Shown here: in pieces, positions 1 through 57,562 of the stretch | Layout: each line of letters opens with the position of its first letter | How positions within the stretch are numbered: position 1 is the stretch's first letter | Assembly (NCBI GenBank): GCA_000934665.2 | Contig: KZ538144.1 | Coordinates: 62,001-119,562 of the forward strand | DNA: 57,562 bases | Origin: Catajapyx aquilonaris | Lineage: Eukaryota | Direction: 5' to 3' | Position numbers and translations under genes: made by a program | Notes under the pieces: model-generated | Told to the model about the DNA's origin: nothing | The model's input: the letters and a program-made list of their open reading frames with translations, nothing else | Databases searched by the model: none

Positions 1-839
1 TCCTTCCTGTCCCTGCCCTGGAGGAGGTGCGGTGTCGGTGGGGTGTTTCTGGCCCGTGCCTAGGGGGATGTCTCAAGCTTGGCCCCCCACCACAAGACAA
101 TGCACCACTGTCCCTCCCTCTTTATCCCTTTCCTGTCCCCCACACCGGAGAGAAAGAAAAAAAAAACATGCGGAAGTAATTTCGCATAGAAAACGGAGGC
201 GATCTCAGCCCCTACATTGACCAATAGGTCTCAAGGGGGTACCAAAATAATAAATAAATAAATAAATAAATAAATAAAATTCAATGCCAAGATAAGGCTG
301 GGTATATTCATGCGATGTGCTGTCTCCAAGCCAAGATTCATGTCACTGCCATGACCTGAAGTCATGAACAGGTAAAAATGACAAATTCCTTCACATTGCA
401 ACATGATTTGTAGTGCATGGTCATGTGACATAAAATGTTCCAAACTGAATAATTGTATTTTTTCAGCATCAAAAAGTTTTCATTGAACAGTTTGAAAAAG
501 TGGGTTCCACAGTATCATGCATGGAATATTTTGTGCACAATACTGTGCCTGTTACAATGGTGCAATGCAAAACTAAAAAATGGTTCTAAGGCATCAAAAA
601 TTTAATTGACTATTGAGGAAGTCATCAAAAATGTTGAAATATGCATTTTTATGTTCTTATTGGCCAAACGTGCTGTAAACCTCTAAATATGCTTATAATT
701 ATACTCTAAAAAGTCTACATAATACCCTTATTTTTGGGTTCAAAAAGCCATGATTCAAGTTCCTGTAAAACTCGATTTCCTGTCTATACAGGAAAATACT
801 TCTATGCATAATGCAAAAATGCATTGTTAAATGTCTTTT

Positions 840-1169
840 AAAAAAAACATCTGCATAGTGCTTGACCTCATTGCGAGGTATGTAGCACGGACCTTTATTA
901 TTCCTCTTAGTGTGCGACACAACTGGAAACTTCAACGAAGCACCCGGGCCCACGGGCAGGGTGACTGGGAGGGGATATGCAATGTCTCATATGGTACATT
1001 TTGTGAAGTCCCCTGGGTGGATTACTCTAGAGGAGGTTCCACCCGAGACGAAGCCAAAGACAACTCAACTCTGCATGAGATGAAGGGGGGAGAGCCCGGG
1101 CTTGGGATCGAACCCGGGACCCTTACATCCGTGGGCACATACGTTATCGCAGCGCCACTCCACCTCCCC
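840..1169 (-). mobile_element. tRNA-derived SINE family 1 copy
   Basis: B-box GGTTCGATCC in tRNA-like head; flanked by direct repeat TGTTAAATGTCT (TSD); homologous to the copies at 32186, 37981 and 39070. Confidence 0.8.
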
Positions 1170-1225
1170 TGTTAAATGTCTATTCATTGCACATGGCATG
1201 CAAATAAAAGTCAAGCATAACTTAC

Positions 1226-1348
1226 TGGTTTTGGGGCAACTGGTTTATACTCCCGCTGGTCCTCATCCTTGTCTATGAATCCATACCTGGCTACAATTTT
1301 ATCCCTTAGCGCCTTCTCACCTAGTACTGACTTCTTCTGGTTTGTTTG
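1226..1348 (-). CDS. CUEDC2: CUEDC2 internal exon (last in window; final exon lies left of the window)
   Basis: AG/GT-bounded, 123 nt, phase 0-0; QTNQKKSVLGEKALRDKIVARYGFIDKDEDQREYKPVAPKP resembles the CUEDC2 C-terminal segment (LKxxIxxKY..D..EDQK.HRP.APK). Confidence 0.85.
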
Positions 1349-1502
1349 CTGTAATAAATAAAATTTAAAATATATCACTTAAAATGTGAAGTACCTTATT
1401 TGGTGGTTGGTTTGGATTTACTCTTGTCATGTTATGTATCACATAGATTACATATTGCAAAATACAGCCTGTGCTGCAGCAACATTGCTTAAAGATCCTA
1501 AC

Positions 1503-1691
1503 CTGTAATATTGACTTTGATGAATGTGTGATGCTATCTCCACTCTCCTGCCTGTGTAGCATGAGTTGAGCTGCATTCTCCACATTCCCTCCAGCAATTG
1601 TGAGGCAGTGTTTCACCTCCAACTCACATGCTGTAGGAAACATCTCTTGCAACAAAGGTATCTGCTCTTCATATGACTCCAAATTGTCACC
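1503..1691 (-). CDS. CUEDC2: CUEDC2 exon encoding the CUE domain
   Basis: LLQEMFPTACELEVKHCLTIAGGNVENAAQLML contains the CUE MFP motif; tgcag| acceptor and |gttagg donor, phase 0-0. Confidence 0.9.
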
Positions 1692-1979
1692 CTGCATTTG
1701 TAAAAGAGCAATCCTCTATCAGTCACTATGGCAAAAGATCACATATTACCCAATTGTATAAGCTCAAAGGAAAATAAAATCTTCTGATTACGTAATATGA
1801 ATATAATTATGCACAATAGGATATTTCCCTTTAATTTGCATTCATACCACCAGGCCTAAGTTGTTAACTTATGACTACATTGTAATTCTGAACCAGTTAA
1901 AAAAATAATAATAATAAAGCCGAGAATAAAGCAGGTTACAACTGCAATGAGAGCTTGCATCCACAAGTCCTTGATCAGG

Positions 1980-2328
1980 TCTTGACTAAGGTCTGGGGAC
2001 GGAAGTCTGTGGTTTTACTGTAGCTGTGGGGACCAGTTCCAATTGTGGGGACATTTGTCGGTCCCCACAGTCTCACACACGCGAAGTGTACCATTACAGT
2101 GGGGACATGTGTAAATTAGTGGGGACATGTCCCCACTATTTTCATTTGTAGGGTTTCACAAAAGTCCATTTTTCTCAGCCTAGGTTACTTAGGGTACGGT
2201 AGGTTAGGTAGGGTAGGTTAGGTAGGGTACGTTAGGTTAGGTTAGGTTAGGTCAGGTTAGGTTAGGTTAGATCAGTTTACACTCGCAGTGAAAAGTGATC
2301 AATGTCCGTCCCCACGCCTTAGTCAAGA
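1980..2328. mobile_element. MITE-like element with internal (TTAGG)n tract
   Basis: Terminal inverted repeats tcttgactaagg..ggggacgga / tccgtcccc..ccttagtcaaga; GGTTA repeats at ~2195-2270. Confidence 0.6.
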
Positions 2329-2812
2329 CAAGAGTTGTTGCATGGGCATGTATGGGTATGTATTTGAGAAAAAAATAGGTGCATATAGGCAATAAGGGTA
2401 GTTAAGGGCAATATTCAGGTACCGTTAGCCAAGTTAGGGTTCGTAGGTTAAGTTAGGACATGCAACCATAATATGGCATATCGAAAACATTTCAGCTAAG
2501 AAGGAACACTCGCCAAGTGGAAGACTTTGACTTTTGACATTTAGCAACCCTACCAGTGCACAAATTCTGTCAATTTTGCCAAGCTATAGAATATTCGAGA
2601 CCTACACTTGGTGAAAGTCACTTGTTAGATACATTTTCATGAGAAGTGAAATGGGCTTCTTTTCAGGTCCATCTTTGATCAGTTGGGGTGTATCACTTGG
2701 ATCACTTGTGTGGGCATTGGAAACATGACATCCATGTGAAAGGGCCTTTTATGTGGGTGCAGCCTCACTTGGGTAAAATAAAAACCATGGAATCAATTGC
2801 ATAAAATCTTAC

Positions 2813-3003
2813 ATCTCTTCCTCCGTTGAATCCATCCCATCCACTATCAGATCCAGTTTCACTAGTTTCAGACATTCGGGGTGAACGTCTTAAACAAGTA
2901 TCTTCACTCTCCGAATTACTGTGAGAACGAGAAGGTGCTTGCTTCTTTATAACTCCTGAAGGAGGGACAGCCAGGGAAGCCTCCAGGTAGGAAAATACAT
3001 CAT
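2813..3003 (-). CDS. CUEDC2: CUEDC2 exon (Ser-rich linker)
   Basis: ttctcag| acceptor, |gtaaga donor; phase 1-0 joins both neighbouring exons in frame. Confidence 0.8.
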
Positions 3004-3782
3004 CTGAGAATATAAACAATATTACTGGTTAAGGAACGTTATGGACTGACCATCAGAGCTTATATGTTTGCAGGCCCACCATCAAGTGAATGGCCTGAAT
3101 ATGGAGAGGCATACCTTGCAAATGGGAGGTAACTAGTTTTTGGCTGGCAGGAGATGTTCGGATGGATTCGTGAAACAGGACAGTGAGGCAGCGGTCAAAT
3201 TGGGTAGTAGAGCAGGATGGTCAAAGAGCAGTGGTGTGGCTACAAGATATTATGAACTAGGTGCTTCCCAATGACTTGATTTGACTTGATTGATAAGCGA
3301 AGCATTACAATCAATGCTCTGCACTGTACTAAAATTTTGTTACTCTGTGCTAAAATTCTGAATCTAGTTCCCTTTGAACCGGGTAAGAACTTGGTTCATA
3401 AAAATTTCACTTCAGATCTGCATCTGTAAACAGTGGCTCATAGCCATATACACTGTGGGATGCTCAATTGTAAGTTAGTCGTCTGGGTATGTCTGGAAAG
3501 TAAGATGCAATAATAAAGCAGACGTTAAAACTGGGTTAAGTTTAAGGAAGAGTCAACAAGGCAGTCATCATAACAATTATCTCGGTCCAGACTTCCCTTA
3601 TTCCCAGTGATTGGTAATAATCGTCAAAATTATTATGCACCAGACGGAAGTAGCAACTTGAAAGGTGACCCCCATTTAAAATCCCAGGCATGTATGCTGT
3701 ATAACATAAAAATTGGGTCCCAACCTTTTAAATGCACCTTCCACATGACACTTTTTAAGCTTCTCAAGGATTTAAAACTCAC

Positions 3783-3985
3783 GATTGCTCCTTTTGCTAA
3801 GTGATGAAGCTAACTCAATCATCCATTTGCATACTGTTGCCTTCGAGATGCTGGAAAATTCAGGAAAGTATCCTTCCATCATCTCACAAAAGCTTTCTGA
3901 ATCAAAAGCCTCTTCCACACTAGTCTCTTGTCCCAGGTCTTCCACTATGCTCACCACATAGCTCAAGACTATCTCATCAATCAAG
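3783..3985 (-). CDS. CUEDC2: CUEDC2 exon (N-terminal domain)
   Basis: LIDEIVLSYVVSIVEDLGQETSVEEAFDSESFCEMMEGYFPEF resembles CUEDC2 LDEVIFSYVLGVLEDLG...FDMEAFTEMMEAYVPGF; phase 2-1. Confidence 0.9.
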
Positions 3986-5117
3986 CTGGAAAAATGCAAT
4001 TCATAGTTAGTCATGCAAAGGCTGATGAGTCCAAACATATGCACCAAAGTATTATTACTCCCCGAGGTATTATGGTAGTCTGTAATGACGCTCTCAAGTT
4101 AACAAGGCAGGAAACAGCAAAATATTTAACAATGAACTTGGCCTGCCAGAGTGCATTTGAATATTGCTTGGAGGTACTTATAAATATGCCACATGTACAA
4201 TGCTTTGCCATCATTACAGCTGCTAGTACAAGTCAAATGAATGTGAACCTTATTTAGGCAATGTTGTGAATAAATACAGAATGACAACCTTGAGGTTTTG
4301 GGTCTTACCAATTGACACACCAAATATGGATGCCACCAGAGCAAAGTTGGTGGCAAAGTTGGTCAGAACATTTGCCTCCATCCAGAAAAAAGTGTCTTCA
4401 ATGGAAACTTTTACATGACGAACACAGAGCAATAACCTAATTTCTGACATTGGAAGGAGCTGGAGTCCCACAATATTGAAGACAGTAGAAGGTGAAAGTG
4501 TCACAAAAGGTGTAGTTATATTAGATGGGCAGACACACTCAAGATACACTCGCTGTGACATAAGCACAGCTCCAGCTCACTTCCCACTGGATAAGTCAAG
4601 TGTACACTTCATTGTGACCATGTCTCAAGTGTGTCCAGCCCTCCAGTGTAAAAGCACCCATAGTAATGTTGATGACAATCAAGTGTTGGTGGAACTATTC
4701 ATGTGCAATCTACTATCCACTTTACTTATGGCAACTTAGCACACAACGGTGGGAGTGCAAGAGTTTCTTCTGCCTCTCCTCTCATTCACATAGCAACCAA
4801 ATGGTGAATAAATCCATCAAGTGTACAAACATGCGAGTGGCTCACTCTCATTTGAACTACCCCAGCATAATGACAAATTCTCTTATAGAAATGTGAAAAT
4901 GTATATACTGCAACTCCTACAAGTCTCTTATTGGTTCTTCACAACTCTCAGTGACCATGAATTTTTTTAACTCTCACCTTATGGACCAGTGACTTTGCAC
5001 CTAACTCCATCATATCCCCACTCTGTCTGTCTCTTCCCAATCAACCTACTTACCAAATAATGGCACGCATGCAGATGTATGCATGCAAGAATAATGGAGG
5101 AAGATGAAGAGCTGTAC

Positions 5118-5204
5118 CTTAGCTGTGCAGAGGGCATATGAGTCTTGGCAAAGTGCAGTAAGGAGTCCTTCACAACAGCTTCCGTGTCTGTTATGTGGTT
5201 CATA
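5118..5204 (-). CDS. CUEDC2: CUEDC2 exon containing the canonical-position start (ATG 5203)
   Basis: MNHITDTEAVVKDSLLHFAKTHMPSAQL resembles the vertebrate N-terminus ([21 protein letters not shown]); phase-2 donor |gtacag. Confidence 0.85.
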
Positions 5205-5260
5205 CTGAAATCAACAAATATTCAAATATTAGAGTAGGTCTGAGGCAGTGGCACAATATC

Positions 5261-6411
5261 CAGGGTGGTCGAAAAAGAATGCCCTGATTTGAAAAGCCTA
5301 TAACTCAAAAACTTGTCTGCAAGTTTTTGATCATTAAGATAATTATGTCTACCGACATATCTTAATGATTTAAGTTTTGAAATGCTAAGATATGTCTAAA
5401 GTTTTGGTCTTACCAAAGTTTGTTTCAATATGAGCTCTATTTGTCACTCGAAAAATGTAAATACGGTAATCGGTGTCGTGCTTAACCCGCTCAGACATGT
5501 CTGGCTTTACAGTTGCCATAGGTGCTGGAGAAGCCGGATCTTTTCACCATACATACATAAGCCCTATATATTTTTTAAAAGTCCAGCGGGGTCAGATCTG
5601 GGCTTCTTGGGGGGCTAGGCATAGGGAAACTTTTCATTCAAGACTTCACACACTGGGAGGCTGAACAAATGAAACTTTCCTACGGCAAGTTTGTTTCATG
5701 GATGAGGCGACTTTTTATGTGCATCAGCAAGAACACTGTGTATGGTGTAAAGGCATGTCACCTGCAGCACCTACAGGATAGGACTGCAATGGTAACTCCA
5801 GATATGATTGAGCGGGTTTGGCATGACACTGAATACTAATATGGAAATTCTGGACCGAGTAAGCCAATATGTGGCCCTGCAGCCCTTCCTCCCCATTTAT
5901 TTCTCAACAAAATACAACAGAAACATCATTAATTTAGTCATCCATCCACATCAGCCACCAATCATCCACCAGCATCAGTCATCAGTCATCCATCGCCATC
6001 TGTCAAACACCAACATTAGCCATCAGTCATCCACAAACATCAATCACTGAATGCTGAATAAACTTACTGAGTAAACATGAGTCACAGTGATAGATTACTT
6101 CTCTAGTTCCAGCAAATAATCTATACCCTTTGTCTTGATTGATTAATTGGCTTTTTCATGACACAAGGATAGGTTGTAGCAACCACAAATGCATGGGCAC
6201 AGTAAGTGTCTCAATGAAAGTAGTAGTCGAATGATAGAATAATGTCTTTTTTTATCTGCCGACCGACAAAAAAGCTCATATCAAAACAAACTAAGGTGAG
6301 ACCAAAACATTCGACATTTTTTAGTTTTTCCAAACTTAAATCATTTAGATATGTCGACAAGTTTTCCAATTATAGGTTTTTAAATCAGGGCATTCTTTTT
6401 CGACTACCCTG
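5261..6411. mobile_element. Tc1/Tc3-like DNA transposon remnant
   Basis: TIRs cagggtggtcgaaaaagaatgccctgattt / aaatcagggcattctttttcgactaccctg-TA; decayed transposase motifs PPRSPDLTPLDF (-) and FMDEATF (+). Confidence 0.75.
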
Positions 6412-6798
6412 TATTAAATTTTCCATTTAATGATCCCAAATTTGTAAGAAATTGTAAAGGGACATCCATAAAGTACATCATGATGGTAGAAGGAAACTAC
6501 AATATGACTATGTACCTTGTGAATTCGGAGAGGGGGGGGGGGGGTTCGTAAAAGCTCAAAATCTGTGTGATATACCTTAAGTAAGACCCCTAGTGGGATA
6601 TGAACACTCTTATAAACTTCCTTACATAAAAGCAGTTGGTAGTAGGATTTGAGAAAAGTGCAGAAACATATGGTTGGACCAGGAGGATATCTCAAATATG
6701 TGGGTATTATAAGTCTCAGCCCTTGACATGGTTGTATTTTATGCCATTAACCTCACAGTAACAAGTGTAATATTATTTCCCTAATCCAGACACCTCAC

Positions 6799-6967
6799 CA
6801 TCCTAACACTGTTAAAGGCGAGTTTTTGGAACCATTTGATGCAGGACACTGGCTGAGATCTTGTAACTCCTCTAATGTTTCAGGCCCATAGCGGCTCTTC
6901 TGCATGCTTGCCAAGATAACTTGTTCACTGGTGTCATCCACGCCAGATAATCTGTACATCATCTCTC
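6799..6967 (-). CDS. CUEDC2: Putative upstream CUEDC2 exon (in-frame N-terminal extension or 5' UTR)
   Basis: ttttacag| acceptor, |gtgagg donor; open in the frame that splices in phase (TG|T-ATG) to the 5204 exon. Confidence 0.5.
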
Positions 6968-7840
6968 CTGTAAAATGTTATTTTGTAAGTTACAAGGCAC
7001 TACTGACATACACTTGGGACATTTAAATCATCACTGAAAATTTAATTCATTTGATCAACCAGACAGGAATACATAGGTACAGTCAATAACAATAGCTGGT
7101 TCTGGAAGCACACATACAATTTGTAGCACAAATATAAGTGCATGGTATTTCAAGACAGCACGTGCTCATAAGAAACATGGCACAAGCAGATCACACACAA
7201 TGACTGAGTTATGCTGGCTCTCCTAACTTCTTGTTCACAAATTTGTGCGTTGATGGCATAAAATACTAACAAGTCCAGGGAAAGCCTGCACACAATAGAC
7301 AGAACTTTATGCTCACACAAGTACTACAATTTCCCATCAAGCTGGAGGCGATTTTGCAGTGAAACCAAACACAAAATCATCTCCCATCTTTTTGAGCAAT
7401 ATAGTACATACTGCGAGTACTTCACTTAGGGCTACTCTGCCTGGCATGAAAATCATCAGCCACACAGCATCTCTTTTCTGCATGCTAGACAAGGTAACGC
7501 AAGAAACGTACCAGTCACAAAATGACTCTCGTGTGCAGGCGGCCTTAGTCGATGAACATGTTGCAGCATTCACAAATGCAAGGGTGTCCACTGTAATCAG
7601 TTGTAACTTATTCCGAAAAACTTTCCCAATCATTCGACTACTACTTTCATAGAGACACTTACTGTGCCCGTGCATTTGTGGCTTCTACAACCTATCCTTG
7701 TGTCATGAAAAAGCCAATTAATCAATCAAGACAAAGGGTATAGATTATTTGCTGGAACTAGAAAAGTAATCTGACACTGTGACTCATGTTTACAAGCAAA
7801 ACCTTGGAGAATTTCCTTACAGACAGCTGGCATATTTTAC

Positions 7841-7939
7841 CTGCAGAGATTTCCCCGTCTGGCATCAGCACAGACAAGGAAATCCTGAGGCAACAACACT
7901 TTTCAACAAAAACCGGGCTTCATATAACTTAAGCAATAT
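7841..7939 (-). CDS. CUEDC2: Putative upstream CUEDC2 exon with ATG at 7865 (MPDGEISAG)
   Basis: tttcag| acceptor, cag|gtaaaa donor in phase 1 matching the 6967 acceptor; in-frame stops upstream of the ATG. Confidence 0.4.
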
Positions 7940-10028
7940 CTGAAACACAACGAGCTTGTCACACACTCACACATCTGCCACACATCCACAAAGGAGTCCT
8001 GAAACATACCACCTTAGCATGCAGATCCCACAATCCCTATGCAAATACACCCTCCACACACTCATACACCAGCAGTCACACGCATCAGACCACATGCAAT
8101 CTCTTGCATGCAGTAACCAAACAAACACACCGCAACCTCCACGCAGTGACCCTGCAAGAGCCCCACATTGCATGAAAATCCCACACACCAAAACCCCCAT
8201 CTACCCAGAATCTAGACCTGAATTGACAGTAGGCCTGCATCTGTCCGACGGGAGTCCTCCCTCAGGGATTTTTCTCCTCTCGATATGCAGCAGTGCTAAT
8301 ACGGACGGAGAGTGTGTTCGTCCTGCAAACGATGACCATCCTTCTTCTTCCTATGGGCCTCCTAATAAATCTATGCACCGTCCCCTCTCGGCTATGTGGC
8401 TGTGAGCCCCCTTTTGCCTCTTTGACGGCGGGTCGGTATTTCGCTCCGCAGAGAAGTACCCGAGCAGGGCTGGCAACTTAACCAATGCGAACCAGGCAAA
8501 ACAGGCAGAGAAAAAAACAGCAGGGGGGAGGAGCTAGTGGGACGGTTGGCGCGACTCATCCATCTTCACACAATGCCGTTTTTTAAATAAATATATTTTA
8601 TGCTTTAAATTTTACAGTCGTGAGCTTAATAAAAGCGGTACAGTAGGCTATGATATCGATTGTCTGATCAAGTCTGATAGAATGAGCAAGCGACCGTAAT
8701 GATGTACAGTCGCGAGCGTAAAGTTGTGGACCGTTGTGTACGGTAGACGGCTCTGTAGTACAGTATAGTAGAGGACGGTAGCGGAGACGTCTTTTTATAC
8801 CGCGATTTGCAATTTTCTAAGGAAATACACAAGGCATTGCAGGTTATTGATTATTTGGCCTGTATCATCTGTGCAATAATAGGTCTATTACGTGTTCAAA
8901 TGCCTGTATGCGTACAGTGCAGTACGTGTAGTAATTACGCTTAAGTGAATTAGAAGCGTACCAGTGTATGTCAGAAATTAAGCTGATCGTCATGTTAGAA
9001 TGTGAAATGCCAATAGAGAAACTTTCTGGGTGATCTGGTTAATTAATGCGTTTTAATTTTTATCTTGGACCCCCTATTATGAAATATGCATAATAAAAGT
9101 GTAGGTCGTTAGTGAAATAATTATTTTATAAACTCTTGAGTTGGTGTACATATAGAGAGATGAATAAAATATTATGTGGCTATAACTTCCTCCTATACAC
9201 AAGTGGGGCAAAAACATATTATTGTGTACATAGATAATGTTGGTATGTGCAACATAATTCTCCATAAGATAGGCCGCCTACATCAGCTCAGAGGAAACTG
9301 ACATTGTCAATAGTAGAGGAACATGAATAGCATTGCTCACTAGCCTGAAGATATCAATCTCTCTAGAGTAGGATATACATTATAGTCCACAACTCTGACT
9401 AATTATTAAAGTACAAGCTAATATTGACAGCTGACATCAACGTCAACAACTGCCTATTATTATCTACAGTAGGTATACTGTGATGCAATGTAGGTGTATC
9501 ACTACTGTATTCATATTATTGGCAGATTATCTAGCGGGATTATTACTAATCGGAAAACGGAATAGGACTTTGTCCAACATACTGTAACCAGTGCCTATTA
9601 CTGTGTCCACCTCCACATTTCTCAATAAACTAATAAAAATCATAACTCGTCGCCACCTTCACAATGATGTAGGCCTACACTTCTACAAAATAGCCTTTGA
9701 GCTATGCTATTACAGTAGTCACACCAGTAGAGCACATTATTATTATACCTGTGCTGTCATTGTAGGCTACTATACAGAGTAGGGGCCTACGCCACGGCCA
9801 GTATAATTATAGGCTATACACGATTGTGCAATTACCTATATACACGTCACTCCTGCACTTCATGAGTAAATGAGTAATGTTCAGATCAGGACTCAGTATA
9901 AGCCTGAGGAAGCCGAAAAAACAACAACCCGCATCAATAAGATTGATTGGTCCCTGTATCGTTGACATCAGCATATACCAGGGTGTCTGTTGCTAGTCCA
10001 GCCAACGGCAGTCAGCGTATTCCTTGAG

Positions 10029-10342
10029 CCAAAAAAGTCGAAAATGCGAAAATGTAAGGGAGAGAAAATAATGTCGAGGGCGAGCAACCGTTAATATGAC
10101 CTTGACCAGAGACATTGGTCAATCGTTAGCGAAGGAGAAGGATATGAGCGTGAATATCGAGTCTGTTGGGATTTGCATAGGTCACCTCTTTCATAAAAGT
10201 GAATATCATCGCTCATATTGTCATACAGTATATCCTGCAACTTCCGCAACCAACGGCCAGTGTTTCTGGTCGTCTACCTCGTTAACGGTTGGTCCCTCGA
10301 CATTATTTTTTCTACCCCCTATACATTTTCGACTTGTTTTGG
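10029..10342. mobile_element. MITE-like inverted-repeat element
   Basis: ccaaaaaagtcgaaaatg..aaaataatgtcgaggg / ccctcgacattatttt..cattttcgacttgttttgg. Confidence 0.55.
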
Positions 10343-12080
10343 CCACCCCCTAATGGAGCGCTGATTCTCCCAATGGGGTAAAATAAATAATAAAAAAATT
10401 ACCTGCATCAGACTATGCATCAGACTTACCGGTAGGCTACTTATTGGCAGAATTGCAATGCGTTTTCTTTGTGGGGTATTCGCAAGTTTAATTCCAGCTC
10501 TTGATAATACTACAGAATCCGATTTATTGTAGCAAATATTATGTAATTTCATAGACTGATACCAGGCTTGTGGTAACAATAATACGTATTCACACTGTCT
10601 TATTATTATTACGCATAATTATGAGTACCGGTTCCGGTATAACATGACCAGTATCCATACGTTGAATTTTCATCCCACTGGTAGTTACTGCTATAACTTA
10701 GCAGTAGCCTACTACCCCTGCCAACAACTGCAACAACTAGCAGTGAGACAAAAATTCCTATATTTATTGTATAAAATTATAAAAATTATAATATAAAACT
10801 ACATCCAGGGTTAATGTATAACTTTTAGTAGAAAATTAATATTATGTCGTGTTCAAGCATTCATCCATCCAAAAGTTGTGCCATTTTTAGATGCAAATAT
10901 ACAATATTTTAAAATCCGAAAAAAACTGAAATCCGAAACACTCCCGGTCCCAAAAGCATTTCGGATAAATGATTCATAACCGACATAAGGCAAAGCTGCC
11001 ACAGATGATTAGGTCCATTGCACTTTACTATAATACAGGTGACACATTCGGGAGTACCATGGAACATTGAAGATTTGAGCATTAAAAAAAAAATCATTTA
11101 TTAATTATGCGGAAACAATCTTGGTTATGCATGCAACCATTACTGATTAGCACTGTAGGTTGAGAATCCTTTATCATTCCAAAAACCGAGTGCTGACATG
11201 ACGCGTGACAAATGGAAAATTTCATGTAAGTACAGTATAACTAGCATCATTACCAGTCCTGTACTGTGGTCCAGTCTCATAATCTTGTTCCGCATCCCAT
11301 GCATCCGTCTTTCTGAAATCTGTCGAAGACATGCAGGAGCGAATATTTGAATGCATATTTGTGTATATAGCCATTGCCTAAATGCATGATCCCGACTCTT
11401 TCCTAAGCTTGTCAACGGTATAGAGGCTTTTGTAGCAGACACATTAAAACTCTTCTTGCATTATTTCAAATCATTATAAAATAATGCAGTTTGTGCATTG
11501 ATGTCTTCATATTGCTCCTGCATCTTTTATAGTGAAGTAAAGTGCTTTCGATTCAACCTTCAGGACGTGACTGTCACTCTCTGGGGTTTCTCTCTTGGTG
11601 TCTCTTACCTCCGTATTACGTGACCTGCTGACGCGGTGTAAGTAACACCTCAAACCGTAAAGGCTCTTGAATTGCCGCCTCGTATGTGGACATGCTCAAC
11701 CGGGGCCACGTCACGTGGATTTTCTAATATGTGTGATGGACCTCTCCTCGTACAGGTACAGTACAGTAGGCTACATTACAGTAGGCCAGCGGTACAGGGT
11801 ATATAGTCTATCATCATGATTCAGACACACTTTTAAAGTCAGGTCGTGGGGATTCTATGCATGAATTCCATTTGGTATTCGCAACCTCGTTAATGAGATT
11901 ATTAGTTTAACCTTAAAAAATGTCCTTTTGCGTTGAACCAGCCAGCTACACATTGTATGGCGACTGCCTAATATAGCCTACCATATCAAAATTAATGATA
12001 TCAAAACTTGAAATGAAAACTGAGTTTCTCCAGTGAGCACAAGTACTCGAACGATGATCCAGAGGGGCCTCGGATATATG

Positions 12081-12351
12081 AAGACCTCGGGGGAAGAACG
12101 ATCAAGGTCCACCTCAGCCCTCAGGTGAAACTTACATTGAGATATACCAAAAATGAAATTTCAAAGGCCCAAAAGGTTCTATTGTAAATCCCACTTTCGG
12201 GGCCTTCCATAGTGACCTATACGATCATTACTCCGCAACCACGACCAAACCATCATAATTATTCTACACTAGTGAAACTATAAATTATTCTGAGATATGT
12301 AACTCATTTTTGAGAAAACGTAGACCTTGATCGTTCTTCCCCCGAGGTCTT
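12081..12351. mobile_element. MITE
   Basis: Perfect ~29-bp TIR aagacctcgggggaagaacgatcaaggtc / gaccttgatcgttcttcccccgaggtctt. Confidence 0.7.
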
Positions 12352-12485
12352 ATTAGAGTAATCCTAATTCGTCCTAATTAGAAAAGTTGCGAAAATGTCC
12401 TTCACTAGCTCCACAGGTACGTCTGCATGCGATGCGATATTTTTCCTGAGCATTTACAGAGGCCATGCTGGTTTTATAGGCAATT

Positions 12486-12757
12486 ATTTTTTTATTTCTT
12501 TTTTTTAACATTTCATACCCCGTGCTAGAGCCTTTGGCTCCCTTAAGGGGGTGGATTACCACCATTGGATGGGACCAGGGATAGGGAAGGAAAAAAGCGG
12601 CTGTGGCCTATTTTTACGGAAACGACCCCGGAATTGTCCTGGGGGGACCATGGAAAACCACAGAAAACCATGGTCAGGGTCGCCGGCCCCGGGATTCGAA
12701 CGCAGGACCTCCTGATTAGCAGGCGGGCTCCTTATCCCCTACACCAACCTGCTTCGG
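12486..12757 (-). mobile_element. tRNA-derived SINE family 2 copy
   Basis: B-box GTTCGAATCC; TSD ttttataggcaatt; homologous to the copies at 33371 and 48346. Confidence 0.8.
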
Positions 12758-13039
12758 TTTTTATAGGCAATTGCACCATAAATAATATTAATTTGTGAGC
12801 ATATAACTATTTTTATACAATATGATTTTTTTAATGGTAAAAAAATGGTGGGGGGCGGGCACTTGATTTCTCAAGTACCGCGGCGCTGTATATAGTGTAA
12901 TATTTAAATTTAACATTAGGAAAACCCTCGCTCCGCTCGCAATTTCCTAGGGCGCTGGCCTAGAAAATCACTCGCTTCGCTCGCTCTTTTCTAGGCCTGC
13001 GGCCTACATTGCCCACCTCTTCCCACTGGGGATGCCAGT

Positions 13040-13265
13040 ACTGCCGTCAGATGTGAGAGGACCGTAACTCAATATCCACTTCCCTTGCGGCGAGAAAAGA
13101 AACCAAGTGTTACCGAAAGCATCCAAGAGGTGGCGTTGGGGGAAGGGGGGAAAGGAACGGCATCCCAACTCCAGCACCTGTTGGGTGCTTTTGGTACCAC
13201 TGGTTTTTTTTCTCGCCGCAAGGGGAAGTGGACATTGAGTTACGGTCTTCTCATATCTGACGGTG
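13040..13265. mobile_element. Palindromic MITE-like hairpin
   Basis: ~100-bp imperfect inverted arms (ccgtcagatgtgagaggaccgtaactcaat / attgagttacggtcttctcatatctgacgg). Confidence 0.65.
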
Positions 13266-13539
13266 CCAGCAGTAAGGACCTCGTTTAAAAACCCGAAATT
13301 ATTTTACTTTGTTCATAAATGTCCATGGAGTTATTGGCACCATTGATAAACAACAGATTTCGACCATGGCCAATGTTCGGTTCGGTTTGTTTACGGCACG
13401 TTCCATTTCCCCCTCCCCTAGTTGTTCTGAGGTCACCGTGAAGACGTGGGTGGAGGAAGGTGGAAGGGTACAGGGGTCTTCACGGGAGAGGAGATGTGTC
13501 CTCGTTGACGTCCAGCAAGCGACTGTGGCGTTCTTCCAC

Positions 13540-13760
13540 CCATTGCGCATGCTCGAAATGGGGCCAATTGGAGGCGTCATGGTAACAATGAGTTTATGTA
13601 ATAATGAACGGGGACCAATGGGGAGGTGGCGGCAACAATACGCGGCGGCGGACCAATCAGAGGGCTCGGCCGTGCAACGCAAGCATTTTAATATTATAGA
13701 TTGAGAGTTTGTCGTCTGAGATGGGCTGGGGTGGAGGGCGGGATGAGTTGTTTATAGGTT
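13540..13760 (+). promoter_or_regulatory. Candidate promoter/leader region for the BTB locus
   Basis: TGCGCATGC (NRF1-like) followed by three CCAAT boxes and a GGGCGG in CpG-rich DNA ~0.6 kb before the first cassette. Confidence 0.35.
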
Positions 13761-14262
13761 TATTTTTACAAGTTTTCATTTAGTTCATATTTTGGGTTAG
13801 CTTGTGGCTCCCGTCATCGCTGACTACCCTTTACGGGGAAATGTCGTGATGGTGATGATGATGATTATTATTATTATTACAGTATTATTAGGAAAATTTT
13901 GGGTCATTTCATGTATACGCTACTTTTGATCTTGATATTACAAGTACTTGAACCCGTGTCAGTAGGTAATCTCGTAAGCATAATCCCATGCACCTGTGGT
14001 CAAATCGACCTCCGCAATACTGAAGCTCCTGATGCATACGGCTTATAACGGCCCATCTGATCATATATTATATCGACCTCGGGTGCAACAACACCATTGC
14101 CGTCTATCTGGCAACGTCCGGGTATTCCCGACTTGTTACCCTACGTAGAGGCTGCATATAGCTGGTACTCAGAGGGAGGGGGGGTTAGCAGGGGGAAAGG
14201 TTGTGGAGACGGGGTTGCCTCGGTTACGCCAGCTGAGAGCTGCCGTTATTCGAGACGGAGCC

Positions 14263-14740
14263 ATGGCTAGTCACGGTCGCAAAAGGCTGGTATTTAGTGT
14301 GGACGAAAAGGTTCAAATCATACGCGCTATACAAGGAGGACGTAGCCAAACTGATGTAGGACGCGCTTTTGGAGTACCTAGAACCACTATCACCTGCATG
14401 TGGAAGCACCGGCAGGACATACTGGCTGCTTACCAGGAGAACAAACCTAACAAGATGAAGAGGATTCGGGGTCCGGCCAAGAGTGAGGTGGACGCAGCTC
14501 TTTGGCGTTGGTATAAATCGGAAAAGACCGCCGGTACAGTCATCAACGGACCTATATTGCAAGCCAAATCGGAGGAACTGGCCAGACAGCTGGGTGATAG
14601 CCAATTTGTGTGCTCTGGAGGATGGTTGGACAGGTTCAAGTACAGACACAACATTACATTCGGCCGAGGTAAAACCAGACCGGTACAGCCAGATTCGCCA
14701 GTACAACCAGGATCATCACCGGACATGTGGGTCAAGACAG
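14263..14740 (+). CDS. Variable cassette A: CENP-B N-terminal/Psq HTH + HTH_Tnp_Tc5 (Tigger/pogo-type DNA-binding domain)
   Basis: RKRLVFSVDEKVQII..VGRAFGVPRTTI..EVDAALWRWY..INGPILQAK..FVCSGGWLDRFKYRH; ends aca g|gtatgt (478 nt, phase 1). Confidence 0.85.
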
Positions 14741-15050
14741 GTATGTACAGTGTCTGTATTCAAGTTAAAATGTGATCTACCCAATCAGATTGTGAGATTA
14801 GCCCGTATTATTAGCTGCTCCTCTGAGCTCACGGCTACCGCTACCGCAGCACTGCTACGCGACATTTAAATATCCGGCCACATTATCAAGTTTCAAGTAC
14901 AGATTGTGCAAGTCCTTGACATACTTGAACACGCGCAGGCTAATCGCGCAGGTACATGCTGACGTATCCCAGCAAGGAAACTTGAACCTTGAGCATCCTT
15001 GAACCGGCTGCCACTTCAAGTCCGGGCTTGGAAAGGGACAGTTGCGCATC

Positions 15051-15411
15051 ATGTCGTCCTATTACTGGGCACGGGAGGATACCGTCCTGTTGATTGACCT
15101 GTGGCGCGCACGGCCATGTCTGTGGGACCCACGACACCGTGATTTTCATAAGCAGCACTTGAGGGCACAAGCCCTGCAGGATATGGCTACGGCTGTGTCT
15201 CGCACAAGACCTGGTACCAACGTAGCAGACGTTAGGAGGAAACTGAATGGTCTCAGGACACAATTTTGTGAGCAGTTGAGGAAGGAGAAAAGAGGGCCGC
15301 CTGGTGTCAGAGGAAGGACACTCTGGTGTTTTCAGAAACTCATGTTCCTGCGGGATTCTTCCTCGCCTCGTTCCTGGAGCACCGGGAACACGCACGATAC
15401 TGGCCAGTCAG
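15051..15411 (+). CDS. Variable cassette B: MADF domain
   Basis: WAREDTVLLIDLWRARPCLWDPRHRDF..LRAQALQDMA..DVRRKLNGLRTQF..LWCFQKLMFL; ends tca g|gtatcg (361 nt, phase 1). Confidence 0.85.
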
Positions 15412-16107
15412 GTATCGTCACTTTACACGTGGATTTCTGCGCAGATGCACTGTACTGCCGCGAGCATAAAGATGTGTAGGCCTACGGTATACAGAATCTT
15501 CATGCTCCCGACTGTCCTAACATGGTGAAGACACTGTTGTAGGCAGTTGTAGGACACTGTTGAAGAGAAAGCTATGCGCTAAATTAATTTTTTCACACAT
15601 TATGGTTGTCCCGCAATTTTCCGCGCCGTTTGTTGGACTTTGTAACGCATAGTTAATGAACCATACGCGCAATATTACGCTCGCGTGTTTTCATATTTCC
15701 AACCCACTAGACATGTTTTTCCCCCTGTTCAAACTTGCCGCCTAATCTGCCGGAAAATTCACATATCCCTGGGTTAGACCAGAGGTAATAAGATAACATT
15801 ACCAGAATATTAGGTCCACCGCATTTTTCAACATATTTTATTGCCGCTGATGTCATATGTGAAACAACGATGTCCAGACCGATCTAAACCCCCTGGAGGT
15901 AATATCCAGAAAAAATCAAGTAGATCTGATTCGGTTAGGAGGATGAATACTACACCAGCTTTTGATACAGGCATATAGATTCGCCTCAAAGTGAGGCTGG
16001 GATTAGGCGAGGGCTGGGTCTGGGGCGTGGCCTGGGTTTTATATTGACCAGGGAACAGCAGAACCCTCGGTTTAGTTGAGTTGGTGGTAGCTAGTCGTCC
16101 AGACGGG

Positions 16108-16438
16108 ATGGATTCCGGTGTTGCCGACATGGCTGACATCAGGTCATTACGGAGGATGCGGAGCGCCAATTTTAGCGAATACGAGAAGGATGTGCTGATG
16201 CGGGTCATTGCTGACTTCTTGGAGGTGGTACAGAGCAAAGGGTGTGATAGTCGGACCATCGCGCAGAAGGAACGAGCCTGGAGGGACATCACCTGCAGAT
16301 TCAATTCGTACAAGGGGGTCAACAAACGGGATAAGAAGGGCCTGAGGGAACTCTGGAAACGGATGAAGATGAGGGAACGGAAGAACCCGAGGATCCATCA
16401 GGATAAAGATTCGGATGAAGAGTTATGGTCATGGGAGG
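16108..16438 (+). CDS. Variable cassette C: Myb/SANT-like (MSANTD/Myb_DNA-bind_5 type) domain
   Basis: RSANFSEYEKDVL..KERAWRDITCRFNS..RDKKGLRELWKRMK; ends gag g|gtaagt (331 nt, phase 1). Confidence 0.85.
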
Positions 16439-16759
16439 GTAAGTTTTGTTGTTGTGAGCCGGCAACCCCGCAGTGTGCGTGACATTCTTACTCAACATGC
16501 GCAGGCACCTAAAGGCTCCCCCTGTAGCACCCTCTTCTTTTATTCGTCTGTCTGTGGTCCCCCCCNAAAACATCGATTTCTCCGCCTCGGAGCGTGCGTG
16601 ATGAAGCTGTGGCGTGACTCACGTGTGACACGCCGGGCCCAGCAATTCCTAAACCCGCCCTAGCAACCCCCACAGTCTTTTGAACATCCCAGTCTCTTCT
16701 TCGGATCCAGGAGTGTTGGTTGCATTCCACGTGCGTTTGTCAAATACGGTATCGTCAAC

Positions 16760-16948
16760 ATGAGCGATTTGGCGTTGTTGAAGGTGGTGGTGGAGGGTCT
16801 TCTTCGGGATAGGTCACAGCGGGTACAGCTGATTGACTACCCAAAGGCAAAGTCTGAAGTTTGGCGTAATTTCAAGCTGGTGGTATTGGACGATATGAGG
16901 CAACCTTTAGCGGTGTGTGTCAAATGTTTCAGGACCGTGTCGTATAAG
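16760..16948 (+). CDS. Variable cassette D, exon 1: N-terminal half of a BED zinc finger
   Basis: KSEVWRNFKLV..AVCVKCFRTVSYK; donor aag|gtcagt (phase 0); polypyrimidine-CAG acceptor at 16710 upstream of the ATG. Confidence 0.8.
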
Positions 16949-17684
16949 GTCAGTAGACTGGTATTTCCAAGACTGAGTCACGTGATGGTAGTTTTTTTTC
17001 GTCCCGATAACACGAGCTCGTTGTCGTTGATAAAGTAGTGTGAAGTAGTGTGGGGTCCGGTCTGGTTGAAGTGTCTCAGTGTGTGTCGGATCAAGCTGGA
17101 TTTTTTTTTTTTTCGTAATTTTTTTCTGACGGTATTTCAGATCCTCGAATATAGGTTTGCTACCGAGTTCGCTCTTTCGACCGACTCTCTGTAACGATTT
17201 ATTTGGCTCAGCGTTGCGTATAGCCTAGCCTTTGATAGTATTTGCTGGCTGTTAGGCCCTGCATGGACACAATGCAAAATCTCAGATTATATTATAATAT
17301 ACGGTAATAGCCTATATTATTTATTTATGATACCCCGTGATAACCAGTATTATTTGACGTGGTCAATTTTCCGTTAATTATGCATAGGATTGGATGGTAA
17401 ATTTTTGCGAAAATATGCATATGGATTAAAGGGCATCAATTGGCATGGCAGAATGATTAAAACGTGATCGAATCCACCCTTTTCCCTATATATCGACTTG
17501 TTTACGCATGATTATTGCTGTCAAGGATCGGTCGTTCAACGAGAGAACAAAAATAGGCATGACATTGCAAAGTCGCAGGAATTCACTCATAACTAATTTT
17601 TAAGCCTGAGACATTCCAGCAAGCTCTGTAGCAAACCTGCGTGTTTTTTTTTGTTTTTTTGTCTTCCACGTAAAGGTAGTGTGA

Positions 17685-18098
17685 ATGATGCCTTTTACGC
17701 CGATACGTCGAGTGACCCTAACTTTGGAGCAAAAAATCCAGCTGATCCGAGAAGTGGACGCTGGGGTGCGCAAGAAAAAGGACATTGCGGCCAGCTTCAA
17801 CATTCCGGCCAACTCGTTGTCCACTATCATCAAAGACCGAGACAGGGTGCTTCAGAGATACCAGGCATTGAAGGCTGGAGGGTTGGAGAGACGACGGGTT
17901 AGGTCGCCTCTGTATGGGGATGTGGAAGCACAGGTTTTTGATTGGTACACGACCCATGTCAACCAGGGGGTTGAGCTGGGGAAGGCTGAGATTAGAGCCA
18001 AGGCGCTTGAAGTAGCTCAGGAACTGGCCAAGAACGATTTTCAAGCATCTTCGGGATGGCTGTGTCGTTTTAAAGAGAAATATGGGATCAGATTGCCG
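17685..18098 (+). CDS. Variable cassette E: CENP-B/Psq HTH + HTH_Tnp_Tc5 domain
   Basis: RVTLTLEQKIQLI..KKKDIAASFNIPANSLSTIIK..DVEAQVFDWY..IRAKALEVA..FQASSGWLCRFKEKYGI; donor ccg|gtaatt (phase 0); strong polypyrimidine acceptor at 17675. Confidence 0.8.
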
Positions 18099-18470
18099 GT
18101 AATTTATTTTTAAAATAATTGAGGTGTGACATATTGGTTCTCAAATGAGGTTTTTTATCAGGTCTGATTGTGCAGGTATGACTGGGGTCGCATATTTCCC
18201 ACCAGAAGGGGTGCCAGGCAGTATCTAGTGTCACGACTACTAGATCAATAACTAATCCGCACCAGAACCGAAAAGAACCGGTTCCCAAATTTTCCGGTAC
18301 CAGGCGGTTCCGACCGGTTCCGCTATCGTGCAGCCTTGCACTGCTAGGCAGATCACATGACTTGTATCCCGCTATTTCATTGGACAAAGACTACCCGGGT
18401 ACTGCCCTGTCGTACCCCACCATCCGTGCAAAGTTCAGTTGAGTTCACACCATCATACCGGAGTGTCAGT

Positions 18471-18566
18471 ATGGGCCGTGTTAAAGAGAATCCGATTAGG
18501 GAATACTTCAATTTTGACTCCGTACAGTGTGTATCTGTCTGTAAGATTTGCTCGACTGTAATCAAG
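18471..18566 (+). CDS. Variable cassette F, exon 1: N-terminal half of a BED zinc finger
   Basis: MGRVKENPIREYFNFDSVQCVSVCKICSTVIK; donor aag|gtaagg, phase 0. Confidence 0.8.
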
Positions 18567-18670
18567 GTAAGGGAATTCGAAGGCCTGTTGGTGAAAGGTC
18601 TAACTTATAGCTAGTTGCATTATTTGCACTTCGCATAGGATGAATTGCAGTTTCATTTTGTTCTTTGTAG

Positions 18671-18769
18671 GGAGCACACGGTACAAATCTGGAGAAACAT
18701 GTCAGGTCGAGACATGAGGAGGAGTACGCTATTTTCCTAGAGCTAAAGGAAAACGCGTATCGGCAGCAG
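18671..18769 (+). CDS. Variable cassette F, exon 2: C-terminal half of a BED zinc finger
   Basis: ttctttgtag| GAHGTNLEKHVRSRHEEEY.. completes C-x2-C..H-x4-H; donors cag|gtatcc (phase 0, 18769) or ata g|gtagta (phase 1, 18794). Confidence 0.8.
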
Positions 18770-20110
18770 GTATCCTATTACTTACATTTTATAGGTAGTA
18801 GTACGCCGAGTCTAATTGGAACACGGAGACAAAAGAAAAGTAATAGGAACTGGGATAGGTTCCGTATTTTTGAACCAGAGGCCGGTACATGATCCTACTA
18901 TAAATTTTAGCATAAATTGTTGGTTTTGAAATATAAGTTGTACTTTGCACCTAACCAGATTATTATGTGTTTGTTTTCTTGGACACATTTGTCGTCTAGT
19001 ATACCGTTTGAAAACAACCGATAAGCCTATACCTAGTGGAGATCCGGTGTTCATTTCAGTATTTGGAGCCAGAAGATTAATATTTCAAATTTTGCTGCAA
19101 GATAATTGGAACCAAAAGTGCCTCAGAACCTATCCCAGTACCAGCATCTGAAACCCTTTAGATTGTATTTCTGGGCCATTCTGCCTCAAAGCAGACTATA
19201 ATTATTGACAAAGTGGTGGCTCGATCATCTCAGATTTGCTATTTAAAAATCATGTCCCTACACACACGAGTTGTGCCAAAAATGCAATTAGAGCCACACA
19301 GGTAAAACTTCGAGTGACGTGGTTTAGAACAACCGACTTTAGTGTGTCACATCATTTAAGCATGCTTAAGAATGACACTTTATGTGTTGATGAATTGGCC
19401 AAATCTTACTGCCTGAATTATAATGAGATAGCACGCCACTTAATAAACCCAGTGTGAAGACCTGAATCAACTCAGTTGAAACTTCTTTGAGAACCAATAC
19501 GCAAAAAATCACATAAGTACAGGGCATATCAATATGTAGGGAAAGTGAATTTTTCTTGCTTCACGATTTGAGCACATTCGAAAATTGAGATATGGAGTGT
19601 GTTCCAAGTATCCGGGTCCATTTGAAAGCACTGTCATAACAGTACAGTACTTATCAACATATGGACCTCTGGGATTAATGCATGTGTCACAACTCCACAC
19701 GAGTTTGATAATGTCTCTTGCGTAAAACTTGGTCTTATGATGATGGAGTCACGAGTCACAGTTACTTGGTGCAAAGTCAGGTATACCTCTTGCTAAATGT
19801 TACTCAGAACTTCAGGTTTCCAACTCCTTGTCCAGAGGTAACGAATGATCTCACTGCTCCTCAATTACAGGGTGGGCCATATTTGTTTTGCTCATCTTGC
19901 AGCAGCTGGTGAAAACAAACCTGTGATATTTATATTTTGTATTTAGGAAGCAAAAAAAAAATCACTTCCGCTACTTATAGAACTTTGACTTGCGTCGGTG
20001 GGACTGGAGGGATGATGCCAATGGACAACTGGCAATTAGGTTTTAGCATAATAGTGGACACTATGTGGTATGGTGTTACACCCTTCCCGTTTGGTATCTC
20101 CTGCTACAAG

Positions 20111-20282
20111 GGCCGCGAGGGCACCGGTAGCCTGCATCGTCACACCTGCAACCGTGTGGGTGGTAGTGGACATGGCCAAAGAACGAGTGGACGGCATCAT
20201 AGCATCGTCATACCCATCAGTCACCCTGCCGCAGCAAAATTCCTCGGCTATGGAAGTCGCACACTATCTGATGAAGAGAGAG
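20111..20282 (+). CDS. Variable cassette D, exon 2: C-terminal half of a BED finger plus linker
   Basis: Pyrimidine tract-tacaag| GREGTGSLHRHTCNR..DEERG; ends aga g|gtagtg (172 nt, phase 0 to 1); completes the D1 finger (YK|G..TGSLHRHTC, hAT-like). Confidence 0.7.
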
Positions 20283-20907
20283 GTAGTGTATATCTTCTAT
20301 TCTCAAAATTTGGGTAAATGCAATTATTGAATCGTCATCACTTGGATATTGAATTCAGGTTCAAGTATCTGTATAATATGAAGCTGAGAGAGATTATTAT
20401 TATTACCCAACAGTGCGTAGGCTATCGATACTTCCATATACCACAATTTGTCGTTACCCATAGTAACGAACCTTTACGAGCCAGCGAACTTCGTTAACGA
20501 GACTGTCGAAAGATTGATTTTTCCTCCATTTCTGCTTCTCTCTGGAAGAAGTAAATAAAACACCATATAACAGACAAAATTGTGACACAGGTACCGGTAC
20601 TTTTCGCGCCACTTTTACGTGGCCGCCAAGGTGCAGCCAACCGCCTTTCATTTCACACCAGCAATGTGCATGACGACTTATCGTATATGGGTGGACGAAA
20701 AAATATATTCAATACTTTCCATACTACCCATTCCCTCCGATGAGAAGCTAATCGAAAACAGTTTTTTAAACACCCGGCAACCAACCCAACGATTCTAATC
20801 TGAGTGACATGTATGTGAAAGCACGACTTAACACACAAGGAATGTGAAAGGCCCAAGGATAGGTCGCCTTTTGGAAACCCGTTTTGAGTGTCACAGCAGA
20901 CTCAGGT

Positions 20908-21055
20908 GCGTTTACACGGGAACACCGTACAGGACCCGTCGTGAAACTTGGCGGGAAAACGCGCCAATTCAAATATTCCGGCGTACGGGACATACGGGCC
21001 GAAAAATTCAAATTGACCCGCGTTTCCCGCTAAATTTTCAAAACAGTGTAAACGC
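20908..21055. mobile_element. Small MITE-like element (Harbinger-like termini)
   Basis: gcgtttacac ... gtgtaaacgc inverted termini with internal inverted ggcgggaaa/tttcccgc. Confidence 0.4.
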
Positions 21056-21287
21056 ATGTAACTATTGCGACCGTACAAGTAGAGCTATATCCCCAACTAG
21101 TTTTGTGTGGCGGTGGAGGCTGCAGCTGGGTGGCCGGGTGGGGGTATAGTCGATCGAAACTCAGCAGAGGGCAGCTTTAGGGGCGTCCCCCACTTGAGTC
21201 TGAGCAGAGCTCTCATTGGACCAGTCAACTCAAGTGCTCCCGGGGAAAAATATCCGGGCCGCCCGGAAACAAACCAGTATTGTCGGC

Positions 21288-21666
21288 ATGGAGCTCAGCA
21301 AGAGGTCGCCCAATTTCAGCAACCTGGAGAAGAACATACTGATCGGATTGGTGAAGAAGTACGTAGGGGTGATTGAGGACAAGAGGAACGATGGTCGGAC
21401 AGTGTCGCAGAAGGAGAAGGCATGGTTGATGGTCACGCAGGAGTATAACAGCAGGAAAGGAGTGACGTTCAGGGACGCTCGACAGCTGAAGAAGTGTTGG
21501 GAGAACCTGAAGACCAGGGCCAAGAGACAGTTGGAGGGCAAGGAGGGACGGCAGGCTTCTTCAGCATCGGATGTGGTACAGGTCATGCAGGAGATGATTG
21601 AGCAAGGGGGGGTGTTGACTGATAGTATGGAGCTGTTTGGAGGCCAATGGACCGTCGTGGATGACG
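21288..21666 (+). CDS. Variable cassette G: Myb/SANT-like (MSANTD3-type) domain
   Basis: KRSPNFSNLEKNILIGLVKKY..IEDKRND..KEKAWLMVTQEYNS..RDARQLKKCWENLKTRAK; ends gac g|gtgagt (379 nt, phase 1). Confidence 0.9.
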
Positions 21667-22829
21667 GTGAGTGTGGGACTCATCCTCCGTGGATTTTCTG
21701 GGGATACTTGGAGCCAGAAGGGGGTGGGTGGGACCTGTTTTATCGCCGCCATTCCGGAACGCCTGCGCTGATGTGCAAATCGATGATTTTTGGTCTCGAG
21801 ACCTGTACTGGTTGAATTGCCGATATTTTTCCTGTCCGCCACATAAATATCTGAGCGTGTCATGCTGCTTTAAATGGGACGGTTCGTACAATATGTTGGG
21901 GCTGACTCCGTCGCGTCGTCTAGTCGTTTGTATGCTTGTATACCAATCCCCCTGCTTTGTAGTCGGCTTGTGTTTGTAAACCGATACGTGCATGCAGTCG
22001 TCTGTTTTCCCGCGCCACAATATAAAATAACGCATGAAATGACGTCGCCATTGTGATAAACGAGACCATGAGTAAGCTGAGTCTAAACTGAGGGTGCAGT
22101 TTTGTCTGCTCGGATATTTGATATTAAGGAAAGAAAGAAGATATGGTCGCGACACGGCTGCGACGTAGAGTAATGGTCAGGAGCTTAAACTACTTGTAGT
22201 TATGCAAGTCTAAAATTACGGCTTTCCATTGCATTGCCCTATTTGATGGGGCCTTAACCTGATTGTCCATCTGATGGTACAGTACTGTACAGTTCTGCTA
22301 CTTGCCAAGGAGTTTTGTCAACTATCAGATTAACATCCACAACTGGATCTCGTGATGTTGCAGCCCAACGTGAAACCTGTCTATTGCGGAATCTCAGACT
22401 TCCGCATAAAATGTCGTGGTCTGCTACTGTTACATTACTGGGAAATTTTATCAACTGCATATAAAGACCTGAAAAATTTAATTTCATAGTTGAAATTGTC
22501 ATCATGATCAAGTAGTATTAGTGCAGTTTTCTGAAAGCGCGGATTTCGTATCGGTTTCCGGTTGTTGGTTGTCCAACAATGCAAAATACCAGTATAATAT
22601 GGAGTTTACTGGACGGACTGACTTGTCATGTGCGGCAAAAATAGACCATAAAAGCTGCCAGTGTCGTTTATATCCCCTCCCTGACGTAAATCCACGTTCG
22701 GCAATTCTGGCAACCACGCCGTGGCTTGAAAACGGTCAGATATGGCATCAGCGCCGAATTCCGTTTCCCTCGACGGATCGTTTCCAGCAGCAACGAGCGC
22801 ATAGACCAGCGGTAATACCCCGGCCGAAA

Positions 22830-23100
22830 ATGTCGTTTGAAACCCCAGCTTCCAGCCTTCTGATCCACCGTGCATCCAACTCTGGACGGCCCTTCTTCCA
22901 CAAGAAGGACGTGGATGATTACGTTCGCGAAAACGACGCCCTGACCATGGTGATAGACCCATCCGGTGTCAAGCATCTGTTCTGCCGATTCTGTGACATG
23001 GAGATAAGCAAACCGGGACACCTCCAGAAGGAGAGGATTAACGAGCACTTGCGGACCAAGCGACACTTCAAGGCCTTGCTTCAAAAGTGTGTGGGAAATG
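22830..23100 (+). CDS. Variable cassette H: CGGBP1-like zinc finger
   Basis: LFCRFCDMEI..KERINEHLRTKRH resembles the CGGBP1 LFCxxC..K..I..HL.sK.H finger; ends aat g|gtaaga (271 nt, phase 1); tttccag| acceptor at 22787. Confidence 0.75.
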
Positions 23101-23134
23101 GTAAGAGTGGAAACCTCGCATTACACATGACAGG

Positions 23135-23255
23135 TTCCAGGAGTAAGGTAGCAGATCTGAAGCTCAAACTGGCCTCCCAAGAGAGGCGCTTCTACAGAGG
23201 GGCGCCTCTCTTGGAGGCCAGTTTGAGCTTCCGATCTGCTACCTTACTCCTGGAA
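23135..23255. repeat. Near-perfect hairpin (~55-bp arms)
   Basis: ttccaggagtaaggtagcagatc..gagaggcgc / gcgcctctc..gatctgctaccttactcctggaa. Confidence 0.85.
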
Positions 23256-23444
23256 GTGACTGTACTGTACATGGACGCGCGATATTTTGAAGCTACCGTA
23301 CCATTCCGGGCGTGAGCGCATGCGCTTCGAAGTAGCAGAAAAAAAGCGAGTTGAGATCCACTGGTCATTTCAATCTGTCGACCGGCGCAGAGTACTGCAC
23401 TCTGACTGCACTACTGCAGTAGGTTGGGAGTGTCGCAGGGAACC

Positions 23445-23730
23445 ATGGCCGAAGAAGCGGAGTATGAATTCACGGAGACGACTAAAGGTGGATTGGCTTT
23501 GCTGTGCAGGGGGCATCGGTTCCGGGTGCGGAAGTCGCGAGGTGACCGTAGGTACTGGTCCTGTACGGCTTGGGACTGCCCGGCAAAAGCTATCACTGTG
23601 TCGGACCATATGACAAAGTCTGTCGGTGTCAACAAAGGATGTCCGAGGCTGGAGCGTGTTGACAAGTGGAATGCGAGCAAGTGGCGGACACAGCCCCTGA
23701 CTGTTCCGCAGGTACCGAGTAGGCTTGCCG
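23445..23730 (+). CDS. Variable cassette I: FLYWCH-like domain (lacks terminal HxH)
   Basis: FTETTKGGLALLCRGHRF..RYWSCTAWDCPAKAIT; donor gcc g|gtacgt (286 nt, phase 1); alternative phase-0 donor at 23711. Confidence 0.75.
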
Positions 23731-24328
23731 GTACGTCTTATTGGACACGTTAGTGGTGTAGGGAATGTAATACAATGATGTGTGCGAATTATTTGCGGGC
23801 GAAGTCAGCAGGTGCGTGTGTGCCAGAAATAACGTATGGTATCCAGAAGGTTGGCTGCCATGGTAGCTGCGATTGATGGGAATAGTGCTTATGAGTTATC
23901 GCTATTAGAATACTGTGATTTGTATTAGATTGTCATATTAGTGTCGGCAAATTCTGCCATTGTTGCTGAGAGCCAGTTAAGTTGGCGCCTAGGCCTCCGT
24001 TGCTTTACAGTGAACTGAACCGGTGCTTTTCGTGTACTTGTCGCCACATTTCTGACCAGCAAATGGACTCAAATGGTGATAACTGCTAAATGATGTCACA
24101 GTTAGCTAATACTAAGTTCACTCAGTATAGCCGCTACGTTGGTTTTGGGCCTTTTTTTTTGCTTTCCTCCCCTCTCCTCCCCTCCCCCACTCAAAGTTGG
24201 TCCGCCATCTTTGTTGTCAGTTGGTTTGTTTGCTGGACGAAGTTTAGCTGGATATCGGGAACCTCCGATTTGTGGTTGGTTTTGAGACCCGCTTTACCCA
24301 CTTAGCTTCGGGGTCGTGGAGTCTTGGG

Positions 24329-24441
24329 GTGGGATTTTCGTCGTACTACTAGTTACTGCTAACTTAGCGGTACCATTGCATTACACTGGTACTGCTAACT
24401 TAAAACTTAAAAGTAACTAGTAGTACGACGAAAATTCCACC
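24329..24441. repeat. Short hairpin/MITE
   Basis: ggtgggattttcgtcgtactactagttact / agtaactagtagtacgacgaaaattccacc. Confidence 0.6.
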
Positions 24442-25123
24442 CTTGTTGTCAGATGAAAGTGCGTGTAGAAAATAATGCCGAAATTTGCACAGTCACACTA
24501 GTTTTATTGTTGGGGATAGGGCTTTGCATTTCGTTGGGAGCCAAATTGACAGTGTTTTCTGTTGAGAATTGGGAGGTACAGGCCGTGTAGGTGTAATGGC
24601 TGAGCGACCAGTTTTAGATTTTATTTATTTCTAAAGATTTTGACATTAAAGCTAATACCACAGTAAGCAAGTAATATGAGGGTGAAAGTGTGTACACAAG
24701 GGTGGTTTTATAGTCTTGAGGGTCTGCCTGAGCCACGCCAACCTTTGTTCCGGCCCAGCCTGCACTAGTTGGAAAATCCTTAGCACTGTGACTTGTTCAA
24801 GAACTACCTGTGTGCAGACCCTTGGATGCTCGCATGTAATTAGGATCTGGCTACCCTTTGGGGTCAGGTATCCAGACATAAATGGGTGTGCAATTGTGCA
24901 GTATGTCATACCCTATGCAGGTTGTAAGCTGGGTTGTGAATAGATATGGAACGCAAAAAGAAGGCGCAGCCTCATGACTGGTTGACGTAGACCTAGAGAG
25001 ATAACTTTAGGTCAAGCTGCTATTTTAGAAAACACATTGAATATTGATGAAGGCGCTGTGTATACAGTGTAGGCCTGTCATCTTGAAATTATTAATTTGA
25101 TATCTGCAATTTCTTTATGCCTA

Positions 25124-26236
25124 CGAGGTGTGATCGAAAAGTTCCTGGACTTTGTTCATAAAAACATTAATTTTTACTTTAAGTCCTAATTTCCAGTGCC
25201 ACCTTCAAAGTAGTCACCTTGGGCACGTATACAATGATCCCAGCGAATTTCCCATTTTTGGAAGCACCCCAAAAAATTGGCCAACCGTAGCAAGTTCAGC
25301 ACCTGCTGAGACTTTGCTTAGATGGGCATTTCCATGCAAACACAGACATACTGTCCGTTCGTAACGCAGGTTTTGCCGACATGTACTAGCGTATTTTATT
25401 GTAACAATGCACACACATTGCATGAAATGGATTAAGCATGCAGTGCATGAATCCTGGCATTGTTATAATAAAATACACTTGTGCATGTAGGCAAAACTTG
25501 TGTTACGAACGGACGGATGCATCATGGAAATGCCCAGATCTCTCTAGTGGAGTCAAAATGCCTCCTTTTCTACCCAAATTTCATTTTAGGGAAGAGGTAG
25601 AAATCACATGGTGCCAGGACAAACGAATAGGCTGGGTGGGGAACAGTGGTCATGTTTTTTGTCCGGAAGTCCCTGACTACACGTGAGGTGTGTGCAGGTG
25701 CATTGTCATGGTGCAGCAGCCAGTCTCTGTTCTTCGACATCTCCGGCCATTTGAGCCAAAATCGTCTCGCAGTAAGACTTGCCGTTGACAGTTTTACCAG
25801 GAGGGAGAAACTCCATATGCACAATTCCTAAAATGTCAAAGAAAATTATCAGCATTGAGTTGATTTTGCTGTTAACTTGGCGCACCACCTTTGAAGCTGT
25901 TAAACCACTCGTATGATATTGCTTGTCTTACAACTTGCTCGTCAAAAAGCCTTGTTCAGCATTTGGTGGGTTGCAGCTGAAATTTTGTTGAGCTGGAAGC
26001 AAAATTTAATACAAATCCTTTGCTCCCTAACACCAGCCATTTTGAACAATCGCAGAAGCACAAGAACGCGGTGTCAAGATAACTGCTGAAACTTGGAAAC
26101 ATGTGCACCTATGAAGACGATATTATTCAGACTAATAGCCGAAAGGTGCTCCTAGCGCTCCCTAGCGTCACAAGGTCGTACCTCCACTGGTTTTCACCGT
26201 ATATCGAGAGTCTGGGAACTTTTCGATCACACCTCG
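25124..26236 (-). mobile_element. Decayed mariner transposon with nested MITE (~25323-25536)
   Basis: TA-cgaggtgtgatcgaaaagttcc TIRs-TA; transposase fragments MLIIFFDILGIVHMEFLPPGKTVN, LLHHDNAPAHTS, HPAYS..LAPCDFYLFPKMK. Confidence 0.9.
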
Positions 26237-27759
26237 TATGTATGATTTTGTGACTTTTTGTCCCATGTAACTACTCACTGGCCTTGATTTACAGTGCATA
26301 TTGATGTGACTTACCAAGTAATCCTGCACAAGTGTTTTGTGTATCTTATACCCATTTGGATCTGAAATGGGATGTGGATCTGAATGGGTACATAGATACC
26401 CAAGTAGTCTGGATTGTATCCTGAACCCAGCTGAAGGTATAATTTCATGAAAACAAGATGATTTAGGGCCGATTTCTCGAACAGTGGTTCAAGTCAGGTT
26501 GAACTGAGTTTGCGTCTACACGCTGGATTCAGTTTAAACTCCCCTTCCGAGTGTGAGCATTTCTCGAGCGTAAACAAACCCTCGGTTACTATGTGAACGA
26601 CAAGCCTCGGTTAGAATGGGGAAGTAGCCTTCATTTTGGAAACTACATAATAAATTCGCCCACATTTTTTGGATTTTTTTGGCATATTCCGTTTCAAGAT
26701 ATCAGTTTCAGTTCCGGAGTAATTGGGGTTTTTATGTAGGCTACTGGTGACGTCACTGTCAGCCTAGAAAATGTTGACGTCACGCGAAGTGAAATGAACG
26801 CAAAAATGGTGTTATAGAACGCGCCCCGTCATTGTCGTAAAAGGCTTCGCTGTTGTTAGCAACCGTCCCATTCCGTGAGCAAGATAGCGGCCGGGGCGCG
26901 TGTTTATTCCAGGTCGCTCAAGTCGCTTTGTATGTGGCAGTGATGCCAACTGGTAGGAAATATCTGTCACCCGAATTCGGCACATTGAGGTCCCTTTTCT
27001 CCACCTCGATGGCCTACATCCGCCTTGCAAATGTTTTCCGTCGTGTCCGCGGTTAATTCAAAGTCAAATTCCTCATATCTCGCAGTCAACCAGGCATTTC
27101 AGTGCACCCTTTCGATTGGCACCACCCGGCTCCGCGGTTTTTCCCGCCAATTTTGAAGGCACTTTTAAATGTGCCGTAATTTATCCAGTAATGTCATTTT
27201 GATGCAACGCAGTGATGGAATGTATGTTTACAGGCATGGGCTAGCTAGTTATGAACAAAAATCCCAAATCCCAGACCAAGGCTAGTTCTCCATTGCACCG
27301 TTGCCACATGTCGCGTCGTCCCCATTTCCCCGAACCGGTCTGAGCTTCAGCGCGAGTCCACTCTGTATAATTGTCATTAACTGCACAGGTAGGGTGGAAC
27401 ATTTAGGAAAAGGTTTGGATGGCCGACTGTGCAAGCAAGCGGAGGGAAGTAGTGGCTGGGGACAAGTGACCCAGACTGGTAATGCCACGGGGACTGTGCA
27501 GTGCGGGGGCAAGGGTTGGTGGGGTATGTTTGCCATGCAAGATTGCCGGGAGAGAGGGAGATTTGAATGCCATGACTGTTGCTATTCTCAGCTAGGTCCT
27601 TTATCATGCCGTGCGACATGCCATGGTTGGCATGTCCTTAATATACAAGGACAGTACTGGTGTGAGTAATAGCCATACAGCAACACAACACAAAGAGCTC
27701 CAACTTCACTTTTAATGAACTGACCAGTGTACAGTATGGAACAAATGGACGCACAGTAC

Positions 27760-27850
27760 ACATAGGCGGCCTCTCCGCACTGTTTACACATGAAATTCCT
27801 TGCCACGATGCCCACCTCTACACACCATTGAGCAATGGCCTTCATCCCTG
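27760..27850 (-). mobile_element. Possible Merlin/IS1595-like transposase N-terminal fragment
   Basis: IAQWCVEVGIVARNFMCKQCGE resembles the W..E.G.....C..CG Zn-ribbon N-terminus of Merlin-type transposases. Confidence 0.35.
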
Positions 27851-29425
27851 CGTAATACAGCGAGAAAAGTGCTTTGTTGTTTATGGCGAGGCCCAGTTCG
27901 CAACGAGCAGGCCAGTTTGGCTGGCGTTTGCTCCTAGCCTGCCTTAGACCTCGCCTCCCCTGCTGCACAGTCCCCATGGCGTTGCCGCACTGGGCCACTG
28001 CCCCCAGCCTCTGTCCGCTTGCTCTGTAAGCCATCCGAACCTCAACCGAACATGACTAGGTTTGGTGAGCTGCCACTGCTCTTCTGAGGGAGGGAGCCAG
28101 AAAGAGATTGGGGAGGGAGGGTGGGCTTCATTGGCTTATGGCTGTGCCCCTGGAATTTTACTGCTCAAATAATACATGCCACGTAGCGGTCATTTCCAGG
28201 AACAGCTGTTAATGTCGGTTTCAAAAGATGTTGAATGTTGAGAATGGAGGGGAAAAAGAAGAAGTGATTCTAAGGTGACACTTTTACTGAGTGACTTGAT
28301 TGGTGCCTGTCCTACTGTCCATTTTGGTTTTGTGTCTTGACTCAACAGAGCAATGAACCGAACTGACCAGCCTCGGTGGAAAAGGCCCCTTAGACTACGG
28401 TTTCATCCACTTCATGTAGATAATGTCAGATCTCTTTTCTTCTTCTCCCAAAATGAGGAAAAGCACTTGTCTAATTCAGGATAATGTAAAAAATTTATTG
28501 TAATGTCTAGATGAATTTGTATGCCTCATGTGTGGAATAAAATGAGATTTATCGTCAATTTCGTGGTGCCATCAGGTATCCAACTTTGTCACTCCTTGAA
28601 GATGATGCCATTAGGCAGTTGAGTGTTCTTGTATGAAGTATAGTAACCCAGGTTGTGCTATGAGAAACTCGCAACGGTCCAGACTTACGTGACACCCTGT
28701 ACCCAGGGTGTTTGTTTACATGAAAGATGATGTGGCAGCCACGTGACCTTGACATGTTCAACTCAGCTCCCGCCCAGTGGATTGTGGGAGGTTCATGGTA
28801 GTTGAGTCACCATCCAAGCGATGGCAGGAGGAGTATATTGAACCGAATTTTGACCGCCAAAGTTCGAATTCACTGCACATTTGAGCGCGGGAAATTCAAA
28901 CATCCCCAGATCATATGCTGCATAAACAATTTAAGAAATCTGTGCTTGCATGAAAACTGCAGGTACCTATTTTTTTGAAGGGCCCGATTAACCTTGCTGA
29001 AGTACTGAAGTGTGGGATTTTTAACCTCAATGTGTAGAACAGTTTCCATGCCCTTCCCTCTGATTGAGCTTCAACCTGACTTGTAATGGGAAGTTTTTGA
29101 CAATTTTATGATATTTTGGATCTAGGGAACCAAACCAGAAATGGAAAATTCACGAAAATTATTTTCGGGGGTGGAATTGTACCAGCTGCCTTTCTGAGTA
29201 TTTTAAAATTTTTAGTTAAAGAGGTATATAGGGTTTGGGTACTATCTGCAGGATTCACTTATCCACAGGGGCATATGCCACTGGCCCAATATCCTGCATA
29301 AGTGGGAACGAGTGGGAATAAAAGGTATAAAACCATTACTGTCCAACCTTTAGTGATGATGATTACATATTTGATTATTAGTTTCGGCCAGTTACTACAG
29401 GGAAGGGAGGCGAGTCCTAAACGAA

Positions 29426-29672
29426 ATGGCAACTTACGTACGCTCATCACACGGCAACCGGAAACTTCTCCTGGATGGCTATACATTTTGCTTGAACCGT
29501 GTACGAGGAGTGAAACAGTATTGGGTATGTGACCAGAGGGCAGTGTGTAGAGTGTCAGTCCACGTTGTAGATGGGAGTGTAGTCACAGTGTCTGGACACC
29601 ACACTCACGAGGCCAAGGTTTGGAAGAAGGCAGTTGCATTTGAACCACTCAAGCCACCAAGTGCACCACAGG
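29426..29672 (+). CDS. Variable cassette K: FLYWCH zinc finger
   Basis: YVRSSHGNRKLLLDGYTF..YWVCDQRAVCRVSVHV..GHHTH; ends cag g|gtcagt (247 nt, phase 1). Confidence 0.9.
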
Positions 29673-30512
29673 GTCAGTCCTTTTGCTTCAGTAGTGTTTG
29701 GTGTTTCACCTTTTAGTTGAAATTTTTTAGAGTAGTTTCACAAAATATCGCATATTTTTGTGCAAGCACTTCAGGATTTTGGATAAGTTCAATAAGCATT
29801 GAAGGTGGCAAAGTACAATTTGTATGAAATGTTCTATAGTAATTACTGTACATGGTCAAAAAGACGAACAATATTATGTGCAAGGCTGCTCCAACAAGTT
29901 CAGTGTAAAACTGATGATATGTATGCTCCAAGGGAAATATACTATATGCCATGTAAATGAAATAAGGGCGCGTTTTATGCAGAATGATAGTGTGACTCAA
30001 AAGAAACATTTTTCGCCAATACACTTGGTGCCCCAAATGTGTCGTTAGGTCAGAAAACGAGTTTGTCACGCGCCATACAAACACATCATTACCTTGGGAG
30101 ATGAGATGAATATACCTCGGGGCCTTGAGATATGTTGTACCAAAGTTGGGTTTTTTGTGACTGTGCAAAATATGTGCACTTTCATCTTTTGTTTACATGT
30201 GACTTGTGCTACATAATAGAGGCCTCAAAATGTCGGCTGTTATATCATGGTGGCTCATGAGCCAGCAGAGCAAAAGGCCAGTCGAAGAATCAGAGCCCAG
30301 GAGGAACATTGGCAATAGTAGAGGCAGTAATCAAAAGAGTAAGTCACAGGATAAAAGTGGAGGTGGTGGGCATGAGTGTGAAGCAAAATTGTTGCATGAG
30401 GTAGGACGTGATCAGTACAACACAGTTCATGCACACTTGTGGATAATTTAGGCACATGTCTTGTAAATAGCAAGTCTCCAAGCACCTCACATTCTCCTGT
30501 AGCAAGCAAGTG

Positions 30513-30792
30513 ATGCAGACACACAGGATCAGAAAGCCCAATTGGTCAGAGCCAGAAAAGCAGGTTTTGCTGCAAGAATGTGCAAAATTTGAGCACATCA
30601 TCAGACCAGGGGCAGTGTCCACGACCCCAAAGCAATACCGGCAGAGGGCCTGGTGGGACATTGTCCATAGGCTGAACTGCCGCTTTCCTGAGAGGCCTAG
30701 AAGTGTCAAGGAGGTTCAGAAGAAGTGGCGCAACTTGTGTTATAACATGGTGATTGTGTCAAGGTTGTCCAATCAGGTGAATTGTAGAAGAG
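30513..30792 (+). CDS. Variable cassette L: Myb/SANT-like domain
   Basis: RKPNWSEPEKQVLL..RQRAWWDIVHRLN..RSVKEVQKKWRNL; ends aga g|gtaggt (280 nt, phase 1); ctcctgtag| acceptor at 30502. Confidence 0.85.
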
Positions 30793-30960
30793 GTAGGTTC
30801 GTTTGAAGTTATTCACAACATGATGAACTACAGAGTGAAGGCCAGTAACTGAAAAGATGTAACAGGGTGAATAAGATACACTGAACACAACTGGCAAATG
30901 TACTTTCACATGTAGGCAACACTCAAGCAGTTGCAAACCGTCCATAATGGGCTGCACTAC

Positions 30961-30962
<2 letters not shown>

Positions 30963-31014
<52 letters not shown>

Positions 31015-31268
31015 GATACCCCGTGATAGGCCCCTTGGGCCTCTTAGGGGATAATCTTTTGAATACCCGACTTTAATCATTTGCCTGTAATGTGATGGAT
31101 TTTGATAGTGGGAGGAAACGGGAGAACCCCGAGAAAACCCACGCGAACACGGAGAGAACCCATCGAAACTCTATCCACATAAGTATCCTCCGTCCGACCC
31201 GGGGATCGAACTCGGGACCTTAGAGGTGGTAGGTTGCGGCGCTAACCGCTCGGCCACCGTGTCGCCCT
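30963..31268 (-). mobile_element. tRNA-derived SINE family 3 (V-domain-like) with trinucleotide-repeat tail
   Basis: 15-bp TSD tgggctgcactacat (30948-30962 / 31269-31283); tRNA-like head; homologous to 48750-49011. Confidence 0.85.
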
Positions 31269-32032
31269 TGGGCTGCACTACATCATAAAAGCCTATTATC
31301 TCAAGTAATTAGGTATTTATTACCAACCAATCTCTATACAGGGTGTATCTGAACTCAGTGCCCCGACGTATATGACTACCTTCCTAGCCACCAGAGGATC
31401 GATTTAAGTATAGGAGTCATATGTCTGGGCAGCCTCATTACTGAGATACACTCTTTTGCGATTTTTGCCTAATCGCTCCTTCTGACTTTTAAATAGAATT
31501 TTCTGGTGTAACTAGCCAAAGAGGCCTTACCATCTGTGGGCAACAAACCAACAAAGTCCCGCCCCCAGACCTTCCAGAGCCTTCTGACTGGGGGAGGGTT
31601 CGATGGGTGGCCTAACCGACATGATATTTTGTACTACATGTTTGCGGCCAATTATCTCCGTAATGAGGCTCCCCAGACATATGACTCCAGATATAAGAGT
31701 CTTCAAGGTACTGTGGAAATCAGTATCCTATACCTGAGGTTTCCTATGTCCAAACACACAGGCCATATGTGGAAGTGTGCTGGGAGCAACCATTCAAGTT
31801 GGCTAAAACTGAGGATTGCTTAGAGCCAAGGCTCTTATATCCGAAGTCACCTGTATTATACCTTTGGAGTTCTCGATTGGTCTGTAAAACTGACATTAAA
31901 TGAAACGTATGTGTGTGGACCCTTGGTTATATTTTGAAGTTCTATCACACTTGTAGGAAAACAATGTGACAATACCTCTCTCACAACCCCAGTTAGCAAC
32001 CAGAGACGCACTTACCATATCTTACCCTAGTG

Positions 32033-33132
32033 CAGTGAAACTTGTGTATTGTGGAATCACGCGAGACCCTAAATTTTTCCCATAATGGATAGGTTTCTGC
32101 TACATTCAGATCAAGGACTTTACTGATATTTTTGCCTGTGAGAAAGAGAGGAAAATGGAGATAGCATAAATATGTACCTTACCTAGGGAGGCGGAGTGGT
32201 ACTGCGGTAACGTATCCGCCCACGGATGTTAAGGTCCCGGGTTCGATCCCAACCCGGGGACACCCCCTTCATCTCGTGCATAGTTCGTGAGTCGTCTCTG
32301 ACTTCATCTCGGGTCACTATTATTATTGTTATTAGTGTTGTTATTATTATTAATTTATTATTATATACCGTACCTCAATATGGTGCAAATCAGTCCATAC
32401 AGTAGACCTATAGCTATTGTATTTAGACTTTTAGTGTTGCCAGGCTACATTTTTGTGGACTAGCCTGTTTTGCCTGGCTTACAGCACATCTAAAAATGGG
32501 GGGCAGTTTCGTTGTAGTTGAAAATGTCCTCCTTTGGAATATCCCGAACAAACGCTTCCCACCTGCTTCGAATTTTCTACTTCGAGATTCATGACACTTG
32601 CATCACCACAAACTGTTTTCCACAAAATTTTGTGCCTGTTTCGGAAACTTTCCAGCCACCAATTTGAAACACTAAATTTTGCCACGCTAAGTTTTCGGAC
32701 TATTAATATTTTGCCCTTAGACCATCGACCCGGACACAGGAAATACTGGTATGTTGAGCCTGTGTCAACCCCCCTCCTCCTTTCCAACCAAAAATAGTCC
32801 CCATACCTCAACCATAGCTTCAAGGCTATGGGCCAATTGCAATTCCAGCAATTATGAGAGACTGTATGGTGTCAGATGGTCCAAAAAGGGTTAATCAGAG
32901 GCCTCCTGGGAGGGCTGATAGTGAACCCGGCTGTAGTTTCTATTTTTGAGACTTGCACGATAGATTTTCTCTGAAGGGAGACAAAAGTCCCTTCCATTTC
33001 CATGTTGGGCAGGTTCCGTTATATCCATAAAGAAATGCATTGCATGTCCTATGCATACACCCGTTCCCAGAAAATATTTCGCAAAGTATAGTTTCCGCTA
33101 TACCCAGGGTTCGTAATGGACAGGTTTCACTG
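32033..33132 (-). mobile_element. Tigger/pogo-like transposon remnant containing a partial SINE1 insert (32186-32315)
   Basis: cagtgaaac / gtttcactg termini; fragment FSVSNWWLESFRNRHKILWKTVCGDA typical of Tigger transposases. Confidence 0.65.
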
Positions 33133-33370
33133 TGCTTTTCTAATTTTCATTTGATTACAGGTTTTTGATACATGAAAGATAGTGACATTAAGTGGTACCT
33201 TAGGTAGAGATACCAATATATTAGTAGCTTGAGACAAGAAGCATGTGTTCCCTCTACCAGATGATGTAGGACTGCATTTTACATCTCTGTACTGCAGTTT
33301 TAAACAACTGATTTGCTGTCTTGTGAGAGTAAGTGTTGTACACACATACATGTTAAATTATTAGAGGAGT

Positions 33371-33600
33371 TAATCCCGGGGCCGGCAACTCTGACCGTGG
33401 TTTTCTGTGGTTTCCCACGGTCCTTCCAGGAAAATTCCGGAGTTGCTTCCGTAATTAATAGGCCACAGCCGCTTCCTTCCGTCCCTATCCTATCCCAAAG
33501 AGCGCAGTAAAATGAAAAGCAAACGAGTTCCAGGCAAAACAAACTTCCCCCCTAAAGAGCCGAAAAATGGCTGATAACGACGGGGTATGAAATATTATGA
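33371..33600 (+). mobile_element. SINE family 2 copy (5'-truncated)
   Basis: Reverse-complement match to the 12486 and 48346 copies. Confidence 0.75.
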
Positions 33601-34235
33601 ATTATGAATTATGATTATTATTAGAGGAGTCGACAGAATGGTTCTTTAATTTTCTAGTCCTGAAGGTGCTTGGGACATGCACACATGGACACACAACCAA
33701 ACACCCACACACACCATAACCATCATTATGCTTGTGTCTGTGAAAGCAATTAAGCAATGGAAGTGTGGCTAAATAAATGGCTGTGAATATGTTCTTGGAA
33801 GGTGTTAATTTTTTTAACTTTTTTAACTTTAGGAAACTGGAAGCAGTGATTAGTTTTTCCCCCCACCTAATGTGTAATGCACAAGTTTGCCTGCATATTT
33901 GCAAATAGAGAGTATAAAATGTGTGATAACAGGAAATAAATGCAAATCTGTAACATGCATTTAATTGACTTTCACATCTGCTTGAAATAAATTATTAATA
34001 ATACTCATATCAGTGAGGGTTTTGGAAACATTGCATGAGAGGATGCTCTTAAAATATGACTTGTGTCATCCAGGTGAAGGGAAAATATTAAACCTCTTGT
34101 TCATGCACAGATGCACCACAAAACGGGGTACATTCTTCACTGATATACTTGGCAAATGGTGACCTTTATACCAAAATTAACCAAGAAAAATTAGAAGTAA
34201 CATTGTGGCTAAGTCTTGCTTTTCTTACTTTTCAG

Positions 34236-34370
34236 AAAGCAGTGATGCCGCACCTGAGTTACCATCAGCATTGCCCAGGGCAGCGCCACAGCCGCAGTCA
34301 ATGGCATCGAGAGTGGATGAAGAACGTATGCATGAATCTTCCAGTAGGAAGATGAGATCTGCTCAGATAG
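34236..34370 (+). CDS. Constant exon 1 of the BTB locus (linker)
   Basis: Strong acceptor cttttcttacttttcag|, phase 1; ESSDAAPELPSALPRAAPQ..RSAQIG; donor g|gtatgg, phase 1. Confidence 0.75.
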
Positions 34371-34747
34371 GTATGGTGCTGTACCAGTCTTCCCGGTCAT
34401 TATACGTGGTAATTATGAAGGTTGTGCACATTAAGGAGCATATATAGAGGGGTCTGAAGATAGCAAATTTGGAATAGGAAGCCTTGCCTCCAAAGTAATC
34501 GAGTCAGTATGAGCCTGTGAATGTAAGGAACATTACAGGCAACATACCAATGAACTTACAATTATTGTTAGTATGTACAGAATTACAAATGGTGGTTGAA
34601 TCGGCCATAACCACATTCAATGCAGGTATTGCATCTCTCAGTTATGCACTCTCAAATAACCAAAGGCATCTGCTGGACCATGTCACAGGATGCAAGTATT
34701 CTGCCTAAGTGTTTCTTGGTCTGTGCAGGTGTGATACCAAGGTACTA

Positions 34748-35398
34748 CAGATCAAATCTTGTTTTAGCGAATATCAATACAACGAAATTTCAATAGAACG
34801 CAAAAAAAAAAAAAATTTTGGTTGGCCAGCCGTAAGAGCAATGTATTTGTAATCCCGTTACTACGAAATGCGTTACTACGAAATTTTCAGTACAACGAAT
34901 ACGAAAGGTGGTTCCCCAGCTAATATTGAGCTTGATATAACGAGATATGCACTAGGGCAATGTTCTGCCACACATGCTCCAGCACTGTCTAGCGATAAGC
35001 GAGTGTTCCGTAAACATCAAGCAAGCCATCGACATGATCGCTGAAGCATGGTCGTGCGTAACACCGCCAACAATCGTGAAATGTTGGGGTAAAAGTTGCA
35101 TCACAGGGTCCGCAGTGTTTGTTTTGGGGTGTGACCAGAACTCCGAAGATGCAGATGACCCTGACAACGTGTATGTGTGGAGGTCCGTTGCTGAAAGCAC
35201 TGGCGTGCCAGATGAAGTTAACCTAAGATTTTGTAGTGGCAGATGATGACGCTATGTACAAGTGTGTCGGGTTGACAGATTCTGACATAGCCTACTTGTG
35301 GGGGAAATAAAAATAACCAATCTCGATATAACTAAATTCCGTTATTACGAAAACATTTGCCTGGTCCCGCCGGTTTCATTGTAACGCGATTTGACCTG
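34748..35398 (+). mobile_element. Tigger/pogo-like internally deleted element
   Basis: TA-cagatcaaatc / gatttgacctg-TA; VNIKQAIDMIAEAWSCVTPPTIVKCW resembles the DDE_1 transposase C-terminus. Confidence 0.75.
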
Positions 35399-36021
35399 TA
35401 CAAGCCATAACTGAAGGTCACAGTCAAATCAACTGACTCAGTGCCTCTTCACATAGGATGATTACTTCCATTATGTTTCTCACATGCACAGGCTTGTACT
35501 GACTAAGGATTGCTTTGGAGGACATGGGGTCAAATTCCAAAGTTGGATTTAGTCTGACCCCTCTGCAGTATATGCTCAAAAAATTAGTGTACAACCTTTC
35601 TAATCACCCTTTATACATGCATAAATTATAAATTTGCATAATACCTGCTGTGAAAATACAGTTCACAACTCAAGTAGTAAAAGACGTGAGAGGCCATTTA
35701 CACAGACCACTTGAGACTGAACATGCTTCAGGGCAGGTTTTTTGGGGGGTACAAATCTGAACGGTTTCAGCAAGCTCCCTGTTCCACTCACAATATAGCT
35801 GTGGTAATTCAATTATTAAATGCATAATGTGGTTCCCAAAAGTTAGTCCCACCTTTTTTTGCACAGCATCTTATCTGCACAACCAGCTCTTTTCACAACT
35901 TGAAAGATAAATGAACATTAGAAAATTGTACCAAAGCATTTAACATGTGAAGCATTATGCCAATTATTGTACTCAGATCATTGTGCATTATACAAGGGCC
36001 ATCCTAAAATGATATACAATT

Positions 36022-36545
36022 CTTTTGCCACAAATACAGGGCCCTTGCAAGTTGGGAGACAGGCAGGCAGACAAACAAACATCCAAACATCGATAGAATC
36101 CTCCTGAAGCCGAACGCACTGACACCACGGGTGTGGCAACCTCTCCAGCCCCTCCAGGAACTACCTTTTGATGGTGTGGCACACCCACTCTGGACAACTG
36201 CTCGCAATTCAACAATGTCCTGGTAATGCTGTCAGCAAATGGTTTTTTTTCCCATGGATCCAGCTTTGGATGCTTCCACACCTAACGTACGCCACTGGCC
36301 TGGTCCCCAGTGACTTTCACATGTTCGGAGGCATGAGAAAATCCATTTGCAGACAACATTTTGAGGACATTGTTGACTGGGAGCAGTTGTCCGGGAGTGG
36401 GGGTGCGGCACCACCAAAAATTCGTTCCTGGAGGGCGTGGAGAGATGCCACGTCTGTGGTGTCAGTGCATTCGGATCCAGGAGGATCCTATCTATAATGT
36501 TTGCCTCTCTGCTGACCAGCATAGGCCCTGTATTTGTGGCAAAAA
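36022..36545 (+). mobile_element. Mariner-like remnant
   Basis: Inverted termini ttttgccacaaatacagggcc / ggccctgtatttgtggcaaaa; LPHLTYATGLVPSDFHMFG resembles mariner LPHPPYSPDLAPSDFHLF. Confidence 0.65.
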
Positions 36546-36994
36546 AAAAAAAAAACATTGCAAAATAGGCCTACTCTTGGGATAGCAAGGCCTCTTACAA
36601 GAAAATTGATGCTGATAGAAACATTTTGACTTTAAATTCAAAATAAAGTGCATATTAATACATAATAAAAGGTGAAAAAGGGCTCAATTAACAAAATGAT
36701 TGTTAACCATGAATTAGTCATATTGAGCAATGTGCAGTGTACTTTCTGCAAAATAAGGTATGACTGTTACAAAGAAATGGAGGGTGATTGACACATTCTG
36801 ACTTCATATTTGGAATCAGCGCATATGATTGCATTAGAAACAGCTAAAATTGTTCATGTGCCAAAATCATTGTTGACTGTGTTATCTGTGCTTTCCGATT
36901 ATCCGGGCACACCTGCAGATTAATTAGCATAATCAGGAGTACATGTATTTATCCACCTGCAGATTAATTCACAGGTCATCTCACTTATTTCCAG

Positions 36995-37710
36995 AGTCAT
37001 CTCGTCTGGTCCGTGAGGAAACGCCTCAGCCCCCATCTATCCCTGCTCCCCATTCATCAATAATTTCTCCTCCATCTGCTCCCTCCACTGCCCCTCAGAT
37101 GCTTTGTGTTCGATGGGGCAACTATGACACAAATCTACATTCAATGTTTGGTCGTCTTCTGACCTCTCAACATTTCGTGGATGTAACCTTGACTTGTGAA
37201 GGTCGTTCTGTACGCTGCCACAAGATGATACTCTCTGCTTGCTCCTCGTACTTCGAAACACTCCTTACTGAGAACCCTTGTCCTCATCCCATCATATTCA
37301 TGAAAGATCTCCAGTTCTGGGAAGTTCAAGCCCTGGTAGACTTCATGTATAAGGGCGAAGTCAATGTGCCACAAGAAAAGCTGCCCTCATTGCTTAGGGC
37401 AGCTGAGTGCCTGCAGATTAAGGGACTGGGAGCATCTGGGGCAGACAAGCCTCAAGAGATGCAGGGAATTGCACAGCCATCTGGGTCTGTACAGATGATG
37501 CAAGGAGGTAGCACTAGTGCAGTGAGTGTGGTGCCAGCCAAGAGGAAGAGACAGGAACTGTCTACCCAAGGGTTTGAGTCACACTACCAAAAAATGGCCA
37601 AGGGGGAGGTGGCCACAGCAAGAATGTCTATGGAGTGCCCACATGAGGAAATGGCAGCTGTCATCTTACCACATGGGGATTTGGGATTGGATTCTGTGGA
37701 TCAGTCAGAT
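36995..37710 (+). CDS. Constant exon 2: Tramtrack-type BTB/POZ domain (37099-37428) plus NLS-like PAKRKR
   Basis: LCVRWGNYDTNL..FVDVTLTCEG..HKMILSACSSYF..NPCPHPIIFM..ALVDFMYKGEVNV..LLRAAECLQIKGL; tttccag| phase-1 acceptor, gat|gtaagt phase-0 donor. Confidence 0.95.
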
Positions 37711-37917
37711 GTAAGTTGTGATTGATTTTTTTGCCACTACATCAGTGTGGGAACAAACTGACAGAGAGAAGATAATGATAAGCCATATTGGAGTGAAATG
37801 TGTAGGGAACGGTCATGTGCCCCTACTGTCCCTATCACCATCTCCTGTCTCGGTCAAAACACTACCAAGGAGACAGTCAGTTTAGTGCTTTGCTGTACAC
37901 CTTGAGGTGCATGCAGT

Positions 37918-38296
37918 TATAATAATCCTAATAATAATAATAATAATAATAATCCTAATAATAATAATAATAATAATAATCCTTGGGTAGTGCCTGACCC
38001 TGGGGTGTGCAGCACGGACCTTTATTGTAACTTAGTACAGTGAGACCATATTTTTGAAACGCCCGGGCCCACGGGCAGGATGACAGGAGGGGATGTGCAA
38101 GGTGCAGTGCAATGTCTCATGTGTGGTCGTTTTGTGAACTCCCCCGGGTGGTTTGTCTATTGGAGTTATCACCCAAGACGAAGCCAGAGACGGCCTAACT
38201 CTGCACGAGATGAAGGGGGTGTCCCCGGGCTGGGATTGAACCCGGGACCTTAACATCCGTGAGGGCATACATTACCGCAGCGCCACTCCGCCTTCC
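37918..38296 (-). mobile_element. SINE family 1 copy with trinucleotide-repeat tail
   Basis: Homology to 840-1169 and 39070-39450. Confidence 0.8.
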
Positions 38297-39069
38297 TATT
38301 AGACAGGTCAGTTGTTTCCATCCAAGTGGGCAGGGCTTACAGTCCCTCGCTGCTGCAAGTACATCGGCACAGAAATGATCCAGACACTTGGGGGCAGGCT
38401 GATGGTTACATCAGCTGCCAATTGAGTGTGCTAGGCGATATCTAGCGCACTCAACTGGCAGCTGGCATAACCCTCCCCCTCCTCCGCAAGTGTCCGGACA
38501 ATTTTCGTGCTGGTAGTACCTTATAAGTTAGGCCACGTTCCACTTTGACTGTAATAGACAGGTGTGCAGGCCGTTTTTCTAGTACTTGTGATAGTCGTCT
38601 GGTGCCAAAAGAAGACTTCTGTCCAAATGACCTTCATACAAAGTTTCATCTGTTAGACCCCTATCACCCCACTAGGTTTGGTGGTCAACTTTATAGCACA
38701 TCATGAGCCCCGACACACAGTAGGACCAAATCAGAAAAAACGTGGTCAAAAGTCTATTGGACTTTTTGAAGACACTTACAGTCTCCATCCATTCCTCTAA
38801 AATGGGATCATAACATAATGCACTCTTTTTCATGGAAAAGTTACTCCAAACTTGTGTGGAGCCTCTCAAAATTGACTTAAATTGTAGTTGAGCGAATTTT
38901 TTTTGTTTCTTGTCAAAACTGGCAAGGTGTCACCGTGTTTATACATTTCCAGGAGCATGTTATAATTGTACAGTAATAGTGAATGTCATGACCCCATTCT
39001 TTATCAATAAAATGATGCAATTATCACGTACCTAATACAAACCTTTGGTGCTTTAATAACACCCTTTCA

Positions 39070-39450
39070 GGGGAGGCGGAGTGGTGCTGCGGTAACGTAT
39101 GCGCCCACGGATGTTAAGGTCCCGGGTTCGATCCCAGCCCGGGGACACCCCCTTCATCTCGTGTAGAGTTCAGGGTCACCTCTGGCTTCGTCTCGGGTGG
39201 TATTTCCAACAGACTAAACCCGGGGGAGTTCACTAAAAATGGCCACGTTTAAGACATTGCACTGCACCTTGCACATCCCCTCCTGTCATCCTGCCCGTGG
39301 GCCCGGGCGATTCGCTCAAGGTTCCAGCATTGTACTGCATTGTACTTCAAGTATAATAAAGGTCCGTGCCGCATACCCTATATAGGGTCAAGCACTACCT
39401 GTAAGGGACATCACGGGGTATTTCAAATAATAAATAATAATAATAAATAA
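39070..39450 (+). mobile_element. SINE family 1 full-length copy
   Basis: tRNA-like head with GGTTCGATCC; 3' atcacggggta plus AAT-rich tail. Confidence 0.85.
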
Positions 39451-40068
39451 CCTATTTGAATGTTTTGAGCCATCTATACCATGGCACTAATAGCTGTACA
39501 CTACTTACTGTGAGATGTTTAGGTTTAGGTTTATTAGGAAGAGGAGCCAAAGCAACTGTGGCACTCTCTGGCTATTAAAAGACACAAAGGTGGGACAGAT
39601 GGAGAGAGAAACAAAGAGGAAAAAGAAGGGAGGAAAGACTGGTATCTCTCTTTGTCTGTCTCCTACCCCAAAGACCTGTCAGATGTAAGAATAGGGATAG
39701 GTCTAGAGTACTCGGAGTAAATTGCAGATTTTTTAAAATTTCATTGCATTTATATTACTGACTGTGCTAGCCACTTGGTCTGGTTCTATACCCTGTGGCA
39801 TGCTGTCTTCCTCGTTAGCTTTGCAAAGTCAGGTAGACTAATAATCCTGTACTCTTAAATTCTGTGCGTTTAGAGCTGTGGTTACAGCATTTTTAGAATT
39901 AACAAAAAAAGGTGAAGTTTTGTGGACCGTTTCAGCCATTATTATACCTTTTTTAAAAAATTTGAAAGTGAAAGTGTTATTTCAGTATTGACCCTAATGC
40001 GGTACTTTTTAATTCAATTCAATGTGAAATGTGGTATTGGCAAGACTTGCTTTTCTCTCTTTTTTTAG

Positions 40069-40170
40069 ATTGGGATCAAGAGCGAGCCAACAGAAATTGA
40101 TGTGTATGAAGACTCCTTGACTTCCAGCCAATACAAGGAAGACTCTATGGAAAAGGAGGAGGAATTGGAG
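40069..40170 (+). CDS. Constant exon 3 (acidic; SUMO-consensus IKSE)
   Basis: ttttctctctttttttag| IGIKSEPTEIDVYED..EKEEELE |gtgaat; phase 0-0. Confidence 0.8.
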
Positions 40171-40487
40171 GTGAATTATTTTTAAAATTTGATTACAATA
40201 CTGTTGCTTTAAAGTTGCACTTTCATAATAATGCATACTAGTCTTACAGGAAAGGAACACTGGTTACATAAATTTGGCTTTTGTGGAGCTTGAATGTGAT
40301 TTCTTGCAATTGCCAGCATTTTGTTATCAGGTTGTTCCATAGAATTTTTATGCACATTGGAAATATTTTACTCAAGTTCAAATCTACTTACATCAGGGAC
40401 TGCCTGTACTAACAGTTAATATTCTGATAGCCTCTAAAAATGATTGTTCAATAGTAGCTTCTTAAAATTATTATTCATTCTTAATAG

Positions 40488-40671
40488 ATGGATAGTCAAC
40501 CTCCACCGTCACCACCTCTTACAATGACACGTTCATCCTCTCAACCAACGACCTCGACTGACACTGGAAACATGGAATCGGCTTATGGATCATGCACTAG
40601 TTATGACTCAAAACCTGGAACATCTGGACTCACTTCAAGACTTGGAACTAGAGCGCGACATGTAGATAAAG
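40488..40671 (+). CDS. Constant exon 4 (Ser/Thr/Pro-rich)
   Basis: ttcttaatag| MDSQPPPSPP..KPGTSG..HVDK g|gtaatt; phase 0-1. Confidence 0.75.
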
Positions 40672-41289
40672 GTAATTTAATAATGCCATAAATTTGAGTG
40701 GTTTATTTTGTTACTCAGACCATCTTCTTGGAAGGATTTGATAGTTTTATCTTGTACTTTTAATGTTGTAACTAGAAAAACCCTCACTTCGCTCGCATTT
40801 TTCTAGGGCGCAGGCCTAGAACACCCTGCAGCATAGACCGTATTGTTATGCCTAATCGATTCGGACTTAGCCAGTGATGATGCCCATCTAACAACCATCC
40901 GTAAGCTCCCCTCCATCCTTTCCCCCTCCTCCTCTGTTTTAAGGATGCTCAGTTGTAAAAATACAGTACCAAGGATTGCTCTGATGCAAGAAGCCCGTGG
41001 AATGTTTGTGGCTAATTCCACGCTTGGCTTACACGACATGAACTCAGTTCACGCCTAACTTATAATTTTTTTTTGCACAAACTTAGCATTCAAGGAAATT
41101 GTGTTTAATGGTTTAAACCATTCCTCAATGGTTTAAATGGTGTTGTTAACTTGAATGTAGGTGAAAATTCTCTAATATTTCGTCAAAAATAAAAAATACA
41201 CAATCTCAGCTTTCAGAAGAGACCACAATATTGTAGAAACTATTTATTTTAAAATCTGACCCTGTTGTATATTTTTGCATGGAATTAGC

Positions 41290-41928
41290 CAGCCTCCTGC
41301 AACTCCCTATCTAGCCATATGGGGAAGACGTGGGCTTAGCAAGTCCCCTGTCCCCAGATGTGGAGTCCCGCATCCCCGGATGTGGAGCATTGTACCAAAT
41401 CGCATTTGGGCAGACGACTTCCGAACCTACCTAAATTGTCAATACCCATTCAGCTCCAGTTTGCAGATCTACCACACCAGCCACCCAAATGCGATTTGGA
41501 CCATGTCAAATCACATTCGGGTGGCTGATGGTTGGATTTGCAAACGGGGGCTGAATGGGAAGTTACAATTTAGGTAGGTTCAGAACTGTTTAGAAGTCGT
41601 CCACCCTAAGGTGATATGGTACAGTGCTGACGCTCCAAGCAAAAACCCAGTGTGTGGTTTTTATCATTTCGAGATATGCGCATTTGAAGTTTTCACTTTC
41701 CATTGAAAAGGATATACATACATAGTTTTACTATGCCCCTAACTTTGCAACAGAGACTCGTAGAGAAACGAGGTTTGTATCATTATGTAGGCCGCATAAA
41801 GGGGATTGCAGTGGTATGCTTAGCTGAACATACATGGCTTTTGCTTGGGGCGTCAAGAGTGCTCCACATCCGGGGATAGGGGACTCGCTAAGCGCACGCG
41901 AAAAGAGATGGGAGTTGCAGGGGGCTGG
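41290..41928. mobile_element. Nested inverted-repeat (MITE-in-MITE) structure
   Basis: Outer IR 41290-41365 / 41862-41928; inner palindrome 41386-41628. Confidence 0.55.
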
Positions 41929-42669
41929 AATTAGCCATGTGCCACAATAGAAGGCAGTTATTGTTGCCATGACTCTGCCACACACCCCACCCCTACGTTA
42001 GAATGTGTGTTATTCGAACCTTCCACGGCTGTTGAGATAGGCGATTATGACTAGTCGACTTTGGATCACCGGTGTATGGGCGCAGGAAATTCTTAATCAG
42101 CATGGTGCTTTCACAGGTGGGAAGTACGGTCTTCAAGACACCCTCCCACACTCAATGTCTTTCGGTGCAGTGTCAAATAAGTGATTACCAGCGAATTGAA
42201 TGGAAAAAAGGAAACCTCCGCGTTCTAATAATGGCTAGGCCATTAGTTCTAAAGCAGTCCGATCAATTATGGTAACATTCAGAAGGCCATACATTTCTAC
42301 ACCCTAAGGTAGCCCTAAGATGCCCCATTAGTACCAGGTGGTTGAATGTAGCAGTTGCTATAGAATAGGGCACCTGGATAGGGGTGCAACAAGCTACAAA
42401 AAAGTATCAGCTTCAAGCAAAAAATTTTATAACTAAAAGTACTAATATACTTGAAACACCCTGTATTTACTATGGTAGCAAGTGTAGCCCAGCATGGCAG
42501 TTACTTTCAGTTGCTACGAATAATTTAATAGTTTCTGTTGGCTGAAAATTACCTTACCTGTGTGCCTTATTCCTTGTTGGACCACCTTGCAGTGTATATT
42601 TCATATTATCCCTAGTAACAGTTATCCTTTCAAATGAAAAATATAAGGTTTTTGGATTACTTATTACAG

Positions 42670-42719
42670 ATGTTGACTGGGACAGCCACTGTCAATCAGA
42701 CCCAGGCTCGCCACACTGA
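42670..42719 (+). CDS. Constant exon 5 (terminal coding exon, DVDWDSHCQSDPGSPH*)
   Basis: ttattacag| phase-1 acceptor; TGA at 42717-42719 followed by AT-rich putative 3' UTR. Confidence 0.6.
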
Positions 42720-45700
42720 AACTGGAACCTAACTGCAAGACTCAAGAGGCTAGTGTAATGAGGGACTTGGTGGGAGCACAAAGTGGTTTCTTATTAGTGA
42801 TCTCTGTTGATATGTCAAAGGATTCCGGGGCGATTTTTGCTGTGTGACTCAAATTTTTGTGTACATGTTGTTGCTAAATAATATCAGAAGCTAACGTTAT
42901 TAACCTCACCTTTTTCCTGGCAGTAGTCCTGGGTTTGAGTGGGAAGGAGCTAAAGCAAATAAGGCTATCTGGCTATTACAAGATATATATTATATATAAA
43001 CTCAGATTTTCATACTTGGACTATTTCTAGGGAAAAGCACAGAGGTTAGCTTTTACTCCTTTTATTATTGGAAACAACCGGCAGTATAAGTTATTTAGTA
43101 ACATGACAAAAACCATCTTGGAAAGATACATTTAGAATTATGTTTGACAACTTTTTTTTTTGTCAAAATGTGCAAAACTATTAGTTAATTGTTTAATTTT
43201 TGACCCAAGCAATGAAGCCTACTGATGCAATGGGCAATATGATGTACTTAATTTGTGTCTGTTAAAATTATCAGCATTATTAAAGGTCACTGTAGGTAGA
43301 ATATTCCTTGTTGATACATCTGGTACAAGACTCCATCAGATATGTAGTTCAACCACACGAGAATGAACCTGAATCAATATTCACATATTGAGATACATGC
43401 AAGAATACAGTGCCTCCAACCATAGTGGCTAGCAAATTTTTTTTTTTTTTGGCACTCAGCAGGTTATTAACTCGGCTCATTCCACATCACCAATTTTGTG
43501 TGTGATTTGAACACATTTTTGCAGTTTTATTGTGGGAGAACGAAAAGGATAAATGAATGTGGTTTTCAGCAGAACCTCCAGATTCTCCAGATATTTAATA
43601 CAATACTTATGCTAAGGGTCCATTTTCGATCAAGTAACTCTGTTCAAAACAGAAGATATTCAAAATGGGGCCAGAGAGAAGCCCACCAGGAGGGGAGGGG
43701 CAGGGCAGACCCAAGATGATCGGTAATACCACTAACAGAGGATTGCCAGGAGAGAAGATTTGAGTGCCATGACTACTGCTATGCAGCTAAGCTTGGTGCT
43801 TGGCTAAGCTACATACACATTGGTTGGCCTGTGGCACGCAATGCGGACCACATTGTTGGCATATGCAAAACTCACAATAAGTGCCCAGCTTGCTGTTGCT
43901 CGCAATTAACTAAAATTATCTGGCAAGTGTGACGAACCATGCCTGGTGGGCCCACACGATGGACAGTACTGGTGCGGTAACCAAAAGCCATACAGATACA
44001 CCAACACAATTATTATCGTGAAAAACACTGTTGTTCATGGCATGGTCAGCTGAGGTTCTGCTGTTTTACTCCTCCAGCCTGCCTTTGACCGTACCCTGCC
44101 AAGCCTCTCCCACCTCACCTCCCCTGCTCCAGTAGGGTTCCAAACAAAATTGTGGAAATTTCCATAAAAAATCAGCCTTGTAGTATAAAAAAATTCTGCA
44201 CGAACAGAAACTCCAAACAAGATTATGTTTTCCCACGAGATGCAGTCAAGAAAATTTTCTACTCACTCAACAAAATGCGATGGCATTTTAATCCCATCAC
44301 TGTGATAATACATGTTCATAATGATCATAGGTATAGCAAGGCATATTCCTCATCGTCTTCCAAAGTATACCTCACCCTCTACATTATGATCACCCTTCAA
44401 TATTGTACCATTGCCTGGTAAAACCAGGGTCCCCTACATGGTTGCCTCCCCCACCCTAGCCAGGGTATTGTCTCCACTTAGTCCTTATGGGGCGGCCATA
44501 TTGGAGCTAGATTGCATGCTGCAGGATAGGAAATTGGCAAGCGTCCAATTTTGTTTGTCAGGGATATTTTTTCACTGCATGCAGATCCAATGTGAATTAG
44601 CTCCAATATGTCGGAGAGACAATACCCTGTCTAGGTGGGGAGGCACTCATGGAGGTTACCCTGGGTAAAACAACTGGTGGCTCTTGTTGTGATGCTGGCC
44701 CTCATATGCTGCTATACATGAAACTTATATTAGCTATAACTTAGCTATGCTACAGGCCAAATGGAACATCCGGAAGTGTTTCATTGTTGGATGACCCTGT
44801 GGGATTTCAGAGCAGAGGTTACAGCTTTGAAATAAACTAAAGAGCACTTGATGAGGTAATGGCTAATTGAGCAGTGATTTGCACTTTGTAAACAATGCTT
44901 ATATCCATCTCAGACCCTCTTCTGCAAATGTGATTTGATGTTTCAACACACAGGCCAATGCATTTTTGCCAGCCTTTTTATTTTGTGAATTTTTGGGCAC
45001 TGTATTGCTGCAAATACATTTCTTAAAGTACATCAGATGCATGGAAATATTGATTCAGGGTGTGAACTCTGTACCTAGAGAAAAAAAATGAGACATTTCA
45101 GATGGAGGCTAGAACCCTATTCAGGTGGAACACACTGTATAGGTAGTGTACTCATGATATGTCCCTCTGCGGACTTATGTTCATTCTCTCATGATATGAA
45201 CGGTAGGCCTCTACAATATTAATGCCAAAATATCAACCAACATAGTCTCATTGTTGTATATAAAAATCCAATTTCACAATGAATAAATGAAAGGTGAGAA
45301 GGAATATAAATGGAAGCAAAAAAATGAGAATGAACATGTTCTCTCTTGAGAAATATTCTGATTTCCCAATCACGAATTTGGCATCAGTAATTAGACAGTT
45401 TAAAAGAATCATTGCTCATTTAAAATTGTATTTAATTTCAGCTGTATATTAATATATTGTACCTTTTGACATAACGTCCAAGTGTCTGTGAGCACAGGAT
45501 GGGTGACTGGGAGAGGAAGTGAAGGTTTACATGTCTCGTATGGCAATTTCGTTTGTTCCTAGGGGTGCTTAGGGTAGACTTGTAAAGGGCACTGCCAAGT
45601 AAGATAGCAATTTGTGGGAGGCCTCTTCTGCTTCAGGTTCTATAAATTTTGGTGCAAAATATGCAAAATAGTGTGAATTATAAATGTGAGAGGTAAATTG

Positions 45701-45785
45701 CAGAGGTGTAATCAACTCAGATATGGTACTGCCACCTTGCTTTGCCTCCAGGAAGGCATACAACACATCATCAATAGCCCTACAT

Positions 45786-46289
45786 CAGGGGTATTCAACT
45801 AGTTTATGACAAGGTCCAATATTTACCTTTCCTGGACCATTGAAAGTCCGGACCCCCCCCCCCCCNCCCGGTAAAAATATATAGATTTTATATGATACCA
45901 CAGGGTTCATATTCGGATATAGAAACATGTGCAGCAAGGGTAGAAGGGCCTGTCAAGGCAGGGTATATTAAGACATTTTCGCCCTTTATGACGTCATGTA
46001 CAGGTGCGTTGGCAGAAGAATTTCGGAGGGGGGGCCCATATCGTAAGAACAAGGTGAACAAGCCGTAAAGGGCAGGGAAAGAGCCTGCTGCAGGCGAAAT
46101 TTTTGGGGGGTTCAAGGTCACACGAGCTTATGTGAATGTGGGAGATTTGAATGGGTGTGTATTTGATGAAATTGGTAGCACTTTTTCCCAAAAAATCATG
46201 AATTAGTAATTTATGCTATTTCAAACTGTCCTGTATATTGTCGCGGTCCGGACAAAATTGCGTCGCGGTCCACCAGTTGAATAGCCCTG
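45786..46289. mobile_element. hAT-like MITE
   Basis: caggggtattcaact / agttgaatagccctg termini with subterminal ggtccgga/gcggtcc repeats; no clear 8-bp TSD. Confidence 0.5.
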
Positions 46290-48345
46290 ACATTGAGCGA
46301 TTTTATTATCATATCTGGTGGATGAAGGGTAGGGCTGCCACTAAGAATGGCTAGGAAGGCCTTTCTGCTTATGATGAATAGTCTGAGACCATTATTGGTA
46401 GCCTTGTTGTTGGTCTCTCAAGTGAGGTAGGAAATCTAGAATATTGATTCTTTTGGAACAAAGATATAGGGTGCAAAAAGTGTGCAATAGTGTACCGGTG
46501 CACTAGTAAATTAGTGTAACAGCTGGAATTGAAAAATATGTTCCATAAGCTATGATGCTTAGGATGAAGTTAATTTGCAATTTTTCCAAAATAAAAATGA
46601 GCGTAGGTGCTACACACATTCTCTCATTTTAATTTTTCTAGCAATGACAGAGTGCAATTGCAGAATCACACATTCTTCACAATATATATGGAAGATTATT
46701 GAAATTGATACTGGTTCTACAGTGTAATATCCTTTCAAATTAGGTATGACAATGGGAAACAATGGGCAAGAAAACTGCTGTAAAAACAAAAAAATACATC
46801 TAAAGATTTCTAATGCCTGCTTCAGCCAAATGAAGAGTGTAGGGTGGTTGCCTACTGTAATACCCACATATGAAGGGATGCCACTTCTGCAATTCTAGCT
46901 TTCACTTTTGTAACTGATGGTATTATGCACCTTTTCCCTCAACAATATTAGTGTCTGAAGGAGAATAAGTGACCTGCAGATTTATATACTTACAATAATA
47001 TTATCCTTGCACCCAAGACGGAGCCGAAGAGACCCAATTCCTCATGGATATGTACACTGCTGGACATAATAGTAATCCCATGGAAATTTTTCAGCGTGAG
47101 CAGCACAAGTGGAGATTATGTCCAGTCGTGTACACTGTACTGAACTCCTGGGCTTGTAATTTGCACCCACGACCTACTCTCCATAGGAACAAGCATTGGA
47201 GTTGGGCCACTCTGCCTCTCCCACACTTCTTTGTACCTGTACAAATGGCAAAGATTTTTTTTTCAACTAATGGAAGTTCCTGTTAATACCATTTTGTAGA
47301 AAGTTGCAAATTGCACCTTATTCCATGTTAACCAATATTTTGATGTTTGGATGTTGATCCAGATATAAATACTGTGTTTGCTGATTATCTACATAAAGTC
47401 CCTTGAGAAAGTTTCATTTCTCATATAATGAACACAGACATGTTTTCAGGACACGTAGAAAACTTGATTAGCATGTACCCATTTTTGTGTTAGCTATATG
47501 CTCAGATTAATTTTTTTGGTGTATGAATGTAACTAGATTGGTTTTCTACCTTTTTGGTAGATATGCAGGAAAGTGTAGATATAATTTTATCAAGAGAAAG
47601 GAGAAGAAAGAGGATAAGGTTGTAATGATTTACTCTCCTCTGACTGGGTATATGGGTGGAAGGATATGTTACAATTACTTCATCTGTGCTTTGGGTGAGT
47701 CGGTTTCAGAGTTGAACGGAAGCCTCGAGAAGTGCAGTAGGTAGTATGCATCCAAGAGTAAGTGTATGGTGACAGTGGCACATTTCCTGTGTGCACAAAC
47801 TAACCCTCGTTGGACAGTAGACTTTGATTGTATGTATGTCAAGTGTTCATTTATGAAATAAATTTGGACTGCTACTGAACCAAGAATTTAATTTGAATGA
47901 GTGTCATTTATATGAGATTTTCACCTAACTGCATGGTTGGGCCACATATTCAACATCATCATCATGACGTTTTCCCTCGAGGCCTCTAGGCTAGGGGGTA
48001 GTCAGCGATCAAGATGGAGGTGCAGGTTAACCCCTGGAGTTATGGAGTAGAAATGACACATTCATTGTAACAAGCAAGTAATAAAACATTCTAACAGACA
48101 GTTCAGACAAGCTGAAGTAATCATAGCAACTATCATAGCAAGTCCCATTGGTGACGGATAATCGGGGTTCTACTGTATTGGTTAATCTTCACTATTTTAT
48201 GCTGATGCATGTACTGTAGCATTGGAGTCTCAATTACTTGAAGCACATTTCAACACTCTAGATCTAGACATTCTGGGGAGTAGTGCAAATTACTATGATG
48301 GCTGTTGTTTTAGTACCTAGACTTAACTTCAGTCAACAATATGAT

Positions 48346-48657
48346 AATAATAATTAATAATAATTTGATACCCCATTATCAGCCTACGGGCCTTCCTAGG
48401 GGGGGATTTCTCCCATTTTTTTTTTGTCTGGAACTCTTCCATTTTTTACTATTTTCTCATCATCTGAAATGAAGCAGGGAAAGGGAAGGAAGGAAGCCGC
48501 TGTGGCCTATATTACGGTAACGACCCCGGAATTATCCTGCAAGGACCATGGGAAACCACAAAAAACCATGGTCAGGGTCGCCGGCCTCCGGGATTCGAAC
48601 CCAGGACCTCCCGATTAGCAGTCGGATACCCTATCCACTCCACCACTACTGCTTCGG
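48346..48657 (-). mobile_element. SINE family 2 copy
   Basis: TSD tcagtcaacaatatgat; B-box GGTTCGAATCC. Confidence 0.85.
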
Positions 48658-48749
48658 TCAGTCAACAATATGATGCATGGAGGCGGCCAGTCTTCAAATT
48701 ACATGTTACCAGATAATTCACTCGTATGCCACAAAGTTCATGCAATTGA

Positions 48750-49011
48750 GGCCAACACGGTGGTGTAGTGGTTAGCGCCTCAGCCTTCCACCTCTGAGGT
48801 CCCGAGTTCAATCCCCGGATCGGAAAGAGGATACTTATGTGGACAGAGTTTTGATGGGTTCTCTCCGTGTTCACGTGGGTTTTCTTGGGGCTCTCTCGTT
48901 TCCTCCCACTTTAAAAAAAATCCATCGCATTACAGGCAAATGATTCAAGTCGGTGAATTAAAAGATGGTCCCCTAACAGGCCCAAGGACCTATCACTGGG
49001 TATCCATTATT
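48750..49011 (+). mobile_element. SINE family 3 (V-domain-like) copy
   Basis: tRNA-like head ggtggtgtagtggttagc..gagttcaatcc, then gttctctccgtgttcacgtgggttttc..gtttcctcccac. Confidence 0.8.
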
Positions 49012-50998
49012 CGTTCTTGTAAGTTTCTTCTAGATCTGGATGGTACACTCACTCAGGTAAACAGGTGTATGCAAAGGATATGCACAAGTATGAAAAGCAT
49101 GTATACAGGTCAGTGGTCACTACTAAGAAAGTCACAATGATAAAGGCAATAAGAGTACCATAATGTAAGTCTGAACAAATCTGAATGTACTTAAGAATGC
49201 AGTATGCAGGTGTATTCTTATGTATACATGCATGCCAGTGAGTACCCCATGAATTTCCATTTATGTGGATCTAACAGTGAAATTGCGTTTGAAACACTAG
49301 TCAATACACAGCAATGTTATCCAAGCGTTGACTTTTTTTCCGCATTAACATAGAAAACTTACAAGTTAGTGAGACTGAAAATGCATTGATATCCCATCGT
49401 AAGGCCCTGCCAGCACTTCGAGTTATAGAAATTCGAGTTAGGGAAGTTTATTTCCTATTATTTTACATTGTGACCAACCAAGCTCATAATTTTCTTCGAC
49501 TTATATAGAGAACTTCGACTTAGGGAAGTTCGAGTTATAGATGTTTTACTGTAGTTATCAGGAGAAAACATGCTGATTTTACTGCATGAACTGTGCGCAT
49601 AAGAAAACAATTTGGTGAATACTCTATGGAGTTGTTTACAAATGTGGTGTTTTAATAAATTATTTCGCACTCTCTTTGCAGTTTCTATGACCCAGTCGAT
49701 TTGGATGAGCTGCTATCATTGGGTGCTGCTTATTCACAAGACACAGTTCCTTTCCTTGTAGTTCAATGTTCGTCATCCACTACATGTATGTCACAACTCG
49801 TCATAAAAAGAGAGTAGCCAAGACTGTATGTGAAGTATTGATTTACAAGTTTGCACTGGCATTGTACCTTCTAGTCCTGACAAGTCCATATATGTCCAGT
49901 TAACCAATAGGTACTTTGGCACATGGCCTTCATTGTACGTCCAGGTCTGACACAGTTAACCAGTACTGGATCACCAACAAACAGGAGGATTCAGTGTTGG
50001 CAATGGAAGGACCAGCTGGCATGAGATCACCTAGAGCGGCTGCCAGCGTACAAGTATTATATCTTACGAATATCGTATATTTTGGTGGGAATAACCATTG
50101 TGAATTATGAATCAATGCACAATTGACACAAAGGTGGTTCATATTCAAGTGGCACGTATTAACTTATTTAATTCGAGGGGCAGCGCAGTGTTGTAAGTGG
50201 TTTCATCCTAGCGTCCACCTGTGAGACCCCAAGTTTGATCCCAAAGTTGAGCAGATCTTGATATGCGAAAATTACTTTGAAAAGTTATCTCCATGTTCTT
50301 TTGTGTTTTTCTCTCTCCTCCAATTCTCGGAGACCATCAGCATGGAAGTGTGAATTAATAGTCCGGATTTTTTTTTTGTTCGTTCAAGGTCACACAAGCT
50401 ACTGGGAGATTTGAATGGGTGTGTAAACCTATTTGATGAAATTGAACTGGAATGACCCCTGGGAATGCAACTCCGCCACAATTTTTTCCACAGTACCAGT
50501 ACCAGTACCAGACGAGACAATTTCGCCCCCCAAATATCCCGCCCAACATCCATTTACAAGGAATTGCGTTACAAAGTATGCCATCCGCATACATCGTGGC
50601 ACATATTCTCATCCTCTGCTTATGGATGAAGCTATCAATTTCAAGTGGAATGCTGAATATGTGAAACTCGAGGAAGCTGTTAATTAGGATATGGGAAAAG
50701 TTGTTGAAATACTCGAAGAAATTAAAAATGGAAATATATCATTCATGCCTTTCATGGTGTATGCTAGGTTGAAATAATTAACACTGCTGTTTTTTAACTG
50801 ATCATGCCACATTTTCAAGATCGTGTAAATCCTGGCAGGGAAATCTTACATTATCACTGTGGACACCCCACATGCTGGCTAAGTGTCTTACAATCTGGCA
50901 ACATTGCCGTCCAATCTGGTAACACTGAAATCAAACTATCAAAGATGGACTCTTTTTTTCCCCCACACGTGTTCATCAGTTTTGAACACGAACGAGCC

Positions 50999-51151
50999 AT
51001 GAATTCGACCGGATTGGTTTCAATTCGCGGTCGAATTATTGTCCAGAGATGGGCATCGAACTGGAGGATGTCCCGGATATTCAGGCCAACCAGTGTGGCA
51101 CCAAAGGACGTTGAGACGAAGACAGACTATGTGGCTTCCAAGAGTCAGAGG
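50999..51151 (+). CDS. PARS2: Mitochondrial prolyl-tRNA synthetase exon 1 (Arg-rich targeting peptide)
   Basis: MNSTGLVSIRGRIIVQRW..RMSRIFRP..SKSQR; donor agg|gttttg, phase 0. Confidence 0.8.
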
Positions 51152-51218
51152 GTTTTGTGTGTACACCAGTTTGGGTGGCCTTTTAAAATGACTTTTGTAT
51201 GTTTTTGTTGTTCAACAG

Positions 51219-51470
51219 CTGATGATGGACTTGGGTGTTATCAAGTCTGAAGGATCTGGATTATTTGCGTTCCTACCGCTTGGTATGCGTGCGCTGGACA
51301 AACTGAACTGGTTGCTGGACGTCGAGATGGAGCGGATCGGTGGCCAGAAGGCGATGCTGCCGACTCTGACTCCGGCCGGTTTGTGGAAAAGAACCGGCCG
51401 ATACAACACTGCTCGACCGGAGCTGTTCACTGTAACGGACCAGCACAACCAAGAGTACCTGCTCAGTCCG
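51219..51470 (+). CDS. PARS2: Mitochondrial prolyl-tRNA synthetase exon 2 (rest of gene beyond window)
   Basis: LMMDLGVI..GLFAFLPLGMRALDKL..EMERIGGQK..LPTL....LWKRTGRY....ELF..TD....YLLSP is the bacterial-type ProRS motif-1 region. Confidence 0.9.
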
Positions 51471-51515
51471 GTAATCATTCCCATACTACCATGGCAACTG
51501 GCATGGCAACATGTA

Positions 51516-52000
51516 TATTTATTTATTTATCTACCCCGTGATAGGGCGTTGCCCCCGTGGGGGGACACAACGCTCGGAGAACAACGAAAAACATGGTACT
51601 AAACAATGTGTGGTAACAGTAAACATACAGTACATACATTATGAACAACAAGGACAGTAATAAAGGAGCGATCCAGATATGATTAATCACAGAGCTCAAT
51701 CCTTTTTAGTACAGACTCTAAGAAATTGTTTAAATTGTAAGTCAACTCCTTAGGTAAGTTGTTAAACAAAAGGTGAAAACGATCCCGGGGGAATTTTGGA
51801 AAGTTGAAAAGGAACGAAAGATGGGGAGTACGGAAGAAGGGACAGACAAATAATATATGGTGTGGCGTGAAGGGTTCGTTTACATTACACCAAGTGCAAT
51901 CTGACACATTATCAAAGTAGATTCTGCGTCCAAGGAGAGAAACACTGGGAGAATTGTGGTGGAGGTTAATCAGTAAACGAGTAATTTTAATCGGCCTAAG
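51516..52000 (-). mobile_element. 3' end of a LINE (non-LTR retrotransposon)
   Basis: CTWC..E..TPHHILFVCP (C-x2-C..H..C motif typical of LINE ORF2 C-termini), then a hairpin, ATCACGGGGTA and an (AAAT)n tail. Confidence 0.7.
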
Positions 52001-52310
52001 AAATGCGAAATAAGTTGTTGCTCGTGTTTACATGAGTCACAACGATAGTGTGCGAGCTGGATTGGTGAAAAGCCACTCCGCCGGCGACAAGGCTCCAACT
52101 CATGGTGCGGGACGCTTTTCCTGCTTTTTTATTCTTTACTCAAAAATCAAAGTAATTTAAGCAATAATTATTGAACGGAATTTTGGAATGTTGGCTTAAA
52201 GTGAAGTTACTTAGCAGGAAAAATGCCGTGCCATCCAGCCCCTCGAGGGACATATAGCACGCTAACTACACAAGTACAACATGCAAAATCGCAAACAAGT
52301 TTCAATAATT

Positions 52311-52681
52311 GAAGGGGTCGGTGCAATACTGCCCTAACCCACCAAATGACACAAATTGAGTTTTGCGCACTTCCATATACTACACTCAAATATCTAATAA
52401 AGTACACTGAGATTGTCCAGTTTCTGCCATTTGTCGGTGAGAAATCAAACAATGTTTTTATTGCTCCAAGGTTATGAATGCCTTTTCTGCAGCAAAACCG
52501 CCCTAACCCTCCGTCTTCAAATATTGCAGCGCGCAGGATGCAGCTGCGAGCAGCTGTGTCTCACGAGTTGGGCTTAAATAGTGAGCTTTTGCCTGATGAC
52601 ACCGATGTGGATGAGAGTACCTAAGATTCAGAGTTCGATCCTGATAATGATGATGTGCAAAGTAGTAGTCCATTGCAGCAA

Positions 52682-52747
<66 letters not shown>

Positions 52748-53966
52748 CGTAGTTGGGTCATTCCATGTCAAGACAGACAACTTGGTGGCTCGACCATCTC
52801 ATAATTTGATATAAAAATCATTGAAGTGTTGCCAAAAATAAAGTTAAGAGCCTCCCAGGTGAAAATCCCACGGAGATATGCCAACGTCTTTCAGCAACAA
52901 TGGAGCCGGATTCAGGTGAAGTTATTGTTGTACCCTCATGTTCATATTATATCAAATGAACTGACGTAAGATGAGGAACATTTTGGTGGCAACGGGTTAG
53001 CCTAGATTGTAAAATTAAAATGCTAAAAAAAATCGCATTATTGTGCAAAACGGACACATTTCATATGGTCCAATGTCATTGTTAAATACATGCTAAGCGT
53101 GTGGAATTAATATGGTAGGTACATTGTCATCTGATCATCAGTAGTCATTACTACTGCAGGACAACATCAAGGTCAAGCAGACTTGGAGATAATAAATCTG
53201 AAATGTCGGAAAAAGCCCTCTATAGGCTACTCCACGTTATTTGATGTTGCGAGTGAACCATTCATGGTAAGTGAACAGTTCTTATACCGCTATGTTATGC
53301 ATGAAAAGACGTTTCTGCGATAACTTAAAAATTGACCCAGCCGAGCCCCACACTGAGAAAAATGACCCCAAAGATGACCAAATTAGTGGAAAACAGACAT
53401 TTCAGAAGTTTTATTTCCAAGACTGCTTGACCTGTGATGTTGTCCTTCGACAGTATAGTAATGATCAGATGACAATGTATACCTACCATATTAATTCCAC
53501 ACCCTTAGCATGTGTTTAACCATGACATTGGACAATATGAAATGTGTCCGTTTTGCTCAATAATGCGATTTTTTTCAAACATTTTTATTTTACAATCTAG
53601 GTTAAACCAGTTGCCACCAAAATGTTCCTCATCTCATGACAGTTCATTTGATATCATTTATATGAACATTAAACTAACTTGTGATACGTTCTTGACCAAT
53701 TTAGTTCGCATTACAAGTTGGGTGCAATACTGCCCTAACCCTTTTTTCCACACGCGGCCACCTTATTTTGTTCATTCTTAGAGTGGGTGGTGCATCATCA
53801 TCATCATAATAGCACGTAAATGTTCCTTATTAGTGCCTTGTATATTGAGGTAGAAATGAAAATTGTCCCATGGAAAATGTGATTTATGGGTCATCTCAAA
53901 CTTTAAAATGCGTTTTTCTCGAAATCAGGTTTGGGAGGGTTAGGGCAGTATTGCACCGACCCCTTC
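52311..53966. mobile_element. Non-autonomous DNA transposon with AATT TSD (Sola1-like), containing a nested long-IR element
   Basis: AATT-gaaggggtcggtgcaatactgccctaaccc / gggttagggcagtattgcaccgaccccttc-AATT; inner IR ~52940-53145 / 53450-53669. Confidence 0.7.
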
Positions 53967-55039
53967 AATTAGATTTATGTCATAATGGATACAGTACTTG
54001 CCAAGAAAATACCTGAGTTTCCTGCGTCCCCTGTTACATCTATAGTTCATAGATATTAAAGGCTGGCCTTTAATATTCCATGACCTAGTTCAAAAGGCTG
54101 TAGCATGTTGTTCTTGCTGGTACCTTTGTATTGCCATTATGGGAGTACAATAATATAACGGAGGAAAGGGGACAGAGGTCACAAACAGCACTGATGTACT
54201 ACAAACCGGCATCGTAGTATATCACATGCCATAACAACACTAGATAATCATATCCGAGATACCAATAACACATAACCATATTTAGTACCACATCACTGTT
54301 TACCTTAAAACAATGCAATACAGTGGGGGATGCTACAAAGTACACAAAACATTTGTTCAGCTATTATGCCTCATTGTTGAGACATAAATTATGCAAAGGG
54401 CTGGTGGTACGTTACATTGGGGATTGGTATAAGGTTCCGATGTACTCCCACTGATAAATGGCCGGAACCTCTTCTGCCGATTGACTCTAAAAAGGCCCAA
54501 TAAATTACACTGCGAGATGAAAATGGCCTTATGCCCACACCGGCGAGGGTGACCTGACAGGTCTAATGGGCGAACAAGCGGTGATTCTAAGAGGTCATAT
54601 ACGCCGTGACCTCGGACCACTGAGCTATATTCATACCGGTACCTTGGACGGGCCAACAGGTGACCGTCCCTTCGTCCGACATCCGTCTGTGTGGGCATCA
54701 CGACCTCTTTTGGGCCCACAATAAGTGACGGAAGAGACGGACAGAGTAATTCTCGCTTGATTAACTCTTGATTCCAGACAATCCTGAAAGCGAAACGCTC
54801 CTGACTTTGCCTAATCTAACACAGATTTCATTCCTACGCACGTAAATTCTGCAGGTGGTGCTGAAAGAGAAACGGTTCTATAACCTGACCGTGAACCTGA
54901 CTCATCCTGCTCTAGCAAATTGAGAATCATGAGGATATTGAAATGTTGAAAAGTAAGCTAACCGACCTACACAGAGAAGACACAAGTCGCAAGCGAAACA
55001 TTATTTTCCACGAAGCGATATCCAGCATCATGCCTAAAA

Positions 55040-55585
55040 CAATCGCCAAACGCAGGTGTTGGCTTAAAAGTTAAAACGTACTGTATACCTGAACATACCT
55101 GAAAGAAAATACCTGAAAAAAGGGCAACTCTGACCTTTATGAACTGCAACCACTGCAGACATAATTACCAAAAAGACAGTAATGATCATAACACCCGTGG
55201 AAGCTTTCCACATATTGCATCATTACCAATAAGACCATGAGTGACATATTGAGCATAATACCCGTGGAAGCTTTCCACATATTTGCACCATTCGCCAAAC
55301 GCCAATCGCACCAATCGCACCAATCGCACAATCGCCAAACGCAGGTGTTGGCTTAAAAGTTGAATCATACTGTGTGTTACCTGAACGTACCTGAAAGAAA
55401 ATACCTGAAAAAAGGACGACTCTGACCTTTATGAAGGGCCCCTGCAGACATAATAATTACCAATAAGACCGTAATGATCATAATACCCCTGGAAGCTTTC
55501 CACATATTGCATCATTACCAATAAGACCATGAGTGACATATTGAGCATAATACCCGTGGAAGCTTTCCACATATTTGCACCATTC
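55040..55585. repeat. Tandem duplication (~290-bp period) with ~65-bp sub-repeats
   Basis: aatcgccaaacgcaggtgttggcttaaaagtt at ~55041 and ~55330; repeated gtggaagctttccacatatt. Confidence 0.75.
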
Positions 55586-55959
55586 ATTATAGGCGACTGG
55601 CAACTATTACATTCGCACTGCTCAAAAAAATCACCTTATTGTTGTTGCCCTCGCCAGTAAGGAAAAATAATTGAAATGTTGCACTCTCACACACCTTGTT
55701 TTGTGCTCAATTTTCTTCCCATTATTTGCTGTACTTGCCTAGAACTAGATCCCATTTTTCTGAAAGCACTCATATTATACAGTGCTGAATATTTGAAGCG
55801 TGATAGTGACAAACTATATCAAAACCTAGCATGAAAAATGAACAGCTTTGGCTTCAGCAGTCGTTGAGTACACAAAGCCTATATACTCATGAATCTACAA
55901 ATTATTATTGGATGCAACCTGGATTGGGTCAAAGTGAAATAACTATTTCGTTATTTCAC

Positions 55960-56218
55960 TTTGACCCAATCCAGGGTTGTTTTGAGTGATTCCAAAGTAT
56001 AGTGTAATCATTGGCGCGTAATTCCTGGACACGCATATCACAAATCATACACTTGTTATTTTGCTAGGAATATATTTAAGAACTTTGACCCAACCAGGGG
56101 TCGTTTTGAGTGATTCCAAAGTATAGTGTCATCAATGGCACGTAATTCCTGGATCATAAATCACACACTTATTTTGCCAGGAATATATTTAAGAACTTTG
56201 ACCCAACCAGGGGTCGTT
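55960..56218. repeat. Short direct tandem duplication (~120 bp)
   Basis: ttgacccaa..cagggg..ttttgagtgattccaaagtatagtgt repeated. Confidence 0.65.
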
Positions 56219-56726
56219 CAGTGGGGAAGGTCACAGAATCATTACTGGACCGTGACTCCAGCTCACTTGCCTAACTTGCCTGACATGCTCGTTGCTCCGA
56301 CCTTGTATCCAATCGGGGCCTTGTAATTTTCAAGTGAGAGTCCTGCATACTTTACCTACACTGACATTGGAGCGTGGCACCTGGTCACACACTCAAGAAG
56401 GCCTATTACAGTATTTTGTGAACCTATTTTCATTGGCTTGCAGATGATGAAATCAAACGTGAATACCAATGCATCTGTTGAATCACGTTACCTGCAAGCT
56501 ACAGCATAAGCAGTAAAAGCTAGACTCCTGGTCAAATGCTTTTCTGTCAAAATCACGCTTCAAATATAGGGCAGATCAGGCCTTATTTACAACAATAAAA
56601 TAAAAAAATAGAAACTTGAGCACAAAAACATTATTCTTACCACCCAATAATTATCAATATCTGCAAGTGATAGTAAAAAAAAAAAAAAATAATTTTTGAT
56701 AAAAACTATAGCTTTACCGGAAGATA

Positions 56727-57562
56727 CAGGGTGGACGGAAAGTTTCGGACCCCCCCAGGTTTTTAAATCCTACTTTTCACAGCGTCTTTTCGCATCTTTT
56801 AAAAGTCCACAAGCAGTTCTAATGTACACTATCTTTTGAAGCATAATCTCGAGAACATCTGAGCACCTTCGCTCTCGCAATTCCATTAATAACTTCGCCT
56901 CTGTGACTCATCTAAACATCCTAGCTGTTTTGCGTTTATTTTGCTTGTTGCCTTGGAGGACACATGGTCATATTCTGCGTCAGAAATTGTTTTTATGACC
57001 ATTTTCCATGAGTTCCCCTTCATGCAAATGTTGTGAACTCACTCCTGACCTTATTTTTCGCATTGGTCCATAACCTGGTCCAATAAAAATTTGAAAAGGA
57101 ATGCATGAAATGGCGGACCCGGATGCATTACTTTCGAATGGGTACCATCACATTTGTCTCCATTTTTACTTTAAAATAATTTTTTGGTGGGAAAGGACAG
57201 TAAACAGTCCTACCTTGGTAAATTAATCAACATCCTTTCGTTCACGTCCTTTCGCACCAAAAAATTATTTTAAAGTAAAAATGGAGACAAATGTGATGGC
57301 ACCAATGTGAGAATTCGAAAGTAATGCATCCGGGTCCGCCATTTCATGCATTCCTTTTCAAATTTTTATTGGACCAGGTTATGGACCAATACGAAAAATA
57401 AGGTCAGGAGTGAGTTCACAACATTTGCATGAAGGGGAACTCATGGAAAAGGGTCATAAAAACCATTTCTGACGCAGAATATGACCATGTGTCCTCCAAG
57501 GCAACAAGCAAAATAAACGCAAAACAGCTAGGATGTTTAGATGAGTCACAGAGGCGAAGTTA
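56727..57562. mobile_element. Long palindromic (foldback) element, truncated by window end
   Basis: Starts TA-cagggtg; 56890-57198 is a near-perfect reverse complement of 57246-57562. Confidence 0.85.

Follow-up and report, generated by a model that had tools for sequence, protein, structure and literature searches.

A Catajapyx locus predicted to join alternative N-terminal DNA-binding cassettes to one constant Tramtrack-like BTB

The loci mod(mdg4) and lola, as well as broad, fruitless and tramtrack, encode many factors that have a Tramtrack-group BTB in common and differ in an exchangeable DNA-binding module. In mod(mdg4) and lola, a constant N-terminal BTB is followed by variable 3′ exons; according to the excerpt of PMC11426971 used here, the two are joined by trans-splicing. 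Each locus draws on one fold, FLYWCH or C2H2. Variable first exons and constant last exons are found in the clustered protocadherins and UGT1A, in which the variable exons are paralogues of one fold. In host–transposase fusions, splicing unites a transposase DNA-binding domain with a host regulatory domain; in KRABINER, as described in the excerpted text of Cosby et al. (bioRxiv 10.1101/2020.05.07.082677), a host KRAB domain at the N-terminus precedes a whole transposase.

Here we describe a locus of Catajapyx aquilonaris, within a window of 57,562 nucleotides (contig KZ538144.1, positions 62,001 to 119,562), whose order appears to be the reverse of that of fly lola and mod(mdg4). Eleven modules, every one opening with ATG, occupy 14.2-30.8 kb of the + strand, and five constant exons with a Tramtrack-like BTB lie 3′ of this array (Table 1). 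We consider it probable (roughly 0.8) that a single gene splices alternative N-terminal DNA-binding cassettes, drawn from unrelated folds, onto one constant C-terminal BTB, on the basis of splice phase, frames that stay open in silico, a contig linking constant exon 1 to the BTB exon, and the isoform sets of orthologs. Phase and open frames, contig and orthologs thus support the core idea of a preliminary description of this DNA. That account did not recognise the gene as a described one; we likewise found no description of such a gene in the literature searched, but in the databases the NCBI pipeline annotates orthologs as many isoforms.

Table 1. Features of the locus (positions in the window; E-values are in the order of the Pfam families named)
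Feature	Position	Strand	Description	Pfam E-value
Cassette A, first exon	14263..14740	+	CENP-B_N + HTH_Tnp_Tc5 (pogo-type transposase DNA-binding region); donor G|GTATGT, phase 1	5.3e-15; 3.5e-08
Cassette B, first exon	15051..15411	+	MADF; donor G|GTATCG (weak), phase 1	8.8e-18
Cassette C, first exon	16108..16438	+	Myb_DNA-bind_5; donor G|GTAAGT, phase 1	2.6e-16
Cassette D exon 1	16760..16948	+	probable CxxC half of BED finger; donor AAG|GTCAGT, phase 0	
Cassette E, first exon	17685..18098	+	CENP-B_N + HTH_Tnp_Tc5; sole donor CCG|GTAATT, phase 0	7.6e-14; 1.8e-10
Cassette F exon 1	18471..18566	+	CxxC half of BED-like finger; donor AAG|GTAAGG, phase 0	
Second exon for F, possibly D	18671..18884	+	phase-0 acceptor; GTNLEKHVRSRH = H..H half of BED finger	
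Cassette G, first exon	21288..21666	+	Myb_DNA-bind_5; donor G|GTGAGT, phase 1	5.6e-21
Cassette H	22830..23100	+	CxxC...H.....H zinc-finger module; donor G|GTAAGA, phase 1	
Cassette I, first exon	23445..23730	+	partial FLYWCH (profile positions 1-48 of 62 only); donor G|GTACGT, phase 1	4e-09
Cassette K, first exon	29426..29672	+	full FLYWCH (profile positions 1-62 of 62); donor G|GTCAGT, phase 1	3.2e-11
Cassette L, first exon	30513..30792	+	Myb_DNA-bind_5; donor G|GTAGGT, phase 1	1.1e-16
Constant exon 1	34236..34370	+	135 nt; phase 1 in and out; no domain	
Constant exon 2	36995..37710	+	Pro/Ser-rich linker, Tramtrack-like BTB (LCVRWG), tail; phase 1 in, 0 out	2.2e-24
Constant exon 3	40069..40170	+	34 codons, IKSEP among them	
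Constant exon 4	40488..40671	+	Ser/Thr-rich; phase 0 in, phase 1 out	
Last coding exon	42670..42719	+	stop TGA 42717-42719	

Cassettes and constant tail

All 11 ATG-initiated modules lie on the + strand, as the preliminary description had it. Pfam gathering scores were reached by eight of them (A, B, C, E, G, I, K and L), comprising two CENP-B/Tc5, one MADF, three Myb_DNA-bind_5 and two FLYWCH cassettes, and the folds originally assigned to these eight stand. The BED fold proposed for D and F and the CGGBP1-like finger proposed for H were not confirmed, as none of the three gave a significant Pfam match. Exon 1 of D and of F resembles the CxxC half of a BED finger, and the exon starting at 18671 has the GT.L..H....H half; D exon 1 also aligns weakly by position with the BED half of ortholog P0038 (E 3.7), matching at 12 of 25 residues. 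Cassette H gave a weak zf-C17orf113 match (E 0.11), had BED or Spin-doc neighbours in the Atlas (a weak lead), and matched amino acids 4-77 of the springtail orthologs P0001 and P0026 (36-37% identity, E 2e-05). An earlier in-frame ATG for this cassette lies at 22599.

The frame from ATG to donor is intact in every cassette. Cassettes of the same fold are only 26-40% identical to one another and have no DNA repeat in common, and so are not recent copies. Across both strands, 409 stop-to-stop ORFs were scanned, with a minimum length of 45 aa within 12995-39855 and of 62 aa elsewhere. At E≤0.001 they returned only the eight cassettes, the BTB and, on the minus strand, one mariner fragment (25709-25927). 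Among these ORFs, none carrying a transposase catalytic domain adjoins any cassette, in agreement with the preliminary description, and every DNA-binding ORF that could be recognised shares the strand of the BTB.

The five constant exons originally proposed make up a single frame that runs to the TGA, with the end of the fourth corrected to 40671. The best database matches of the BTB exon are arthropod Tramtrack-group proteins, and the locus BTB groups with springtail BTBs. The motif FxLRWN, given as characteristic in the excerpt of PMC11426971, reads LCVRWG here, with only R and W exact. Because constant exon 1 is phase 1 on both sides, it could be skipped without breaking the frame, and in-frame ATGs within it and directly before the BTB make tail-only proteins possible.

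Splice phase and public-run contigs

All nine donors originally named are G|GT in phase 1. For the eight single-exon cassettes (A, B, C, G, H, I, K and L), the named donor is the top-scoring GT between domain end and stop in every case, using a scoring matrix built on approximate frequencies; the chance of all eight sharing one phase is about 1 in 6,500. Acceptors 34236 and 36995 are both phase 1 and fit these donors. When the eight cassettes were joined in silico to the tail with or without exon 34236, 16 of 16 joins were open (432-554 aa, stop at 42719), as were all four joins of D or F exon 1 through 18671-18884.

The remaining donor, at 20282, is weak (score 0.11), with no domain before it and no phase-compatible acceptor, and is unsupported. 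Cassette E also departs from the proposed pattern: because its only donor, at 18098, is in phase 0, splicing it straight onto the constant exons takes it out of frame. D needs a second exon since its exon-1 donor is phase 0. The end of exon 18671 is uncertain, lying either at 18884, which is phase 1 and keeps the frame, or at 18769, which is phase 0 and loses it; both candidates score low, as do the donors of B and K, and L has a nearly equal competing phase-0 donor at 30776. All cassette frames meet a stop 5-72 codons past the proposed donor. The preliminary description is borne out in its modules, strand and BTB, but not in its details of D, E and F or in donor 20282.

A 1710-nt contig from run X1 (depth 17) joins 34370 exactly to 36995 over a 2,624-nt GT..AG gap, and a 241-nt contig of the same run lies on 17679-17919, in cassette E. 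The junctions from cassettes to 34236 that the preliminary description named as its check were not observed in Catajapyx aquilonaris: in contigs from public runs, no read was seen joining any cassette to 34236. Records do not give the library type of run X1, and the 34370-36995 joint could in principle come from a processed DNA copy, which would itself derive from spliced mRNA.

Orthologs and the transposase affinity of cassette A

The strongest support for the cassette–BTB architecture, judged from protein sequences, is the isoform sets of probable orthologs. Sets with a variable N-terminal DNA-binding domain and a constant BTB tail are present in at least ten hexapod genera; the preliminary description had suggested looking for equivalent arrays in related arthropods. 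Those of cockroach, locust, termite, bug, thrips, whitefly and springtail have identical C-terminal BTB parts and the same phase-1 junction. Within species, N-terminal parts of 72-270 aa differ and the C-terminal parts are identical, with 438 aa in common among six Periplaneta isoforms, 366 aa among four in Rhodnius, 420 aa among three in Cryptotermes, 507 aa between two in Zootermopsis and 472-474 aa between two in each of two Schistocerca species. The junction residue differs among isoforms (V, F, L, I), as a phase-1 split codon predicts. Two Halyomorpha isoforms have an identical suffix of just 36 aa, which indicates that some orthologs vary downstream as well.

Among the top matches scanned, 17 of 18 have a DNA-binding domain N-terminal of an internal BTB (THAP, Myb_DNA-bind_4 or 5, FLYWCH, CENP-B/Tc5, MADF or BED). 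The next 18 matches gave four more clear cases, with FLYWCH, HTH_psq or a Spin-doc finger; P0011, also among these 18, has CENP-B_N sub-threshold only. P0025, P0038, P0041 and P0096 come from contigs of 1.5-3.8 kb, too short to contain them together with introns. The probable orthologs, in Periplaneta, Schistocerca, Zootermopsis, Cryptotermes, Halyomorpha, Rhodnius, Thrips, Bemisia, Gryllus, Folsomia and Allacma, are auto-named ‘bric-a-brac 1-like’, ‘tramtrack alpha-like’, ‘tramtrack’ or ‘jim lovell’; these names come from BTB similarity alone and mislead as to architecture. Like this locus, they have an identical internal-BTB tail, and their phase-1 junction lies 35-55 aa ahead of the BTB, with 60-70% BTB identity. 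At least nine Pfam families occur across the orthologs, compared with at least five in this array; THAP, HTH_psq, Myb_DNA-bind_4 and Spin-doc fingers were found in orthologs and not in the window. Cassettes other than A, E and H had no match at E≤0.001 to the orthologs compared. In a BTB-only tree the internal-BTB proteins were not one clade; the free tree was better by 20.65 log-likelihood units, and the tree constrained to an internal-BTB clade was not rejected (p-AU 0.23).

Cassette A has 4,545 relatives at E≤0.001, with DDE_1 in 53 of the best 150. Five of six single-copy matches checked are transposases, about 500-550 aa long, in which the same domains sit at matching N-terminal positions, the sixth (P0194) being a 206-aa, DNA-binding-only protein. 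The N-termini of pogo-type DDE_1 transposases share 40-42% identity with cassette A, which suggests that the cassette arose by transposase capture; it has a pogo-type N-terminus without the DDE_1 domain. It is only 27-29% identical to the CENP-B cassettes of insect orthologs, and its greater nearness to transposases suggests lineage-specific gain and loss. Most likely, the array expanded through successive captures of transposase 5′ ends that had inserted 5′ of the BTB exons. This would differ from KRABINER, as excerpted, in that the transposase part comes first and gives the start codon and donor, and from host–transposase fusions in that many captures from different superfamilies would be stacked at one host gene. 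The excerpted text of Cosby et al. (bioRxiv 10.1101/2020.05.07.082677) makes no mention of BTB.

Proposed mechanism and rival explanations

We propose that about 11 tandem alternative first exons, each with its own start codon and presumably its own promoter, precede the five constant exons, and that each supplies a small DNA-binding domain of a type found N-terminally in DNA transposases or partner proteins. Transcription would begin at one cassette, the phase-1 donor of which would be spliced in cis to the first downstream acceptor, 34236 or 36995; intervening cassettes, having no acceptor, would leave with the intron. The products would carry differing N-terminal DNA-binding heads on a common tail of linker, Tramtrack-like BTB and low-complexity C-terminus. 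By analogy to other Tramtrack-group BTBs, this tail should dimerise or multimerise, in which case isoforms could form homo- or hetero-oligomers with several DNA specificities. An insulator-like function of the encoded proteins is one that we only infer. Such tandem first exons with presumed promoters of their own, the intervening ones without acceptors, would resemble those of protocadherins and UGT1A, although the folds here are unrelated; a further point of comparison is that the sequence upstream of the cassettes yielded no conserved promoter element. FLYWCH is common to this locus and to mod(mdg4), as excerpted in PMC11426971, but here at least five Pfam families occupy one array, and the variable exons precede an internal or C-terminal BTB.

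The BTB exons could instead be a stand-alone gene, either with a promoter of its own in the region of 34 kb or with a start codon within exon 34236 or at the BTB, and the modules unrelated small DNA-binding genes or decaying transposon 5′ ends that lie nearby by chance. The in-frame ATGs at both places, the stops that would allow short independent cassette proteins, the frame of E and the failure to find a promoter word common to the cassettes are in keeping with this. We nevertheless regard it as quite improbable, given that all eight single-exon donors are in the acceptor-fitting phase with every join open, that recognisable DNA-binding ORFs occur on the BTB strand and not on the opposite strand or elsewhere in the window, that 34236 is a strong acceptor and implausible as a first-exon start, and that many hexapod orthologs have such fusions as isoforms with identical tails. 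Trans-splicing of separately made cassette and constant-exon transcripts would yield the same architecture, is compatible with the sequence throughout, and is how the closest functional analogues, mod(mdg4) and lola, make isoforms (PMC11426971, as excerpted). It is not needed here, as the cassettes are all upstream of and on the same strand as the constant exons and cis-splicing from alternative promoters suffices, and a promoter-less 3′ half would need its own transcription; we judge it very unlikely.

A more substantial possibility, though one that we rate below even odds, is that the locus is real and the array only partly working, with E and perhaps I, D and L being dead relics of an array that turns over. 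In its favour are the out-of-frame join of E, the partial FLYWCH of I, the need for D, which lacks its own second exon, to skip E and F exon 1 to reach 18671, the phase-0 rival to the donor of L, and the fact that A is nearer transposases than ortholog cassettes. Against this, every cassette frame is intact from ATG to donor, and the phase of E could reflect a single-base error at the GG before its donor, in an assembly that holds two Ns. If the one-gene reading is true, a single arthropod gene would provide a family of regulators from about 11 alternative first exons and one BTB oligomerisation tail.

Cassettes, splice phases and transcripts

The window is intron-containing eukaryotic DNA in which short repeats are scattered and two Ns occur. 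Eleven short open reading frames on its forward strand, each beginning with an ATG, span 14263-30792. The preliminary description had presented these as cassettes A to I, K and L, alternative first exons that each encode a DNA-binding fold and are spliced to one constant C-terminal BTB. The start codon and the common strand held for all eleven, and a fold was recovered for the eight that pass Pfam's curated thresholds, whereas D, F and H gave no significant Pfam match. The eight recognisable cassettes contain five Pfam families (CENP-B_N, HTH_Tnp_Tc5, MADF, Myb_DNA-bind_5 and FLYWCH), with BED-like fingers in addition. D1 and F1, the first exons of D and F, both end in a CxxC, and the exon from 18671 carries GTNLEKHVRSRH; by residue pattern, the two parts together are a putative split BED-type finger. 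Cassette H has the pattern CxxC...H.....H, gave weak leads to BED-like fingers and resembles the N-termini of two springtail proteins, both of which have an internal BTB.

Features of the cassette locus and its surroundings, in window coordinates
Feature	Position	Strand	Assignment or remark
Cassettes A and E		+	CENP-B_N and HTH_Tnp_Tc5 (Pfam)
Cassette B		+	MADF (Pfam)
Cassettes C, G and L		+	Myb_DNA-bind_5 (Pfam)
Cassette I		+	partial FLYWCH, profile positions 1-48 of 62 (Pfam)
Cassette K		+	full FLYWCH (Pfam)
Candidate second exon of F, possibly also of D	18671-18884	+	short form ends at 18769
Constant exon 1	34236-34370	+	135 nt
BTB frame	36928-37725	+	PF00651, 2.2e-24; 86 bits (cutoff 20.5)
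Constant exon 2 (BTB)	36995-37710	+
Constant exon 3	40069-40170	+
Constant exon 4	40488-40671	+
Constant exon 5	42670-42719	+	TGA at 42717-42719
Mariner-type transposase fragment	25573-25927	-	Pfam Transposase_1, 3.7e-11; between cassettes I and K
Long (ATA)n/(TAA)n microsatellites	30940-31039, 37892-38015, 52644-52782		one directly after cassette L, another in the intron following the BTB exon
Dispersed short repeats	1095-1168, 12614-12693, 38223-38296, 48512-48591; also about 31.0 and 33.3-33.5 kb		tRNA-like GGGATCGAACCCGGGACC core; copies 82-89% alike; probably a SINE family
Candidate neighbour-gene exon	51192-51599	+	prolyl-tRNA synthetase exon (unconfirmed first impression)
Candidate neighbour-gene exon	1368-1715	-	CUE domain (unconfirmed first impression)
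Candidate neighbour-gene exon	3775-4098	-

When 409 stop-to-stop ORFs from both strands of the whole window were searched at E<=0.001, the single match besides the eight cassettes and the BTB was the mariner fragment, at 25709-25927, and the DNA-binding modules are therefore restricted to 17 kb of sequence upstream of the BTB, whose strand they all share. The same scan of both strands found no catalytic transposase (DDE) domain next to any cassette, as the preliminary description had claimed, and no minus-strand DNA-binding ORF in the whole window. The mariner fragment itself is ordinary transposon debris, outside the array. The three candidate neighbour-gene ORFs flanking the locus had no Pfam match at E<=0.001, a homologue search with the forward-strand one was empty, and Rfam gave no match anywhere in the window at gathering score. 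We rejected the possibility that an upstream gene uses the cassettes as 3' exons, or that they are exons of the opposite strand, because each has its ATG within 2-45 residues of its domain, a spacing that resembles that of transposases and of the orthologs.

To avoid circularity in the donor test, every GT from the end of the domain to the next in-frame stop was scored with a frequency-based matrix. The top-scoring GT was the phase-1 donor previously proposed, just after the domain, in all eight single-exon cassettes (A, B, C, G, H, I, K and L). All nine donors named beforehand read G/GT in phase 1, but the one at 20282, outside these eight cassettes, did not stand up: it scored 0.11, follows no domain and has no acceptor of fitting phase. 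Both candidate acceptors, 34236 and 36995, are in phase 1, and the length of constant exon 1 is such that its inclusion or skipping leaves the frame unchanged. Read after the split codon (34238-34370 and 36997 onward), constant exon 1 and the BTB exon both open with E-S-S; the former, exactly 45 codons long and skippable, may have arisen by duplication of part of the BTB exon's beginning, or may serve as an optional linker. The remaining constant exons form a single frame to the stop codon. Joined in silico, the eight cassettes with and without exon 34236 gave 16 uninterrupted products out of 16 (432-554 aa), and the join of D1 or F1 through the full second exon was likewise open, but the proposed splicing failed for E, whose sole donor is phase 0 and leads out of frame. 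The short form of F's second exon is also out of frame. A search of 18770-34000 for an exon that enters in phase 0 and leaves in phase 1, and so could bridge D, E or F to the constant exons, gave nothing convincing, the best formal candidate being an acceptor at 22788, upstream of cassette H. In the 300 nt preceding each of the 11 ATGs (with the K and L windows offset by 3 nt), no promoter word of 6-8 nt was common to the cassettes beyond what random windows gave.

One public sequencing run, X1, whose library type is not on record, contains the BTB exon; no run recorded as RNA was listed as containing it. We compared the X1 contigs with 17500-37499 of the window. In one contig (1710 nt, depth 17), 34370 is followed directly by 36995, and the 2,624 nt left out between them, bounded by GT..AG, are exactly the predicted intron, so constant exons 1 and 2 are spliced as proposed. 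This contig begins 74 nt before the joint, within exon 34236. No X1 contig listed for 17500-37499 joins a cassette to 34236 or 36995, so the cassette-to-34236 junctions expected in the preliminary description did not appear there; most cassette exons in this interval are without X1 cover. A 241-nt contig at 17679-17919 covers the start of cassette E, which is weak evidence because comparable low-depth contigs also occur in introns. The depth of X1 reaches about 4,000 on 32.8-33.5 kb, an interval that includes the dispersed repeat at 33.3-33.5 kb.

A Tramtrack-like BTB with probable orthologs across hexapods

PDB sequence matches of the window BTB include the CG6765 BTB hexamer (8rc6, 5.6e-11), and vertebrate ZBTB and KLHL chains score far lower. 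The named proteins among the 185 fetched are all from arthropods, carry names taken from lola, bab, ttk, fru, broad, abrupt and similar, and are 39-72% identical to it within the BTB. On these alignments, its closest relatives appear to be arthropod Tramtrack-group proteins. A study of this group (PMC11426971) describes an FxLRWN motif in the N-terminal extension of the BTB, a usually N-terminal BTB with isoforms that differ at the C-terminus (exceptions being bab2 and Drosophila CG6118, whose Tramtrack-type BTB is mid-protein), and hexamers with broad heteromeric potential. The window motif is LCVRWG, in which R and W are exact, F to L and L to V are conservative and N to G is not; orthologs have (V/I)CLRWN or VRLRWN. 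The window BTB departs from the usual N-terminal position, starting 34 codons into constant exon 2 and after a cassette of 82-159 aa. By analogy with the family, in which hexamers form through a B3 strand interface, the tail may oligomerise.

A search with the BTB exon yielded 65 longer and at least 120 near-length proteins (185 fetched), and no near-identical protein was among the 65 longer and 120 near-length matches listed. The best longer matches proved to be sets of isoforms, each set from one gene, in Periplaneta, Schistocerca, Zootermopsis, Cryptotermes, Halyomorpha, Rhodnius, Thrips, Bemisia, Gryllus, Folsomia and Allacma. An N-terminal DNA-binding domain (THAP, Myb_DNA-bind_4 or 5, FLYWCH, CENP-B/Tc5, MADF or BED) is followed by a BTB from about residue 150-350 in 17 of the 18 best longer matches. 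The same layout is clear in four of the next 18, which add HTH_psq and a Spin-doc finger; one protein of this second set, P0011, has a CENP-B_N match that is sub-threshold only. The BTB is internal in 43 of the 185 proteins and starts at about residue 80-350 in orthologs overall. Probable equivalents in related arthropods, which the preliminary description had suggested looking for, were found: within species, isoforms have an identical C-terminal part (438 aa common to six isoforms in Periplaneta, 366 aa to four in Rhodnius and 420 aa to three in Cryptotermes), and their differences, which include different N-terminal domains, are confined to the first 72-270 residues. The Halyomorpha pair has a mere 36 aa in common, at the C-terminal end, and these isoforms must therefore also vary downstream. 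As in the window, the constant part begins 35-55 residues ahead of the BTB, and the junction residue varies among isoforms (V, F, L or I), as a codon split after its first base would predict; the intron is the same phase-1 one as in the window. For several of these proteins the source contig measures 1.5-3.8 kb, long enough to hold the protein solely without introns, and these contigs are therefore transcript assemblies.

On a BTB-only tree, the window sequence clusters with two springtail proteins and one unnamed protein at a support of 0.97, the remainder being without resolution. Constraining the internal-BTB proteins to one clade cost 20.65 log-likelihood units and was not rejected (p-AU 0.23). 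The tree is compatible with a single origin of these proteins and shows nothing either way. Springtails, cockroaches, locusts and true bugs all have the gene; the fly proteins retrieved included no clear counterpart, a possible reason for the lack of an earlier description. NCBI annotates the orthologs by BTB similarity as 'bric-a-brac 1-like', 'tramtrack', 'jim lovell' or 'zeste', names that mislead and conceal a distinct gene family. We conclude that this is a real, conserved gene architecture, and that the preliminary description was largely right in its observation and is supported in its interpretation.

Origin of the cassettes

At E<=0.001, a representative library contains 4,545 relatives of cassette A, and 53 of the best 150 (17 of 60 and 36 of 90) contain the DDE_1 catalytic domain. 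The family lists for these 150 (all 18 families for the set of 90, 25 of 60 for the first set) do not include BTB. Five of the six single-copy matches checked individually are proteins of 502-548 aa, 40-42% identical to A, with CENP-B_N at about residues 3-55, Tc5 at about 70-132 and DDE_1 from about 195; the sixth (P0194, 206 aa) consists of the two DNA-binding domains alone. The CENP-B cassettes of insect orthologs are 27-29% identical to A, less than these transposases. These comparisons identify A as a likely pogo-type transposase head severed ahead of its catalytic domain.

The top-scoring relatives of A are four predicted proteins of 1,075-2,283 aa (P0186, P0187, P0189 and P0214) with four to eight tandem Tc5 or two to six CENP-B_N units, and P0214 has nine Brinker-type units. 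Three of these long multi-copy proteins were scanned (P0187, P0189 and P0214), and one DDE_1 was found, in P0187. The four may be gene models that fuse the cassettes of similar arrays, or true multi-head proteins.

Same-fold cassettes within the window are 26-40% identical, and no direct DNA repeat in the window involves any cassette. Repeated lineage-specific capture would fit these values better than recent duplication, with the transposase comparison made for A. The locus is alike in origin to host-transposase fusions: in A, the sole cassette compared, a transposase-derived DNA-binding part stands without a catalytic domain. In the accessible portion of a preprint by Cosby et al. (bioRxiv 10.1101/2020.05.07.082677), such capture by splicing in vertebrates places the host domain in front, and BTB is not mentioned in that portion. 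Partial texts of two further papers mention octopus CENPB and THAP proteins with BTB, and not the window locus (PMC10027918), and discuss vertebrate BTB-integrase fusions (PMC12062965). Full-text searches of articles outside the subscription journals turned up no account of any Tramtrack-type BTB gene whose alternative exons encode N-terminal DNA-binding domains; the supplementary tables of PMC11426971, which give domain architectures per species, may contain such proteins. The gene architecture thus appears undescribed as such, as the preliminary description had suspected, although its orthologs are already annotated under BTB-derived names.

Known multi-isoform loci and a possible role

The textbook multi-isoform BTB loci are lola and mod(mdg4), in each of which one gene gives rise to dozens of regulators, and to our knowledge all described loci of this kind have a leading BTB followed by variants of a single kind of finger. 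The window locus and its orthologs are similar in having constant BTB exons and an array of alternative DNA-binding exons. However, the constant part of mod(mdg4) and lola is 5' and the variable exons are 3', whereas here every cassette lies upstream, with its own start codon, an inversion that the preliminary description had correctly noted. Their 3' exons are alternative or trans-spliced, including from the opposite strand, whereas alternative promoters and first exons are proposed for the window. The locus is a mirror image of lola and mod(mdg4), and its single gene brings together DNA-binding domains from at least five unrelated families. Protocadherin and UGT1A clusters combine variable first exons with common exons, and the gene structure is alike, with tandem ATG first exons that have a donor but no acceptor (ATG in 11 of 11 cassettes, phase-matched donors in 8 of 8 single-exon ones). 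In those clusters, however, the variable exons are paralogues of one fold, whereas here the folds are unrelated.

We infer that separate promoters would fire at individual cassettes, and that cis-splicing would join the cassette's donor to whichever usable acceptor comes first, 34236 or 36995. Cassettes further downstream, as first exons without an acceptor, would be removed along with the intron, and all products would carry a common oligomerising tail; the function of the locus is likewise put forward here as a proposal. One reading is that of an ancient, hexapod-wide 'transposase trap', in which the 5' region of the BTB gene has repeatedly captured the DNA-binding heads of invading transposons and the fusions target those families; we regard this as unlikely, at roughly one chance in five. 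The heads would come from pogo, hAT, P, Harbinger-type Myb/MADF and FLYWCH carriers, and each lineage would have its own turning-over set of cassettes. Because a transposase head recognises the ends of its own element, the fusions would be aimed at the matching transposon families, against which the oligomerising BTB proteins would form a library of repressors or chromatin organisers. If true, the transposase trap would give arthropods an equivalent of the KRAB zinc-finger arms race, built through alternative first exons and not gene duplication. Apart from this reading, the locus itself offers a concrete, repeatable route from transposase head to host regulator, by insertion upstream of an oligomerisation module, with the transposon bringing the promoter, the ATG and the donor after the domain.

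Follow-up and report, generated by a model that had tools for sequence, protein, structure and literature searches.

Organization of the locus

The window, a stretch of 57,562 nucleotides of DNA from Catajapyx aquilonaris that was analysed as a whole, contains at least eleven ATG-led DNA-binding cassettes between 14 and 31 kb, located upstream of a single constant exon (Table 1). In a Pfam scan of all 297 stop-to-stop open reading frames of at least 60 amino acids, DNA-binding-domain cassettes were identified on the plus strand only, from 14.1 to 30.8 kb, and one BTB exon was identified from 36.9 to 37.7 kb. The cassettes, designated A to K, comprise two with a CENP-B helix-turn-helix, one MADF, three Myb/SANT, two BED-like and two FLYWCH cassettes, and one with an unclassified finger. 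An in-frame ATG is present shortly upstream of the domain in all 11 cassettes; for cassette H the start is uncertain and could be the ATG at position 22599 or another in-frame ATG further 3'. A finger resembling that of cassette H is present in protein P0017.

Table 1. Features of the locus, by position in the window; a slash marks the exon boundary.
Feature	Positions	Strand	Remarks
Cassette A: CENP-B_N and HTH_Tnp_Tc5	14263..14740	+	Pfam; phase-1 donor CAG/gtatgt
Cassette B: MADF	15051..15411	+	Pfam; phase-1 donor
Cassette C: Myb_DNA-bind_5	16108..16438	+	Pfam; phase-1 donor AGG/gtaagt
D1, first exon of BED-like cassette D	16760..16948	+	own ATG, W..F motif, CVKC; ends TAT AAG/gtcagt, phase 0
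D intron, 3162 nt	16949..20110	+	contains cassette E and entire cassette F
Cassette E: CENP-B_N and HTH_Tnp_Tc5	17685..18098	+	Pfam E 1.8e-10 and 7.6e-14
F1, first half of BED-like cassette F	18471..18566	+	YFNF, CKIC; ends ATC AAG/gtaagg, phase 0
F intron, 104 nt	18567..18670	+	
F2, second half of finger F (GAHGTNLEKHVRSRH...)	18671..18769	+	acceptor ttgttctttgtag/GGA; ends CAG/gtatcc
D2, second half of finger D (GREGTGSLHRHTC) and 40-residue tail	20111..20282	+	acceptor ctgctacaag/GGC, donor GAG/gtagtg
Cassette G: Myb_DNA-bind_5	21288..21666	+	Pfam; phase-1 donor ACG/gtgagt
Cassette H: unsplit finger CRFC...H-x5-H, without Pfam family	22599..23100	+	phase-1 donor ATG/gtaaga
Cassette I: FLYWCH, covering only positions 1-48 of the 62 in the profile	23445..23730	+	Pfam; phase-1 donor
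Cassette J: FLYWCH	29426..29672	+	Pfam; phase-1 donor
Cassette K: Myb_DNA-bind_5	30513..30792	+	Pfam; phase-1 donor GAG/gtaggt
Constant exon: Pro/Ser-rich linker and Tramtrack-like BTB (LCVRWGNYD...)	36995..37710	+	Pfam BTB E 2.2e-24

Scored with a crude matrix, the AGs 5' of the cassette ATGs did not exceed the control, 5 of 11 lying above the control median and none of the 11 above its 90th percentile. The internal acceptors of F2 and D2 are, by construction, exceptions to this acceptor-less pattern. No shared promoter word of 6 to 8 nucleotides was found above background in the 300 nt 5' of the 11 cassette ATGs, and a search for a common docking site before the constant exon gave at most 3 of 13 donor flanks per 20-nt bin, compared to a control mean maximum of 2.9. 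In the proposed arrangement, each cassette, one per mRNA, would join the constant exon at 36995, and the choice of promoter or first exon would be the most likely mechanism, as in the protocadherin, UGT1A and sDscam clusters.

The nested cassettes D, E and F

Cassettes D and F are split, unlike the other nine. The earlier note had described both fingers as divided at the same point and as nested, and both descriptions were confirmed. D and F are each cut in phase 0 at K/GxxGT, between the CxxC (CVKC and CKIC) and the His/Cys ligands; along the genome, D1 is followed by E, F1, F2 and D2, with E and all of F inside the D intron, and the GT and AG sites given for these exons are present. The four joins D1-D2, F1-F2, D1-F2 and F1-D2 were translated via D2 into the BTB exon and are collinear and in frame, again as had been claimed. 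The location of E and F inside the D intron presumably results from insertion or duplication of new cassettes at this site.

The ATG of E immediately follows an in-frame TGA, and the cassette ends at CCG/gtaatt in phase 0, with a stop four codons beyond. For F1, an earlier in-frame ATG is located at 18357. F2 has a length of 99 nt, is in phase 0 at both ends and is preceded by a very strong acceptor; weak phase-1 donors are located 3' of it at 18794, 18839 and 18884, and the F2 frame is open to them. D2 consists of 172 nt, with a phase-0 acceptor of the AAG/G type and a phase-1 donor, both of them weak (scores of 0.1 and 4.2). Among all AGs of the window, the crude matrix placed the F2 acceptor at the 99.9th, the BTB acceptor at the 99.5th and the D2 acceptor at the 86th percentile.

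Direct paralogy of D1 with F1 and of D2 with F2 was not significant, since 0.22 and 0.16 of 2000 shuffles, respectively, reached the observed score. Intron RNA pairing for D1-D2, D1-F2 and E-D2 gave duplex energies within those of shuffles (z = 0.33, -0.07 and -1.09). The frame just 5' of D2 (...GISCYK/G) was considered as a decayed copy of D1 and was rejected, as its score was reached by 2189 of 5000 shuffles, and by 109 of 1000 in a DNA comparison.

Reading frame into the constant exon

The constant exon begins at a phase-1 acceptor (tttccag/AG) and ends at a phase-0 donor (GAT/gtaagt); minor phase-0 acceptors are located at 36997 and 37099 (cctcag/ATG, score 3.4). The top-scoring donor has phase 1 in eight of the eight single-exon cassettes, which matches the acceptor at 36995 and keeps the BTB domain in frame. 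D1-D2 likewise enters the BTB frame in phase 1 through this acceptor, the last G of D2 and the opening AG of the constant exon forming a Glu codon. E-BTB and F1-F2-BTB are both out of frame with the acceptor at 36995 and stop at residues 161 and 88, respectively. A rule by which every cassette is spliced straight to the BTB exon therefore fails for exactly the nested cassettes.

The products E-D2-BTB, E-F2-D2-BTB, F1-F2-D2-BTB and F1-D2-BTB are open through the BTB domain, and all four half-joins remain open into the BTB exon when they are routed via D2. E and F2 may exit through D2 or through a minor acceptor. Which joins can lead to the BTB domain at all depends on the frame logic of the whole locus, which the earlier note missed.

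Relationship of the fingers to BED domains

The BED consensus consists of an aromatic pair, a CxxC and an H-x(3-5)-H/C ending, of which H-x4-H is the more canonical form. Both fingers fit this consensus, D with VWRNF, CVKC and HRHTC (H-x3-C), and F with YFNF, CKIC and HVRSRH (H-x4-H). A six-frame search of the 57.5 kb window for the strict second-half motif G[TS]..L..H..[HC] gave only two matches, one in F2 and one in D2. Searched singly against Pfam, none of the four half-exons gave a match at E<=10. With a local BED profile, derived from four fingers of BTB relatives that Pfam certifies as BED, D1-D2 scored 26.1 bits, D1-F2 26.2, F1-F2 9.8 and F1-D2 9.7, and for each join 0 to 1 of 1000 shuffles reached its score (0 of 1000 for D1-D2 and 1 of 1000 for F1-F2). 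A generic BED profile cannot separate cognate from chimeric second halves. The second-half pattern of D and F exceeds chance, as judged by the motif count, the shuffles and the ranks of 1 in 531 described below.

The unsplit relatives lie at the border of the Pfam family. For P0019, which carries an unsplit D-type finger, no zf-BED (Pfam PF02892) call was obtained at E<=5, and the F-type finger of P0021 reached 18.1 bits (E 0.0028), below the gathering cut-off of 20.6 bits. Aligned with the four certified BED fingers, the P0019 finger shares nine invariant columns, including S, V, W, C, C, G, T and H. In the BED fold, the Cys pair lies on a beta-hairpin and the His pair on the helix that follows it. 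The predicted fold of the D-type finger of P0019, which is from Rhodnius, has a mean pLDDT of 64, with strands at residues 18-25, 30-38 and 44-46 and a helix at 53-63; since the guiding alignment holds BED sequences, the model is not independent evidence for a BED domain. In a Foldseek search of the model against the PDB no match reached E<=0.001; BED domains or proteins (two ZBED3-containing complexes, ZBED1, ZBED2 and Hermes) made up five of the top six hits, at non-significant E values of 0.26-1.4. In the ESM Atlas, the named clusters nearest to P0019 residues 40-112 were zf-BED and zf-C2H2_12 at 0.88, which is below the 0.9 level and therefore no more than a lead.

Relatives and cognate pairing

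A phmmer search with the constant exon gave 14,602 matches at E<=1e-3, the best of which are BTB proteins at 54-70% identity. Of the best 150 matches, 68 were scanned with Pfam, namely those with a BTB match from residue 39 or later, minus three long ones. An N-terminal domain ahead of the BTB was identified in 18 of the 68 (five Myb5, one Myb4, two CENP-B/Tc5, one MADF, three FLYWCH, four zf-BED and two Phage_integrase), and in the relatives the DNA-binding domain is located at the extreme N-terminus. P0009 and P0011 share 438 identical C-terminal residues and differ in their N-termini. The relatives are predicted proteins.

The closest match to D1+D2 is P0019, listed by NCBI as 'uncharacterized protein isoform X10 [Rhodnius prolixus]', in which a D-type finger at the N-terminus (SSVWQKF...CSAC...YKSRSLGTSQFRRHICH) is likewise followed by a Pro/Ser-rich linker and then by a BTB domain. 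The alignment covers 91 columns across the D1-D2 junction with 32% identity (E 8e-7 in a database of 150 proteins) and includes the odd RHxC ending. In P0019 the cassette stops directly behind the last ligand; D2, in contrast, continues with its tail. When candidate exons were ranked as completions of D1 against P0019, D2 was first of 531 with a gain of 27, compared to a gain of 1 for F2 and to a null distribution with a mean of 2.4, a standard deviation of 3.2 and a maximum of 15; among all 6295 open 25-residue windows the lead of D2 is small, 27 versus 24 for the next. As the completion of F1, F2 ranked first of 531 against both P0021 (gain 39) and P0006 (gain 45), with D2 in sixth place. 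F1+F2 matches P0021 residues 1687-1735, and F2 matches P0006 residues 58-86. For F1-D2 no database match was found at E<=0.01. Neither D1 alone nor D2 alone found a relative in the search for homologous proteins among longer proteins, and D1 gave only chance rows in a phmmer search against the PDB, for example the ribosomal protein uL30 at E 0.03. The sole comparative evidence, which comes from these predicted relatives, favours the cognate fingers D1-D2 and F1-F2 as the products kept by evolution.

With exon boundaries that were all inferred from sequence, frame and homologues, the region is probably the middle of a BTB transcription-factor gene of arthropod type, in which multiple cassettes provide variable front ends to a constant back end and D and F would form the cognate fingers D1-D2 and F1-F2.

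Alternative accounts of the nest

The frames of E and F2 can also be read in a way that gives D2 a wider role. D2 might be the common last variable exon of a nest with three promoters, so that transcripts from D1, E and F1(-F2) all pass through it, in phase 0 and out in phase 1, and a first exon landing in the D intron would have become functional by capturing the D2 acceptor. Phase-0 exits occur exactly in the cassettes inside the D intron, compared to phase 1 in 8 of 8 outside it; the direct joins E-BTB and F1-F2-BTB run into their stops, while the joins routed through D2 are open; and E is an intact CENP-B/Tc5 cassette and hence probably in use. However, other exits exist in the phase-0 acceptors 37099 and 36997 and in the phase-1 donors after F2, and the D2 acceptor is weak. 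The CENP-B-type relatives P0010 and P0011 run with ...GIRLS and ...GIRELQTE straight into the common linker without a D2-like part, and the phase of E would also be explained if one base had been lost, or the assembly were wrong, at CCGG/GT. Such a shared exit is conceivable but rather doubtful. A different account, in which F2 is the regular partner of D1, treats D1 and F1 as alternative first halves, D2 as a mere linker exon and its GTGSLHRHTC as coincidental. The F2 acceptor is far stronger than that of D2, the BED-profile score of D1-F2 is as high as that of any join (25.6 and 26.2 bits), and F2 has, with H-x4-H, the more canonical ending. However, the Rhodnius D-type isoform ends with the GT..(F/L).RH.C of D2 and not with the ending of F2, the gain of 1 for F2 stands against 27 for D2, and a strict motif found only twice in the window makes a coincidence at D2 unlikely, so that this pairing appears highly improbable. 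Equally improbable is that D is a decaying relic, of which D1 and/or D2 is no longer spliced after the insertion of E and F, leaving only F and the single-exon cassettes functional. This would agree with the weak sites of D2 and with the failure of D1 or D2 alone to find a relative; however, D has kept open frames, all four metal ligands and correct phases, its phase-1 exit fits the constant exon, and the similarity to the Rhodnius isoform spans both halves.

The earlier note had proposed that splicing could assemble chimeric zinc fingers with new specificity; the new specificity is conjecture. What stands of this proposal is that the joins are in frame and equivalent by profile; the homologues favour the cognate pairs, and none supports a chimera. 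Hybrid fingers are possible on paper. A transcript from D1 meets the F2 acceptor first, and this is the stronger one, which makes a D1-F2 join plausible as an RNA species; it may occur as a by-product of splicing. Since the phases of the D, E and F exons all match, a single BTB scaffold could carry as many as six in-frame N-termini, with D1, E and F1 as first exons, F2 as an optional exon and D2 as an obligatory exit, some of them with hybrid BED fingers. That the nest operates as a combinatorial machine of this kind is unlikely. If true, it would represent alternative splicing within one zinc-binding unit, which re-pairs the ligands and changes the recognition by the finger. Very unlikely is the narrower claim that hybrids with the Cys pair of one cassette and the His pair of the other are made on purpose, thereby widening the DNA-binding specificity. 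In its favour, every join is in frame, swapped second halves are within 0.1 bit of the cognate ones on a generic BED profile, the acceptor first met from D1 is the strongest in the nest, the symmetric 99 nt of F2 allow inclusion or skipping without loss of frame, and in the annotated relative P0006 an F2-like half follows a non-finger N-terminus. This N-terminus, however, resembles a mispredicted Arg-rich frame. Moreover, only cognate pairs are conserved in relatives, F1-D2 lacks a database match at the threshold given above, D1-F2 reaches the BTB only with D2 included, which leaves an orphan half finger, and a search for intron pairing that could direct such a choice found none.

Implications of the gene model

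If the model of one gene with variable front ends is right, the locus is an isoform factory similar to lola and mod(mdg4) with opposite polarity, and promoter choice would probably determine which of the at least eleven DNA-binding heads, drawn from six or more folds, is joined to its one BTB oligomerisation module. A paper describing such a locus was not found in full-text literature searches; annotated relatives exist. The nested split fingers represent a splicing puzzle, in that transcripts from A, B, C and D1 must ignore the very strong F2 and the weak D2 acceptors; failure to do so would result in frameshifts for A to C or in hybrid fingers for D1. The nest makes the rules of exon choice in cassette arrays directly testable, and it provides a natural experiment on the swapping of zinc-finger halves.

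Comparison with known systems

With BED fingers (Pfam PF02892), as present in ZBED proteins, BEAF-32/DREF and hAT transposases, D and F share the W/Y..F, the CxxC, the loop and the GT..L..H-x(3-4)-H/C. They differ in that an intron separates the two ligand pairs and in that the ending of finger D is H-x-H-x-C (RHTC) and not H-x3-5-H, and the unsplit relatives fall short of the Pfam threshold.

According to PMC11426971, the Drosophila loci lola and mod(mdg4), which are isoform-rich BTB genes of the Tramtrack group, pair one BTB module with numerous small, alternative DNA-binding modules that include FLYWCH, and BTB domains of the TTK type are marked by the motif FxLRWN. In the window this motif is degenerate (LCVRWG), in that R and W are kept and L, V and G stand in place of F, L and N; the version in close relatives is VCLRWN. 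The locus has in common with lola and mod(mdg4) a BTB domain that is Tramtrack-like by its best matches and a row of cassettes in one locus. However, the polarity is reversed. Instead of a constant 5' BTB with alternative 3' DNA-binding exons, all cassettes are located 5' of the BTB on the same strand, start with an ATG and end with a donor, so that the variable part is N-terminal and the BTB domain belongs to the constant 3' part. The cassettes are also of six or more folds. Since all of them are collinear with the BTB exon, trans-splicing is not needed here.

The protocadherin alpha and gamma and UGT1A clusters contain tandem variable first exons with their own starts, which are joined to one constant acceptor. 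The locus described here shares with these clusters and with sDscam the tandem variable 5' coding exons with own starts that all lead, always in the same phase, to one constant acceptor; the eight single-exon cassettes and D, via D2, fit the acceptor at 36995, whereas E and F2 do not. For sDscam of chelicerates, isoforms are stated to arise by alternative promoters (PMC9258826). In contrast to these systems, neither a conserved promoter word nor docking or selector RNA pairing was detected here, and the products would be transcription factors rather than surface receptors or enzymes. A further difference is that D and F are two-exon units with internal acceptors, F being nested in the intron of D.

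Organization of the Cassette Array

The larger finding is the locus itself, apparently a BTB gene of the lola/mod(mdg4) kind with its polarity reversed. The array (14149-37710, + strand) contains 11 or more DNA-binding cassettes, each led by an ATG and together representing at least six folds, with a lone BTB exon downstream of them. In a Pfam run over all 297 stop-to-stop ORFs of at least 60 amino acids in the window, DNA-binding cassettes were identified on the + strand only, and nothing further was found among these ORFs before 14 kb and after 38 kb. An in-frame ATG is located shortly before the domain in every cassette. For cassette E, a TGA directly precedes this ATG and closes that frame to any upstream exon.

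Features of the cassette array (D1/D2 and F1/F2, first and second half-exons of the split fingers D and F; ^, splice boundary)
Feature	Position	Strand	Splice sites	Content
A	14149-14772 (ORF)	+		CENP-B_N+Tc5 (Pfam)
B	15003-15476 (ORF)	+		MADF (Pfam)
C	16048-16479 (ORF)	+		Myb_DNA-bind_5 (Pfam)
D1	ATG 16760 to 16948	+	...TCG TAT AAG^gtcagt	VWRNF...CVKC
E	17685-18110 (ORF), 17685-18098 (exon)	+		CENP-B_N (E 1.8e-10), HTH_Tnp_Tc5 (E 7.6e-14) (Pfam)
F1	ATG 18471 to 18566	+	...GTA ATC AAG^gtaagg	YFNF...CKIC
F2	18671 to 18769	+	ttcattttgttctttgtag^; CAG^gtatcc	GAHGTNLEKHVRSRH
D2	20111 to 20282	+	ctcctgctacaag^; GAG^gtagtg	GREGTGSLHRHTC
G	21204-21812 (ORF)	+		Myb5 (Pfam)
H	22494-23312 (ORF)	+		unsplit finger FCRFC...INEHLRTKRH (CRFC...H-x5-H), without Pfam family
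I	23406-23750 (ORF)	+		FLYWCH (Pfam)
J	29375-29713 (ORF)	+		FLYWCH (Pfam)
K	30471-30803 (ORF)	+		Myb5 (Pfam)
BTB exon	36928-37722 (ORF)	+		BTB (Pfam, E 2.2e-24), the only one in the window

The best Pfam match of the cassette H finger is zf-C2H2_2 (E 0.046). A finger of the same type, VCRFC...IKEHLASKRH, is present in the database relative P0017, whose BTB start, LCVRWGNYDSN, is the nearest to that of the window among the relatives whose sequence was read. The FLYWCH match of cassette I (23445-23730) is confined to positions 1-48 of the 62 in the profile and lacks the terminal His pair present in J; cassette I may be truncated, degenerate, or completed by another exon. Between cassettes I and J, the intron contains the remnant of a mariner-type transposase (Pfam Transposase_1, E 3.7e-11, 25709-25927, - strand), flanked by inverted repeats of 35 nt at 25117-25151 and 26209-26243 (89% complementary; element 25117-26243). 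A near-perfect hairpin at 23135-23255, with 43-nt arms (98% complementary) and a 35-nt loop, begins 35 nt past the H donor; it could represent a MITE or else a structured element of the intron. Hairpins of a similar type are located at 24327-24442 and 25353-25514.

Relatives of the BTB Exon

With the constant BTB exon as query, phmmer returned 14,602 matches at E<=1e-3 among 1.84 billion representatives. Among the best 150, 68 with a BTB match starting at residue 39 or later were scanned with Pfam, the long P0021, P0068 and P0090 being excluded. A domain N-terminal to the BTB was identified in 18 of these 68 (Myb_DNA-bind_5 in five, zf-BED in four, FLYWCH in three, CENP-B_N+Tc5 and Phage_integrase in two each, Myb_DNA-bind_4 and MADF in one each), HTH_psq follows the BTB in five, and 45 contain the BTB alone. 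P0009 and P0011 have different N-termini followed by 438 identical C-terminal residues. They are the sole such pair among the best 150, a pattern to be expected of isoforms of a single gene in a library clustered at 50% identity. Several matches reach beyond the BTB into the preceding linker, as far as query residues 6-33, which speaks for a coding acceptor at 36995 and against a start at the internal Met.

For P0045 and P0052, both close BTB relatives, an N-terminal Phage_integrase (tyrosine recombinase) domain was found where the DNA-binding cassette would stand. This hints that such loci also take up cassettes derived from mobile elements.

Predicted Splice Pattern of the Array

The window is eukaryotic, with introns of the GT..AG type. 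The acceptor of the BTB exon, tttccag^AG at 36995, is of phase 1, and for all eight single-exon cassettes (A, B, C, G, H, I, J and K) the top in-ORF donor in a rough matrix is also of phase 1. All eight, and likewise D1-D2, read LCVRWGNYD... in frame via 36995. The AGs that precede the cassette ATGs do not outscore those in random stretches (5 of 11 above the control median, none of 11 above the 90th percentile), while among 3482 AGs the acceptor of F2 ranks at the 99.9th percentile and that of the BTB exon at the 99.5th. This splice pattern resembles that of a variable-first-exon cluster. No RNA pairing that would explain the choice of cassette or exon was found, nor a promoter word that would explain the choice of cassette.

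The Split Fingers D and F

The motifs of the four half-exons revealed that both fingers are interrupted in phase 0 at K^G-x-x-G-T, so that the Cys pair is separated from the His/Cys pair. The common split point described in the earlier note is confirmed in the sequence, and E and the whole of F are enclosed by D1 and D2, inside the D intron, as had been proposed. The splice sites of D1, F1, F2 and D2 also held. Two details of the exon ends were corrected: D2 is 172 nt long with a phase-1 end, the final 'E' of its earlier translation being completed by the following exon, and E ends at 18098 in phase 0.

Taken singly, none of the four halves matched a Pfam family at E<=10, and D1 alone gave no relevant match against the PDB. 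In six frames of the whole window, however, a strict pattern for the second half, G[TS]..L..H..[HC], has just two occurrences, in F2 and D2. A local profile was scripted from four BED fingers that are certified by Pfam in BTB relatives, the joins being made in the script. D1-D2 scored 26.1 bits, D1-F2 26.2, F1-F2 9.8 and F1-D2 9.7, values reached by 0, 0, 1 and 1 of 1000 shuffles, respectively. With five seeds, the scores were 21.1, 25.6, 16.7 and 13.4 bits (0 of 500 shuffles each). Pattern scan, profile and homolog tests speak for the parts of D and F as real half-fingers. Direct alignments of D1 with F1 and D2 with F2 are not significant (matched by 0.22 and 0.16 of 2000 shuffles), which leaves the common split point as the sole sign of paralogy between D and F.

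As to the BED identity, zf-BED is called by Pfam in four BTB relatives, and the F-type finger of P0021 reaches 18.1 bits, below the threshold of 20.6. P0019, an NCBI 'uncharacterized protein isoform X10 [Rhodnius prolixus]', has no zf-BED match at E<=5; its finger is 26-30% identical to the four certified ones, with S, V, W, C, C, G, T and H invariant. The AlphaFold model of this finger has a mean pLDDT of 64 and a strands-then-helix layout. With Foldseek, no match passed E<=0.001. Two complexes that contain ZBED3, as well as ZBED1, ZBED2 and Hermes, each a BED domain or BED protein, are among its highest-ranked rows; as the model was guided by BED sequences, this ranking is not independent. 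In the ESM Atlas, zf-BED clusters were found at 0.88, a lead only. D and F are therefore termed 'BED-like', a designation that is better supported for D than for F.

Cognate and Chimeric Joins

In local BLAST against the best 150 relatives, D1+D2 matched P0019 over 91 columns across the junction (39.7 bits, E 8e-7). P0019 reads ...CSACLMVFNYKSRSLGTSQFRRHICH and shares the unusual RH.C ending with finger D. F1+D2 gave no match at E<=0.01. When all 531 AG-preceded open stretches between D1 and the BTB exon were taken as candidate second exons, D2 ranked first as the completion of D1 against the P0019 cassette, with a gain of 27 compared to 1 for F2 (null mean 2.4, sd 3.2, max 15). Among all 6295 open 25-residue windows, D2 was again first, with a smaller lead (27 vs 24). 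F2 ranked first of 531 as the completion of F1 (gain 39 against P0021, 45 against P0006), and D2 was sixth. The conserved pairs are thus the cognate ones, D1-D2 and F1-F2.

For P0006, residues 1-86 consist of an Arg-rich N-terminus without CxxC followed by a second half that is F2-like, KGNHAANLERHVWRRH, with the break at the same K^G point; either the first exon was mispredicted, or the isoform is real and has an orphan half finger.

Swapped second halves differ by at most 0.1 bit from cognate ones in the four-seed profile, so that with respect to the BED family consensus the halves are interchangeable. The earlier note had proposed that splicing could build chimeric zinc fingers with new specificity, a reading that is partly supported. 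From the reading frames, the hybrids D1-F2 and F1-D2 are possible, and they are open when routed through D2; D1-F2 would even be favoured by splice-site strength. The comparative evidence, however, supports cognate fingers only.

Exit from the Nested Cassettes

With their best donors, E and F1-F2 are out of frame with 36995, and stops follow at residues 161 and 88. All routes via D2 are open (E-D2, E-F2-D2, F1-F2-D2, F1-D2 and D1-F2-D2). Exits of phase 0 are found for exactly those cassettes nested in the D intron, and D2 downstream of them is entered in phase 0 and left in phase 1. This suggests that D2 is an exit exon shared by the nested cassettes on the way to the BTB exon. However, the constant exon offers alternative phase-0 acceptors at 37099 (cctcag^ATG, score 3.4, just before the BTB Met) and 36997 (cagAG^), and weak phase-1 donors are present past F2 at 18794, 18839 and 18884. 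For E, an intact CENP-B/Tc5 cassette ending CCG^gtaatt in phase 0 (18090-18101), one extra G would give phase 1, so that a G lost at the donor or an assembly error there would also explain its phase, and in CENP-B-type relatives the domain is followed directly by the linker. A lone N at 16566, one of two in the window and 194 nt upstream of the D1 ATG, indicates that the assembly is imperfect close to the D/F nest.

Joining A, B or C to F2 or D2 results in a frameshift, with stops in all six joins; transcripts that start upstream must therefore bypass the strong acceptor of F2.

Comparison to Known Systems

A full-text literature search found no description of such a reversed-polarity BTB locus. 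In PMC11426971, TTK-type BTBs are described as usually N-terminal, with isoform differences at the C-terminus, and for Octopus, PMC10027918 reports an association of BTB with CENPB and THAP genes. Compared to a locus of the lola/mod(mdg4) type, the polarity is reversed in the window, where the DNA-binding cassettes are located upstream of the BTB exon. The nearest mechanistic analogue of the cassette array is sDscam (PMC9258826).
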